Part shown: piece after piece, positions 1 to 64,000 of the stretch | How positions within the stretch are numbered: position 1 is the stretch's first letter | How the letters are laid out: each line of letters starts with the position of its first letter | From: Paramoeba atlantica | Lineage: Eukaryota > Protista > Discosea | Direction of reading: 5' to 3' | DNA length: 64,000 nucleotides | Assembly (NCBI GenBank): GCA_977017575.1 | Contig: CDRNVI010000034.1 | Location: 198,367-262,366, forward strand | Translations under genes and position numbers: made by a program | Notes under the pieces: model-generated | Seen by the model: only the letters and a program-made list of their open reading frames with translations | What the model was told of the DNA's origin: nothing | Database searches by the model: none

Positions 1-351
1 TCAGCTTTTAGCCACGTCGCAGCACATACATTTTTAAGATCACGTAGACACTTATAACTACGTTTTGCCTCTCATACATTTATATTCGCCCAAACATCAG
101 GCCTTTGATGGCAAGACAATGGCCGAAACTCTAACCAGCTATCTTCAAATTGCGGTGGTTGTACAACTACCGCTCTGCCCTCGATTATTAAAAAAAGTGA
201 ACAAAATAGTGAAAATGTAAGAATAACACAGTAATAAATATAATAGCAAAAAATAGGCTCCGGTGGTCCAAAACTGGAAAAAAAATTCAAAAAAATCGGG
301 GGTCCAGGGGGGGGGGGATGGAGGAGTCCAGGGGGGCATGAAGGGGACATA

Positions 352-480
352 CATTGGTTTCACGATATCTTCCCCACCCGCGGAATTTTGAGTTTTTTTA
401 TCCGTTTTTTCTCATTTTTGCAGCATTGGATAGATCTCGTTTCCCTGGTGAAGAGCTTTGCCGCACTTTATTTATAGGGA
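352..480. mobile_element. Degenerate left end of a Tc1/mariner-type MITE
   Basis: TA followed by CATTGG, then TTTTTATCCG...CTCATTTTTGCAGCATT..AGATCTCGTTTCC, which closely resembles the TIR of the 52696-53275 element; no matching right end recognised. Confidence 0.45.
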
Positions 481-999
481 CCCCCTGGTACCCCCCTGGG
501 TCCAAAACACATGGTTTTTTGAGTCATTTTTCTGCATTTTGTTTTGTTCTTTTATGCTTTGTCAAAATATTTTCTCTCGCATTTAATGCGCCATAATGGC
601 ATTATGGCTTGTTTTCATTGTGTTTGATAGATCTGGTTCCCCTAGAAAGGCCTTTGCTATTTTCTCTTCCTAGTGATCCCCTAGTGCTCTCGTGAGATAA
701 AAAGCATGATTACAACCACGAATCCCTTAGAGATCATAAAAGCAAGCTACCATTCTGTGACGTTTTTTGCGTCAGGTGCACCTCCTAACCTAAATTACTT
801 ATGGAGGGGGGAGTATAAGTCGGGCGGTACACCATGGCACATTATTTTTCTTTCCAAATTGTAGTCCCTCAAAATAAATAAATTCCGACCTCCAATTGGA
901 TTTCTTCCAAAGGCCCCAATTGGAGTCCCAACTATGTGCGTATCATTTCTTTACAATTGCATACATTGCTCGCATCGTTTGTCAGCAAAGCTAGCATAT

Positions 1000-1932
1000 T
1001 TACGACTCGAAGAGTCCAAGAGATGAAGTATTTTGAATTATGGATGAAAACAAGTTGTCACCGTGTTTTATGTAAGCTATTGGAACAACAATCTTCGAAA
1101 GGTCCAGAACCCCAGAAAGCCTATTGCTGTTAAGGGTGAGTCGTTTCAGATTAGGAGGAAGGGCACTGAGATCGACCGGACCTTCAAAATCGTTTTCATG
1201 AAAGTAAAGTGCCTCAAGTTGTAAGGGAAGATATCGAAGTTCTAATGACCCCGAAAATCGATTCACAGAAAGACCCAAGTACTTTAATCGCGAGGGTAGT
1301 TCCGTGAGCGTAACGGGACCAGAAAAAGCGCAAAGTCCAACCCCTAAATGTTGAAGCACGACAGGTAGTTTGTCCAAATCAACGGAACCCTCAAAGTGAT
1401 TACTGGTCAAAGAAAGATACTCAAGCGAAGAAGGCAAAAACGTAAAATCTACACCACCCCCAAACTGATTGTAACCCAGGCTCACGTAGGTGCAGCCAGC
1501 AGGAAATGAAGAAAAATCAACAGGTCCAGATAACTCATTTTTACTTTCGTGGAGACTCCCAACGTTTATGCGTTCAATCGTCTGTGGAAGCCACTTCCAT
1601 ATCAGACTTCCCAAAAGACCTGAATGGCGTCTTTCCCAATTTAATGCGCTCACCTTTTTTGCTGAGTTACATTCCACACCGTGCCAGTCACAGGCGTTGA
1701 TCTCCGGTTTCCAAGTGGAATGTGGGTTGCTTAAATTAGCTATTAATTCAAACAGTTGAGTCTCCTGCGGTATGAGAATTCGTCGTACTTTATAAGCACG
1801 CGAAAAAGTAATCTTATTCTGAGGCGAAAATTCTTGCGTGTTCGCCTCTCTTTGTTTTCTTTTCTGAACTGAATTTTCTGGATCGACCGACGTAGCTCCA
1901 GAAAACAGGTAAAAGTGCTCACACGAAAGCAT
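1000..1932 (-). CDS. Leucine-rich repeat protein (plant-type LRR with N-cap W..C.W.GV.C)
   Basis: NACDWHGVEC cap followed by ~8 repeats of LP..L..L.L..N.FSG.VDL; first ATG at 1932 (ORF track start at 1947 is TTG). Confidence 0.85.
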   Translation of the reverse strand: MLSCEHFYLFSGATSVDPENSVQKRKQREANTQEFSPQNKITFSRAYKVRRILIPQETQLFELIANLSNPHSTWKPEINACDWHGVECNSAKKVSALNWERRHSGLLGSLIWKWLPQTIERINVGSLHESKNELSGPVDFSSFPAGCTYVSLGYNQFGGGVDFTFLPSSLEYLSLTSNHFEGSVDLDKLPVVLQHLGVGLCAFSGPVTLTELPSRLKYLGLSVNRFSGSLELRYLPLQLEALYFHENDFEGPVDLSALPPNLKRLTLNSNRLSGVLDLSKIVVPIAYIKHGDNLFSSIIQNTSSLGLFES

Positions 1933-2341
1933 GTAAAAACGTAGCAAAGAAAATTAGATATAGACCGCTGTACATGAATGAGTTACCCATATTTCTTATG
2001 GCAGGAGTAGTGCCATACTCCATGTATGGTGTGCTATATTTAACCCCCTATTTCTCCCAATAATCCCCTTATTTAGTGTTAGATTTTGCCGAATTTCACA
2101 CAACGCTAAGTAGGGGGGGCAGTAATTTTGCCAGATTCTAAATTCCAAAAAATACATGTAGGACTTTTCCCTGCACGATCAGGAATTCGATTAACCTGTT
2201 CCACAAGTGCGTACCCAGGAGCCCCAATCGAGAGTTCTGGAATGCACTATTGAAAAACGGATAACCCCAAATACAAACATTCCAGTAATTCAGTGATTGT
2301 CTCATCAAAACACTGATCCCGAAAAAAAGGAATGCTTATGC

Positions 2342-2614
2342 TTACGTGATAGGATAAATTTTCCTCACTTGTGGATTGAGCGGGTCGACATATATACTTT
2401 TCAGCGACCTTTTTCCTGTTTGACTATTGGTTCGAGAAGACTCTTTGGCTTGAGAATCCTTGTACGCTTCGTAGGTAAAGTAAAGTAAGGGGGGTAGACA
2501 TAAAAACGGAACTGCTATCATAAGACGCATATACAATAGCATTGCTTTGTATTTTCGCGTAGTATATGGATTGTGCTTGCGCCTAGGTGATGATTTTCCA
2601 GTGACTCCTTCCAT
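2342..2614 (-). CDS. Small single-pass membrane protein, unknown function
   Basis: 90 aa from ATG at 2614; one hydrophobic segment (LLYMRLMIAVPFLCLPPLLYFTY); same strand as neighbouring genes. Confidence 0.55.
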   Translation of the reverse strand: MEGVTGKSSPRRKHNPYTTRKYKAMLLYMRLMIAVPFLCLPPLLYFTYEAYKDSQAKESSRTNSQTGKRSLKSIYVDPLNPQVRKIYPIT

Positions 2615-3118
2615 GGAGATAAGAAGCTTCAAGGATACCTAGGATCAGCACACGCACGCATGTGTGCATACTTACATAAGAAATAATGCGATACCCGAAT
2701 TAAAAATTAAATAAGATTTTGCACAATGAGGACGTCACAATTCTCATAAATAAATGTGATCCTCATATTTTCTTGACACAAAGGGTACGCGAACAGATGG
2801 ATGTATCGCTCTAAAGAAATTGCTTCCATACAATATACACAATAGGGGTACATTAACAAGTTCGGTTCGATCATGTTCTAAAAAAATGCAAAGCTTAACT
2901 ACATGTAAAAATAATCAGGGAATTTTTTCACTCCTTTTTAGGAACTAATTTACAAAAGAAATTTGTTACCAAAAAATAAATTCATTCGAACACATTTTCA
3001 TTCGAAATTTCATCGCCTCTTACCTGTGTATACCATCCTTGATTCATCATTTAACATGCATCATTTAACAGCGCATTAGATTACAACACCTCTGTTTGCC
3101 ACCATCGCATACCACCAC

Positions 3119-3808
3119 TCATTCCATACCCAAATAAACCGAAAACTCATGAAAATCGCGATCAAACTCCGCTTCGATCTCCGCAAACGTGTACGCCGGT
3201 CCCTCATCCGCCGCGGGATCATCCGTCCAATCCGGGTGCATCACCAACCACGGCCGGTTATGCACATAAAAATGCTGATGACACATGGGGCAAATATTCT
3301 TCGCGTACCCTTTAAACATCAACCCATAGGCCCCATCCGGCACATGGGGGGCACAGTCCCCTTGACATAACGCCACCTGGGCGTCCCCGGGGTTTCCCGT
3401 GCCCTCCAGCCGCAGCGGTCGGTCCTCACTCCCGATCGGGGGCTCATAGAGGTGGTTCACAGTAAGATAGGGCCTCTCGTTGTACTCCTCCTTGTCGTGC
3501 TCGACCAGCATTACCGTCTCGTCGGCCTGGAATTTATGGTGGAACTTTCGCGGCTCCTGCCACTCCACGCGGGCCCGTCCCCGGACGACGTCGTCGAACA
3601 GCGGGAGACTCTGGTCTACGATTTTAGAGAAGACACTTCCCTTGAATGCATCGGCGAGACTCTTGTTGTTGTCAGAGAAACGCCACGGCATCATGGGGTT
3701 CTGGGAACGGTCCTCGTTGGGGACGGGGGGGATGGCGCTGCCGGAGAGGCAAAAAGGGGTAGAAGAGAGGAGTGAACGGGAGAGGCGGGAGGGGGTAGAG
3801 CAGAGCAT
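3119..3808 (-). CDS. COX5B: Cytochrome c oxidase subunit, COX5B/yeast Cox4 family (zinc-binding), mitochondrial precursor
   Basis: GSEDRPLRL...ALCQGDC...ICPMCHQHFYV matches the COX5B Zn-site pattern; MLCSTPSRLSRSLLSS presequence at ATG 3808; upstream in-frame extension is a polypyrimidine tract. Confidence 0.75.
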   Translation of the reverse strand: MLCSTPSRLSRSLLSSTPFCLSGSAIPPVPNEDRSQNPMMPWRFSDNNKSLADAFKGSVFSKIVDQSLPLFDDVVRGRARVEWQEPRKFHHKFQADETVMLVEHDKEEYNERPYLTVNHLYEPPIGSEDRPLRLEGTGNPGDAQVALCQGDCAPHVPDGAYGLMFKGYAKNICPMCHQHFYVHNRPWLVMHPDWTDDPAADEGPAYTFAEIEAEFDRDFHEFSVYLGME

Positions 3809-4077
3809 GGGAGAGGGCGAAGGGAGAGCGGGTGTCGGAGGTCGGGGACTAAGGTGAGAAGGGGAAGAAAAGAAAAAAAAGAAGGATGTGAATGCAAAAG
3901 AAAAGGTTGTTGATAAGGGAAGAAAAACGATACGAGATTTTTTACAAGAAAAGCGGGTCAAAGTGAAGCATTATTGCGCCTTTTTTGGAAAAAAAATAAG
4001 ATATTTTTTTAGGTTTATGGGCCGCTAGTACTTATTTCTTTTGATTTCGCTTCTAAAAAGCTGAGTCTTCACATTAA

Positions 4078-4374
4078 TTAGAGATCTTTGCACAGCTGTT
4101 TTAAAAGATTTCCCCCGCTATTTCCGATCTTCTGATCATTGACGACTTCTCCGCTAAACTTTGGTCGATCTTTTCCTTCTTCATCAAAGCACCCAAGGGT
4201 CCCATTCCCACGGGATCGTACTGCCTGCTTGAGCATCTCATTCATGCGTTCAACAGTGTTGGTGTGCACCAAAGGTCGTCGATGATTAACTGTCTCATGC
4301 CGCAAGTCGTTTCCCAGCGAGCGACTCGATCGCCAGCAATATGTGCGCGTTACGGTTCGGCTTCCAGCAGACAA
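4078..4374 (-). mobile_element. Merlin/IS1595 (ISXO2-like) transposase fragment, degenerate
   Basis: TYCWRSSRSLGN.LRHETVNH...VHTNTVERMNEMLK resembles the Merlin SDCWRAY..L...H.TVNH...HTNTIE..W..LK signature, with the catalytic Asp replaced. Confidence 0.7.
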
Positions 4375-4669
4375 CTTAATTAATTGTGTTGTTGTGCGCA
4401 GTTCATAGTGATAAACCGTGAAAAAAGTTTGTATTTTTAATAATCTGACACTCTAAAAGAAAACATATTTGTTTCAAACCAATATTTGAAAAATGTAAAA
4501 AACTGTTTTTTTGGCGCAATAATGCTTCACTTTCACCGAAAAGCAACCATGTAGTCCATGTGTTCCCTTTGTCAACACTCATCCATCTACATCGGATTAC
4601 ACACAAAATGAATGATCCTTACCCCCCTCCCCCCTTCCCCCAAAATCTTCCTCCCCCCTTCCTCCCCCC

Positions 4670-5806
4670 CTATCCTCCCCCCCCTCCCTCCCCTGCCAAC
4701 CTCACCTTCCCCTCCCACCTCTTCCTCTCCCCCTCCCCCCACCCCTCCACCCTCCTCACCACCTCCCCCTCCCCCAACGTCCCCATGTAACTCTGCCCCA
4801 CGACGTACCGCCCCACCCACTTTCGGTGCCGCACCCCCCCGAGCCCCTCACACACCTCCCCGACCCCCTCCGTCCACCCCCTCCCCCGCGGCTGTGCCCC
4901 GGCGGGTCGGCTGGTGACATTGTTCACCAGCACCAGCAGCCCGTAGCGGGGGAGCGCCGCGAGGGCGTGGCACAGCACACGGAGCCGCGCGGGGGGGGTG
5001 GGGACCGCGGAGAGCACCAGGGAGAGCACCACCACGGGGAAGCGGCCAAAGTAGGGGGAGGCCTCCGCGGGGATGGACCAGTCCACGGTGTGGACCGGGG
5101 CGTCGGGGTAGGGGGCGCGGTCGAGGGCGGTGAGGGTGAGGGAGAGGGTGGGGGTGCGGGGGTGGGTGGCGAGGGGGTTGTAGCAGGAGCCGATGTCGAG
5201 CAGGGGGAGGGGGGAGGGGGTGGGGTAGAGGGGGGAGAGGAGGGCGAAGAGGGTGGGGGAGGGGGTGGGATCGCGGGGGGGGAGAGGGAGGGGGACGGGA
5301 GGGGGGAAGGACCGCATTATGGTGGAATAGAGTTTGAAGTCGGTGTTGTTGAGGGGGGAGAGATTTGAGTTCTGCTCAGGGTTTAGGTGATATGTGGATT
5401 CTGTGGGTTGAAGGGATGAATCTGGCGTATCGTTTGCAGAGGGCTCAGAGAGTGTGGGTTGATAGGGAGACTCTGTGTTGCGTGAAAAAAGAATTTTCTT
5501 GGCGAATTTTCGCATTACTTGTAGCCTACCGTTAGCATAAAAAAAGTTTTCTACGGCATCCAGAATCCACTCATTACGATCTTCCTTTCGTTCCGAAGAT
5601 TCCCAAAAATCATTGGCCAGGTGAAACATCGCGGAGGAATAGGATGAGTCACATTTATCGTCATGCTCCCCTCTTGCTTGAGCACGTCGATGACTTGATT
5701 TTATAATATCAGAAAGCTCGTTTTGTTTTCGTAAACGCTCCTTACGTGCTTCGTAATATGCACGGTTCATTAAAAATAAAGAAAATAAGGTGTGCGCATT
5801 AGACAT
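4670..5806 (-). CDS. SAMTOR/BMT2-family SAM-binding protein
   Basis: YSSAMFHLANDFW...RNEWI, LLDIGSCYNPL and FPVVVLSLVLSAVPTPPARLRVLCHALAALPRYGLLVLV parallel SAMTOR motifs (LLDVGSCFNPF; VVFSLLLSYFP...QR...AHELL...GLLLII). Confidence 0.75.
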   Translation of the reverse strand: MSNAHTLFSLFLMNRAYYEARKERLRKQNELSDIIKSSHRRAQARGEHDDKCDSSYSSAMFHLANDFWESSERKEDRNEWILDAVENFFYANGRLQVMRKFAKKILFSRNTESPYQPTLSEPSANDTPDSSLQPTESTYHLNPEQNSNLSPLNNTDFKLYSTIMRSFPPPVPLPLPPRDPTPSPTLFALLSPLYPTPSPLPLLDIGSCYNPLATHPRTPTLSLTLTALDRAPYPDAPVHTVDWSIPAEASPYFGRFPVVVLSLVLSAVPTPPARLRVLCHALAALPRYGLLVLVNNVTSRPAGAQPRGRGWTEGVGEVCEGLGGVRHRKWVGRYVVGQSYMGTLGEGEVVRRVEGWGEGERKRWEGKVRLAGEGGGGG

Positions 5807-6059
5807 AAATTCATTGGCTTCAACTTGCTTGGATGAATTCGCATGGGCTCTAGTAGGTACATGTATAACATACAGTGCGCCCAGATAGTAAAGTTTTTTT
5901 GGTAGTTACCACCGATTTTGGGTAACTAGCATCTCCCTCTATAGAACTAGCATCTCCCTCAATAGATGAGCATGAGTAGAATAACTCGGAACACGATTTG
6001 CTACTAAGAAACAAATTCTTATGAAGAATGGTCATGAAGAATTAACAAACAACTTTATA

Positions 6060-6370
6060 CCCCCCCTGCTTATTGAGAAAAAGGAACTCGTAAGCGTACC
6101 AGACCAGAATTCGAGCCATAGAAACGCGAAAATTCGGGCCTGCCGCACTTCGCGCCGCGGGTTCTCCTTGACAATGCTATTGACGCTTAAAAGATTATCC
6201 GCTCAGTGAGCAAGTCCGTAGAGCAGCCCGACGTACAGTTGGTGGGATTTTAATGAATTTTTGTTCACTGCAAAAAGATCGCTTCGCGAAAAGTGCGTAC
6301 AAAAACATTCGCCTTAGAAAAAGGAACTCATAAGCGTACCAGAATTCGGGGAACTCATAAGCAGGGGGGG
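6060..6370. mobile_element. 311-bp MITE with TA TSD
   Basis: TA|CCCCCCCTGCTTAT ... ATAAGCAGGGGGGG|TA; internal repeat of GAAAAAGGAACTC(G/A)TAAGCGTACCAGA. Confidence 0.75.
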
Positions 6371-6414
6371 TATAGTATCTACAACAAATTACCCACCTCG
6401 GAAAGAGAAATCCA

Positions 6415-7170
6415 TCAAGCTTCCTGCTTGTTTGTAGGACTACATACCATTACGTGCGTTGTACCAAAGTGATATTGCTCGGCGAGTATGTCAGCCGAGA
6501 GCCCACTGAGTCGCACCAGACGCCCTATCTCCCGATTCCACCAGCATCCCCAACGAAGTGCATGACCGGGGGCAAATTTCTGCAGGTACTCGTTCAACCA
6601 GGAGCGATTCCCTTTGCCGTGTTCTAAAAGGAGGAGAGCGCCTCCTGGTTTACATACTCGATTCATTTCTGTCAGTGCTTGGAGTGGGTGGGCGTAACTA
6701 CACAACCCAAATACGTCAATGACGGTGTCGAACTGGTTATCCGCAAACGGTAGTTTTTCCGCATCCGCGCATTGAAACTCATAAGGGATTTCTTTGTGGA
6801 CAGGAGGGGCAAGTTGGTTATAGTTGGCCTCCATCACAGCAACCATCTCGGGGGATTGATCACACATGACAACCGACGTTACATTTTCAGGGAAAAGGCC
6901 AATGTTACGACCAGTGCCCGCCCCTACCTCCAACACTTGACCCTTGGCGTACTGTCGCAGGAGTGATCTCCGTCGACGAGAAATCCCCAACCAAATTTCC
7001 TGAAACTTTGTTTTGCTATCGTAGATGGTGGCAAGACGACTGAACTGGTGCATTCGCTGAGCGTCCGACACGGAGAACGTCTGTGGGGTAGCGCTACGAA
7101 TGGCCACGTAGTAAGTGGTGCCCGCAAAGATGGTCCCGGCCATACATGTGGCACCAAAAATCCCGAGCAT
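6415..7170 (-). CDS. Class I SAM-dependent methyltransferase (Methyltransf_11, OMS1-like), probably mitochondrial
   Basis: VLEVGAGTGRN motif I, DAEKLPFADNQFDTVIDVFGLCS, LLLLEHG, GCWWNR; N-terminal hydrophobic anchor. Confidence 0.85.
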   Translation of the reverse strand: MLGIFGATCMAGTIFAGTTYYVAIRSATPQTFSVSDAQRMHQFSRLATIYDSKTKFQEIWLGISRRRRSLLRQYAKGQVLEVGAGTGRNIGLFPENVTSVVMCDQSPEMVAVMEANYNQLAPPVHKEIPYEFQCADAEKLPFADNQFDTVIDVFGLCSYAHPLQALTEMNRVCKPGGALLLLEHGKGNRSWLNEYLQKFAPGHALRWGCWWNREIGRLVRLSGLSADILAEQYHFGTTHVMVCSPTNKQEA

Positions 7171-7908
7171 GAGAAGAAACGAGCCAGAATGCCTTCGTTG
7201 GTTGGTTCCAGCGGGCTAGATAAAATCACGTGGGAATGAGCGATCCAAAATAGAGCTCGATAAAGTCAAAATGGATCGTTATACCGTCAAAGTTATTAGC
7301 GGAATAAAAATCATTGGAATAAAAACTACCGGAATAAGTGACGGAGTAAGTAACGGAGTAATTTAATTTTGTCGGATTGTTTCGCCAAATTCGTTGATCT
7401 TTCCGAAAATTGTCCAAAAAGTTTGTCAAAATTTTGATCTTCCCCAAAATTGATGGATCGATTAAGACGTATGCGGAGAAATTTTCTGAGAACTCAGAAA
7501 TATTTCTGAGAAATCAGATAAATGTGCTGAAAAAATTCAGCAAAACGAATCACGCTATTGATATGGATTTGCGAAAATATCTTAGATCCGGTGGGAAATA
7601 TCATATCCAGTGCACCAACTTATCGTGCCCAATGTACCAATTGAATAAGCAAAGAGTACGAGATGTACGATAATTTAAGTTACTTGAGAGTGCATTTAAA
7701 ATGTTGTGTCAGGGAATTGCTACACTGTACCCGTGATCTTGACTATGAAAACTATACCAATACTGTTCTTTTGAGATCGCATGCGAATGCCACAAGGGAC
7801 GCATCGTACCGAACTTCAAGATAAAGCATATTAACCACGTAATCGCGCTATTATTTAAAGAATCTGAAAGAAAAGCTGGCATGGTTGACACTTTTTTGAC
7901 ACAACCTA

Positions 7909-8695
7909 CAGTCCAGCTCTTGGCTTCGCCCCCCAGGCTCCAGAGCGCACGGTAAGAGCTTTTGACCTAATTCCTTCGGCATTCAACAGATCTCGAAAAA
8001 CTAGAGCGTTTACCGCCGTAGTTTTGACCATACCGACCCCTATGCGCATCATAGCTAAAAAATACACGAAAAATTAGGTGTTTTTTTCATAAATTACAAA
8101 AAAAATCCAATTTTTCCAATTTTTCAGAGTTTTTTTTCTTTATAAATGGTTTCTCATTCGATGAATTTGCGGGATACTCCCGTTAAATCGACACAAGGAC
8201 AGTATGCCAACTCTCCCAAAAACAAAACACCCCCAGTCACTCATAAAATAGTGCGATGTACCCTCCCAGAGCGCCTTGAACTTGTCAGCCAATGTAAAAA
8301 GGGGCTTAGTGTTCATGCGTTGGCCAAAAATTTTGGCAGAGACAGAAAAACTATACGTGATATCTTGTCTAGATGGAAATTAAAAAAGAGATTGTATAAA
8401 TTCTGTTCCTAAACGCTTGCGCATTGTGCAGCGCGTTCAAGGAGACCATTGTGGGTACTAGTGCATAGGAATTTATACGCATTTCTTATTTTTTTACCCC
8501 CTTTCAAAAAACAAAATTGGGGGAAATTTCCCAACTTTCACTACGCCCACCTAGGACCCAGGGGGGGGGGTGATAGGCAAAGCAACGGTGGGGAGCGCAC
8601 TAGTTTTTCGAGATCTGTTGAATGCCGAAGGAATTAGATCAAAAGCTCTTACGGTACGCTCTGGAGCCTGGGGGGGGAAGCCAAGAGCTGGACTA
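7909..8695 (+). mobile_element. Internally deleted Tc1/mariner element (~95-bp TIRs) with HTH-only ORF 8146-8412
   Basis: TA|CAGTCCAGCTCTTGGC...AGATCTCGAAAAACTAG at left and its reverse complement at 8601-8695; ORF ERLELVSQCKKGLSVHALAKNFGRDRKTIRDIL is a Tc1-type N-terminal HTH. Confidence 0.8.
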
Positions 8696-8721
8696 TCAGT
8701 ATATCATGGTACTTCGACTAA

Positions 8722-9414
8722 CTATGCGTTCAATGCGAACAATAAAAACACGTAAAAAATGAGAAGACAAGTTGTTCTTATGTCCTTCCATTCCCGTCCA
8801 ATTGTTTCATCGGTTCTCACACAACGCGGGAGGACATGTTCGGGAAAAATCACAAGCTTAGGATTGGAGCACAAATCTAGTGAGGCCAACCGCCGTGAAA
8901 GGCTGGAGACGTCTAATACAGAACTAAAATCATTGTGCCTAAGATTTAACGCCCCCAAGCGAGGTGGGAGATCACTTAAAATCAGCCTCCCGCAAAAGCG
9001 ATTGTAACTCAAATCAAGATTACGTAGCGCGACGGGTAGATGCGTGAAATCCAATTCCCCAGTATGACGATTGTGTCCCAGAGCAAGACTCCACAGCCCT
9101 TGAGGGAACACGGATAGGTCAACCGTACCTCCTAACTCGTTACTACGAAGATCAATATAGGCGAGAGTATCAGGGAGAAACCGGTAGGACAAGTTTCCAC
9201 GCAGTCCCAATCCATGCCAGAACAATCGAACGACCCGGCCGTCTTCAGAACACATGACACTTCCCCATTTCTCGATAGGGGTGTTGGCGTTCCACGTGGG
9301 GTCGGTGCCTTTTGCATCCTGAAGAAATTGCGTGAGAATCACCTCATCTGGGTGTAGTTGTAGCCGCGACTTTCCCTTTTTGATGGATAAGACGCGTGAG
9401 ATGGGCGCATTCAT
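8722..9414 (-). CDS. Leucine-rich repeat protein with hydrophobic C-terminus
   Basis: WNANTPIEKWGSVMC cap, repeats LP..L..L.L..N.F.G.LDL; C-terminal CLLIFYVFLLFALNA. Confidence 0.85.
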   Translation of the reverse strand: MNAPISRVLSIKKGKSRLQLHPDEVILTQFLQDAKGTDPTWNANTPIEKWGSVMCSEDGRVVRLFWHGLGLRGNLSYRFLPDTLAYIDLRSNELGGTVDLSVFPQGLWSLALGHNRHTGELDFTHLPVALRNLDLSYNRFCGRLILSDLPPRLGALNLRHNDFSSVLDVSSLSRRLASLDLCSNPKLVIFPEHVLPRCVRTDETIGREWKDIRTTCLLIFYVFLLFALNA

Positions 9415-9710
9415 AAAATGTTAAAGATTTTTTTGAGTTGGACAACTATCGATTACGCTAGAAAAAAAAACGAACGAAACAAATACCACTCTTGTCCCCA
9501 AAAAGGACGGCAGTTCTTCATACTGACTTATTATTCATATTGGTAGAAAACATGCAACGAAACATACCCTCGTGAGACTAAACTCTACCCTTCAATAGAA
9601 CTATATTGAAAAAATAGGAGAGACTTAACAGGGCAAATTTTTCTGCTTCAGTCCTCCTTTCAGATCACTTTATAGGTCTGTGTCTCGCTTTGCAGGAGTT
9701 GTGGCTCACT

Positions 9711-11669
9711 TTACCCCCTTAAGTTCTTCAACCCCACATTTCGGTGCAAATCCTTCGGGTCGTGCCCTTGAGCTAGTGAGAGACTACGTGTCTCGATGGG
9801 AATAAACGGGTTGTCGGGGCTAATCTCCTTAAGCATCCCTGGGCACGAGATCCGGTGAGTGTCCCAGGCTCTCCACTGGAGTATCTTACCACAATCAAAG
9901 CACCGAACGAACGTGTGCCGCTCCGCGTGACTCTCCCACAGCGGCAACGAAATCCCAACATCACACTCGTCACACCAGCGACTTTCTGCAATACAACGAT
10001 TCCAGTGGGCGGACTCAAAATTCGGCGACGCGATGTTTGTTTTACAGTTACGGCAGTACCTCATTGGATTTGGATGCACTATATTATAGAGCTCCTCAAA
10101 AGCAATCTTGGTCGGCTCATGTATCACCCCAGGTCGCTGGAGGTACTCCCGCAGAAGTGTTGGACTTATACACGGCGCCTCAAGCGCACTGAGCGTGCGC
10201 CCGAGACTGTTCACCTCCAGTACCCAGCGCGGGTCGAATTCGACATACTTCACAGGGCTGTGTGCCTTTTGTATCGTCAGCACGGACACCAGATCACGTG
10301 GAACCAACGGCAGTTGGGACATCTCCAGCGAAGCGTCTGGGTAGTCAGGGTGGTAGACCCGAATCCGCATCGCATGAACCACCTCCTTCCGGTCTCCTTT
10401 CAACGGCAGTCGCACCGTGACACTGTGGTCCCGGACTTCGGTCACCACCCCTAGGTCCCCTGTCTCGATTGTCGTGCCGTTGCCATAGTTAAACTGCACC
10501 AGCTGGTTCACCTCTACGTCCAGCCGTCCGACAAACCCCACTGCCTGACGGCATGCCACCTTCATCAGGGACTCCTGGAGAACGCCTCCAATCTCGGTCA
10601 GCCGGAACCCTCCTTTCTCTCCACGATACAGGGGGGCGATTCGTCGGTGATACTCCTGAGTCGCTCGAAACCGCGGAAATATGGTGTAACACGCCCGTAC
10701 TCCCCTGATTTTGTCCACAAACGGAGAGGGGGGAATACAAGAGGAGCGAGCCCCAACGAGAGAAAACGCCTCCACGTCCGCGTCGGTGAGACACCCAAAA
10801 TGAGCCTTCTCCACCAACACCCCGTACGTATCCCGCCGTCGCAACGCCACCGTCTGCTCCAACGGAAAGGTCTCCCGCCACAGTGGGTGCTGGAACAGAA
10901 AACCCGTAAGCCCGGCCTCCGCGGTGGGGCTGAGCTCAAAAAAATTCCCCGCCACCACCAGCTGTATCCCCCCAAACGGGAGATCCGGATCCCGCGCGGC
11001 CCGGGCGGTGGCGTCGAACGCCTCAAACAGCGCCACCGAGACCTCCTGGATGTCATCAATCACCACGACATCGACATTCTCCACCGTCGGGAAGCACTTG
11101 AACAGCCGCTCCCGCATGTGCCGCCGGTGGCGCTCCATCATCGCGGTGAGCTGCTCCCTGCGGCCCTGGACGGCCCCGAGCCCTTTGAGGCCCAGCAGCG
11201 TGTGCAGGTGGATCCCGCGCATGTGCCAGGCCCCGTGGGCGGTGGCCCCGGTGAAGGCGACCCGTTTGTGGGCCACCGAGAGCAGCGCCTCCCCGATGCG
11301 TCGCGCGAGCCGGGTCTTGCCGCGGCAGGTGAACCCGGTGATGAAGAGGTGGTGGCCGCGGAGCGCGAGGGCCTCCGCGAAGGCCTCGTCCCGGGAGTAC
11401 GCCCACGGGGGGGTGGGGTCGGTGGCGTCGGAGGGGAAGCCGTGCTCCTTCATGACCTCGTAGTGGAGGTGGTGGGAGGAGGGGGTGGGGGAGGGGGTGG
11501 TGGGGGTCATCGTCGTAGTCGTAGTCATGGTACTACTACTACTACTACTAGAACTCGGGGGTGGGGAGGTCGCGAGGGGGCGAGGAGAGGTGAGGAAGGG
11601 GAGAGAGGCGTGGGAGGCGCGGGAAGGGAGTGAGCGGAGTCGTTGTGCGGAGCGAAAGGCGTGGATCAT
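9711..11669 (-). CDS. PIF1-like helicase homolog, mitochondrial, with degenerate motifs and C-terminal zinc-finger array
   Basis: LFITGFTCRGKT (Walker A-like), VVVIDDIQEVS (Walker B-like), PFGGIQLVVAGNFFELSP, QLPL; presequence MIHAFRSAQRLRSL; C-terminal CxxC..H..C repeats. Confidence 0.8.
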   Translation of the reverse strand: MIHAFRSAQRLRSLPSRASHASLPFLTSPRPLATSPPPSSSSSSSSTMTTTTTMTPTTPSPTPSSHHLHYEVMKEHGFPSDATDPTPPWAYSRDEAFAEALALRGHHLFITGFTCRGKTRLARRIGEALLSVAHKRVAFTGATAHGAWHMRGIHLHTLLGLKGLGAVQGRREQLTAMMERHRRHMRERLFKCFPTVENVDVVVIDDIQEVSVALFEAFDATARAARDPDLPFGGIQLVVAGNFFELSPTAEAGLTGFLFQHPLWRETFPLEQTVALRRRDTYGVLVEKAHFGCLTDADVEAFSLVGARSSCIPPSPFVDKIRGVRACYTIFPRFRATQEYHRRIAPLYRGEKGGFRLTEIGGVLQESLMKVACRQAVGFVGRLDVEVNQLVQFNYGNGTTIETGDLGVVTEVRDHSVTVRLPLKGDRKEVVHAMRIRVYHPDYPDASLEMSQLPLVPRDLVSVLTIQKAHSPVKYVEFDPRWVLEVNSLGRTLSALEAPCISPTLLREYLQRPGVIHEPTKIAFEELYNIVHPNPMRYCRNCKTNIASPNFESAHWNRCIAESRWCDECDVGISLPLWESHAERHTFVRCFDCGKILQWRAWDTHRISCPGMLKEISPDNPFIPIETRSLSLAQGHDPKDLHRNVGLKNLRG

Positions 11670-13918
11670 AGGCAGGGTGAGAAGAAAGGGGATAGTTTTG
11701 AAGATAAAGGTAGTTAGAGGTAAAGCTACTTTAGAGGTAGTAAAGGTAGTTAGAGTTAAAGGAAAGGGTATTTAAAGGAGAGAAGGACTTTTTTCAGTAG
11801 TCGAACTTTTTTCAAAAAAAGTTCCCAAGGGGTTGAGTATGGTTACGTCAACAGGAGTTATCCTCCGTCCCAATTGGAAGGATGTGTCTGGGCCTCGACC
11901 GTTGTCGAATCTGTAGGTTCGTAAAGGTCGGGGGAGAATCCGTATTGGATTAGGAGGTTACGAAAGGTCTCTTTGACTATCTTGTGGTGGGAGGCTTGCC
12001 ACGGACCTTCTTGCAGTCCAGTGCGTGGACGCAGAACCCCTCATTTCATACCTTTTGTTTCATTGAACCAGATCTATTTTGGGCTAGTTGAATGGTTAAT
12101 TGAACCACTTTTGGAGGCTGGATATGATGACATGTTGTACAGCTACGCTGAACTAGGCGACTGTAATAACAGGGACCACATGAGTGAATTATTCATAATT
12201 TAATCGTTTTATGTTATCTTTTATCTGGGCATTGCCCCTCTGGATGGCCACTCCGAAGGCCATCAGAAGGTGCGAAAAACATCCGTTTTTGTCTGATCTT
12301 TCTTGCTGATGACGTATCAAACGTCATCTGATGACGTTCGAAACGTTGTTGCTTAAGATCATCTCAACGGTACATGATCATCTCAACGGTCTTGTACGGA
12401 ATGGTATACGTTATGTGAGTACACTCGTTACCCAACAGCCAATACTCGTGACTCAGCAGATGAGTCCAACCATGTTAACTCGTATATTATATACATCTCC
12501 TTAGTACGGATAGTACGTACTAAGTACCGTATTATCCGTACTAAGTACGAAAGTCCGTACTTCATACATTTTGAAAAATATTTTATGCCAAAGTGGGACC
12601 TTGACTACGAATTTCAATTAAAGAAAAGCTCGTCTTTTTCATTGGAAAACAATGTTGGGATCGCATTACTTAAACTAATTTATTATTCCGTTACTTATAG
12701 CATTTTCTTTTTAATTTTCATTCACTTTTCTCCAGCACCATGTCTAGGAAGTCAGACCGAGGTGAACAGGATGGAAGCGAGGTAACTCCCGAAAGAACGG
12801 TCTCTCGCACTTATCACGCAACGCCGTCTAGCGTTCTACGCGAGAGGGGGCGGTTCCCCTTTTTGCAGTCGTACGTTGCTCGGCAAAATTTCATCACGAC
12901 CATGATGCAATGCCCGTTGACGGTATGGGGCATGAATGTCATTACAAATGCATGGCCCCTGGCTGCCATTTTGAATCTCATTGCAAGACTCGTAATCATT
13001 ATCAACAACACCGTAAGCACTGCGATCTTCGAATTGATAAGGAGAAACTTGACGCTGTTCAAATGGCTATGTCGTGTGAAAGGGAAACCGAGCTTTACGC
13101 CACACGAATAGTACCCAGCATGCACGCTCTCATGAGCACTCCTTCTCAGCAATTTCTTACTTTTGTTCGGTCGCTCCTGGAGCAATGGCCTCCAAAGGCT
13201 ACCATTGAACAGTTTCTAGCCTTTTTCCCCAAAAAGACCGGAAAATTTCACGAATGTGAATCTGTTCTCGCCGATGAGTTATGGGAAATTTTCAAGTCGG
13301 ACATAAGTATACATACTTTGGGGCTGCCGTTGACGCTGGTATCGATCGGATGAAGGAGAACATATACTATTATGTGTGGTATATGTCGGCCCTGAGGAAC
13401 ATGTTCTTCCCCCTATGTACTCGCCTCAGTACAAGGCATTTGACGGGAAGCTCATGGCTGAAACCCTGGTGAACAGTATGACGATCAACATCGGATGTGA
13501 ACGACTGAAAAAATTAAAGTTTTTAATGGTTGATGGAAGTGCTGTAAATCATGTAGCTCGCTTGTATTGCGAGGGACATTTCCGTGACATCTATGAGAAG
13601 ACAGATTACATTGGAGTTTACAGATGAAGGCGAAGACAAAGATTTTACAGAGTAACCACCCTCTCATTGGACTAATTTAGGGTGATTTTTCGTAGTATTA
13701 AACTAAAATTAATGGAATCTTGTAATACTATTCGAATGTATTGTTTTTGAATATGTTGAAATCATTGAGTGATCAAGGTGGAAGATGGGACTTTAAGGAA
13801 GTTGGGACTTTAAGGACAATATTTCATGCGGCATTAACTATATTATTCCATGGGCGATAACTGAAATTGATGTATGATGTTGATTGCAAACCTTTGTAAA
13901 AATATACAGCATTCTATA

Positions 13919-15438
13919 CAGGGGGGGTCACGAAAAGAGTGGGGGGTCTAAAATTTGTACCGTGCGAGCTTTTGACCTAATTCCTTCGGCATTCAACAGA
14001 TCTCGAAATTTTAAGACTACGTGAGTTATAACTACTTAGGCATATAAGGTTGAGTGATAATGGTGAGTCGGCAAAAAACAGGTTTTGTTGTTTTTTGCAT
14101 ATTTGGATTTTCTCATTATTTCATTATTGATCCCCCGTTTTTTTCTCGAAGAAGTCTGATTCGGGACGGGAAGCTCGTCAAAGTATTATTATACGATGCT
14201 TTCATATCAGATAATAGATAATCAAGCGCTTTTGGAATTGCAGCTTGTAGTTCCTTACGGTTTGTGGGGCGGAGAGTAAATTTTATGTGGTGATCCATCA
14301 TGCTCCACAAATTTTCAGTTAAATTTAAATCCGGCGACTTGGCAGGCCAATCAAGAATGCTGATACCCATGTCTCTGCCGACGCGGCGAGCGTGATCCAT
14401 GATCACTGTTGCCGCTGGTTTACGCTTTAACCAGTTGTAGAAACCATTTCGTTTTGTCATGGCAGAGAGAAACGTTTCATTAGTGACCGTCTCATTCTCC
14501 GCAAACTCATGAAAACAGTGAACCTTGGGAACCCCCCATTCAAGGCTCACCGCCATCCAAATATGAACCCCCTTTCCTCCGAAATATTTCTCAACATCTT
14601 TTGGTACCTCAAGGGGTTCATCTGACCTTTTGCAAATGTACCAAATATTGCGTGAGTGGTACCCGCATTTAAAAATCTTTTCATCCGTCCACAGAATACG
14701 GGCGTATTGAAAAGGGGTGAACCTCTCCAAACGATTTGCCAACTCCAGGCGGTCGAATTTGTGCTGAGGCGTGAGATGAGGAACTTTCCTCATTTTTCTG
14801 CTTATGTACCCGCTCCTTTTCAGTGATCTTTTCACAGACGAAAGAGAGCATGGGTACTTGGTTTGATCGAAGATGGACAGCCAATGGGACTACGTTGATT
14901 TTCTTCATCTACAATAGATTCTAACATTATTCGAAACTCTTCATTATGAATCGCATTCTTACGTATGTATTTTATACGTTCTAACCCTCCTGTCTCCCGG
15001 TGGCGTTTAACCCATCGAGAGACAGTTGCTTCACTGCATTTCATAAGAGCAGCAGTGTCTGTAATCGAACGTCCCTGGTTTTGTACCTCATGGACGCAAA
15101 TTACACGTGTTTCATAAGTGATTTGTTGCGTCGAGAGGGTGCGCCTCTGGCGGCGAAGTGTTTTCGGCATAAAAGATGTGTTAGAAAGAGTTAAGTGGTA
15201 TTTTATTGATAGATTAATGGGCTAAAATGATAAAAAATGATAAAAATCCGATTTTTTGCAGAATTTTTAGGTAAAAAATTCAGTAAAATTTTATCATGAC
15301 GTCATATCAGCTTCAGGGGCGGCAACAATGGTGCCAGTAGTCTTAAAATTTCGAGATCTGTTGAATGCCGAAGGAATTAGGTCAAAAGCTCGCACGGTAC
15401 AAATTTTAGACCCCCCACCTTTTTCGTGACCCCCCCTG
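13919..15438 (-). mobile_element. Tc1/mariner transposon, 1520 bp, 102-bp TIRs, TA TSD
   Basis: TA|CAGGGGGGGTCACG...TTAAGACTAC (13919-14020) and matching inverted copy 15337-15438|TA. Confidence 0.95.
14116..15170 (-). pseudogene. Tc1-family DDE transposase, frameshifted and with deletion in the catalytic core
   Basis: HTH ORF 14832-15170 plus DDE ORF 14116-14835 (WTDEK, WPAKSPDLNLTENLW); only 26 residues between second D and E instead of 34. Confidence 0.9.
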
Positions 15439-15968
15439 TATATTCAATGAAAATAGTTTCTAAAAGTTCTTAGATCACTTTCACTTTTCCTTTCCGTTCT
15501 CTTATACATTTTTTGGGCGGGTGTCGGCGATCACCTATTTGTTAGTTCATAGCAAGTGAGAAAATAGTGATAAATATAGAGTGTCTTTTGATTCAAATTT
15601 TTATGCCTTCACCGTATGCTTCTTCTATATTCCTTTTAAATTACTTCTATAATTGCTTTTATTTAGTGAGTGTATGCCCTTCATGACAGAGGTTGCATCC
15701 CTTCAGCGTCACATGGTACACTACTTCAGTGTGGTTTCTTTATTTGAAATTGTTAGACAAACTGCATGAAGTACGGACTTTCGTACTAAGTACGGATAGT
15801 ACGGTACTTAGTACGTACTAGTACGAAATACGGGGTCCGTACTACGTTTAGTACGAAGTTCCGTACTGCGGAGATGTATGTATATATCAACCCCACAAAC
15901 GAACCAGTTTTCGAAGCAGAGAAGGGACAGACCGCGATGCCGCATCGGCGAAATCACGAAGACTGAAT

Positions 15969-16600
15969 TTGACGTGTCAGCTCTTCCGAGTGGACCCGGA
16001 CAACGTTTTCGCACCCAACCTCCAACGCGCCGTTTATCTCATGTGGACGGAAACAACGTGGACTACTCGAGAGCGAATTTGGACGTTCCTCAATCAGTTT
16101 TGCGACCAAAGGCGCATTCAACTGACGGCGTTGCACGTAATTTTATTTCTCGATTCCCTGGATGTCGCAGTAAAGACGCACCTCACGTACGCACGGGGTC
16201 TCCATACGATTTACACACACATGAGCGAAGACAACACATCACTACAGATCTATGCGAAGGCGCTACAAGCGCAGGGAGGGTTGGAACCCCAACGGCGAAT
16301 GGAGCCGCTAACTCCGTATTCGCTCCAGAAACTGTGCAGCAGTATCACGTACTCACAAGCAATGGCTGTGTTGCTATGTTGGAAAGCGGCGGCTCGGTGG
16401 ACCGAATGCGCCGAATTATGCCGCAATAAATTCTTCAGCGTGTCGCCCATGGAAATAGTGATTTACTCGGGAAGAACCACAAAATTGACTCGACTCAATC
16501 CTTATCGCCCGTACATAAATGCAGTAATCACGGGTCCGGGGACGCCGGAATTACCGTTACCATTTGGGCGCCCAACGCATTTTCTGCGTGGGGGCGGCCT
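15969..16600 (+). mobile_element. Tyrosine-recombinase fragment of a TATE/VIPER/DIRS-like element (N-terminal SAM-like domain plus first catalytic Arg)
   Basis: TWTTRERIW..L.QFC, THLTYARGL, LLCWKAAARWTE (R box), TTK..R.NPYRP; HxxR and Tyr motifs not found, so truncated. Confidence 0.65.
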
Positions 16601-17831
16601 TTTCTCCTGGGACAACTCACATCTTTTGATGTGTATCATTCGTATTAACATACATTGTTGTTCTGAGAACAAGAACACGTTCTGGTTCTCAGAACCAAAG
16701 AGCACTGTTTTCAGAACGTCGAGAACACGTGGATTTAACTCAGCGGTCGTCATCTCCTCTTGAGAAAGTGTGGTGATTTTTAGCAACCTTTGTCCTCATA
16801 AACTATGTAGGTTATTGAAATTAAGCAAAACCATGCAAAATACTTTGAATATTATTATCATACATTCGCGAGTATCTAGGGCCTTGAGTACCTGGGTACC
16901 GTACTCGCGTACCGTACGCGTGGTACTCGGTGTTATCCACAACATAAAATACGGGAGATAGGAAAATATCTTTGCCATATCGGAAGGCATTGGATAGTGC
17001 TGTCACCCACTTTTGTATTTTAGAGGGTGACCCCCCCTGTCATACCTCCGTTTTCATTCCAAACGATGCATCATCACCCCCCTTAATAATGTTTATACTT
17101 CCATCTAAGAAACTCCCACTTCCCCCAATAATTATTTTTTTACGTAGTAAACGTACGTTCTTACGTACATTCACAGCCCTCCCAGATTTCCCAAACTCCT
17201 AGAACTTCTCGAAAAAAACGCCGCAAAGCTGGGGAGGTTGTAGCGGTCAGATGTTTTTAAAAAATATGTAGCTTTTTTTCATTTTTTTAAAGACAGCTAA
17301 AAATATCGGGAACGTGATCTCGAAATTGTGAACGAAAAAGTGCTATCATAACCTCCCTAGGCTCCTTCATGCAAAAAAATAGGGGGGGGGGTGACTTATT
17401 CGTGTCCCGGGGTTTATACGTTTTGTACATAATCGTTTTTGTACATATTTTTGTACATAATTCATAAGCCAGTTTTTCTTAACTGGCTATGTGTCAGGAG
17501 CATTGTTGGAAATCTGTGATATGAGTCAGATCCTTTGACAATGTTGGGGCTTAGCGACCCCCTCCTTTCCAGCTACGTCCACAGCAACGTTTATACTTTA
17601 ATTTTTGTCGTAACTGAGTCTTTCTGTGGTTTTACTCGGTGTTATCTAAAACCTCGGTACAATTATCCATGGATTTCACTCTACGCGCGCTATGAAGTCT
17701 AGTCAATTTTTTTTAGAAAACAAAACAGAAACTTATGACTTCTTTAGCAAGTATTACTTGCTAAGACTATTACTTAGTAAGATGTATGCTTTATTTGCGT
17801 GTCGTACACCATTATTTTTCATTTTAATCTA

Positions 17832-18150
17832 CCGTATACCCCCCCCAATAAGGTACCCCCCCAGTAAGAGAGATTTGGCCCTTTTTGGGCTGACCCCCAG
17901 TAAGAGAGATTTGGCTTGGGAGCCCAACAGGAGGAGTACAGGGGGTAGGGGGTGGGTGTCTGCATGTTGGGGGCCTCGGGGGTAGCCCAAATAAGCGTTT
18001 TAACACGTTTTCAGAAGAAAAAATAGAAAAAATAGCCAAAAAAATTGGGAGAAAAGAGGAAACTGGCCAAAAAAGGTTACCCCCCCTCAGTAAGAGAGAT
18101 TTGGCCATTTTGACCCAAAACCCATTCTCTTACTGGGGGGGGGTATACGG
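17832..18150. mobile_element. Tc2/pogo-type MITE (CCGTATACCCCC termini, TA TSD)
   Basis: TA|CCGTATACCCCC ... GGGGGTATACGG|TA; same family as 58042-58765 in opposite orientation. Confidence 0.9.
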
Positions 18151-18155
18151 TATTA

Positions 18156-19152
18156 CTGTGACCCCCGCTTTATACTTCGCCCGTTTTGAGCAGTAACGAA
18201 GTATAAAGGGGGGGTCTGAATTTTTTTCCCCGCTGTAAAAAAAAACAGAAACCCCAGCCCCGTACAACCAATAAATAGCTCCGCGAAGGAATCAAACAGT
18301 AGAAATTCTAAATCAGAAACGCACAAACGTGCCCGATCAAAGGCCAAGCAAACAAGAAGTTTGCCCAAAAAGGCTCCAGAATAATGAAAAACAACGTGTA
18401 CAACGTAAAACCAAGGTTTTCGTACCTACAGTTACGACGCGCACTCCACAAATTAAACGATTACATTGTGAGGAGGAATGTACAGCACAAAAATCTACGA
18501 GGAGTTCTGATTGAACAAATGAGGACTGAATTTTCATGCATAGGGAGGTGTTTGAATGCGCTCATTATTATTTTCTTTCTTTTCAAAATATACATACCCT
18601 TTTTATATACACTGGTTGCGTAAACAAGGTTTCGAATTAACAACGCGTCTCGCTCTATGCCCTAGGCAAAAACAGAGGTGTAGAGCCAACAGGTCAGAAG
18701 GTCAAATGAATATGAAGGCGAGTTGCTGGAAGACACATTCACCCTAAAGAGGCATTTCCAAAGAAAGTAACTAAGATACATGGATGGCAGGGCTGTGGAA
18801 GGTGCTTCACCGCGTAAATTTTAGGTGATATTGTATTTTTGTATGTTTCGTTACTAGTATGAACTACAAATCCGTTAACTGATATTTCAATATCAGTGTC
18901 TTTGTTGTCGTTGTTGTTGTAAAAAAAAATGCCGCGCCGCTTCGCGGCGCGGCTCGTCCAGTTTTCCAGTTTTTCCTTTTATATCACCTTCCATTTCTAG
19001 AAGGGAAGACTTGGAACGTTCTTGTTTTTTTCTAAAAATAAATAGAAAAATTACGAAAATAAATAAAAAATCGCCCCCCTTTCGGGGGGCGCACAAAAAA
19101 CAAAGTATAAAAGGGGGGTCTGACTAGCGAACTATAAAGGGGGGGGGCACAG
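18156..19152. mobile_element. Deleted TIR element (CTGTG-C-run termini, TA TSD), possibly pogo-like
   Basis: TA|CTGTGACCCCCGCTTTATACTTCG ... CGAACTATAAAGGGGGGGGGCACAG|TA; subterminal hairpins; ORF 18384-18623 weakly resembles a CENP-B-type HTH; shorter copy at 55128-55480. Confidence 0.75.
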
Positions 19153-19856
19153 TAAATGAATTAATGCCTCCTTCATCGTACTCTACTTCATAAGGATAAA
19201 AAAACATCATCCCGAGGCCTTGAGTTCGGCCAAAAAATCCCAGAGCGACATGAAAAGTAGTTCCAAAAGTACTCGATGAACAGAATTCGCCACTTCGATG
19301 AATTCATCGAAGTGACTCACCTTTCGATGAACGTTCACGGAAACGTATGCATAGCCATTTTTTTGATATCCTTATGGTGACATTCGAATACTACGACTCG
19401 GAATCGGACCACCCGAGAGAACTTCGGTGTGAACCAGACTCGACCGACGACACTTCTGATGACGCTTCTTCTGAAACAATCGGCACAGATTCCGAGACTG
19501 ATTCGGAAAGAAATGATCCCGATTGGGATCCCGATGATGAATTTTCTGTCTCCTCGATTTGTGACACAGAGGATTGGGGCGAGGAGGAAGGTCTCAGTGC
19601 TCTCACTAGCCTGAAAAATGTGTGCATATTTTCAGGCTAACAAGACAATGATTTTGAAAGCCGCTGACTTACAAGCTTACAAAAAGACAATCGGGAAAAT
19701 TAAACATCATTTCCTTCCTCAGAATCTGCAGATCCTGTTTTAACCCCAATAGTATATGAAGGCCAACTTTTGAACCTTCTCAATGACGAAAATCATACCA
19801 CAATTGAAACGGCCGAGGGAGCTCCAGGTGGATTGATGCACATGGTAGAAGAATCG

Positions 19857-20028
19857 AGTGCGGATGTACGTGAGAATAAAAATATAACTTCCACGATGGA
19901 AAATGCGGAAACACAGCCCGATCATAAGGGGATGGCGGTGGAAGTGCGGATGTACGTGAGGGTGAAAATGCTACTTCCACGATGAAAAATGCGGGAACAC
20001 AGCCCGATCATAAGGGGATGGGGATGGA
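19857..20028 (+). repeat. Two imperfect tandem copies of an ~86-bp unit
   Basis: AGTGCGGATGTACGTGAG...CTTCCACGATG...AACACAGCCCGATCATAAGGGGATGG at 19857 and 19943. Confidence 0.85.
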
Positions 20029-20318
20029 AGACTGCGAAAAAAAGGTTTACTCTTTGCGAAAATCTTTATACCCAAAAAATAAAACCATAAGTGCGCTTCC
20101 TCTAGCCCCCACCCCTCCACCGAGGCTGTGGGGTTACATTGGTGAGTATGTAGTTAGTATCTGTAGGTACGTGTGAGTTTCTGTAAATTTCTGTGAGTCG
20201 CTGTGGGCTGCTGTGAGTCGCTGTGAGTATTTTTTTGCGACGAAAAATGGCGATCTAGAGACTCACCATTAGCTCTTTATCGAGGGGCTGAAGAAGGCGA
20301 GGTCGGACCTAGAAGTCC

Positions 20319-21060
20319 GTGCTAAGACCCTTGACAAGTCCGGCGCTTGTGCCCGCCAGACGGGATATGTGCTTATGCGATGAGTGCATTTCCTTACGTG
20401 CGCATCACAGAAAGGACCTTCGCGCACGTGCGAAGACGCAACCCCCCCGGGATCCCTCCTCCCCTCTCTGCTTCTTCCAGATCCTCTCGGCACCGGTCGG
20501 TGACCCGTAGACCCCCGCGCTCTATCTCTCCTCGGAGCCGCTCCCAGAACAGAGCTTGTACCCTTCATGCGAAAGCCCCTTTTCCGATTTTGAGGGGAAG
20601 CTGTTGGGGAAGCATCGGGCACGTCAAACCACTCCGGAAACCCTCGCTGACCGTCCGCCACATTTCAAACAATTGACCCTCAAAGAATCATACCAAAAGA
20701 TAAGCAAAACACAGAAGGAAACTTTGACATCCTTGGAAGCCCTATCGGATCCCACGAACACTGCGCTGAGTACCTCATGACCCATGCGATCGAACCAGCC
20801 GAAGATACTTTAGATGCTTCCAATTTAATTGAGGACCCACAGGTCGCCATGTCACTTGTACGACAATGTGCCGGCTTTTGTCAACTGGTTCGTGCTCTAC
20901 GTACAACACCTCCACAATGTCTACAACGCGTTTGTGAACATCTAGACAATTCACTGCTGAGCACAACTGAAGAGATACATGTACTTTGCCCACTGAACAC
21001 CCCTGCCCGTGCTCAGATCCAACGCCTGAAGAGACACGGAGGTTTCGTTCTGCGTTCATC
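20319..21060 (+). mobile_element. CRE/SLACS-like non-LTR retrotransposon fragment
   Basis: AEDTLDASNLIEDPQVAMSLVRQCAGFCQL is paralogous to the post-RT segment at 36360-36460; LKRHGGFVLRS resembles the L..GG.GL motif; degenerate Zn-finger-like sequence upstream. Confidence 0.65.
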
Positions 21061-22349
21061 GGAACGCAAATTCTCGAATTTCTCTATTCGGTCTGCGTTC
21101 ATCGGAAATATACTCTTCTGCAAATTACGTAGCATCTGTTGTGTTCGCAGCAAGCAAAGACGGGTGAAATCCACTGGACGGGGAAAGTCAAAGGGAGAGA
21201 AAGTGAGAGAGAAAGAGGGAAAAGTGGAAAATTGTTTTTATTTGCATAAAAACAAAGTGCAAGTGCTAATTTGATTGCTTGTTTTCAAATCATATACCCC
21301 CTCCCCCCAATGGACCTCCATGGTTCAAGTACTGGGTAAAAATATGGAGACAATGCCGCGTTTCATACTTTAAATTTACTAATTTAATAGCAAAAAAATA
21401 ACTTATTTCTACATGTCGGTATTTCATACATGTATGTATTTATTGGAAAATGCCCATTGTTCTTGTTCTGCGAGCCTTACTCTACTGTGCTCTAAGAATC
21501 TGTTCCTTCTTTCCTTTTTCTTTCGTACAAATGCCTGACGTCTCGGTCCAAACCGTATCAGAGGAAATTCAGACCTAGCTTGGTCTTCCGGAAAAGTACA
21601 ATGAAATGGAAGGCAGCGATACAAAAGCCTTTGAAGCAGTATCGCTTTGTTCGCGGGAACATCACGCTTCTTCAAGGTGACCCGGACGCAATTGATCGTG
21701 TTCTAAATCGCTGTCTGAGCCCGGTTACGTTTTATGACGATGTGCATATATGTGGTGTCCCGCTTCTAGCCATAGGGATCGCACAATTGATCCTTAATGG
21801 TGGGTGGCTAGGTGCGGAGCACGTACGAGATGGCTTCATTAGCGAAGCCAGTCTGGAACTTCGTTCGTCGACGAACTCTTGAAAGTCTGTGCCGCTCTGT
21901 GGTGGAAAGCATGCCTCGGCGAATAGAGGCAGTAATAAAGGCGAAAGGGGATGTTACGAAGTACTAAGAGGTAAGTCGAAAATTCGTTTTTATGTCAAAG
22001 CATCTTGTGTTCTCTGCAAAAAAATCGAAAATTGCAAAAAAAACTGTTCACATGTTTTCTTTCACTTGCATGCGATCATACTTTTATTACAAAGCCGATC
22101 AAGTCGTAAGATCAAGTCTATGGCAACACAGTGTCCATGCATACACTACTCTGATATACTACTTCAATGCACACGACACCTGGCTACAGGGAAACACGAA
22201 CAACAAAAAAGTGTCCAACATGTGAACAGTTTTTTTGTAGTCCATTTTTGTAGTACTTTAAAGCGTTTAAAAAACTTCTACCCTGTGTTCCCGGAATCGT
22301 GTCCCAGACCTCTCTGGGGAAATCAGGAGACTGGTCTCCTGGTTCAGGA

Positions 22350-23637
22350 TCTGACCCGGTAATTCCTGTCTTACGCATAATGAGGAATAAAAATAATAAT
22401 CGATTGTTAACAATAAACGAGTCCCGCCCCTTTAAGAGAAAAATATTAATAAGTATGCTTGGCAGAAATCTAAGAGACTTTTCTTCAAAATACAACTTGT
22501 ATATTCAGTGCAGGTCCGTGTGATTTCTCTCATGGTGTTGTCGGTAAGTGTGTGATGCTATGTTGTGTGTTATTCATCATAAGAGAAATTCAATAAAGCA
22601 AGTATACAGTACATGTATGTACGTATGCATTTTTTCATGTAAGTAGTACAGGGGGGTGCACGAAAATAAGGGAGTTCTAAATTTTGTAAAACTTTGCCAA
22701 TACATGTAGGTATAGGAAAGTTGGACCATTTTTACCCTATAATGACATTTGTACCCCTTAATGACATTTTTACCCCGAAATATCTTTTTCGTCAATTCGG
22801 GAGTACCTTACAAAAGACTGGAAGCAGGAGGATTAAAATAGGCTGTAATCAAGAACGATAAATACATGAATCCTAGGGTCTCATTTCTGTTCCCGGTAAG
22901 GCCCCGTAGTGCGTGAAGGCCTCCATACCCCACAACTACCACCTTCCCACCTATTTAGCGGGGATCGCGCGAGCAACTCCTGATAAATGAGGCCCCCGTT
23001 TGCGAGCAAAGCCCAACTGTGAGCGTGGCCCGGGGACATAATTATATTTTTTTAGCGACCCCGCGCGCTCCAGCTGACACACCAGCTCTGTCTGATATTC
23101 ATCGTCCAGTTTGTCGCTAGACAACCCCCCATACCATTGAGTGAAAAATCGTTCCGCTTTGTTAGTTTCATTGCATGTGATGAAAGAGCTGGGGGAGAAG
23201 GTATACGGATAGGAATCATGTGCCCCCTTCCTCGAACAGATGTGCACATTTCACATTTCCTAGTTTTACTACGTCACAAGACTAGGGGGAAGCAAACTCA
23301 CTCCAATGGAACCGGGGAGAGATGAAGGGATAAAGCATCGACAAGAGGAAGCGTTCAGACGTGGTCTGACCCGATAATTCCTGTCTTACGCATCAGGAAT
23401 AAAAATAATAATTGAATGTTAACAATAAACGAGTCCCGCCCCTTTAAGAGAAAAATAAGTATGCTCGACAAAAAATCTAAGAGACTCTTCTTCAAAAAGC
23501 AACTTATAAATTTATATTCAGTGCAGGTCCGTGTGATTTCTCTCATGGTGTTGTCGGTAAGTGTGTGATGCTATGTTGTGTGTTATTCATCATAAGAGAA
23601 ATTCAATAAAGCAAGTATACAGTACATGTATGTACGT
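22350..23637 (+). repeat. Direct repeat pair of ~273 bp (22350-22624 and 23365-23637)
   Basis: Shared TCTGACCCG.TAATTCCTGTCTTACGCAT ... GCAAGTATACAGTACATGTATGTACGT with scattered substitutions and small indels. Confidence 0.9.
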
Positions 23638-23835
23638 GTATGTCAATATTTTCCATTTTCTTGCGCTACTGTACTCGGTCATGTCCCAGTTTTATAAATT
23701 TGGCTACATCAGAGTGTATTTCAATTTCACATTTTTCGGATAACGAAGGTTTGGAGCTTTCAACCTTTGTTCACCGCAGTACAGCAGTCACGAAAGGAGT
23801 AGGATGTCTATTGAGGTGACCCATTCCTTCTGACT

Positions 23836-24087
23836 TTGAAATCCACGCCAAGGTACAGAACAAGTAAGGCAAGTAAGTACATTCAAGGGAAACAGGCCAC
23901 GTCTCTTCCTGTTGATGGTGAAAATACGGGAGTAACATTGGCTCCCATAGGGCTTCGTAACGTGCAAGAGGTAACCGCCAACGACAAAGAAGGCATGACT
24001 GTTTTTCTTTTCGGTGCTTACGAAGTTCATAATAGAAAAGTTCCTCCCCCTCCTCCTACTGTAGTTCACATTGAGTGCAGAAGATGA
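23836..24087 (+). mobile_element. pogo/DDE_1 transposase fragment
   Basis: TLAPIGLRNV.EVTANDKEGMTVFLFGA...KVPP resembles pogo T+...G.K.V...T.G.EK...TV.L...DG.KLPP. Confidence 0.45.
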
Positions 24088-25201
24088 AAAGTCCCGTTCA
24101 CTGCGAGACGCTCGACGTCATGTTACAACGCTTTGAAGACATACGTAACTTCGACTAGGTGGATGAACAGTTAAGTATTTGAAGAGATCAAGCTTCCTTA
24201 CTAGGAGGTTTGCAACCTGCGACAGCTCTTGTGGTGGACGAGTACACTGCCCATCGGGTTCATAAGTTAGAATCCCCAGTAATTGTGACTTGCACAGAAT
24301 TCCTGGGGGTTGTACTTATCACATTCAAGTACGCGACCTTCGGTTTATTGTATTTTTCAAAAGAGAATACGAATTAGCCTTACGGCTCTGGCGCCTAAAA
24401 GCTGGTGATCACATAAAAGTGAATCGTCATGTAGTATTAGAGCTGATTACGGTTGCTCATGAGGTTACTTGGGCAAAGGATGGCGACCAGATACAAAACA
24501 TATGCGAAACCCATCTCTTTGGGCCGATGACCAAACATCCATGGAATTGGAACTCTAAGGATGAAACATCAAACTCAAGGCGAAAACTGAAAAAGAGTGC
24601 CAAGGCATCGGTTCGAAACGAAAGCGATACGAAACCGAATAAGATACCGATCAACAGAAGCGGACGTGATGACGATGAAATTACTGTATAACAGTGGGAC
24701 GAGTACTATAAAATAGTTTTTATAGTTTTGCGTACCTCTGGTTAAGACAATCTACCGAGTATAGTTACCATTTTCAGAAAGGTAGAGAGGTGAAGGGGGC
24801 TGAGTGGGAGGGTTATCATGCCTGCCCACAGTCGGTACCGTCCTCGGAGAAACATAAAATGAAAAAGAGTAAAAAATCTTCAGAACGGAGCTATCATGTT
24901 ATAAGGTGCTCGTGAGGCATGTGGTACATCAATGGAGTTCTACATTAAGGATAACAATTACATTAAGGACAATTAAAGTTAAAACAAAAAAGTTTAAAGC
25001 GCCTCACGCCCAAGACTCCGTCATAAAGGACAATAAATAAGTTGGGGGTAGGGCTATGACAACTAAGTAGGGGGGTAGTGTTTTGTTGTACCGCGAAAGC
25101 CAACTGCGGTATCGGCGGGTCTCATGTGCCACGACCCGCATGGCCTCATATAAGTTTAGTCAGAAATCTCCTAAACGTTTTTTAGCCTGAACTCTTCCGT
25201 T

Positions 25202-25840
25202 TTATATTTCACATATTTTCGTACCTTTCCAACTACGATAACCAGGCTTTAACGAGGGGGGAAGCGACGAAATTTGCACAGTGCCAGTCAAGAAAGAATT
25301 TGCAGTAAGATAAACGGCTTCAATTTGATCAGGCAAACCGGAAAAATCAACCTCCCCGGAAAATCGATTAAAGGATAAAAAGAGAGTTTTCATTGTCCGT
25401 GGTAGTTTTTCAAAAGCGATCTCACCTGAAAATTTATTGTTTCCTAAGTCCAATAAATTTAGTTGAGGCGGAAGACAGACAAAATTCACAGTGCCGCTCA
25501 ATGAGTTGAAACCCAGTACAAGCGCTTCGAGAGTAGAAGGAAGATATTCCCAATGCAAAGATCCACGTAAGTTACAAGTAGTCCAATCAATAATAGAAAC
25601 TTCACCCTCGTCGTTGCACTGTACACCAGGCCATTCACAAGCGGGGGTTGCCGTATCGCACTTAGTAAGGGCCTCTCGTAGATCAACATCGGATGCAAAC
25701 CGCGCAAGGTCGAATTCCGGAGGTAAAACAATGCCCCGCTGTCTTCCTGCATGTGAGCTCGAAGGGAAACAATCCTTTTCCGAAGTTGATTTGACGGATT
25801 CAAATTCCGAGCAGGAAAACTGGCGCCAAAGATCGAGCAT
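25202..25840 (-). CDS. Leucine-rich repeat protein
   Basis: PACEWPGVQC cap and LP..L..L.L..N.FSGE+.F repeats; first ATG 25840 (25861 is TTG). Confidence 0.85.
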   Translation of the reverse strand: MLDLWRQFSCSEFESVKSTSEKDCFPSSSHAGRQRGIVLPPEFDLARFASDVDLREALTKCDTATPACEWPGVQCNDEGEVSIIDWTTCNLRGSLHWEYLPSTLEALVLGFNSLSGTVNFVCLPPQLNLLDLGNNKFSGEIAFEKLPRTMKTLFLSFNRFSGEVDFSGLPDQIEAVYLTANSFLTGTVQISSLPPSLKPGYRSWKGTKICEI

Positions 25841-26134
25841 GGAAGTAGTAGTATTCAACAATACGTGAAATTTTTAAGAGTTTTTTTTAAGTGTTGACGT
25901 GCTGGAGGCGTACAACCAGTGTTTCTAAGATCTGCTACACCCCTTTTATATCCACAAAATTTTTATCTTTTTCTCACCAAGATACACAAGTTAACCTACT
26001 GTACCCATGGTCGCAACACCCCCCCCCCCCCACATGTACAACTATGCAACAATTTCTTCAGTACAGCCTAACTCAACCTTTACACCCCATATACCTTTAC
26101 ACCTTTTCCACTCCCTTCCAAAACCTTCCCCTCA

Positions 26135-27100
26135 TCACCCTTTCCCCCCCTCCCCCCCCAACACCCTCTCCGTCCCCGGCAGCACCCCCTCCATCCGATC
26201 CAGCCACGCCGCCACCGGCCCCACCCCCCGCACCACCTCCCGGTACACCCGGTGCCCCCGGAGCGACTGCAGCACCCCATACACCTCGGTGTCCGCGACG
26301 TTCGGTCGCGTCCCCCCGTGGAACGGGCGCCCCCCGAGCCCGGCCGTGGCCCACTCCTTCAGGACCCCGCGCAGGGCCTCCGCGGGGGTCACGCGCTTCG
26401 GGTCGTACCCGTCCTCGCGGATCAGGGCGGGGAGGGTCTTGTACCGGGCCACGAGGTACATCACGGGGGCCCCGAGGAGTTTCAGGAAGAGCTTGTTGTG
26501 GGGGGGGATGGTGTCGTGGGCGTCGATGTAGGCGTAGCCGCGCCAGGATTCGATGAGGGAGGGGTTGAGGTTGAGGACGAGATAGCGCACGAGACGGTGG
26601 GAGGCGAAGGCACGCCAGGGGGTGACGGTGGGGTCGTGGAGGGCGGCTTTCCAGGCGGGGGCGCCGGGGCGGGTGTCGGGGAGGGCGAGGCTGAGGGTGT
26701 CGATGATGGCGTCGGAGTCGACGAGGAGGAGAGGGGGGGTGGAGTGGGGGGAGAAGCGGAGTTGGGGGACTTTGTGGTACCCGTGGGAGGAGATTTCGCG
26801 TTTGAAGATGGGCTCGACCTCGACGCACTCGTGGGGGATGTGGTGGAGGTCAAGGAAGGTTTTGACTTTGGCGCAGAAGGGGCAGGTGGAGTAGCGGTAG
26901 AGGATCGGGGGGTCGGCTCCGCCTTGGGTGGAGAGGGCGGTGTGGATGGCGGTGCGAAGGGTGGGGAGGTCCTGGGCCGCGTTGAAGGCGGAAGCGGTGA
27001 CGGAGGCGTTTTGTTTTAAGCGGTAGCGGTAGATCATGCTGGCGGCCCCGAGGGCAACGGCACCCCCGACGGCGGTGTACTTGGCCACACGACGGAGCAT
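26135..27100 (-). CDS. PTGES2: Prostaglandin E synthase 2-like glutathione S-transferase (glutaredoxin N-domain)
   Basis: LYRYSTCPFCAKVKTFLD, EVEPIFKREI, YHKVPQL, DSDAII, FHGGTRPNVADTEVYGVL; N-terminal presequence/anchor. Confidence 0.85.
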   Translation of the reverse strand: MLRRVAKYTAVGGAVALGAASMIYRYRLKQNASVTASAFNAAQDLPTLRTAIHTALSTQGGADPPILYRYSTCPFCAKVKTFLDLHHIPHECVEVEPIFKREISSHGYHKVPQLRFSPHSTPPLLLVDSDAIIDTLSLALPDTRPGAPAWKAALHDPTVTPWRAFASHRLVRYLVLNLNPSLIESWRGYAYIDAHDTIPPHNKLFLKLLGAPVMYLVARYKTLPALIREDGYDPKRVTPAEALRGVLKEWATAGLGGRPFHGGTRPNVADTEVYGVLQSLRGHRVYREVVRGVGPVAAWLDRMEGVLPGTERVLGGEGGKG

Positions 27101-27204
27101 TGGGTGGTGGGAAAGTTTCGTTATAGAAAAAAGGATGAAGAAAATTTCTGGGTTAGGAGCCCAATTTGCTCGTATTTCTTTCGCAAAATGTACAAAATTT
27201 AATA

Positions 27205-27954
27205 CAGTGGTGATCAGCCTCTTTTACCCCCCCTACAGGTCTTGTATTTTGTTCGATTTTGGAAATATTTTGTATGGGATTGTTTTTCGACCCAATCGTT
27301 CCGAATCCGAGGTCCTTTTCACTCGTGGACACTTGTATCATTCCTAAACTGAAAAACACTGAGAAACTCGATAATTTTTTAGAGAGTACATTTTTTCCTA
27401 AATTGATACATTTTCTGGTGATTCATGACGAAGAAGCACCAGCCCCTGTATTTACTTTCCTCTGGCGTGCGCCCCGAGATGCGCACGGCACTCGCGATTG
27501 AATACGAGCGACTTAAGTCCTATAGGGCAGTTGTAAAACTTAATAAACTTAACCCCGGGTCTATCATTGAAACTTTTCGTTTTTTTCTGAAGATCAACCA
27601 GAAGCGTTTAAGAATATCTTCCGGGACCATCGTAAGTGTTTACTCTTGGTTAAGGAGGCCAAAGGGCATATGACTAAATACTAGAGATTACTTTGCACCC
27701 CTTTTCCGCGTCTTCTGACGTACTTAAAGTAAGACCTACACGTACTTTACTACTGTTGTTCATTCGAAACACCCCAAAAAAATGTAATTAACTTTTTTGA
27801 CCCCTACCTGGCTAGGAGGGGTAGGGGGTCGCTCGAGTGAAAAGGACCTCGGATTCGGAACGATTGGGTCGAAAAACGATGATCTACCAAATATTTCCAA
27901 AATCGGACAAAGTACAAGACCTGTAGGGGGGGTAAAAGAGGCTGATCACCACTG
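27205..27954 (+). mobile_element. Deleted Tc1/mariner element, ~120-bp TIRs, TA TSD
   Basis: TA|CAGTGGTGATCAGCCTC...GGTCCTTTTCACTCG and inverted copy ending GCTGATCACCACTG|TA; short internal ORF 27425-27673. Confidence 0.9.
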
Positions 27955-28198
27955 TAGACACTTTTCTTTGTTTTCAGTAAAATAGAGATGTTCCCAAAGA
28001 AGGGTATGTAAATAGTGATGTTCCCAAAGAGTTTGAAGATCACGAAAGCCCAAATAATAAGTATCACCGTTCACTTCACATTTACTGTTGCCGCGCTACA
28101 CGTAAAATTCCGTTGTTTTATTTCAATAGTGAATCGCGCAAGAGCAAACTGTGAGGTATGTGAAACTAATTCAATGATACGTCATTAGTTAATCGTAA

Positions 28199-29512
28199 TC
28201 AGATTGACACTGCATCTCGAACATTGGGTACAATTCTCACTGCTCGAAAAGGACTATCTTGCCCCGTAATTCGTGATGTATCGTCTCGAATGCCAAAACC
28301 TGCAAATTGAGCTCCCACAATCCATGAGCCGATGACAGGATGCATACCTTGTAGCGGTTCTTCTTGCAAAAGCTCCTGAAAGATAACCTGTCGATCGTGA
28401 AATTGCCCATTAGAGCTCTCGACCGGATGAGACACATTTCGCGCAGAGTGCAAGGATACGTTCTCTCCACACCGACCTACAATTGGTTTACGAGCGTATC
28501 CACTACGAATGAGTTCAGGTGTGGGCCTCCATGCGGCGGGAAGCAGATTGGGGTGCCCTGGAAACATTTCCCAGAGGATTACCAAAAGAGCTTTGTTGCT
28601 GGTGATAATCTTCCAAAGTGGTTCAATAATTTCCATGGCGGGATCGCTCAAAAACATTTCAGAAAGAGAGGGAGCTCCACTCCTTGCACCATTCGTGCTG
28701 AGTGAACGAGGTGATTTTATGGCATTCTGCAAAATTGTATCCCAGGCCCACATTTTCCATACAATGCGGAGGGGCTCCCCGTCCTCATGGCAGAGTGTAG
28801 TATTTGACCCGTTGAGGTTCTTCCACCCCAGCGAGGATGTCCCAACACATAATTTCGTGGAAACTCCCGCAAGAGATGCGAGTTCTTGCATGAACGTTGC
28901 ATTATACACTTCTTCCGGGTCGTCATCGACAAGAAAATGCACAGGTTGTGTAGCAGGAATCTTCATACCTCTCCAGGCACGCACGACGGATTCCTGCAAC
29001 GACGTCCCGGCGTCGGTTCCAACATTTCCTATACCCACAGCTTCACTCCACTTACCTTGGACGCGACCACACTCGAACAAGGTTCCCGCGCTGTCGGCGT
29101 TGTACTCTAACAGTTTTACGCAGTCTCGCGTGTGTGGGGTAGCCGAAGAACTCGAACTCACAGGAAAAGAAACCCCGAAATCGAATCTTCCTGTCAGTGT
29201 ACGACTGCGGTGCTTCTTCCACGAGTGACGAACGTGGGCCCAGAAAGTACGAGGAATAGCAAAACGATCCAATAGGGTGTCGGATGCAATTACCTTTTCC
29301 GTCGCCGATAGACACATGGCGTGTAGCTCCTCCGATGTACGGGTAATTTGGGTACTCAGGTCAGAACTGACACGGTAATAACCACAGGCTGTCTCCACGG
29401 CGCGATTTACTCCTACACCATACGTCTCGCCAAATATTTGCTCGCTGCGGACCTTGCGGTTGAGGTAGGAAACAGCAGAGGAAGTTTTTGGATGGAAAGG
29501 AACGCGCTGCAT
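28199..29512 (-). CDS. TRYS: Trypanothione/glutathionylspermidine synthetase, synthetase (ATP-grasp) domain only
   Basis: GRFDF, LEYNADS, WKMWAWD, EPLWKIITSNKALL, KPIVGRCGEN, FQEL, IRDD.S.IT..DSPF; first ATG at 29512 (29545 is GTG); no amidase domain. Confidence 0.9.
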   Translation of the reverse strand: MQRVPFHPKTSSAVSYLNRKVRSEQIFGETYGVGVNRAVETACGYYRVSSDLSTQITRTSEELHAMCLSATEKVIASDTLLDRFAIPRTFWAHVRHSWKKHRSRTLTGRFDFGVSFPVSSSSSATPHTRDCVKLLEYNADSAGTLFECGRVQGKWSEAVGIGNVGTDAGTSLQESVVRAWRGMKIPATQPVHFLVDDDPEEVYNATFMQELASLAGVSTKLCVGTSSLGWKNLNGSNTTLCHEDGEPLRIVWKMWAWDTILQNAIKSPRSLSTNGARSGAPSLSEMFLSDPAMEIIEPLWKIITSNKALLVILWEMFPGHPNLLPAAWRPTPELIRSGYARKPIVGRCGENVSLHSARNVSHPVESSNGQFHDRQVIFQELLQEEPLQGMHPVIGSWIVGAQFAGFGIRDDTSRITGQDSPFRAVRIVPNVRDAVSI

Positions 29513-29792
29513 AAGGATAGCAAAAATGTGTTGTGTTTCATTCACACATAACAGAATATCTTCATTAATTTGAAATAACTTTGTAGTAGTAACTGATTAA
29601 ACAATATGCAAACCTGTCTAACTCACATACTGAGCATAATTCTGAAACGCTTCTGAAACCGTGTTTTATTAAATTTAGCCGTTGTTACACTGTAAACGAA
29701 GCAATAGTACACCTAAAGGCTCACTTATCCTGTTTTACACTGTACGACAGCCAACATTGCATCTACGTTTGGGCTATCGTCGACGGGTGACA

Positions 29793-31298
29793 TTACAAGT
29801 CCTGAAGCGGCACGACGTGCCCCTTCTCCCCCGTCGGACGATTGCCCACTTTCCCGGGACCCTCCCGGAGATACTTCACGGTTACACACCTCCCTGCAGC
29901 CCACTCCTCGGGGGCCACGAGCACCGCGCGCTCGGCACCCGCACTATCCGCGTACGCAAACCCCTGACGAACCTTTCGTCGGTCCTCTAGAATCAAATCC
30001 GCGCATCTCCCTTTTGCTCGAAGCTGGGTGACCACTTTCACAGCCACCTCCCGCATAGACTCATCAAAGGGAATCACCACATCATGGAGAACCCGGGGAA
30101 GGGCTGGGAGCTTTTTCTTCTCTTTCAGCAGCTCCAGAATCACACAGTCGCCAAACCCGAACCCGCAGGCCGGCATCGGGGTGGGAGCCCCGTAGGTCGT
30201 GAGGAGCGCATCGTACCGCCCCCCTCCACAGATTGCCCGGAACTTCCCGGGGCGATCCACGACCTCAAACACTACTCCAGTGTAATACGCTAGGCCGCGA
30301 ACCACGGAGGGGTCGAACACAACCCAGTCACCTAAACCATAGGCCTCAAGTAGCTTAAAAAGCCTCTGTACCTCTGCAATTGTGTTCGTGAGTGTTCCTT
30401 TTTCGAGCCCATCGTACCCCGGCTGGGATTCGATCAGTTGTTGCAGCGCACCCAAATCCGGCAACTCCATCGCCACCAGAAGGGTCTCTATCACCTGCGG
30501 GGACAACTCTAACTCCCCCAAACTCGTGACCATCTCCTCCCTCGTAATCTTATCCCGTTTATCCAACACCACACACACGGAGACGAACCGCTCGTTCGGG
30601 ACCTCACACGCCTGCAGCAACCCCTGCAGCACCTGACGGGAGTTTATCCTTACCACCACCTCGTGCGAGGACAGCTGCAGCCTCGACAAGGCCGCACACA
30701 GCGCGGCAATCAAATCCGCCTCCGCGCCCACCCCCTTAACCCCCAGGATATCCGCATTCCACTGGTAGTGCTCCCTTCGCCTTCCCCGGGTAATATCCTC
30801 ATGGCGCCAGCACTGCGGCAGGCTGAACCATTTCGCCGGGAGGCTGAGCGCCGGGCCCTTTCCGAGCACCAGCCGCGCGAGGCTCGGGGTCATCTCCGGA
30901 CGCAGCGCCACGCGGTGGCCGGACTTCGTCACGAAGTTGTACATTTGCTTGGTGATCTCCTCCCCCCCTTTGCGGAGGTAGAGCTCCTCGGGCTCCAGCA
31001 CCGGCGCGTCGTACTCTTGGAAGCCGAACCCCGCGCTGATCTCACGGAACACAGCGAACAGGTAGTTCCGGGTGCGCATCTCCTCCGGGGGGAAGTCGCG
31101 ACAGCCCTGGACGGGGTCGGTGGAGATGCGGGAGGGGGCGGACTTCTTTTTGCTCTTTTTGGATAACATGCCCGGGGGCGTAGGCGTAGGGGGCGGCTGC
31201 GTAGGTAGTGGTGTGGGATCGGTGGTGTTGTGGTGCAACGAGAGTGCGGCAAAAAGCCGCGACAGTTTGTAATGGGGGTTCACAGAAAAGGAGTTCAT
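29793..31298 (-). CDS. HARS: Histidyl-tRNA synthetase
   Basis: [66 protein letters not shown]; starts at ATG 31298 or 31169. Confidence 0.97.
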
Positions 31299-31467
31299 GC
31301 GGGATATTGTGGGGAGAAAAGTGAAGAGAGGGAGAAGAGGTCTGGAGAAAGGTCTAGAGAAAAAAGGAGAAAATTTCAAGTCAATGAACTGAACGTTTGT
31401 CATGAAAAAATGGTGTCACCTCTTAATATCTTTCTAATTTCTTACGTTAAACGGCACCGTTCTAGCC

Positions 31468-31745
31468 TTGTTGGATAATTACACGGTGCACAATTGGGCT
31501 AAGACAAGCTTTCAAGAGACAGGAATTCCTGTTCTTCCTTGGCCAGCAAAATCACATCAGCTTATGTTGGTTGAAAATTTATGGTCCATAGTGGACGACT
31601 TCAAAAATGGTTTAGCCCCTCGAAATCGTGCAGATTTGATCAGTGCGATCGAAGCAGCTTCAAGATCTTCAAATAATACTTTATGCGGCCTCTGAAAGCG
31701 CTATGAAGAGCTTTCGAAAGCGATGCCGTATTGTGATTGAGAAGA
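31468..31745 (+). mobile_element. Tc1 transposase C-terminal fragment
   Basis: LDNYTVH...WPAKS..LMLVENLWSIV; related remnant inside the 53750-54480 element. Confidence 0.75.
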
Positions 31746-32403
31746 CGGCGGTAATTGTAGTTACAATTTTTTTTCGATATTTTCTAGTATTTTAGAAACA
31801 GTAGTCAACCCGCTAGCTCCTTCTTACGTGGAGATGGAGAGCAAAGCGCCTGTAAATACCCTTGCCCGGGCAGAGGCCACGAAGCAGTACGACACTCTCG
31901 CAGCAACACGCGGAATGAAACTCTTCCTGCTAGCCTTCTCGGAAATGAGACTCTTGCATTTCCACGGAAGTGCGGAGGGTACACCTCGGACAGAGACGGC
32001 CTTCTCCGCCATGCTATGGCCCTTGACATCGCCATATAGCGTGGCAAAGCCCAAATAATTTCGGCCGGATAATAGTGGGAAATGAGTATCTTGTAGAGAG
32101 AATTGAATAAAATTCATCTACATATTACATCTACATGGAAGTGCCTATTTATACACTGTATTTTCACTGTTTTAGTTCACTTTTTTTTCAATACTCGAGA
32201 GTAGCGCGGTAGATATGCAATCATCACAATGTACACCACCACAATACAATAGCAATGTATAGCAATATTAGGAGTGACAAGAGGGCTCGTTTTAGAAGAT
32301 AACCAATGAATATTCCTGCCTCCCTCGGAAGATTACTACCACCGCCATAAGAGTGACTGACTTATTAAGTGGAGGGCACAGTACATTATTTTAATGAGAT
32401 GGC

Positions 32404-33369
32404 CTACGTTTTCATGCGTGCTCCACGTTGTAAAGTTTGTCTAATTTCTTCGTTTAACTTGTCATAGGTGTATAGACGATTGTGTATGGGCACGCAAGAG
32501 GCACCCCCACTCATAGGCCATTCACTTTCAATGATTTGCAGTAAGTACTTCAATGTACACTGGTCCCTTGATGACCGACAGTATCGCTCCGCGTATGTCT
32601 TATTCGAATCGGTCTCACTAATAGGCTCTGTACTTTTACCAAGAGTTGATTCAGCAGGGCCTGACTCTTTTTTAAGAAAGGGAAGATCGGTGTCTTTTCT
32701 GAGACGAAACTCAAAGGGTTGATGCAAGTGCATGCGGGCGGCGGCCAGAGCAGGTTCTAAAAGGTGCCGCGGAATCGTACGAGAAAGAAATGTTCGCTTT
32801 CGAGGATCTATGCGGCCCTGTGACTCGTAGAGCGCTTCTACCACTTGGTACTCCCCAAGTCGTTTTGAAAGTTGTGCGTACTGCTGGTGATATAACTTGG
32901 CTAGTGGCCAAAAGGCTTCCTTATTCCACTTACATGTCGAGTGAAGTAGTGTGTTGCTTTTCTGGGCGTGCACTTCATTCGAGGTTTTTTGTTGACCGGA
33001 AATGGGCTTGTACTCGTTCGGATCCCAATAATGCCCCCCTCCCCTGCCTAACTCAGGCTCTGTTCCTGCCAAGGATTTACTATCCGGCCGTTTTCGCATA
33101 ATTTGAACAATAGTGTAAGCGGCGTCATGCACTTCTTGTAGGTACGCCTCCACAGTAGCTAAGCTAAGGGTTTTGCATGCGGCCTGTTGAGAAGGTACCG
33201 TGCTTTCGTTGCACTTGTCTGCTCTGCAATAGTTGTATCGCGAAGTGGAAAAATCTCGAACATTTTTGAATAATAAGGTGCCGAATCCCGGTGGCACTAG
33301 CAGGAGTAAAGTACGTTTGTAACAGGACTGAAGCGATTGCGTAACACGTACTTGGCAAGACAAGCGCAT
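32404..33369 (-). CDS. Hypothetical protein (true start uncertain, possibly internal MRKRPD)
   Basis: 321-codon ORF on the gene strand with ordinary coding composition; no motif recognised. Confidence 0.6.
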   Translation of the reverse strand: MRLSCQVRVTQSLQSCYKRTLLLLVPPGFGTLLFKNVRDFSTSRYNYCRADKCNESTVPSQQAACKTLSLATVEAYLQEVHDAAYTIVQIMRKRPDSKSLAGTEPELGRGGGHYWDPNEYKPISGQQKTSNEVHAQKSNTLLHSTCKWNKEAFWPLAKLYHQQYAQLSKRLGEYQVVEALYESQGRIDPRKRTFLSRTIPRHLLEPALAAARMHLHQPFEFRLRKDTDLPFLKKESGPAESTLGKSTEPISETDSNKTYAERYCRSSRDQCTLKYLLQIIESEWPMSGGASCVPIHNRLYTYDKLNEEIRQTLQRGARMKT

Positions 33370-33860
33370 GGTAAAAATGTTTCAACGAAACGGTGAAGAA
33401 ACACGTGTAAATTTATGCATGAAAGTGATACGTGATGTGTGCATGCATATTCACCCAAAACTCAGCCCTGTTTTAAAACGGTTTTAGACAGTTCTAAAAG
33501 TCTTAAAAAATGTTTAAGGTGTATAAGTTTATACACCTTCTTGGCGTTCAGAATTTTGAAATGCACACATTAACATTACTTTTAGTAAATTTTTCAAGGA
33601 GTTTTCTTTTCAGAAAAAAATTTAGCATAAACATTTTTTGATGAATGCAGTCGAAAGCATTCTTTTGATTTATGCGAAGCGTTCTTTTGATTTATGTACA
33701 CACATACTGTACCCCCGTAGTTAGCACACACGTCACCCCCCCTAGTTATCTGTGACTTTTTAAAAATAGTAGTTTTAATAATTAAAGTTAAATAGTATAG
33801 AGTAAAGCAATTGCAAGAAAAAGAACTCTTTTTCACGTTTTCTGACCCTTTTGAAAAATC

Positions 33861-34504
33861 ATGGATCACGCAGAAGGAGAGGAAGATCTAAAAGAGTGTC
33901 TCAAGCTTGTTGAACCTGTTCCGGTATCTCACGGAGATTTGTTTGACATCTTTGCAGCTTCGACGAAACGAGTATACGTGAAGCGCAAAGATGTATTTAC
34001 TAGACCTTGTTTGACGATCAGTGAGGAAGAATTAAATTCCAAAATTGAGGGCATTACGGATCGTGTGGGGCGATCCTTAGACACTTTTCTGCACGGGAAA
34101 CGAATCCTGTGTGGCGTGTCCGTGACGCCAAAAAAGAGCGAAAAGCGCTACACCTCATCGATCGTCGTGGTCATCTTATTCTAGATGAACGTCCTCGAGC
34201 CGTGTACTTTCTCGTGGAAGCAGCTCAGGACCTTGAAAAACATCTTTCAGAGAATCCTCTGTACGCCCCAGTTCGAGCAAGTGAGGTTCAAGACTTCGTT
34301 CTGAGCTTTTGGCGCACATACACGGGAAATCGCTCTCTCGCATGCGCACAATGGCGAAAGAGTCGTTCTAGTGGCGTTGCGGAAAGTGAGTGTGCTCAGC
34401 AGGACGAAGACGCTCCCCAATCCTCCCCAGTAGCTCCATCCCGTAAACGTCGTAATATTGTGTTCCCGTGTGGGATGCTAATCCCCAAGTGGGACGTACT
34501 ATAA
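33861..34504 (+). pseudogene. Two overlapping ORFs, probably one frameshifted element-derived gene
   Basis: 33861-34184 and 34109-34504 overlap in different frames near an A-run; opposite to host gene strand; no family recognised. Confidence 0.35.
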
Positions 34505-34712
34505 AACGTAGTCGAGTTTTTTTCTGTAAAACATGATAAAAAACGTTTACAAATGCCCCATTTATAAATATATTTTCGCAGGATTACGTTGAGATGTACT
34601 TTTAATGTGAAGACATTACAACCTATCATGTAAGCAAGTAAACATAATGTTGGATAAACACGTACATTTCAAATAATCCTAGCCGTAAATTTCAAAGCAA
34701 AATTATCGCACT

Positions 34713-35482
34713 ATGACTGATCTGCCCTCTCTGCTTTCGCTCTCTCGCCTCGGAAAGTTCGTAGCTGAGTGTAAGGCCGGGGACATAATAGCGGTGGCCT
34801 GGTCCTCAGATAAGGTTCCCCGCGGAGAATTGTGGAAAGGGACAGTGAAAACGGTCGGAGACGAGAAGACTACCATGTCCGTAGATTATGGGAAATTCGG
34901 AGATCTCGCTTTCCCCCTACCAACGCAAGTGTCCACGCTGTTGACAAGCTTCCCGGAGATTCGTACTCCGCTGCGATGGAGAGAGTGGGAGGGCGCGAGA
35001 CGGGCACATTTGAACCGTTGGAACTGACGACCTATGGGATGTTCCTTGATTGCCCCCCCGAAGCGCGTGATCGAAGTTTTGTGGAGCTAGATTTGCATCT
35101 GCGCCGCTATTTTGGTATCGGTGCAGCGGAACGGAATGCCCCGCGGTTCCATCAAGACGAACATAGAAAAAATGATCTCCTACTGGCTTTCCTCGCGTGG
35201 TCGCGAAATTCTATGAAAATGGGGATAATGTGGAAATCGGATTCGAATCTCGCTGTTGGGGATAATATACTGGCAGCTCTCATGGCCTACAAGATACGTG
35301 CTCAACGAGGAGATTGCAGAGTGTTTGCGCAGGCCCTGGAGGAAGCGAAACTCACAGGCGGACTACGCGGTCACTTGGTGGCTGCCATGACAAAAGCAAT
35401 GGCGAAAAAATCGGACCCAAAAAACGACAGCTCAGGGCGACCCGCCGGCCCGAGTTACAAACCGCGCGAAAAGAAATTCTGA
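34713..35482 (+). mobile_element. Putative retroelement ORF1/gag-like region (frameshifted), directly upstream of RT fragments
   Basis: Overlapping ORFs 34713-35027 (beta-barrel/Tudor-like GDIIAVAW..LWKGTV..VDY) and 34832-35482; plus strand; abuts RT remains. Confidence 0.4.
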
Positions 35483-35579
35483 CTAGAGGATTTCTCGAGG
35501 GGGACTATACAATATACGATACCTCAGTTTACCCCTCAATAAGGTGGCTACCCGCCACTCGGACTTGTACTCGGTCTTC

Positions 35580-36500
35580 TCGGGGAGCCGGATGCAACAT
35601 GCTCCGGGGGGTTAAAACTTCTGGGGGCGTATATAGGCGCCACGGAAGTAGTTGAAGAGGAATGGGTCCTCTCTAAGGTCCCTAAAGTCACAAATTTCTT
35701 GAGTAAACTGAAGGACTTGCCCAGACAGTGTGCCTTCCTCTTCTACGCCTATGAGGGAGCCCCCGGTGGAACTACATAGTTCGTACGCATGAACCGGAGG
35801 CAGACCGAACGCCTCAAAAGGCGCACTCACGAAGAAATGGCGGGGGCCAGGGAGATGAAAAAAAAAGCGCTAACACGCGAGCATTTCCCCACGCTTACTC
35901 CTTACGTCGAATGGTGCTACACATCGGAAAGTAAGCTTACCTTTTGGAACACGCGTCATTAAATCTCGTGAGGGTGTCCAGCAAGGATCTCGTGAGGGTG
36001 TCCACCCATTGGGCCCTCTTCTTTTCTCGTTGGTCATGAGGGAAGTCGCCTCAGTAATTCACGCAGCAGCCGCCAAATTAGACCTAAACCTCTGGTACCT
36101 GGATGATGGCATTTTGGCTGGCACTTCCTGTGATGTGCGACACGCGTTCGACGTTATCGAAAAGAAGGGTCCACAATGGGGCCTACACCTCAACGCTGCC
36201 AAATGTGAGATTATTACCCACCCAGCATCTTCTCATCGTTCTTCTGTTTTTCCCGATCTCCCTGGCCCTAACAAAAACCTCGAAGGCAATTTTTACTTTC
36301 TCGGAATCCCCGTTGGATCGCCAGAGTTTTGCCGTGAATATCTCGTCAACAAAGCGGTCGAAATGGCAGAAGATTCTCTGGACGCTATAACGCACCTCAA
36401 AGACCCCCAGGTTGCCTTATCCCTCATTCGTCACTGCATTGGCTTCTGCCAGATGTTTACTCCCTACGAACAACCCCAACATCTGAACTTCGGGATCTCT
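35580..36500 (+). mobile_element. CRE/SLACS-clade non-LTR reverse transcriptase fragments
   Basis: GVQQG..PLGPLLFSL, WYLDDG, GLHLNAAKCE, FLGIPVG (36009-36500); second out-of-order piece GLKLLGAYIG..EWVLSKV at ~35610; 17-bp duplication TCTCGTGAGGGTGTCCA breaks the QGDPL motif. Confidence 0.85.
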
Positions 36501-36661
36501 GTCGGCGCGGTAGACATAGCTGTAAAATTATTAATATTTTTTTTGTTGAATAATAATTATTATTAAGAATTATTAATAGGGTCTTAGTAGGCAGATAGGG
36601 CATAAAAATACGATCGTCAGAATAGTTTACTCCCTCACATCCTTCTTTCTAATTCCGCTTC

Positions 36662-36934
36662 ATGCCAAGGAAGAATCCTGAAGGGGATCAACTCAGAAAA
36701 CTTCGGTTCTTGAGAGACCCCAGAAATGACGTTTTCTGGCTATGTATAAAGTGCAAGAATGAAGGCCAACTTTTTGGACACAAGCGCATAAAAATATCTG
36801 CGGAGAACTCCCACTCGGTCCTCATTGAACACGTGAAGTCTGCCCACAGTAACTCGAGAGAAATTATCACCACCGATGCGCATCTGCAAGAGATTGAGAC
36901 ATTCCGGGTAAACGTGGCGCAAACACATGTATGA
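36662..36934 (+). mobile_element. BED-type zinc-finger fragment of a DNA transposon
   Basis: FWLCIKC...S.SVLIEHVKSAH. Confidence 0.55.
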
Positions 36935-37023
36935 CTTAATGCTGGCTACAGTTTGAGTACAGGTGTCCCAATATTTTTTAATAAAAGCAGTCGAAATGTA
37001 TCCTAAAAAAATAGATACTGGCC

Positions 37024-37076
37024 CCCCCCGTTTAAGCGCACCTCGTTTTCCGTGAAAAGTGCGCTTAAACGGGGGG
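37024..37076. repeat. Perfect 18-bp stem hairpin
   Basis: CCCCCCGTTTAAGCGCAC-17 nt-GTGCGCTTAAACGGGGGG; similar in style to subterminal hairpins of the CTGTG-type MITEs. Confidence 0.85.
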
Positions 37077-38036
37077 TTTAAATCAGTACATAAAAAATAC
37101 TTTTTGCTTGAAGGGACCTAAGGGGGTTAACATATCACTTTCTCGTTCAAAATTCTGAGAGCTGCACGTTCCCTTCATTTTTAGATGATTTAAAAAAAGA
37201 ATACAAAAAATTATTTTTTGCATCTTCATACCATACAATTTTGAGCAAACAAACACTCCGCGGCCAGGGGGCACAAGTGGATCAATATTAATAAAGAGCG
37301 GCAAAGCTATTTTCTAGGATGACGAGATCTCTCGTTTGCAACGAAAATCAGAAACAACAGATAAAAATAATTGAATTTCTCATGGGAGGAGAGGATTTGA
37401 TTGCTTGAAATGTGAGAAATTGGTCTCTTGAAAAATGTGAAGAAAGTGATACTCCGTCTATTGGATGCAGGCATTTGAGAGTTTTGTTTCCATGCTTTAA
37501 CGCGCAAGGTCCTTGTGCTAGGATCTGCGAAATGCAACAAAAATGAGCTCAAACGGACACTTGGCTGAAAAGTTAGACGGGGGTGACTTTTCGCTGTGGG
37601 GGGTTATAAATTAGAACAAAAAAGAAAATTTATAGTTATATTTATAGAAATTATTAACAGGGTTCGAATTAACGAGAATGGTTACGCAAAAAGTCCTGAT
37701 TAATGATTCTGCCTGATGGAAAAACGCTATAATTCTGCGATAAGCTACCTCGGAACGTGAGATCCAAGGCCCTTGTCGGAAGTGAGGGTCAAATATTTCT
37801 GCGGTGTTCTCCCCTCTATCCTAGCTTTTCCTGTTTTTTTCTTCAAAAACATAATTTTTTTTCTGAAAAATTAGGAATGGCATTTATAGAAATTAATGAG
37901 GAGTATTAAAAGTGAGAAGAGGGCTCGTTTTACAAGGTTACCAGTGAACATCCCAGCCTCCCTCGGAAAATTTATAGAAAATTCATGTGGAAAATCGTTT
38001 AATAGTTTTTTAATGGCAAACAGGTGGGGTAGTATG

Positions 38037-38621
38037 CTAAAAGTCCAATCGAATCGTTTCCCCCAATATTTGACTTAGTTCATCATTTAGTCTTTTCAAA
38101 AGGCTGTGCCCGTTGCGGCTGCAAGCAGTACAAATTTTTTCATTGTTTTCTTGTTCTATATTGTAGTGAAAAGGACCGCTAAGAGGAGAAGACAACCAAA
38201 GCTGTCGATTTGGAGCCTGCTTGTTTAGCACGTATTTCCCTCTTGAGGTGTCAATGGAAAGGACTCCGCCCTCAAGGTTAACTTCCGTAATTTCATCAGG
38301 ATAACGTTCCGACAACTCTTCTAACTGCTCAGAAATCGCTTCAAGCACTTTCTCCACAGCTGCGTTGTACGCAACATCTGTGTATGCTGACATCCCGACG
38401 TCTCCGGTGGATGATGCAGAATTTAAAAATGGCGTTCTCGAGTAGTATCGCGCGAGTAAAAAAAATTGTGGTCCCACTACTCTCGCTAACGGACTAAATG
38501 GATGCAAATTAAATTTGTAAGGTGTCGATGAAGTGTAAGGTGTCGAAGTTGAAAATACTGTGCATTGACTCCAGCAAATATTTTTACGCGTTACATTCCG
38601 ATACCTACTCAGGCGATGCAT
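38037..38621 (-). CDS. FXN: Frataxin (CyaY family), mitochondrial precursor
   Basis: VNLEGGVLSI...GKYVLNKQAPNRQLWLSSPLSGPFHY; first ATG 38621 (38660 is TTG). Confidence 0.95.
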   Translation of the reverse strand: MHRLSRYRNVTRKNICWSQCTVFSTSTPYTSSTPYKFNLHPFSPLARVVGPQFFLLARYYSRTPFLNSASSTGDVGMSAYTDVAYNAAVEKVLEAISEQLEELSERYPDEITEVNLEGGVLSIDTSRGKYVLNKQAPNRQLWLSSPLSGPFHYNIEQENNEKICTACSRNGHSLLKRLNDELSQILGETIRLDF

Positions 38622-38897
38622 ATAAAATACAGTAGTATATATCTGCAAGTGTAAATACAACTATTCTAATTTTTGCTAGGTAACCTACGGTTTATGTCAG
38701 CGAACTTAAAAGAGGGGCTGTGAGAGAGTCAAAACAACCATAAGATCGCACCGTCCTATTTGATAAATTATTTAGACTAATACGATGTATTTAGTTTAGG
38801 CCATTACAATGAAGAATTCATACAGAACACAATTTCCCGTAAGTTCACTCTACAGTTGTAGACGCAAAACGCTGTGTAAAAGTGAAATTGTATGCGC

Positions 38898-41888
38898 TCA
38901 TTTGCAGCTCCTAAAAAACTTGCCCGCATATTCCGTCGCCTTTTCTCTGACACTTTGTGCATCACCCTGGAATCCTCCCTGGGCGCAGCTCTCCTTACCC
39001 CCGCCTTTCCCAACGGAAGCCTTTACCCAAGCGACAGCCGAAGCCTCTGATGATGTCACCTCGCCACCTGAACTTTGCCCTGTAGAATACCCCGGACGTA
39101 CTTGAGTCACCACAAGGCCGCATTTTTTGCTGAAATCATACCCCACAGCGAATACGCCACACAAACGAGAATTCGAGGAGAGAAGTACGCTGGTGGCACG
39201 TTGCACCAAATCTCTTGAGGGAGGGAGCTCCGTGCAAGGCCCCAAAATTGTCCATTGGGTGTCTGACGAAAGCGATGTTGCATGTCGCTGTGCCAGTTCC
39301 TCTACTATCACGAGTCGCGCAGCCTCATGCTTACGTTTCAATCCGTTCGCGAGGTTAATTTGCGCATCCATACCTTCACGTAGTTTGTGCTTCACCAGTA
39401 ACGGAGAAGTAGAGGCATTCACCGTGTCTCTTAGTTTGCTCAACGCCTTGACGGTGTCGTCCAGCTCCCCTGTAGAAATCCTTGTAATGTCATCGGCAAG
39501 ACATTGGAGATGGGCGCTCCTCTCCCGTAGTTCGTCCTCGAACCGGACGCCAAGTGCAATGGACTCCACCGCCTGATCGCCACTGACGGCGACGATCCGG
39601 CGGATTCCTCGCATCAACGCGTCCTCGGAGAGAAGTACGAAGCTCCCTACCTCGCTGAGCGAGCGGAGATGGGTGCCGCCGCAGAGCTCAATGCTATACG
39701 GAAGAAGATAATCTGCGTCGCTGACGTGCTCCAGAACCTCCTCCACGGGGATTCCAATGGTTACTACCTTCACGATATCGCCGTATTTCTCGTCAAAAGC
39801 ACTTCGGAGGGAGGGTATACCCTGGGCCACGGCCAGGGGGAGTTCTCTGGTATGTACCCTTAGGTCTTGCGCCACGGACGAACACAGCCGGTTCTCCACT
39901 TCGCGCAGCTCCTCGAGCTCGAGTTTCCTGCCCCAGGAGAAGTCAAAGCGGAGAGCGTCTTCGCCGACGTAGCTCCCACGCTGGTGCACTTCCCCAGACT
40001 CCGGATGTTGCAGCTGGAGCACTGCGCGTAGCGCGTGGTTAAGTTGGTGCGTCATTGTGTGGTTGGCTGCGACCCGGTGTCGACGAACTAAATCCACCTC
40101 CGTTGTGATGGTCTCCCCCACAGTAAGCGAACCGCTGTCAGAGGACGAGAAACCCCCGACGTGACATACATATCCACCCTGGTTGGACACTTTGGTTACG
40201 ACAAACCCAGGCGTGAGGGTTCCGGTGTCGTAGATCTGCCCCCCTGCCTCGGCGTAGAAATTGGTGCGGTCCAGTAACACGGCAAACTCTTCTGTGGAGC
40301 CCGTGATGTGCTGGACGAGTGTTCGGGACGATGTGGAGACAATCGCAACGACAGTCGCCTCCAGGCTTCGCCCCCAGTCATACTTTGCCTCGTCCTTCGT
40401 TGCCGGAACGCCTTCTCGCCGGAGGGTATCCAGTGTGGTGGGGTCCAGCACCGCGAATCCCGCCTTTGCTTTCTCCCCGGCTTCTTTTTTGTGCCGTTCC
40501 ATAGCGTGATAAAACCCGCTCTCATCGAGCGACAGTCCCCGGGCATCGGCCATAAGTTTGGTGAGGTCCATAGGAAACCCGTACCGGTCATGCAGAATAA
40601 ACGCCTCCACCCCCGGGACTACCCCCGTGTCGACACATCGCTGTGCGAGAGCATCAAAATGCCTCATCCCGGTTGTGTAGGTTCGCGCAAACGCGGTCTC
40701 CTCCTCCCTCAACACTGCGGCAACTTTGGCCAACGTTTTTCCACAGTTCAGCTCGGGGAACGCCGGCCCCAGGGTTTTCTGCACCCCTGCGACGAGCTCG
40801 GAGAGAAACCCCTCCCGGGCCCCGAGGAACTCATGCCCGAATCGTATGGCACGGCGCACAATACGACGCAGGACGAACCCGCGACCGCAGTTATCTGGCA
40901 GAGCCCCATCGGTGATCGCGCAGGTGAGCGTACGGATGTGATCCGCGACGACGCGATAGGCCATCGCGTGTTCCGCTTTCTCTGTGTTGGATAGATTGAT
41001 ATTCTCGGCGTCCTCGGTGGTACACAGGACTTTGTAGGGGTGGGGGTAAGCCGTGACATGTTGGATATGCTCAAACAGCGGCGTCCAGAGATCGGTGTCG
41101 TAGTTACTGGGGACATGCTGCAGCACCGAGAGCAGACGCTCCAGGCCCATGCCGGTGTCGACGTGGGTGGTGGGGAGTGGGGTGATGGCACCTCCCGGGA
41201 GGCGTTCGTACTGCATAAAGACCAGATTCCAGAGCTCAATAACGTTCGGGTCGTCTTGGTTGACCAGATCTGAGGCGTCACGATCGCCGAGACGGTCATA
41301 GTGGATTTCTGTACAGGGACCACAGGGTCCGGTCTCACCCATCTCCCAAAAGTTATCTTTAAGGTTTCCAGGGAGGATACGTTCCGGAGGGAAATACATT
41401 TCCCAGGCCTCTTTTGTTTCCACATCGCATGGCAGCCCCTCGGACTGGCATCCCTCAAAGTACGTCACGTAGAGTCGATCAGGGGGAATATCATAGACTT
41501 GGGTGAGCAGGAGCCAGGCTCGGTGGATAGCCTCGCGCTTGAAATACGTGGAGTCCCCGAAGGACCAGTTTCCGAGCATCTCGAAAAAGGTATGGTGATA
41601 AGTGTCACGGCCGACGTCCTCCAAGTCATTGTGTTTGCCACCCGCTCGGATGCATTTCTGGCTGTTCGTCGCGCGTCGGAGTTTTCCAAACTCCGTGTTC
41701 GGGTCGGCGGCTCCCAGGAAGATACTTTTAAATTGATTCATACCAGCGTTAGTGAAGAGAAGTGTCTTGTCGCTCTCTGGTACTACTCTAGAGGAGGGCA
41801 CAAAGCGATGATCACACTGGTTAACGAAATAATCAATGAACGCGCGGCGTGTTTTCTCCGCGGGCCATTTAAGTTTTGATTCACTCAT
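38898..41888 (-). CDS. AARS: Alanyl-tRNA synthetase
   Basis: LLFTNAGMNQFK, HHTFFEMLGNWSFG, DNFWEMGETGPCGPC, DTGMGLERL, editing motifs HTMTH and ELCGGTH, GKGGGK; first ATG 41888. Confidence 0.98.
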   Translation of the reverse strand: MSESKLKWPAEKTRRAFIDYFVNQCDHRFVPSSRVVPESDKTLLFTNAGMNQFKSIFLGAADPNTEFGKLRRATNSQKCIRAGGKHNDLEDVGRDTYHHTFFEMLGNWSFGDSTYFKREAIHRAWLLLTQVYDIPPDRLYVTYFEGCQSEGLPCDVETKEAWEMYFPPERILPGNLKDNFWEMGETGPCGPCTEIHYDRLGDRDASDLVNQDDPNVIELWNLVFMQYERLPGGAITPLPTTHVDTGMGLERLLSVLQHVPSNYDTDLWTPLFEHIQHVTAYPHPYKVLCTTEDAENINLSNTEKAEHAMAYRVVADHIRTLTCAITDGALPDNCGRGFVLRRIVRRAIRFGHEFLGAREGFLSELVAGVQKTLGPAFPELNCGKTLAKVAAVLREEETAFARTYTTGMRHFDALAQRCVDTGVVPGVEAFILHDRYGFPMDLTKLMADARGLSLDESGFYHAMERHKKEAGEKAKAGFAVLDPTTLDTLRREGVPATKDEAKYDWGRSLEATVVAIVSTSSRTLVQHITGSTEEFAVLLDRTNFYAEAGGQIYDTGTLTPGFVVTKVSNQGGYVCHVGGFSSSDSGSLTVGETITTEVDLVRRHRVAANHTMTHQLNHALRAVLQLQHPESGEVHQRGSYVGEDALRFDFSWGRKLELEELREVENRLCSSVAQDLRVHTRELPLAVAQGIPSLRSAFDEKYGDIVKVVTIGIPVEEVLEHVSDADYLLPYSIELCGGTHLRSLSEVGSFVLLSEDALMRGIRRIVAVSGDQAVESIALGVRFEDELRERSAHLQCLADDITRISTGELDDTVKALSKLRDTVNASTSPLLVKHKLREGMDAQINLANGLKRKHEAARLVIVEELAQRHATSLSSDTQWTILGPCTELPPSRDLVQRATSVLLSSNSRLCGVFAVGYDFSKKCGLVVTQVRPGYSTGQSSGGEVTSSEASAVAWVKASVGKGGGKESCAQGGFQGDAQSVREKATEYAGKFFRSCK

Positions 41889-42187
41889 GTGGGTAACTAC
41901 CGAAGCGCGGGTAAACGTTCGGTACAACGAATTTAGGTTAGATGACGAAAAACAAAGAAAAGTCAAAGAAAAAAGTTGAAGTGTAAACCGAAGTTGCTTT
42001 CATACTGTGTGTAAGAACTATCAATTGTGGCTTCATTTTGCCATGGACTCCATATTAAATATGGATAAATATTATTTGTACCAAATACTATTTACTACGA
42101 AATACGCCTAAAAAATTGTGCTGGATTCAAAAAACCTGTAATTCAAGAAAGTCTGACTTTTTGAATTACAGTAAAACTTTCAAAGTC

Positions 42188-44137
42188 TTACAAAAGTAAA
42201 TCCTTCAAAGCACATGGAGTAAAACCAGAGCGTTTATCATGCACATCTCGCACATGAACACTGTGGCGTATAATGCACACCTCCTTTGTGGTTCCCCAAA
42301 AGTAAGTGGTCTTGTCGTACACGGATTTGGGTACTTGAGAAAAGGGAATGCCATAGCCCAATGCCAGCATCCGCAAGCACTGCACTATTCGACCTGAGAC
42401 CAACGCATTGTAAAAGCTTATCGAACAAAGTTCCTCGGAAGAAGTATCCGCGGAAGGCGTTTTCATGGACGATTTCGCATTGTCCTCGCAAAGATCACGA
42501 ATACGGCTGCTAATTTGAGTGAGCGCATCCTTACTTACTGTACTTTCAAACTTCTCATCCGTAGATGAGGCAAGAGTTTTCTCACGCGCTCGTTTCTGAA
42601 ATTCGTGTATGACACTGCGTACTGTTTGAGTTACGATTGGATCCAAGCAGAATTCGTCATTCTGGCAAAATGCTTTTGCAATTTCGGAAAAAAGTGTCCA
42701 GAGAATTTTCACATTCGGAAAAGACATTTCGCGTATGAGCACATAGTAAACTGGAAGGAAAACAGATTTCAGATGTAGTATTCGTGTGTTCCGAGGCAGG
42801 AAACTGAGGAACTCGACGTAATTCAGCGCGAGAATATCAAAATTAGAGGACATAGATCCGATCTCCGACTGTAAGACACTGATAAACCATTCTGGATTCT
42901 GACTTTGTGTAATAAGACGCTGCAGCAGCGAGCTTGAAAATTTATAAAGAATGCTACAGGATGCTGGAGCTATATCCTCACCGGAGGAGTCATTGTTGCT
43001 GTCGAGGTCATTTTCGATTTGTAGTTCGGAGAGCTTGGTAAGGGCATTCGGACAGAGGAAGTTCCTTATTGACAAGTATTTCCAGGAAGAATTGTTGAAA
43101 ACTTTAGGGTGAGATAAAGAGTGGCATAAAAAGTCGTACATTTTTTCAGTTATACCGCTGCGGTGCAATTGTTCACAAGTGTCCCCGCTATATGCCAACC
43201 AAGGAATTATCATGTGTGCAAGAGAAAGAGGAGGATATATTGGCAATAAGTCGCACAAATTCGTCGCTTCGGATCTCTCCTTCACTTTTTGATAAATTCT
43301 CCACAACTCTGGAATTATGACATGTTGAAACAGTGCCTGGACATGCCCTCTTGTGAGAAGTCTTTCCCAAAGCCGGAGCTCGTTGGCCGCTTGTTCGGCG
43401 GAACGAAACCCGTGCAAAGAAACATCCTCAGAGTAGAAATTTTTGGATTTACTTTTCTTGGCACACCTCCCACATAGGAACGCATGGAGATCACAATTTT
43501 GTGGTTGAAAAAAATTGTGAAGTGCTTGTCGTAGCCACGGCATAATATGTGAAGCCATTGCACTAGAAATAGAATCCTCGTTGTTGTTCTCTCCCATCAA
43601 ATTTATAGACGTCGCGAACTCATATAGTGCTTGACAAGGTAAGGGCGGGTGAAACAAGCACACGGAACGACCATTGTACTCAACAACAAAGTCAGTTGTC
43701 GTGCGGGTGTCTACTATTTTCGCAGAGCTCGATCGGAGTAAAGCCGGCTTCCAGGAAAGTTCGAGTACACGGGACAAAAGCACGCATGCCACATCGCGAT
43801 AACTTAATTCCCCACCCGATAGCGGATACCTTTCTCTTACTCTGGTGAGAGCTAGGGCTACCGTCCTCAAAATGTTTCCACAGTTTGATTCCACCTCGAT
43901 CCAATAGGTATCAGACACAGGACGCGTAGCAAGTTTTCCGAGAGACTGGATGACTTGACCGTAGATGGTGTCTGTCGCGTGCAGCGCGGCCCTTAGGCTG
44001 AGTAGCGTTGTAACGTCATGCAACACTGCTGATTCCCTATCTTCCCGTAGTAGAAAATCACAAAAACTATCCTGAAGGTCTATTTCTTGGGACTCCCTGT
44101 CAGGTTGAATTGCTGCAGGATCTTCTCGCATCGACAT
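42188..44137 (-). CDS. TFIP11/Ntr1-like protein (GCFC domain plus TFIP11 C-terminal domain), no G-patch seen
   Basis: ELRLWERLL...LFQHVIIPELW...LAHMIIPWL (GCFC-like) and LALGYGIPFSQV...KTTYFWG...FTPCALKDLL (TFIP11 C-terminus-like). Confidence 0.55.
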   Translation of the reverse strand: MSMREDPAAIQPDRESQEIDLQDSFCDFLLREDRESAVLHDVTTLLSLRAALHATDTIYGQVIQSLGKLATRPVSDTYWIEVESNCGNILRTVALALTRVRERYPLSGGELSYRDVACVLLSRVLELSWKPALLRSSSAKIVDTRTTTDFVVEYNGRSVCLFHPPLPCQALYEFATSINLMGENNNEDSISSAMASHIMPWLRQALHNFFQPQNCDLHAFLCGRCAKKSKSKNFYSEDVSLHGFRSAEQAANELRLWERLLTRGHVQALFQHVIIPELWRIYQKVKERSEATNLCDLLPIYPPLSLAHMIIPWLAYSGDTCEQLHRSGITEKMYDFLCHSLSHPKVFNNSSWKYLSIRNFLCPNALTKLSELQIENDLDSNNDSSGEDIAPASCSILYKFSSSLLQRLITQSQNPEWFISVLQSEIGSMSSNFDILALNYVEFLSFLPRNTRILHLKSVFLPVYYVLIREMSFPNVKILWTLFSEIAKAFCQNDEFCLDPIVTQTVRSVIHEFQKRAREKTLASSTDEKFESTVSKDALTQISSRIRDLCEDNAKSSMKTPSADTSSEELCSISFYNALVSGRIVQCLRMLALGYGIPFSQVPKSVYDKTTYFWGTTKEVCIIRHSVHVRDVHDKRSGFTPCALKDLLL

Positions 44138-44414
44138 GCAAGTATCAACCCAATGGCTTGCGAGGGTAGCGCATCAAACCATATGCATGTGTTCAAAAGT
44201 TAATTGCAAAAAAAACGGACACCGTAAAAATATTCGAAATATCAGATGACAGAACGTGTGAAAGCTAAAAATAACGAATGCCAGAAAGTACTGTGACTGA
44301 TTTTATATCTAAGAGCTCAAAAAAGGCTCCCCAATTAGTGATTTTTCAAGACACGTATCTTCTTGAAACAGGAACCTAACAAGATGAAATCAACCCAATA
44401 TGGCTTCCCTTCTC

Positions 44415-45242
44415 CTAAATCTCATCAATATTCAGCTCCCCTATATTCGGAAGCGGCGGCATACTGCGTTGGGCGGGAATCACCTCCCCTGGGCGCGTCG
44501 CACTCCCACGCCCACCCACCTTCCCCGCCCCACTCGCTTCAGTTTCCTCCCCTGTCTTCCTCTCCCGCCCACGTTCCTTCGCGAGCCTCGTCTTGAACGT
44601 GTCCTGTCGTTTCCTCATCGTCTTCCCCGAGTGCCGGTCATACTTTGTGTACACCGGGACATCAGGCTCCAGACTCTCCTCCGAGTGTCCTGAATCACTC
44701 CCCTCCCCCCCTTCCCCACTCCCCGATCCCCCCTCCCCTTCGGACTCCATACCCTCCGAATCGGATGAGATCTCCCACCCCTCATTGGGCACCGGCGTCC
44801 CCTCCCCCCCCGCCCCCGCCCCCCTGGTGAACCGGACATTCCCCGCGCTCTCCTCCGCCTCCTCGACCATCCCCCCGCGCCCCACCACGGACCACCGGGA
44901 GGTGTCCGGGATGTGCCCCAGGCGCTGCAGCTCGGCGGCCTCCTCGGAGGTGTAGCGCAGCAGGACGTCGACGACGGGGGAGCCGGTCTGGAACGCGCGG
45001 GCCCCGCACAGCACGACGTTGCCGAGGTTGATCCACATCCGGCGCACGATCTTGCCCCGGATCACCCCGAGGAGGTCGAGCCCGGAGAAGAGGTGGACGC
45101 GGACCCGGTTGCACCCCAGCATGGCGGTGCAGATGCCGTACTCCTGGCCCTCCTCGCGCAGGATGAGCTCCTTTTTGACGTTTTGGTTTTTGCTGCTGCC
45201 TTTTTTGCGGTTCTTGCCGCCCATCCCGGTGTTTTTCGGCAT
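44415..45242 (-). CDS. EIF1A: Translation initiation factor eIF1A with long low-complexity insertion
   Basis: MPKN.G.GGKNRKKG, EEGQEYG..TAMLG..R, IRGK..R.MWI, terminal NIDEI. Confidence 0.85.
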   Translation of the reverse strand: MPKNTGMGGKNRKKGSSKNQNVKKELILREEGQEYGICTAMLGCNRVRVHLFSGLDLLGVIRGKIVRRMWINLGNVVLCGARAFQTGSPVVDVLLRYTSEEAAELQRLGHIPDTSRWSVVGRGGMVEEAEESAGNVRFTRGAGAGGEGTPVPNEGWEISSDSEGMESEGEGGSGSGEGGEGSDSGHSEESLEPDVPVYTKYDRHSGKTMRKRQDTFKTRLAKERGRERKTGEETEASGAGKVGGRGSATRPGEVIPAQRSMPPLPNIGELNIDEI

Positions 45243-45446
45243 GGGGCGGGGGAGAGGGAGATGAAAAGAAAAAGAAAAGGAGAATGAGATAAATAAAAGG
45301 AATGAGGTAAATAAAAGGAGAATAAAATAAATGAAAGGAGAATAAAAGCCACGTTGATGAGCGCTCAGGCCCGTGTGATGGTGGCCAGGATGTCCGACGA
45401 GGACTCCAACCCACCTCTAGTCCTGAACTAGAGGCCTGGTGTACTA

Positions 45447-45563
45447 TAGAGTGGTTTTTAGAGTGGTTTTTTTAGAGGGGTTTTTTAGAGTGGTTTTTTA
45501 GAGTGGTTTTTTAGAGGGGTTTTTTAGAGTGGGGTTTTAGAGTGGTTTTTTAGAGGGGTTTTT
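45447..45563 (+). repeat. Nine copies of a ~13-bp telomere-like unit TTTTT(T)AGAG(T/G)GG
   Basis: TAGAG at 45447, 45459, 45473, 45486, 45499, 45512, 45525, 45538, 45551. Confidence 0.9.
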
Positions 45564-45787
45564 AAAAAAAGGAGAAAAGGGAGAGGCGTGGAGAAGAGGG
45601 TGGGGTAGAGAAGAGACTTCGGGTAGGGGAAATAGAGTAGAGTGAACAAAAAAAGGCCTGCTGGTGTTCATAAACCCCCGTGCAATTTAGGGTATACTAT
45701 TTTGGTATACAGACTCATTAGTGTACAAATTGGTGCACACCCGAATTTGATCACCTTGAGATTAGAAAATTTACTGGACATTTGGTG

Positions 45788-47506
45788 TTACATCCGAATT
45801 CGTACGGATATTTTGTCTTCGCTCAATGTAAAGTGTTCGGGATGAGATTGTAGGAAGTGACAGACCCCACCTTTCATTCTGCGAAGGACCGTGCGTGCAT
45901 CACTCGGTAGTTGCACACCGATCTCAGAGACATTCATTGGAAGGAGGGGTTGACCTAAGAACAGTTTTCGAAGCTCTTGAAGCAGGACATCGTCATTGAA
46001 ATACGGATTTTCTACCGTAGCGCTCGGGCTCGCATTGTCGTCCTCGGTGGCTCGACGTACAAGATACTCTTTTTCAAAAGTACTTTTTTCTTGCACATAA
46101 CGCATGTTTTCCGTGACAACGACACGGTCGGGAAATTTCTGGAACCACTTTGCAAAACATACTGCATTAAGACCCTTCGTAACGTGGTGATACGCGGCTC
46201 TCTGTTCATCACTAATATTTTCCAATACGGCTTCCAGTAGACCTTTTAAAGGGACGCACATACCCTGTTCTGGTAGTTTCAGAAAAACCTTCTCCATTAA
46301 ATTTTGATTCCAATAATCGAATTCCTCGACGCTCATTGACACTTCCTTATCTCGTGCTTCCTCCAAATCTCTAAACTCTGTAAAATCAGGTGTAGCACAT
46401 GCTTGGTTAGCATATTCGCGGGCGATTTTATTTTCATTACTGTTAAACCTCTGTTGAAACTCCGTCTGGATAAGCGTCGTATAGGGTGCGAAGCTGCAAG
46501 GGGGACATATCTCGGGATGTTTTTCACGCATGCGACTTCGTATTCGGGGATGTTTCGAGTCTTCCATATTCATTTCAAACGCCTTAGGATATAGGAATGC
46601 AATGGTAGGTAAACGAAACGGTGCGGTATGTAGCCACGTCTTGCATGACGGAAATAAAAAAGTTTTACACGCGAAGGAAACAGGAACAAAGTGTGCTGGT
46701 AACCCACAAGCCAATAAAACAATAAATTCTCGAGACAACCCCAAGTGCTCGCCATCCGCAGGAGGAAGCTCTGTCGAGGAACAGCTTGGAATTCTTTTAA
46801 TGTATATGACTTGGTGAACCGGCATGAAGCCTATACGACAATCCTTGCAAAGAAAAACATATAATTTTCTTACAGGGGTTTTCTCCCATAATGCTTTCAT
46901 CTCCGGAGCTAACTTCTTGACCAATGTCTCAAGCTGCACAAAATGGTTCGGAGCAAGCAGAAGCAAAGCAGATGCCAGACGTTTAGTTAACATCACACAT
47001 TCCGTATCCCCAATATTAAACACATCCCCGGCGATAGCTTCAAAGTCTTTTCGCAGTAAGAAGGCCACCTTGGTGGGATTCCACTGCACCGTGTAATGCT
47101 CTGCAAGTGTATCATCACTTTGTATGGTTGTCAAGACTTCGCATGGAGGTCGGTTGTAGTAGAGATATGAAAAGCAATCAAGCCGCGCCCATCCCTGTTT
47201 TGGGACATATAGCTCAAGAAAACGCTTCAAATCACCTGGTGAGGGTAGAAAATTTCCGTTAGCGTCTACTCGACGTCGCACCTTTGTGCCGTCACGGCTC
47301 AGTTGAAACCCAGCGGGATATTCTTTCAAAAAATTTTGTATTGACCCAAACGAGACGTCCAGCACGCCTTGCACTCTCTTAGGCAACTTCATCTGTATGG
47401 TAGAGACGGTAGATACTGAGTGGTAGGGAACGTTTTTAGCAATGCTATAGGCAATCTCATGAGGCAAGGTAATAGGAGAATGAAACCGTCGCTGTGAACG
47501 CATCAT
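45788..47506 (-). CDS. Mitochondrial multi-winged-helix (LOTUS/OST-HTH-like) family protein, copy 1
   Basis: MMRSQRRF presequence; FGSIQNFLKEYPAGFQL; terminal LPSDARTVLRRMKGGVCHFLQSHPEHF; aligns with four neighbours. Confidence 0.8.
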   Translation of the reverse strand: MMRSQRRFHSPITLPHEIAYSIAKNVPYHSVSTVSTIQMKLPKRVQGVLDVSFGSIQNFLKEYPAGFQLSRDGTKVRRRVDANGNFLPSPGDLKRFLELYVPKQGWARLDCFSYLYYNRPPCEVLTTIQSDDTLAEHYTVQWNPTKVAFLLRKDFEAIAGDVFNIGDTECVMLTKRLASALLLLAPNHFVQLETLVKKLAPEMKALWEKTPVRKLYVFLCKDCRIGFMPVHQVIYIKRIPSCSSTELPPADGEHLGLSREFIVLLACGLPAHFVPVSFACKTFLFPSCKTWLHTAPFRLPTIAFLYPKAFEMNMEDSKHPRIRSRMREKHPEICPPCSFAPYTTLIQTEFQQRFNSNENKIAREYANQACATPDFTEFRDLEEARDKEVSMSVEEFDYWNQNLMEKVFLKLPEQGMCVPLKGLLEAVLENISDEQRAAYHHVTKGLNAVCFAKWFQKFPDRVVVTENMRYVQEKSTFEKEYLVRRATEDDNASPSATVENPYFNDDVLLQELRKLFLGQPLLPMNVSEIGVQLPSDARTVLRRMKGGVCHFLQSHPEHFTLSEDKISVRIRM

Positions 47507-47896
47507 TCTGTTCAACAGGACTCACATGTGAAAAGGGGTGCAACACTTATTCGAATATTTTAGAGAACTACAAGATTCCCTTTTCGAAGTAGAGTCCATA
47601 AACAACGCAAGTACATGTATGCCCGATGTTTAGCTATTTCTGTGAGGAAACGTCACGGTCCCAATTCGAGCACATGTCAAGGAAGAAGGAACGAAGAAAA
47701 CTTTTTTAAGATTTCATAGGGTGGACCACTACACTAGAAGTACATACACTAGAAGGGGAGGACTGGGAGGGTAAACACACTACATTCCATAAGGTATGTG
47801 TTATGATCAGCATAGCTACAGTATGACATAGCTATGAACGTCATAGTTATGTTTTTCTAGAATCGTATTGTTGAAAAAGCTTTCCTGTTACCTAAA

Positions 47897-49624
47897 CTAC
47901 TGTACTTGATGGGATTCTTTTTTTAGATAAACTAGATGTGATTCACTATCATAAATAAAGTGATCTGATTGCGACTGAATAAATTTCAAAACACCCCCGG
48001 CAGATCTCCGAAGTGCTGTCTGCGTTGCACGAGGCAAAGTGTTATGTATGTTGTATATGGAAATCGGTATTTTAGGACTAACAAGGAATAATTTACGAAT
48101 CTCATTGAGTGAAGCATCTTCAGTGTAGTAAATATTCTGCTTCTGAGACGTGTCATGTACCGCATCATCATCAGTGGCACGCCGCACAAGATAATCTTTC
48201 TCGTACCTTCGGTACTTGTCACAATATTGTATGCGTTCCTCCATAAAGAATTTACGAGGATTCTTTCGCAAAAGGCAAAAGAAGGATTCTCCATGTATAA
48301 CTCCGGCTCGAAAGCGAAAATTCGGAGATCTTTCGACAGCTGAATTGAGGAACATGTGATACAAATCCCACGATGCAATGCTCTCCCCACTGTCCGGAAG
48401 TAACTCCCATATTATGTTGATCGCTTCTGCGCGATCAGCTGTATCTGCTTTTTGTGTGTCAGGCTTCCATTTCGTTATATCTTTAAATACTTTCAAACAC
48501 GTGTCGGAGCAAACGGTTTCAGCAAAAGATTTTGCCTGACAGTTTTCCGGAAGGTTCAGTCGCCGAAAAAATTCCTCTTCGACACCTTCCCCATAGGGTG
48601 ATTCATCACTGGGAGGACAAATTTCAGGGTGAGTTGTTCTCAAAAGACTTCGAACAAGATATGACGTTCCGAACAAACCAGTGCAGCATTTTTTGTCGAA
48701 GGCGCGTGGGAACAAAGAAACAATAGTAGAGAGACGAAATTCGCAGGATTTCAGCCACGCTTTTACAGACGGAAATATATATTTATCTGCAACCTGTACA
48801 GCCACGAAGTTGTCTGGAAGGCTGCAGGCCAAAGACAACACCATTTTTAAAGGAACGAAATATTCACTGTATTGCTCTGTGCAGCATGGAATATCCCTAA
48901 CCTCGGGACGACGACGTACAAAGACTTCGCCGGTAGGTAGAAAAGTGGATATTTGAAATTTATCAAGGAAAGGATAGAAAAACCTGGGAGGATCTGCTTT
49001 AATTGTTCGCTGTACTTCAGCAGGGAGCCTCTTCTTCACCGCATAAAGGCTAACGAAATAATCTGGAATAAGTGACTCCATGATGTTGGAAGCAAATTTA
49101 GACATTAAAACCAAATTACTCGAGCCTATGGGATAAACTCCCTGGGCACGTTCCGTAAAACTACGTCGTGCTAAGAATGATGTTTTTAACACATCCCATT
49201 CGACCACGTATGCCTCGGATAAGGCATCGCTGCTTTGTATTCCAGATACCACGTAGCTGGGTTTTTGGTCATGGTATATTGAACAAAACTTGTCAAGACG
49301 GATCCATCCGTCTTCTGGAACGTACTGCTCCAAAAATTTCTCCAGGTCACCTGGTTGAGGAGTGCGACTGCCGTCTCCATCTAAACGAAGCCGAATATGA
49401 CACTCATCTCGACTAAGTTGAAAAGCGGCGGGGTGTTTTTTCACGTAAGAAGCTAAACTATTACCATATTCTTCGCTAAGTAGAGTTTTGATTTCGTTCT
49501 TCATTTTTGCATGTAGTCCCTGCACTGAGTCCTTTTTTGACCGGCGTAGAAAATACACTAAGACACATGCAATTTCACAAGACATTAAACGCTCCGGGGC
49601 TAATCTCACTAAAGACCTCCACAT
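47897..49624 (-). CDS. Mitochondrial multi-winged-helix family protein, copy 2
   Basis: MWRSLVRL; YGNSLASYVKKHPAAFQL; LACSLPDNFV..FPSVKAWL; LPRATQTALRRSAGGVLKFIQSQSDHF. Confidence 0.8.
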   Translation of the reverse strand: MWRSLVRLAPERLMSCEIACVLVYFLRRSKKDSVQGLHAKMKNEIKTLLSEEYGNSLASYVKKHPAAFQLSRDECHIRLRLDGDGSRTPQPGDLEKFLEQYVPEDGWIRLDKFCSIYHDQKPSYVVSGIQSSDALSEAYVVEWDVLKTSFLARRSFTERAQGVYPIGSSNLVLMSKFASNIMESLIPDYFVSLYAVKKRLPAEVQRTIKADPPRFFYPFLDKFQISTFLPTGEVFVRRRPEVRDIPCCTEQYSEYFVPLKMVLSLACSLPDNFVAVQVADKYIFPSVKAWLKSCEFRLSTIVSLFPRAFDKKCCTGLFGTSYLVRSLLRTTHPEICPPSDESPYGEGVEEEFFRRLNLPENCQAKSFAETVCSDTCLKVFKDITKWKPDTQKADTADRAEAINIIWELLPDSGESIASWDLYHMFLNSAVERSPNFRFRAGVIHGESFFCLLRKNPRKFFMEERIQYCDKYRRYEKDYLVRRATDDDAVHDTSQKQNIYYTEDASLNEIRKLFLVSPKIPISIYNIHNTLPRATQTALRRSAGGVLKFIQSQSDHFIYDSESHLVYLKKESHQVQ

Positions 49625-50078
49625 TGAAAGGTAGAGTAAGTATGAATTGTCGCATGCGGCTCTACTTTATAAAATTAGATACACTGTCATACTGCTCTCA
49701 CTTCAATAAATCTTTTCAACTCATGAAAAAGTATCACATTTTTTTGCTATCACTTTATTACTGTATATCAGATGCTATTGCTCCTTATAAACCTGATTGT
49801 ACTACGCTTCCCACGATGAAGAAGCCAGTTGCAAGTGGTGGCCCTTCCAATGCAAAGTAGCGTTCTCAAGTTTTACATACAGACATCGAAAATCCCCCAG
49901 GTGTTGGAGGAACCCTTACACTCATTAGAAAGAATTTAGAATCATTGCGTAAATTTGTTAAACAAAGATGCACAATAGAGGTTGTTCAACGCAATATTGA
50001 AACTATTTCTTCGAAAACAAAGTCCCTTGCACCTTCTTCTATTTTGTGTGTGTACTCTCAACAAAGAGTAATCAAGCG

Positions 50079-51806
50079 TTACGATTCCTTTAGATAAATT
50101 AGTGCCGAATCGCTTCCATGTGGTTCCATTCGAAACACTTTCGGATGGTTCGCGATGAACTTACGCCATCCGCCCATAAAGCGAAGGGCTCTCCGCGCCT
50201 GACTCGGTAACATAAATAGAATGCCTGTAGGAGATTTTCCATTGCGGTCATTTTTGAGAAATGTTTCTCGAATGGCCTGAATGAGGGCCTCTGACGTGAG
50301 GTATGGGTTCTGTTGCCCTTGGCGATGCGATGTCTCTGCAGGACTCTGCTGCGCCGCCTTACTAACTATCCAGTCGTATGCACGACCCATTTGCACCTCC
50401 TCTACATGGAGTCGCTCTGGAAAACGTTTAACAAACTTCAGTAGTGAATTTCTATGTTTCAGTGTGATAGTGTTCTTGATCTTACGATATCGATCAGCGG
50501 GAACGAAGTCACGAAGACGAATCATTAAATCATACAATCGTATAGGATCATGGGACTCATTAAGAACAAGATCTAGAGCATCCAATATTTCACTTGGTTC
50601 TAGTACGGGAGCATCTTTGCTAATCACAACGTCGTCTTTCCTTACCAAACGAAATATTTTCCTTTGAAATAACTTGTCAGAAGGTTCGGAAACAAGTTCA
50701 TTAAGCTCTTTAATTGTCTCCGGGCTCTGTTTCATCAGTTTTGCCTCAAACTCAGCTTCCGCTTCTAAAGTAAATGCCTGTTCGGTAGATGGCGCTAAAT
50801 GTGGATACTTCATTCGCAGCGCTGAGCTGACTTTACCATACGGTTCTATATTAATCGCCTTGGGATACATTTGGGCGAGATCGGAAAGAGAAAATGCTGC
50901 ACATTTTGCACCCCATTTCATTACGGAAGGAAATACAGCGCCCTGGGCGTAGAGAACCGAGACCGGCGTGGTAGGGAGTGAGAACGCGAGCTTTAGCATG
51001 AGCTTTGGGTGTAAGTCGTAGGCCTCATAGATGGGCCACTTGTTTTCTTCTTCTTCAACCGAGCGCGTGGCGCCCCACTTCCGTACGTACGGGGGATCAT
51101 TACGAAGGCAAGCCATTTCTAGCACTTCATCACAAAACCCTAGAGCCTGAGATACATTTACGGAATTGTGCCACCTGTGCTCATCTAAATTGGCATCCAT
51201 TTTCCCTTGTCGAAGTAGCATAGGAAACGGAACCCAAAAATTGGGCGCAAAGCTCTTGATGATTTTAAGAAGTGTCGGTGCCTTAATGCAAGTTGAGTTA
51301 TCACCCAGCGAAACTCTCCCCCCAGTCGATTCCCAAAACTTCTTGCGTATAATGTATTCCTTCTCGCTATTGGAGCATGCTTTTTGAAGATCAAAAATTT
51401 CAGCACAAGATGGGTCGTTTGATAGGTGTGAAATCACGTAAGACTTTCGCAATTTAGGGTGTAGTAATCTGCAAAAATCTTCAATTAGTAGGAATCCGAA
51501 TTTCGGCACAAATCTTTTCAATGCTTCACTTAACTGGGAGGACGAAGGAATGTGTTCGCGCACCTTCAAACGAACTATGGTTTCATCCCGATTCAAAAGA
51601 AACAATTCGGGGTAACGTTTAACAAATTTTATCATATCATACTGCTCAGCCGCAGCAACTTTAACAGGAACAGCAGCTTTACTTGTGATATTCGCTATAA
51701 ATCGCTGGTTTTTCTCTGCGACTTTTAGCGTTTTTTGGAGCCACACTAATAAGTCAGTCGGATGGACAAGAGTGTCCATCCGAAAGCGCGACGAAATACG
51801 GAACAT
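50079..51806 (-). CDS. Mitochondrial multi-winged-helix family protein, copy 3
   Basis: MFRISSRFR; FVKRYPELFLL; LAFSLPTTPV..FPSVMKWG; LPSQARRALRFMGGWRKFIANHPKVF. Confidence 0.8.
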   Translation of the reverse strand: MFRISSRFRMDTLVHPTDLLVWLQKTLKVAEKNQRFIANITSKAAVPVKVAAAEQYDMIKFVKRYPELFLLNRDETIVRLKVREHIPSSSQLSEALKRFVPKFGFLLIEDFCRLLHPKLRKSYVISHLSNDPSCAEIFDLQKACSNSEKEYIIRKKFWESTGGRVSLGDNSTCIKAPTLLKIIKSFAPNFWVPFPMLLRQGKMDANLDEHRWHNSVNVSQALGFCDEVLEMACLRNDPPYVRKWGATRSVEEEENKWPIYEAYDLHPKLMLKLAFSLPTTPVSVLYAQGAVFPSVMKWGAKCAAFSLSDLAQMYPKAINIEPYGKVSSALRMKYPHLAPSTEQAFTLEAEAEFEAKLMKQSPETIKELNELVSEPSDKLFQRKIFRLVRKDDVVISKDAPVLEPSEILDALDLVLNESHDPIRLYDLMIRLRDFVPADRYRKIKNTITLKHRNSLLKFVKRFPERLHVEEVQMGRAYDWIVSKAAQQSPAETSHRQGQQNPYLTSEALIQAIRETFLKNDRNGKSPTGILFMLPSQARRALRFMGGWRKFIANHPKVFRMEPHGSDSALIYLKES

Positions 51807-52695
51807 GTTAACTAGACATCGCGCAAATACCTATAATAAACTTCCGAGTAGTAAGGTGGAAAAACCTTTTCACATGACTATTAACAATTTAGCATGATAA
51901 CTATTAATAATTTTACCGCTATGGTTGCAGGTACTCGCAAAAGGGGTTTGTTTCGAAAAGAGGACAAATAAGTAGGGGGGCGGAGCTATGACAGTTAAGT
52001 GGGGGGAGTCACAGTTCGTGCATACTTAAAAAATACTGTTTACGAATCTTTATAGGTCAGCTTTAGTACCATCAGTAAAATAGTGTGTACTTTGTTGCTT
52101 GTCAAAATAGACGTATCATATGAAAATGTCCCTAAGGTATGCGGGCGCGAACGTGACCACCGCAACAGCACCGGGAACGCAAGCGGCCACGCGCCTATTG
52201 TAGAAGAAGAAAATGTTGCATCAATTTTTGATTTATCTTCTGCGACATAGCAACATGAAGCTGACGATGCCCTGTGGAGTCCGCGACGTACAATTACGCG
52301 TACAACCAAAAACCTGAAGAAATGGCATTGCCGGTAAAAAGGGAATATTTTTGTACCAACTCTTCCGATTGACAGAAAACAATTTTTGTAATATTCGAAT
52401 AAATTCCAATAATTTATAAGAATCTTTCATTACAAAGGAACTGTTATGCAAAGAAAGTTAGCACCACCTTTAAAATCATTTTTCGTGCAACAACATGAGC
52501 CTTGACTGCGAAGGGTATGAAACATTTCAGTGAATAAAATCCTACCATTGGCGTACAGGATGACCATTCCTTCCTAGGATGTGTAAAAACTCTTCAGCGC
52601 CGTGCGAAGGTGAAAGGAAAATAAATATCAAAATACTTAAGACTGTGCAAGAAAATTTAAAGAAATCTTCTTCGGTTTGCCTAAAAAAGAACCCA

Positions 52696-53275
52696 TAGTC
52701 CGCGTCATATTGATCCCCCCCTCAGGAAATTTTAGTTTTTTTATCCGATTTTGCTCATCTTTGCAGTATTCGAGAGATCTCGTTCCGGTAGGAAAGTTTT
52801 TTGCCGCAATAAAACGTAAGGAGGGGGGTGCCTCCAGGAGAGAATCCCAAAGTTAGGAAAAAACAGAAAAAGTTAGGAAAGAATTTCAATGATCACATGA
52901 CTCTGATACATTCAATTCAATCATAATCATGTGTGATCGCCGCTTAGCTACAAAGCGTTTTTTTGAGGAATTCGTATTTTTCATTTAACTAAAGGTATTT
53001 TTAAGGGATTCAGACGAGGATACGTGGGGTTTCGGCCTCTTCGGGGTGCTGGAAGAAGAAAAAGTCATGAAAAAATAAGAAAGTTTTACATCTATTCAAG
53101 ATTTTAGTAAAAAAACGTGTAATTTTCCACTATTTCGAAGCGTCTGGCTAAAAGGTAAAAACAGTGGCGAAGTACTTTTCTATGGGAACGAGATCTCTCG
53201 AATGCTGCATAGATGAGCAAAATCGGATAAAAAAGCTAAAATTTCCTGAGGGGGGGATCAATATGACGCAGACTG
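52696..53275. mobile_element. Tc1/mariner-type MITE with ~90-bp TIRs
   Basis: (T)AGTCCGCGTCATATTGATCCCCCCCTCAGG...GAGAGATCTCGTTCC and inverted copy ending ATATGACGCAGACTG|TA. Confidence 0.85.
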
Positions 53276-53749
53276 TATAAAGGGGGGAGGGGTCGAGGCT
53301 ATTATAAACAGGGGGGGTACAGTACTTGTATGTACTTACGGGACATACGGGTATGTTCCGGTGACGGGAACGTTTTTAGTAATTACAGCGCAGGCATGTC
53401 TCCACATCCACAATGGTAGATGCTGCGTCTTCTGGTGCTTGACACACGAGACAACGCCTAGGAGCCAACACCGAAAAAACGCTTTCTTTTCACATTCCGT
53501 AGAGTAAAGCTGCGGAAGAGAATCTTGCCCAGACATAGCTCTACAGGAGGAAATCATGATACGGAGTTTGATTGGAAAATTATTTTCTATTCTTTTGTAT
53601 TCAGAAATCTCAAAAGAGTACTAATTTCAAAAATATAGATTAAAGAAAGATTTTTTTTGAAAATAATTTACCCAGTGCAACCTGTGTTACCCAGTGTTAC
53701 CCATAGAAACTTCTAAAAAGGCGGACTTGCAGAAGGTCCATTGATAATA

Positions 53750-54480
53750 CAGGGGTGTAAATTTGGATGTGGGGGGGCCTAAAATTTGTAAAACTTGGCC
53801 AATTTTGAAAAATAATAGCGTATTCGAGAGCTCTCGAATTGGGTTCATGAACGTGCAAGTACAGCATCTGCATTAATTAGATTTTCAAGTGCACATACAA
53901 AGATTTTTTTTTTGGGAGACAAAATCTTGCATTTTTCACAGTTTTTCTGATTTCTCCCCTGATTCATGCCCCAAAGACAGGGTCGTGGGCGATAACCCGA
54001 ACACAAAGACTACGAAAGGGCTTATTCTTCGCCTGCGCACGTAGAAGCAGGCTGTTGCATGGTTCTTGTTGCCGATTACGAAACAACATAATCTTTTTCT
54101 CGCTAAAAATGTATGTTCCATAGTGGGCAACTTCAAAAATGATTGAGCCCCTCGGAATCGTGCAGATTCGATCGAAGCAGCGTTTCAAGGCCCCTGAAAA
54201 TGCCAAGAAGAGCTTTCGAAAGCGATGCTGTATTGTGATTGAGATTAACCGACGATAATAGCCATTATTAATTTCTTTTTCGATATGTGCTATTGATTTA
54301 GAAAGTTGCAAATAGCGTTTGGGGGCTCTTTGTCTAGGGGGCAATACCCCCTTGTGCCTAGTTCGGCCTTGCTACATTCATGAGCCCTGTTCGAGAGCTC
54401 TCGAATGCGCCATTATTTTCCAAAATTGGCCAAGTTTTACAAATTTTAGACCCCCCCCCACATCCAAATTTACACCCCTG
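53750..54480. mobile_element. Deleted Tc1 element, ~100-bp TIRs, TA TSD
   Basis: TA|CAGGGGTGTAAATTTGGATGTG ... CACATCCAAATTTACACCCCTG|TA; internal transposase remnant homologous to 31600-31745. Confidence 0.92.
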
Positions 54481-55127
54481 TATATCTTCGGGAAACTCAT
54501 GTCGTGCGCTTCGCGTTGAAAACTACCACCGCGTTTAACGAAGAGCCTAAAAAAGAAATTACCTTTGCAGATTCGTGGAGATCTCGAGGAACATTACTTG
54601 GGGAAAATATTTGCTTTTCGTTCGAAAAGCTATATTCTGGAAAAGCTGTATTCTGAAGAAAATTAACTGCGAAAGTCAAATTTCTGAGAAAAAAGATGCT
54701 CACATTTTCTTGAAGAAAACTCTTAAGAACACTCGAAGATCATAAAAAAAGGATATTTTACAAAGTAGTACAACATATCAGATGATGTCGACATGGAATG
54801 TGTTTGCCGTCGTATCGAGTGCACAATTCTAATCTTTTTTTGAACGATGCATGCAATATAGCACCCTTCTGCCGACATTCGAAATCCGACTTTTGTGCAT
54901 GGGAAATCACTCGTAGGCATGAATGAAGGCCTACTGAACGTATTGGGTAGAGAATACGACTCCAACCACACCATTCTTTCGACACGAAAAGGCCCCTTGG
55001 GGTCCAAAAAATACTTTTCATCGTTTTCAGTCAAAAATGGGTCATTTTTGGAGGCATACCACGGCTCGAAGGGGTATCTTGCGAAAACTGCGGAGAAAGC
55101 TAGTATAGGTCCTAAACTATCAAAATA

Positions 55128-55480
55128 CTATGAACCCCCCCTTTATACTTCGCCCATTTTGAGCAGTAACGAAGTATAAAGGGGGGGCCTGGAGGTTTTC
55201 CCCGCTGTAAAAAGAAAACCGCGCCGCGAAGCGGCGCGGCTCATCCTGTTTTCCTGTCTTTCCTTTTATATCACCTTCCATTTCTAGAAAGGAAGACTTA
55301 GAACGTTTTTTCTAAAACATACGTTTTTTTAAAACGTTTTTCAAAACGTGTTTTTTCTAAAACAAATTGAAAAAATACGAAAATTAAAACACAATCGTCC
55401 CCCCTTCGGGGGGGGCACACAAAAAACGAAGTATAAAGGGGGGGGGCTGACCAGCGAAGTAGAAAGGGGGGGGGTCACAG
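55128..55480. mobile_element. Short copy of the CTGTG-terminus MITE family
   Basis: TA|CTATGAACCCCCCCTTTATACTTCG ... GGGGGTCACAG|TA; shares internal sequence with 18156-19152. Confidence 0.8.
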
Positions 55481-55697
55481 TACAATATATGTAGGCGAAA
55501 CCATTTTGGAGAATATTTTGCCATTGTGTTCGCCAAGTTGAATTTTTTTTTCGAAAAATCCGAAATTGGAGAGATCGCGAGCGGCCCCTGATAAATGGGG
55601 GGAAGGTAGTGGTTGTTTTGGGGGAAATGAGAGGCCGAACGCACGGAGGGGCCGGACGAGCCAATGAACTCATGCCTATTTTTGTGCTACAAAGGTG

Positions 55698-55950
55698 GTA
55701 TGCATTATCAATGTGCTATATGCATTATCAATGTGTTATATGCTTCAGATACCTGACTTATGTGACTTCCATAATTCTGCATAGCAAGTCCCAAGTCCTG
55801 ACCACAACCACCCAACCCACCAAAGGATCATCACATTACGTCGTGAATCACATTACGTGGATCATCACATTACGTAGGTGAAATATGGTTTTCCACCCAT
55901 GGATGAAAAACCTACACATTATCAATGTGCTATATGCATTATCAATGTGC
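55698..55950 (+). repeat. Cluster of short imperfect tandem repeats
   Basis: TATGCATTATCAATGTGCTA-type 20-bp units at ~55698-55742 and ~55915-55950; GGATCATCACATTACGT units at ~55826-55876. Confidence 0.75.
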
Positions 55951-56317
55951 CGCTTAGTATGAATATCAATGTGCCCTTACTGAAATTATTCTGATATATT
56001 ATTAAAAACCATGACATAAAAAAGAGTTTTTCAAAATCGTTTCACATATTGTGTTTTGAGAGTTTGGGACCTTTACTAGCATTCTACGCCGTTGTTTTCA
56101 CAAAATACCCCTTCTTGAAGCCGTGGCACGCCTCCCAAAGTGACCCCCCAAAATAGGTGTCCAGGCAAAACCTGGCAAAACCTGACAGGTTTCAACCCTC
56201 TTAATATGCCATGTTTGTGTATCATTTCGATACAGATTTTGACGTAGGATTGGGAGCGCGCGAGGATGTCATAATAGTCGCTTCGCTAAACGCGGTGGTT
56301 GTTTTCAACATACTATA

Positions 56318-56420
56318 CAGGGGGGCCACGAAAACTGACTAGCTTCGCATTTTAGCCTCGTGAGGCCGTTTGAGCTAATTTTTGTTGCAAACGAGAGATC
56401 TCGTTCAGAATATCGTGTCT
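56318..56420. mobile_element. Solo left TIR of a Tc1-type element
   Basis: TA|CAGGGGGGCCACGAAAAC ... GAGAGATCTCGTTC. Confidence 0.6.
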
Positions 56421-56831
56421 ACGCTATTTAGAACCCGTTTATAAATATTTATAAGTCTGATCTTTTACATTTCGAAAATACTGAAATTTAAGACGATTTA
56501 TTTTGCAAAAAGCACAAAAAATAGTAAAAAAGTTGTTTTTCTCTTCTTTTTTTTTCACTATGGGCAAGCGGCATAGATTAAACCGTCGCCAATTGTCTCC
56601 AGAGCAGTCTTCGTATTCCACACGCATTGTTTGCGCACACGAAAGACATCGTGGTACAAGTATTGAAGACACAATCGCGGTTCGGAGAAGTCAGCTCCGA
56701 CAGTTGCGCGTCTGATTATGATGAGTAATACCTAAATTCGGAACGTCTGTACATATTTCTTTTTCATCAATAGTCTGTACATACTCGTTTATGCTATACT
56801 CCTCCTCTCATTGATTTTTATAAATATAAAC

Positions 56832-57191
56832 CACTGTCCGGGTTAATATTCCTGGTAGGAATATTAAGAAGGTATAGGAATATTAAGAGGTATAGGAATA
56901 TTAAAAAATTAGCAGAAAAGGACCAAAACATTTTCGCGCCGCTTCGCGGCGCGGTCTTTGCTCTTGTGTTCGTTTTTGGTTCTTTAGGGACTGTGTGCGC
57001 GTTGGGCTTGCTATTTTGATGAAAAAATCATCCAAAAAAGGGGAATATTGAAGGATCATTTTGGTGGATCTCAAGCAAAGACATGGTAGGTGTCAGGGAG
57101 AGAGGGGGGTAGGAATATTAAGCACCATTGGGACACTTAATATTCCTGGAAGGAGTAATACGGGGGTATAGGAATATTAACCCGGACAGTG
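56832..57191. mobile_element. 360-bp MITE with CACTG termini and subterminal GGAATATTAA repeats
   Basis: CACTGTCCGGGTTAATATTCCT ... AGGAATATTAACCCGGACAGTG; TSD not evident. Confidence 0.8.
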
Positions 57192-58041
57192 ATATAAATT
57201 ATAACAAAAAAGAAAATATATATTATATTTATAATTATAAAAATCAATGAGAATGTTTTCCAAAGATACCGGAGACCCGCCAGTAAACGACCCCCGGTAA
57301 GAGAGATTGGCTCTGGAGGCTGGCTGGTTGGCGGGGCTGAGCGGGCGGGGGTTGTTGGACGGGTAAGGGTGGGTGAGCGGGGTGAGGGTTATTGGGAGGG
57401 CTGTGATGGCTGTGGTACGGAGTTGTCTGGACAGAAAATCAATGCGCGCATGAGTAAAAGAGGTCTTAAACAGAGTGGGAAACCGAGTTCAACTCGCTTT
57501 CGAAGACGTGTGTGCGAAACACAACGTGTGTGCGATAAATATGATATATCGATTACTTGTAGAAGGGGGAGGAGCATTTACAATCAAAACAACCCAGGCT
57601 AAAATGGAAGACGGAGATACTCGTCCTTGCGCCCCCTCCTTCATCTAAGGTCTTGAGCGTCACACACGTCCAGTTAAAATTTGGCCTTTGCAGGTGCATT
57701 ACCAGAACATGTTGAAGAAGTATCTAACGAAACCAAAGCGCATACAGGTACATCAGGGCCCAAACTCTCCAAATACGCTAGAGGAGTTAATTTGGGAATC
57801 TTTTATTTTCACCCACGAATTTTCAGGTTTTCATTTCGAAAACTCACCCGACACGAAATCAGGCCACAAATCGGTCACGACGAAATAACCTACCGAGGGA
57901 ATAGTGCCTCCCTCAATATTTTTAAGCATGTCGTGAATGCTTTGTGCGAACAGAATCAAATTTATAAATTTCACAATTCTTATTTTTTTTTTCGAAAATT
58001 CTGTCTTGCCATTTATAAAAATCAATGAGAGACAGAGTATA

Positions 58042-58765
58042 CCGTATACCCCCAGTAAGAGAATGGGATTTGGGTCGAAATGGCCAAATCTCTCTTACTG
58101 GGGGGGTATGCCTTTTTGGCCAGTTTCCTCTTTTCTCCCAACTTTTTTGACTATTGTTTTGTATTTTTTCTTCGGAAAACGTGTTAAAACGCTTCTTTGG
58201 GTTACCCCCGAGGCCCCCAACATGCAAACACCCATCCCCTACCTATTTGGCTCCCAAGCCAAATCTCTCTTACTGGGGGTCAGCCCAAAAAGGGCCAAAT
58301 CTCTCTTACTGGGGGGGTATGCCTTTTTGGCCAGTTTCCTCTTTTCTCCCAACTTTTTTGACTATTTTTTTGTATTTTTTCTTCGGAAAACGTGTTAAAA
58401 CGCTTCTTTGGGTTACCCCCGAGGCCCCCAACATGCAAACACCCATCCCCTACCTATTTGGCTCCCAAGCCAAATCTCTCTTACTGGGGGTCAGCCCAAA
58501 AAGGGCCAAATCTCTCTTACTGGGGGGGTATGCCTTTTTGGCCAGTTTCCTCTTTTCTCCCAACTTTTTTGACTATTTTTTTGTATTTTTTCTTCGGAAA
58601 ACGTGTTAAAACGCTTCTTTGGGTTACCCCCGAGGCCCCCAACATGCAAACACCCATCCCCTACCTATTTGGCTCCCAAGCCAAATCTCTCTTACTGGGG
58701 GTCAGCCCAAAAAGGGCCAAATCTCTCTTACTGGGAGGGGGGTACCTTACTGGGGGGGTATACGG
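58042..58765. mobile_element. Tc2/pogo-type MITE with its 211-bp internal segment in three tandem copies
   Basis: TA|CCGTATACCCCC ... GGGGGTATACGG|TA; 211-bp period (identical ORF starts at 58392 and 58603); single-unit relative at 17832-18150. Confidence 0.92.
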
Positions 58766-58799
58766 TAGTTTCCAAAGAAAATAATAAAAAAATAAAAAA

Positions 58800-59330
58800 A
58801 CCCTCTTCTACCTCTAGGGAGGGCACTCCGCCCATCATCAGAGCCACGATACTGGAAGGGATTGCGGCTGCAGTCAACGTCTCCAGCTCCCCTCATAAGG
58901 ATACCGAGCTGGTCCAATGTACCGGTTCCCAACAGGGGTCGACCCCAACCACCCAGGTCGCAAACACGGAGATCTAACCCCCTCCCCCGAAAATCTGGCG
59001 GAACTATTGGGGAGGGGCTCTCTCCGCAAGCTTTACGCGGTTCAATGCCCCGCGTGGAGAGAACATGTGGCTAGCGTTTGTCACGATTCCCTTGACAAAT
59101 CAGTCGAAGGAAAAGCGGCGATTGCATGGAATCTTCTACTTGCAGTCAATAGATTCCTCTCTTACCCTGATGATAAACTGTCACAACGACAGTTAGCACG
59201 CGAACTCCGTGTGCGTGCTCGTCTGGAAGGATCGGAAACCTCGGCTCCGACCCCCAACCCTGCGAATGGCTCCCCCGTGTGTGTTACAAAACGGGTGGAA
59301 GAATTATCTAGGGCGGGAAAAAAGAAAAAT
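58800..59330 (+). mobile_element. Non-LTR retrotransposon fragment (pre-RT region, CRE-like)
   Basis: AW.LLLAVNRFLSYP...RARLEG...VTKRVEELSRAG resembles the helical region preceding CRE-clade RTs. Confidence 0.45.
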
Positions 59331-59534
59331 AAAATAAAATTTACTTAATCTGTCCCACTACAAGAACTTACTTCAGCGTTAATTTTGTGCATATAAAGGG
59401 GGGTCCCACTACACAAACTTTTTTCAGCCTGCATTTTGTGCATATTAAAGGGGGGTAAGGGGGGTGCATATTAAGGGGCGGGGTCACAGTAAGAAATGGA
59501 ACATGCCGCCACTGTTGAAAGAAGGGTCATGAGC

Positions 59535-59798
59535 TCAAGGACTGGTATAAGATGCCTCCTCTCCATGATAAAAGGGCTCGCTACGATGGCCCCCGAGCAA
59601 AAAAACGACGTTACATGCATTGGTCATTGTTTTATGCGTGAACTGCAGTAGTTTTCCGAATAAAGTCATGAGCTCATTGTAGAAGATTGTAAGTTTATAA
59701 GCGATAAAGGTCGGTGGAAGAACAAAAAACTCAAACATAAATCGAAATGAAAGGGACGGCTTCTCGGTGTCTACCGTATGCGGACCAAAATATTCCAA
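59535..59798 (-). mobile_element. pogo/DDE_1 transposase fragment
   Basis: VVFLLGGHRS resembles LLLLDGHSSH with catalytic Asp lost. Confidence 0.35.
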
Positions 59799-60037
59799 AA
59801 AATATCTCTAACTATCCCAAAAAATATGGGCATGAATGAAAAAACGTAGAAACCCCAATGACTTCGTAGACGTGCTGCGTAGACCGACGCTGTTCACGAA
59901 AGGGGAGTACCTTTCGTTGACGAGATCGAACTGAAATTTTAGCATTTTAGAACCGGCGTTTTTTATGTGCATTTTGAGAGTTCTGCTGCAGCAATCCGTT
60001 TCTCTGTGGACTGTTATCCTCTACTCACTCACCTTTT

Positions 60038-61980
60038 TCACTCCATCCGTCGCCTCCCCCCTCGCTGGGATCCCTCTCGTTTCTGTGCGACCGCCTTGTT
60101 TTTTTTCTCTTCCTCCTCCCTCTCCTCTGGGGTCACCAGCCACACGACATTAGCAAACTTATCGAAGTGAAACGTCCCGGGGTGTTTTAAAATTACCTGC
60201 GTCAGCCCGCCGTATCTTCGAGCCGCTTTCTTTGCGGCCTCCGGGAGCTGTGCCTGCAGCGCGTTCATCGACTTGCGACGCTCCGTGTCGGCCGCCCAAC
60301 AATCCAGCATGGCTTTCAATAGATTATCCATTAACAAATATGGATTCCCCTTCTCGTGGTCACATACCTCGTCGCGACGTCGTACGCAGTTCTCATAGAT
60401 CACATTGCCATGTGCTGTCTCCTTTTTTTGCTGGAATATATGAAACTTGTCATGGTGTTTACGAAGGAATGTCATTGGACGCCCATCATGGCGTAGATCT
60501 AAACCGTTGCGCAGCATCATGTGCTGCCTGGTATTGAGATGAGAGCTCACCAGGGGAAGCAGATCTGGCATAAGCACCGAAGAAAACTCCGGGATACGAT
60601 GGTAAATAATGTCCGCAATCTCGGCGTCGGTCATGGAGGGGGCGTCAAGCGGCAGAGAAATCCAGCCGAGTTTGGAGGAGTACACCCGCTTGAACCCCTC
60701 TCGTTTGCGGCGCTCGAAATCGACCGGAGTGAACATCGAGGTGCAGGGCTCCTCGGCGAGATTCAGAAGCTCCCGACGTGCCTCGGCGTGAGTTTCGGAA
60801 GTCAATGCGACGTCAAATGTTGCCTCCGCCTCCAGGGTGTGCTCGGTCCCCTCCACCGGCGACATCTCCGGGTAATCCTCCCTCACCAACGACCGTATCT
60901 GCCGGGTCTCACTGCGTGCGATAAGTTTCGGAAACATACACGCCATTGCGGAAAGCGTAAAAGCACTCTGGGCCCCCCATTTTGCAATCGAGGGAAATAC
61001 CCCCGCCTGAGCCTGTTCGAGGGAAACAAACTTTGTGGGAAGACAAAACGCCAGCTTCACCATCACCTCCGGCGGCATCGCATAGCTCCTGTAGCTCCCC
61101 GCTAACCTCTCATCCTTATCCACATCCCACGCCACTTTCACATTCGGCAACCTCCGGACAAATATCTCCTTCTGTTTTCCATAATACGCCTGGTCCAGCT
61201 CCGGGGTCACCAACAGCACCGTCTCCGGCCCCACCCCCCTCTCCGTCACCGTCCGTCGCACATAGGACACCACCACCGCCCACGGCACCCAGTACCCCGG
61301 GGTGATTTGCAAAACCCGCTTCCCCACATCCACCGCGGTGCCATACATCACCGTCCCGCTCCCCGGCGGGAACCGGCTCTTGGTCTCCGCCACCCAGGCG
61401 CGCCTCCCCACGTACGGCGCCCCCTCGCTGTGGTCCTTGCGCACCTCGTAGCGCGTGGCCATCTCCCCCCCCCGGGTCAGCACCTGGAGCAGCCGCGGCA
61501 CCTCCTGGGAGAGCATAATGTGCAGCAGCTCGAGCCGGATGTAACCCGCGTGGGGCACCAGGCGGTGGATCCCGTTCGCGAGGTCGGCGTCCTGCTGCAC
61601 CACGGACGGGGGGACGCGACGGAGCTGGAGCGCGGTGCCCTCCCGGTTGAGCTGGAAGTAGGTGGGGAAGGCGTGGGCGAAGGTGCGGGGGGTGCCAAAG
61701 TACTTCTCCAGTTTCACCCCGTCCCGGTAGGACAGCGCGGGGAGCAGCGCGGAGAGGGGGAGACGGCCGGGGGGAAGTTCCCGATGCGGTGCGCGCAGAG
61801 CAGACAGCGCGCGACGGTGAACACGAGGTCGAGCCCGGCGGAGCGACGGACCTCGGGGTACTGCGAGGCGACGTAGGAGGTGGTGAGGAGGTGGTCGAGG
61901 GAGGGGGGAGGGGGCGGAGGGGGGGCGCAGCGAAGGGTGGGGGTGCGGTAGTGGAGGAGGGGGAAAAGGTTGCGGTACAT
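60038..61980 (-). CDS. Mitochondrial multi-winged-helix family protein, copy 4 (one-base frameshift in a 6-G run at 61769-61774)
   Basis: MYRNLFPLLHYR presequence in frame of ORF 61714-62052 joins GRLPLSALL...FGTPRTFAHAFPTYFQL frame of ORF 60038-61717; LPEAAKKAARRYGGLTQVILKHPGTF. Confidence 0.75.
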
Positions 61981-62163
61981 GGGGGGAAGGAAGACGTGAG
62001 ATTGGAAGAGGTTAGGATTGGGGGAAATAAAAAAAGAGTTGAGTAGAAACAAGGATGTGGTTGGGAAGGTGTAGCGAGACGAATGGGAAATACCGGTGAG
62101 GTCAGTATGTTGGATTTTCTTTACAAGGGATGTTAGAGGTGTGTCGTGGCAGTGACCTGGTGC

Positions 62164-63949
62164 TTATCTGCTACCTGTGGAAGTGTTATTTTGTTGAATT
62201 GTGCTACATAATAGAACCACTACTTGTCCGCACACTCGGATATTCTTTGGATATGCCATGAAAAACTTTTGAATTCCCTTGGTTCGCAAAGATTTTTTTG
62301 CGCCATCCGGTAGACGCTCAAACAGATTACTGATGGCCATTGATTTTCGTCCAGTATCAAAGCAAGAAATTATAGCTTCAAGGAGAATTTGCGGGTCCAA
62401 AAAAATATTTCCCCGTTCCTCGGGAGAAGCTGGTTGTCGAGACAGAATATATTGGAGTCGTTTATCCTCCTTGGGTTGCTGCTCCATGCTAAAACCGCAG
62501 TTAGGATATTTGCGTATAAGCTTGACAATGCTTCCCTGGTGTCGACTTAGCAAAGCATGTTTTACTTTATCCTGAACGACACTACTGATATTACGTATAT
62601 CTGCCGTTACCTTGACCAGTGGCACGCACTCCATCTCAGGGACTCTTTCGCGTATCATTTCCAGTATCTCATGATCGGTAAACGGATTTTGCACTCTGTC
62701 TAAGAGCTTTTTCTTCCATCCGACTCGAACTTTTACCTTTTCCGTACATTTGTATGGCTGGAAAAACTTACTTGAGGGCTCGGAAGCCATGTGCAGCAAA
62801 TGTTCCAGCTCGGGGCTTGCAGCAATCTTGGTGCAAAACTCAGATTCCGCCTCAGCGGTATATTCTAGACCTGTTTCTGGGGATATATCGGGGTATTGCT
62901 TTCGTACTATGGAGCGTACGTCTTTTTCCCAATTGACTTCTATAATTTCTGGATACATTTTAACAAGGGCGGAAAAGGAAAACGCAAGATCGTTCTCGAT
63001 CCACCTTTTGACAGAAGGAAACACATTCCATTGTGCCTCCCTCTGAGAGCGAAATTCACAAGGCAACGAAAAAGCTAACTTCAAAACTTTCTTGGGACCG
63101 AGTCGGAACGATGTATGCGACACCTCACACGGAGGAAGTTCAAACTCACAATTTCGATTGTCGCGCCGAACAAAAATATCACTACTATTCGCGTAGCTGG
63201 AGAGCTGAATGGCCTGATTTAAAATTGCTGAAACTCGACTATGTCCAGCTACATCTATGGCATTACGATGTTCCGGTGGTACACGCTCTAGACACTCTTG
63301 TAAGGGTACCCAATAATGCGGTACGGCGCGAATCAACATGTCCGCCGCTTCTGCTGCCAAAAAATAAACTATGGTTATCACCAACTAAGAAAACACTAAG
63401 CAGGCAAGCTTCTGTTTCACGTTTTAATATGAATCGTTTCTTATTTGAATCAATAGCCGTTGTATATATTTTTTGTAGATCCTCGTTGTTTAAGAACAAT
63501 TGGTAAACCGTCGCAGAAGATATATTGCCAAACAGATGACACAGTAACTCAAGATGAACGAAACCTATTGGAGGCATTATAGACTCCAGCACCTTTTGCA
63601 ATGCCTTCTCGTTGATGTCTTTTTCAGGAATCGGAGGGACTCGCTCAATGAGGTCTCGATCGGGAAAAATGCGGAAAACACTTGGGTAGTTAGAAAAAAG
63701 GTTATTAATAGATCCCCAATACTCCACTATCTTAGATCTCTTTTGCTCCTTCCATCTTGCTCTCACATTCGACAGTGAACCCCTCCAAGGCCGTGCGTTG
63801 TAGCCCGTTCGATTATTTACGCGGTCACAAAGCGTCAGACACGTCCAACTAAGCGTCTCAAACGCAAGTATGTTGCGCGCCAAAATTTTCATGCTGGCGC
63901 GACATGATAAATCTTTCTGTTGGACTCTGATGCGCGAGAATAGAAACAT
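62164..63949 (-). CDS. Mitochondrial multi-winged-helix family protein, copy 5 (one-base frameshift in a 6-A run at 63359-63364)
   Basis: MFLFSRIR; WGSINNLFSNYPSVF (ORF 63263-63949) continues as LAAEAADMLIRAVPHYWVP..LAFSLP..FPSVKRWI..LPDGAKKSLRTKGIQKFFMAYPKNI (ORF 62164-63384). Confidence 0.75.
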
Positions 63950-64000
63950 TGGGTTTATGTGCTCTATCCTTTTGCAAACACTTTGTGTTATTATTCAGTG

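What the first reader, a model, noticed from the sequence alone, without database searches (positions are those of the whole stretch)
45788..63949. Array of five deeply diverged mitochondrion-targeted proteins made of repeated winged-helix (LOTUS/OST-HTH-like) modules
Seen: five co-oriented genes of ~570-650 aa, each starting with an Arg-rich, acid-poor presequence (MMRSQRRF, MWRSLVRL, MFRISSRFR, MYRNLFPLLHYR, MFLFSRIR). They are colinear over their whole length despite low identity. Shared blocks: G.+..F+..YP..F.L at the N-terminus; L...+P..G+..L+; +P.+WV; a conserved core LA..LP..FV......+FPS+..W.......LS.+..+YP..+......+RS.+R..YP++.P......T.E.E.EF; and a terminal NPY...LP..A+..LR..GG+..F+..HP..F. 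The F+..[HY]P..F motif recurs several times per protein, implying tandem domains. Established: LOTUS/OST-HTH and PORR-type domains with this motif bind RNA or helicases, and kinetoplastid mitochondria need many RNA-binding factors for U-indel editing and mRNA processing. Inference: an old, possibly lineage-specific expansion of kinetoplast RNA/DNA-binding proteins, perhaps with one paralog per transcript or processing step. The array reaches the window edge and may continue.
Basis: partly seen in the sequence, partly recalled or inferred. Interest (0 to 1): 0.8.

Follow-up and report, generated by a model that had tools for sequence, protein, structure and literature searches.

The report
Tandem six-winged-helix mitochondrial protein genes
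Five neighbouring genes in a Perkinsela-related kinetoplastid encode old, diverged copies of an undescribed protein built from six predicted winged-helix modules (one LOTUS-like) behind a mitochondrial-type leader. They are probably nucleic-acid binders of the kinetoplast-bearing mitochondrion, and the family has so far been found only in this early-branching group.

Summary
Five colinear paralogs (21-33% identity) lie on the minus strand at 45788-63949. Corrections: g4 and g5 each carry a 1-nt homopolymer frameshift in this contig, but are intact on the 99.8%-identical allelic contig and in contigs of two public runs. An 8.2-kb spacer of retroelement debris splits the array. The window end is the contig end.

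An AlphaFold2 model (pLDDT 80.6) shows six winged-helix modules. Module 5 superposes best on solved LOTUS domains (TDRD7 Z 10.4, TDRD5, Tejas, Egalitarian, Oskar, MARF1). The other modules are generic winged helices. Pfam OST-HTH and PORR do not match, and WH_Egal matches only below threshold.

An exhaustive HMMER search of 1.84 billion proteins found named relatives only in Perkinsela, Apiculatamorpha and Papus (Prokinetoplastina), apart from one weak hit to a Branchiostoma WH_Egal protein. No trypanosomatid was among the 30 of 46 hits whose source I looked up. No chain of a solved structure matched significantly.

The array is syntenic in two other Perkinsela-like genomes. One paralog has clear orthologs; others arose in separate lineages. 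Mitochondrial targeting is predicted only, from the N-termini and from three Perkinsela homologs listed in a published predicted mitoproteome. Function is inferred: mitochondrial RNA (or kDNA) binding.

The scan noted this same stretch before (s1-370301). This is a new, uncharacterised family of a known fold, of moderate interest.

The parts
45788..47506 (-). g1, 572 aa, starts MMRSQRRF. Intact here; the allele on C69 has a 5-bp insertion at window position 46156.
47897..49624 (-). g2, 575 aa, starts MWRSLVRL. Sister of g1 (lineage-specific duplication).
50079..51806 (-). g3, 575 aa, starts MFRISSRFR. This is the paralog that was modelled; it has six predicted winged-helix modules.
50349..50609 (-). 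g3 module 5 (residues 400-486), the LOTUS-like winged helix.
   Evidence: TDRD7 3rco Z 10.4, rmsd 2.3, 76/76 aligned; TDRD5 Z 10.1; Tejas Z 9.4; Oskar Z 8.0; MARF1 Z 7.8
50082..50309 (-). g3 module 6 (residues 500-575), C-terminal winged helix with the LP..AR..LR..GG...F...HP..F motif. Homologous to module 1.
50817..51305 (-). g3 modules 3 and 4 (residues 168-330), the most conserved core of the family (P.YWVP, FVRR, LKLAFSLP, FPS..W, MYP).
51807..60037 (.). 8.2-kb spacer without long ORFs. It holds a 211-bp tandem repeat (3.1 copies, 58078-58740) and a retroelement ORF fragment (58971-59318, + strand).
60038..61980 (-). g4, starts MYRNLFPLLHYR. Frameshifted at about 61768 in this contig (G6 against G7); 647 aa when intact (L006:1420-3363:-). 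Ortholog of P0006 and of the 620-aa gene of L020.
62164..63949 (-). g5, starts MFLFSRIR. Frameshifted at 63359 in this contig (A6 against A5); 594 aa when intact (L009:1477-3261:-).
44415..45242 (-). eIF-1A-like gene directly downstream of the array. It is a synteny anchor shared with the Perkinsela-like contig L019.

Best explanation
The five genes are members of an undescribed, fast-evolving protein family of early-branching kinetoplastids (Prokinetoplastina). Each protein has a short basic N-terminal leader of the kinetoplastid mitochondrial type. Behind it come six winged-helix modules and a conserved helical linker between modules 4 and 5. Modules 1, 5 and 6 are detectably related to one another and to the LOTUS / Egalitarian group of winged helices; modules 2-4 are divergent generic winged helices.

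The most likely function is that they are imported into the mitochondrion and act as non-catalytic nucleic-acid-binding adaptors, more likely for RNA than for kDNA. Binding would use conserved basic residues in and next to the modules. Different paralogs would have different targets or partners in mitochondrial RNA processing, editing, stability or translation.

Shown: the paralogy, the predicted fold, the taxonomic range, the synteny, and the mix of old and young duplications. Inferred: import, nucleic-acid binding, and specialisation of paralogs.
For: Paralogy and colinearity.

Fold:
- The AF2 model has pLDDT 80.6 and shows six winged-helix (helix/strand) units.
- Foldseek returns only tandem-winged-helix proteins: TFIIIC tauB E 5.6e-4, Egalitarian, UFL1, RPC82, TDRD7 LOTUS, STK19, SelB.
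- In the exhaustive VIA search, LOTUS domains are the top hits for module 5, at Z 10.4-7.8, above generic winged helices at Z about 7. Egalitarian aligns over modules 5-6 at Z 8.8.
- The core model (pLDDT 90.8) gives two further winged helices.

Sequence links:
- WH_Egal matches below threshold in 8 of 18 members.
- The family profile hits a Branchiostoma protein that has three bona fide WH_Egal stretches.
- hhalign of module 6 against that protein gives 89% probability, E 2e-6.
- Language-model features are nearest to WH_Egal (0.88, 172 shared features), OST-HTH and WHD_TTC3.
- Internal repeats: M1~M6 at 96% probability, M5~M6 at 82%.

Targeting:
- N-termini follow M-[FWYLM]-R..., are basic and acid-poor, across four organisms. 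Most members have pI 8-9.4.
- KNH06186, KNH07776 and KNH05188 are in Table S1.7.1 (predicted Perkinsela mitoproteome) of PMC5601477, in mtTP category 4.

Retention:
- At least 8 paralogs are kept in the 9.5-Mb (my recollection of PMC5601477, not checked here) Perkinsela genome.
- The array is syntenic in three genomes whose AlaRS proteins are only 47% identical.
- Conserved basic positions lie in and next to the modules: R154/K155, R242/K243, K272, R327/R331, K457, K483, R538/R542.

Precedents:
- Plant mitochondrial MNU1/2 proteins carry LOTUS domains (PMC9181182).
- Egalitarian has been solved bound to RNA stem-loops (PDB titles).
Against: - No experiment or proteome shows localisation or binding.
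- The Pfam OST-HTH and PORR profiles do not match, and WH_Egal stays under its cut-off.
- Winged helices serve equally often as DNA binders or as protein-protein scaffolds. Many of the best whole-model matches (TFIIIC, RPC82, UFL1, ESCRT-II, cullin WHB, MAGE) are of that kind.
- Module 5 also shows weak forkhead-like sequence similarity (E 0.014).
- The legend of the 'mtTP' column was not retrieved. The description columns beside two of the Perkinsela entries look copied from neighbouring rows.
- Two of the five genes are frameshifted in this haplotype, and the other allele of g1 is truncated, so not every copy need be functional.
Confidence: 0.45

Rival explanations
1. They are kDNA-binding proteins. 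The winged helices would contact double-stranded DNA and serve in packaging, replication or segregation of the very large mitochondrial DNA mass of prokinetoplastids.
For: Winged helices are classic DNA binders. Module 6 and module 5 align with forkhead, histone H5, MarR and Fur domains at Z 6.5-7.3. Module 5 has a weak forkhead-like 'RH..SL' recognition-helix match (FOXK E 0.014-0.02). Most members have basic pI. Conserved basic pairs sit at the module ends.
Against: The best structural matches of module 5 are LOTUS domains, which are known for RNA or helicase binding, and they score about 3 Z units above the DNA-binding winged helices. The forkhead sequence match is not significant. No homolog was found among known kDNA proteins in solved structures.
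Confidence: 0.2
2. They are protein-protein scaffolds. Examples would be assembly factors or lineage-specific subunits of the mitoribosome or of another mitochondrial complex, with the winged helices used as interaction modules and not as nucleic-acid binders.
For: The whole-model and core matches are multi-winged-helix scaffolds: TFIIIC tauB, RPC82/62, UFL1, ESCRT-II, cullin WHB, MAGE/Nse3, ScpB. The most conserved residues are structural prolines and aromatics plus an acidic helix (E350, F353) that could be a docking motif. A Trypanosoma brucei mitoribosomal LSU assembly-intermediate chain appears at Z 6.6 (6yxy_Bi).
Against: That Z value is at the level of generic winged helices. No sequence-profile match to any chain of a solved trypanosomatid mitochondrial complex. 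Many divergent paralogs fit substrate diversification better than a fixed subunit does.
Confidence: 0.2
3. They are not mitochondrial at all. They would be cytosolic or nuclear LOTUS/Egalitarian-like RNA-binding or helicase-regulating proteins whose N-termini only resemble presequences.
For: All characterised LOTUS and Egalitarian proteins of animals are cytoplasmic. Targeting here rests on prediction only. Some members have acidic residues early (P0007 and P0009), possibly because their start codons are mis-called.
Against: The M-[FWYLM]-R, basic, acid-poor N-terminus recurs across paralogs and across four organisms. Three Perkinsela homologs got the top targeting category in PMC5601477.
Confidence: 0.1
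4. Part of the array is decaying: g4 and g5 in this haplotype, and g1 in the other, are pseudogenes.
For: Frameshifts lie at 61768 and 63359 here, and a 5-bp insertion lies in the C69 allele of g1. Six of 7 allelic SNPs in g1 are non-synonymous.
Against: The two window frameshifts are 1-nt homopolymer length differences, a typical assembly error. Intact forms exist in the allele and in contigs of two runs. g4 has conserved orthologs.
Confidence: 0.25

Closest known systems
LOTUS / OST-HTH domains (TDRD5, TDRD7, Oskar, Tejas, MARF1; Pfam PF12872)
   Same: Module 5 of g3 superposes on solved LOTUS domains over the whole domain: 3rco Z 10.4, rmsd 2.3, 76/76; 3s93 Z 10.1; 8wxs Z 9.4; 5cd8 Z 8.0; 5yad Z 7.8. 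The hydrophobic 'F...hP..F' C-terminal motif is shared.
   Different: There is no Pfam OST-HTH match. Here six modules are packed into one approximately 575-aa protein with no Tudor, NYN or other partner domain. A mitochondrial-type leader is present. No germline or cytoplasmic granule context applies.
Egalitarian N-terminal winged-helix pair (Pfam WH_Egal PF23713; PDB 9rvy and related)
   Same: This is the closest sequence family. Matches are below threshold in 8 of 18 members. There is a transitive link through a Branchiostoma WH_Egal protein. The feature score is 0.88. The two Egalitarian domains align to modules 5-6 at Z 8.8. Egalitarian has been solved bound to RNA stem-loops.
   Different: Scores stay under the Pfam cut-off (22.7 against 27 bits). 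The relative orientation of the two domains differs (rmsd 15). There is no exonuclease-like domain and no BicD/dynein context.
PORR domain proteins of plant organelles (Pfam PF11955)
   Same: The concept is the same: organelle-targeted, multi-copy, non-catalytic proteins proposed to bind organellar RNA.
   Different: The PORR profile finds nothing in these genes or in the whole genome above its cut-off. Homology is not supported.
Multi-winged-helix scaffolds (TFIIIC tauB, RPC82/RPC62, UFL1, ESCRT-II, STK19, SelB C-terminus)
   Same: The architecture of several consecutive winged helices is shared. These are the top Foldseek matches of the whole model and of the core.
   Different: TM-scores are at most 0.18 and identity is 7-11%. 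This is a resemblance of architecture only. None of these proteins is mitochondrial.
Plant mitochondrial MNU1/MNU2 (NYN nuclease plus two LOTUS domains)
   Same: They are a precedent for LOTUS-type modules working on mitochondrial transcripts (PMC9181182).
   Different: MNU proteins carry a NYN nuclease domain. The present family has no recognisable catalytic domain.

Membership tests
LOTUS / OST-HTH (PF12872) | Significant match to the Pfam OST-HTH profile | tested here: not met
   There is no OST-HTH hit in any of the five genes or in the 18 aligned members. A whole-genome scan finds only two weak hits elsewhere.
LOTUS / OST-HTH (PF12872) | Winged-helix fold superposable on solved LOTUS domains, better than on other winged helices | tested here: met
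   Met for module 5 only: Z 10.4, 10.1, 9.4, 8.0 and 7.8 for five LOTUS structures, against about 7 for generic winged helices. Modules 1, 2 and 6 gave only generic matches in the whole-model search, and the core model of modules 3-4 gave generic matches dominated by module 3. This rests on a predicted model.
LOTUS / OST-HTH (PF12872) | Binding of G-rich/G4 RNA, or activation of a DEAD-box helicase (eLOTUS) | not testable with these tools
   This needs biochemistry. The properties are known from PMC7498356 and PMC5458760.
WH_Egal (PF23713) | Pfam profile match above the gathering score (27 bits) | tested here: not met
   The best score is 22.7 bits, E 1.4e-4 (g1 residues 534-568). Eight of 18 members match at E <= 0.1. 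hhalign to a bona fide WH_Egal protein gives 89% probability, E 2e-6. A distant relationship is likely, but membership is not established.
PORR (PF11955) | Pfam PORR profile match | tested here: not met
   There is no hit in the genes. The best hit in the whole genome is E 0.33, elsewhere.
Forkhead winged helix | Significant sequence match to forkhead domains, including the recognition helix | tested here: inconclusive
   The profile of modules 5-6 hits FOXK2/ILF at E 0.014-0.02, with an aligned 'RH..SL' motif. This is not significant, and the structural best matches are LOTUS domains, not forkhead.
Characterised trypanosomatid mitochondrial complexes (RESC, mitoribosome, assembly factors with solved structures) | Sequence-profile or fold match to a chain of those structures | tested here: not met
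   Profiles A1, A2 and A4 give no significant hit against all PDB chains. The only trypanosome chain in the fold lists is 6yxy_Bi at a generic Z of 6.6.
Kinetoplastid mitochondrial matrix proteins (N-terminal presequence) | Short, basic, acid-poor N-terminal leader of the M-[FLWY]-R type; experimental import | tested here: inconclusive
   The sequence features are present in most members. Three Perkinsela homologs are in a published predicted mitoproteome, category 4. No dedicated predictor or experiment was available here.

The most novel reading that the evidence does not exclude
Prokinetoplastids have evolved their own class of organellar gene-expression factors: a multi-copy family of six-winged-helix, LOTUS-like proteins. 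It would play the role that PPR, OPR or PORR families play elsewhere. Each paralog would recognise a particular mitochondrial transcript, guide RNA class or G-rich pre-edited region, possibly recruiting or activating a mitochondrial DEAD-box helicase during U-insertion/deletion editing.
Probability: 0.2. Interest if true: 0.75.

Novelty: new variant of a known kind. Interest (0 to 1): 0.55.

Why it matters
Kinetoplastid mitochondria run one of the most elaborate RNA-processing systems known, and nearly all knowledge of it comes from trypanosomatids. This family is predicted to be mitochondrial and is kept in at least 8 copies even in the drastically reduced Perkinsela genome. It is held in a syntenic array across genomes whose housekeeping proteins are only about 50% identical. 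It has no Pfam model, and no trypanosomatid counterpart was detected. It is therefore a concrete candidate for lineage-specific mitochondrial nucleic-acid biology at the base of the kinetoplastids. It would also place the LOTUS/Egalitarian-type winged helix in a protist organelle. The GenBank names of the Perkinsela homologs ('FNR-like protein', 'fatty acid oxidation complex subunit alpha', 'TPR-containing') have no support in the Pfam scans run here, and 'multifunctional fatty acid oxidation complex subunit alpha' (KNH05382) was not scanned.

Tried and rejected
- The word-index homolog searches with g1, with the 741-aa paralog and with the 18-sequence alignment returned only self-hits. This is uninformative, because the index was saturated.
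- Sequence-profile searches against PDB chains gave nothing significant.
- PORR and OST-HTH profiles gave no match.
- A fold search of the core against the ESM Atlas returned only generic winged-helix-containing bacterial clusters, with TM below 0.5. A first attempt failed on the server.
- Foldseek with the core model gave no hit at E <= 0.001.
- Pfam scans of the 3191-aa, 3579-aa, 741-aa and 658-aa distant relatives found no extra domains.
- The T. brucei IDs printed beside KNH06186 (MRPL13) and KNH07776 (MRB6070) in Table S1.7.1 of PMC5601477 were rejected as orthology evidence. They repeat the neighbouring rows, and the sequences are plainly members of this family.
- Contigs of public runs could not settle whether the window's frameshift alleles are real. 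One run's contigs break exactly at 61760/61769.
- Whether run X5 is RNA is only a guess, so its two small identical contigs over g5 and the g4 3' end are not counted as proof of transcription.
Full report
**1. What is in the sequence**

All long ORFs of the region lie on the minus strand. Three are open and of equal size:
- g1, 45788-47506 (572 aa from the first ATG)
- g2, 47897-49624 (575 aa)
- g3, 50079-51806 (575 aa)

- g4 starts with MYRNLFPLLHYR at 61980 and continues in another frame from about 61768 to the stop at 60038.
- g5 starts with MFLFSRIR at 63949 and changes frame near 63359.

All-against-all BLASTP shows colinear, almost full-length matches between all five. Identity is 21-33%, and E-values run from 8e-100 (g1/g2) to 6e-09.

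**2. State of the copies**

The window is G000:C34:198367-262366, and the contig ends where the window ends. A second contig, C69, carries the same array at 99.7-99.8% identity. It is most simply the other haplotype.

- On C69, g4 (647 aa) and g5 (594 aa) are open.
- The window differs by one G in a G6/G7 run at 61768 and by one A in an A6/A5 run at 63359.
- Contigs assembled independently from two public runs carry the intact forms. A third run's contigs break exactly at 61760/61769.
- Whether the window's frameshifts are true alleles or homopolymer errors therefore remains open.
- The C69 allele of g1 has a 5-bp insertion that truncates it. Six of the 7 allelic SNPs in g1 change the amino acid.

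Between g3 and g4 lie 8.2 kb without long ORFs. This spacer contains a 211-bp tandem repeat. It also holds a fragment 65% identical to the N-terminus of a reverse-transcriptase-bearing ORF found upstream on C69. It is retroelement debris, not further family members.

**3. Fold**

Pfam gives only sub-threshold hits to the Egalitarian winged-helix family. These recur in 8 of 18 aligned family members.

An AlphaFold2 model of g3, built on an 18-sequence alignment, has mean pLDDT 80.6 and pTM 0.64. It shows six helix-strand-helix-helix-strand-strand units:

| Module | Residues |
|---|---|
| M1 | 12-82 |
| M2 | 86-156 |
| M3 | 168-245 |
| M4 | 256-330 |
| M5 | 400-486 |
| M6 | 500-575 |

A helical linker (331-399) joins M4 and M5.

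- Foldseek against the PDB returns only multi-winged-helix proteins: TFIIIC tauB, Egalitarian, UFL1, RPC82, TDRD7 LOTUS 2-3, STK19, SelB.
- An exhaustive VIA-align search places five solved LOTUS domains at the top for M5. These are TDRD7 (Z 10.4, rmsd 2.3, 76 of 76 residues), TDRD5 (10.1), Tejas (9.4), Oskar (8.0) and MARF1 (7.8).
- Egalitarian aligns across M5-M6 at Z 8.8. Generic winged helices (MarR, Fur, forkhead, H5) come in around Z 7.
- A separate model of the conserved core, residues 165-375, has pLDDT 90.8. It is two more winged helices plus a helical hairpin, with only generic matches (best Z 6.2).
- Profile-profile comparison of the modules shows M1~M6 (96%, E 2e-9) and M5~M6 (82%). 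M2-M4 have diverged beyond detection.
- The family profile also reaches a Branchiostoma protein with three bona fide WH_Egal stretches. hhalign of M6 to it gives 89% probability, E 2e-6.
- Language-model features point the same way: WH_Egal 0.88, then OST-HTH and WHD_TTC3.
- The Pfam OST-HTH and PORR profiles do not match.

The 'repeated winged-helix' reading is therefore well supported. 'LOTUS-like' holds at fold level for one module, and as a distant relationship to the Egalitarian/LOTUS group for M1, M5 and M6. PORR is not supported.

**4. Who has it**

An exhaustive HMMER search of 1.84 billion representative proteins gave 46 hits.

- I looked up 30 of them. Every hit that carries a taxon name is from Perkinsela sp. 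CCAP 1560/4, Apiculatamorpha spiralis or Papus ankaliazontas, all Prokinetoplastina.
- The one exception is the weak Branchiostoma WH_Egal hit.
- The rest are unnamed ENA or JGI contigs.
- No trypanosomatid, bodonid, diplonemid or euglenid protein was among those looked up, although such proteomes are in the source collections. This absence holds at the sensitivity of a five-sequence HMM, and ten of the 46 hits were not looked up and have no other known source (six more come from this genome's own assemblies).
- Perkinsela keeps at least eight full-length paralogs.

Within the present genome the profile also finds a 741-aa and a 662-aa relative. It also finds a roughly 3190-aa ORF with at least three copies of the N-terminal modules.

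Earlier notes of this scan call the genome a Perkinsela relative. My own data agree. The best homologs and the synteny are with Perkinsela-like contigs, but the divergence is deep: AlaRS 47%, HisRS 54% identity.

**5. Synteny and history**

In two ENA contigs of Perkinsela-like genomes (L019, L020) the family members also sit in tandem.
- Upstream lies an S4/RluA-type pseudouridine synthase.
- In L019, eIF-1A, an unnamed gene, AlaRS, HisRS and glutathionylspermidine synthase follow directly downstream, exactly as in the window.
- Copy number differs: two in L019, three in L020, and six here counting the 662-aa gene.

A maximum-likelihood tree gives these groupings:
- g4 with the L019 and L020 genes (support 100/99).
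- The 662-aa gene with the 672-aa gene of L020 (100/99; both are long branches).
- g1 with g2, as a duplication private to this lineage (100/98).
- Eleven Perkinsela-side genes in a clade of their own (89/89).
- g3 and g5 are unresolved.

The array is therefore old, and it has kept duplicating independently. The family evolves faster than the neighbouring housekeeping genes: g4 orthologs are 33% identical.

**6. Targeting and likely function**

Targeting evidence:
- Almost all members begin with M-[FWYLM]-R and a basic, acid-poor stretch, and most have pI 8-9.4.
- Two neighbouring genes of the window, a PIF1-like helicase and a glutaredoxin/GST-like protein, have similar basic, acid-poor starts; that they are mitochondrial is only my expectation from other kinetoplastids.
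- Three Perkinsela homologs (KNH06186, KNH07776, KNH05188) are listed in the predicted mitoproteome of PMC5601477, with the highest 'mtTP' category. I could not retrieve the legend of that column. The T. brucei IDs printed next to two of them look copied from adjacent rows, so I do not use them.

Function evidence:
- No catalytic domain is detectable.
- Conserved residues are mostly structural prolines and aromatics. There are also conserved basic positions in and next to the modules, and an acidic helix in the linker.
- Known properties of the nearest domains: LOTUS binds G-rich/G4 RNA (PMC7498356) and activates a DEAD-box helicase (PMC5458760). Egalitarian was solved on RNA stem-loops. Plant mitochondrial MNU1/2 carry LOTUS domains (PMC9181182).
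- Prokinetoplastid mitochondria perform very extensive U-indel editing (PMC7859406).

The best-supported reading is a family of imported, non-catalytic nucleic-acid-binding adaptors, more probably for RNA. The rivals are kDNA binding, a pure protein scaffold, or non-mitochondrial LOTUS-like proteins. None of them is excluded.

**7. Verdict**

This is a real, undescribed protein family with a known fold in a new architecture and setting. The functional ones remain hypotheses. Interest is moderate: the finding gives specialists a defined, testable candidate for lineage-specific mitochondrial biology at the base of the kinetoplastids, but nothing yet shows what the proteins do.

Noticed in passing
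window 61230-61980 (5' 750 nt of g4, minus strand): A 70% GC island lies inside g4. The coding-strand GC skew flips from -0.42 (C-rich, giving a poly-proline N-terminus) to +0.44 (G-rich). It matches the 'mirror-skewed GC islands' that other agents noted across this genome.
   Followed up: partly
window 51807-60037: An 8.2-kb ORF-poor spacer lies inside the array. It has a 211-bp tandem repeat (3.1 copies, 99% identical, 58078-58740). It also has a fragment (58971-59318, + strand) 65% identical to the N-terminus of a 751-aa reverse-transcriptase ORF on C69. The same spacer is present in the allelic contig.
   Followed up: partly
G000:C65:~378000-383000 and C7:~45000-50000 (P0017, 3191 aa): A giant ORF of about 3190 aa contains at least three repeats of the family's N-terminal modules and has no Pfam domain. 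Perkinsela has a 3579-aa counterpart, KNH04395.
   Followed up: partly
window 46156 and g1 generally; L017: The C69 allele of g1 carries a 5-bp insertion that truncates it; the 499-aa ENA gene call P0001 (its contig ctg3972l was not matched to C69) looks like this truncated form. Six of 7 allelic SNPs in g1 are non-synonymous, which suggests relaxed constraint on one g1 allele.
   Followed up: partly
L019 and L020 versus window 28199-45242: The gene order eIF-1A, unnamed gene, AlaRS, HisRS, glutathionylspermidine synthase is conserved in L019 despite only 37-60% protein identity. An S4/RluA pseudouridine synthase flanks the array upstream in all three genomes.
   Followed up: partly
GenBank KNH07776, KNH05382/KNH05719, KNH05188 (Perkinsela sp. 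CCAP 1560/4): Homologs of this family are named 'FNR-like protein FLP', 'multifunctional fatty acid oxidation complex subunit alpha' and 'Tetratricopeptide repeat-containing protein'. For KNH07776 (P0012) and KNH05188 (P0030) nothing in the Pfam scans supports these names; the KNH05382 cluster was not scanned.
   Followed up: no
PMC5601477 Table S1.7.1, row 20 (KNH09345): Another predicted mitochondrial Perkinsela protein ends with a single 'GGLLKFV..RPRYFRI' stretch that resembles module 6. This type of winged helix may occur singly in other mitochondrial proteins.
   Followed up: no
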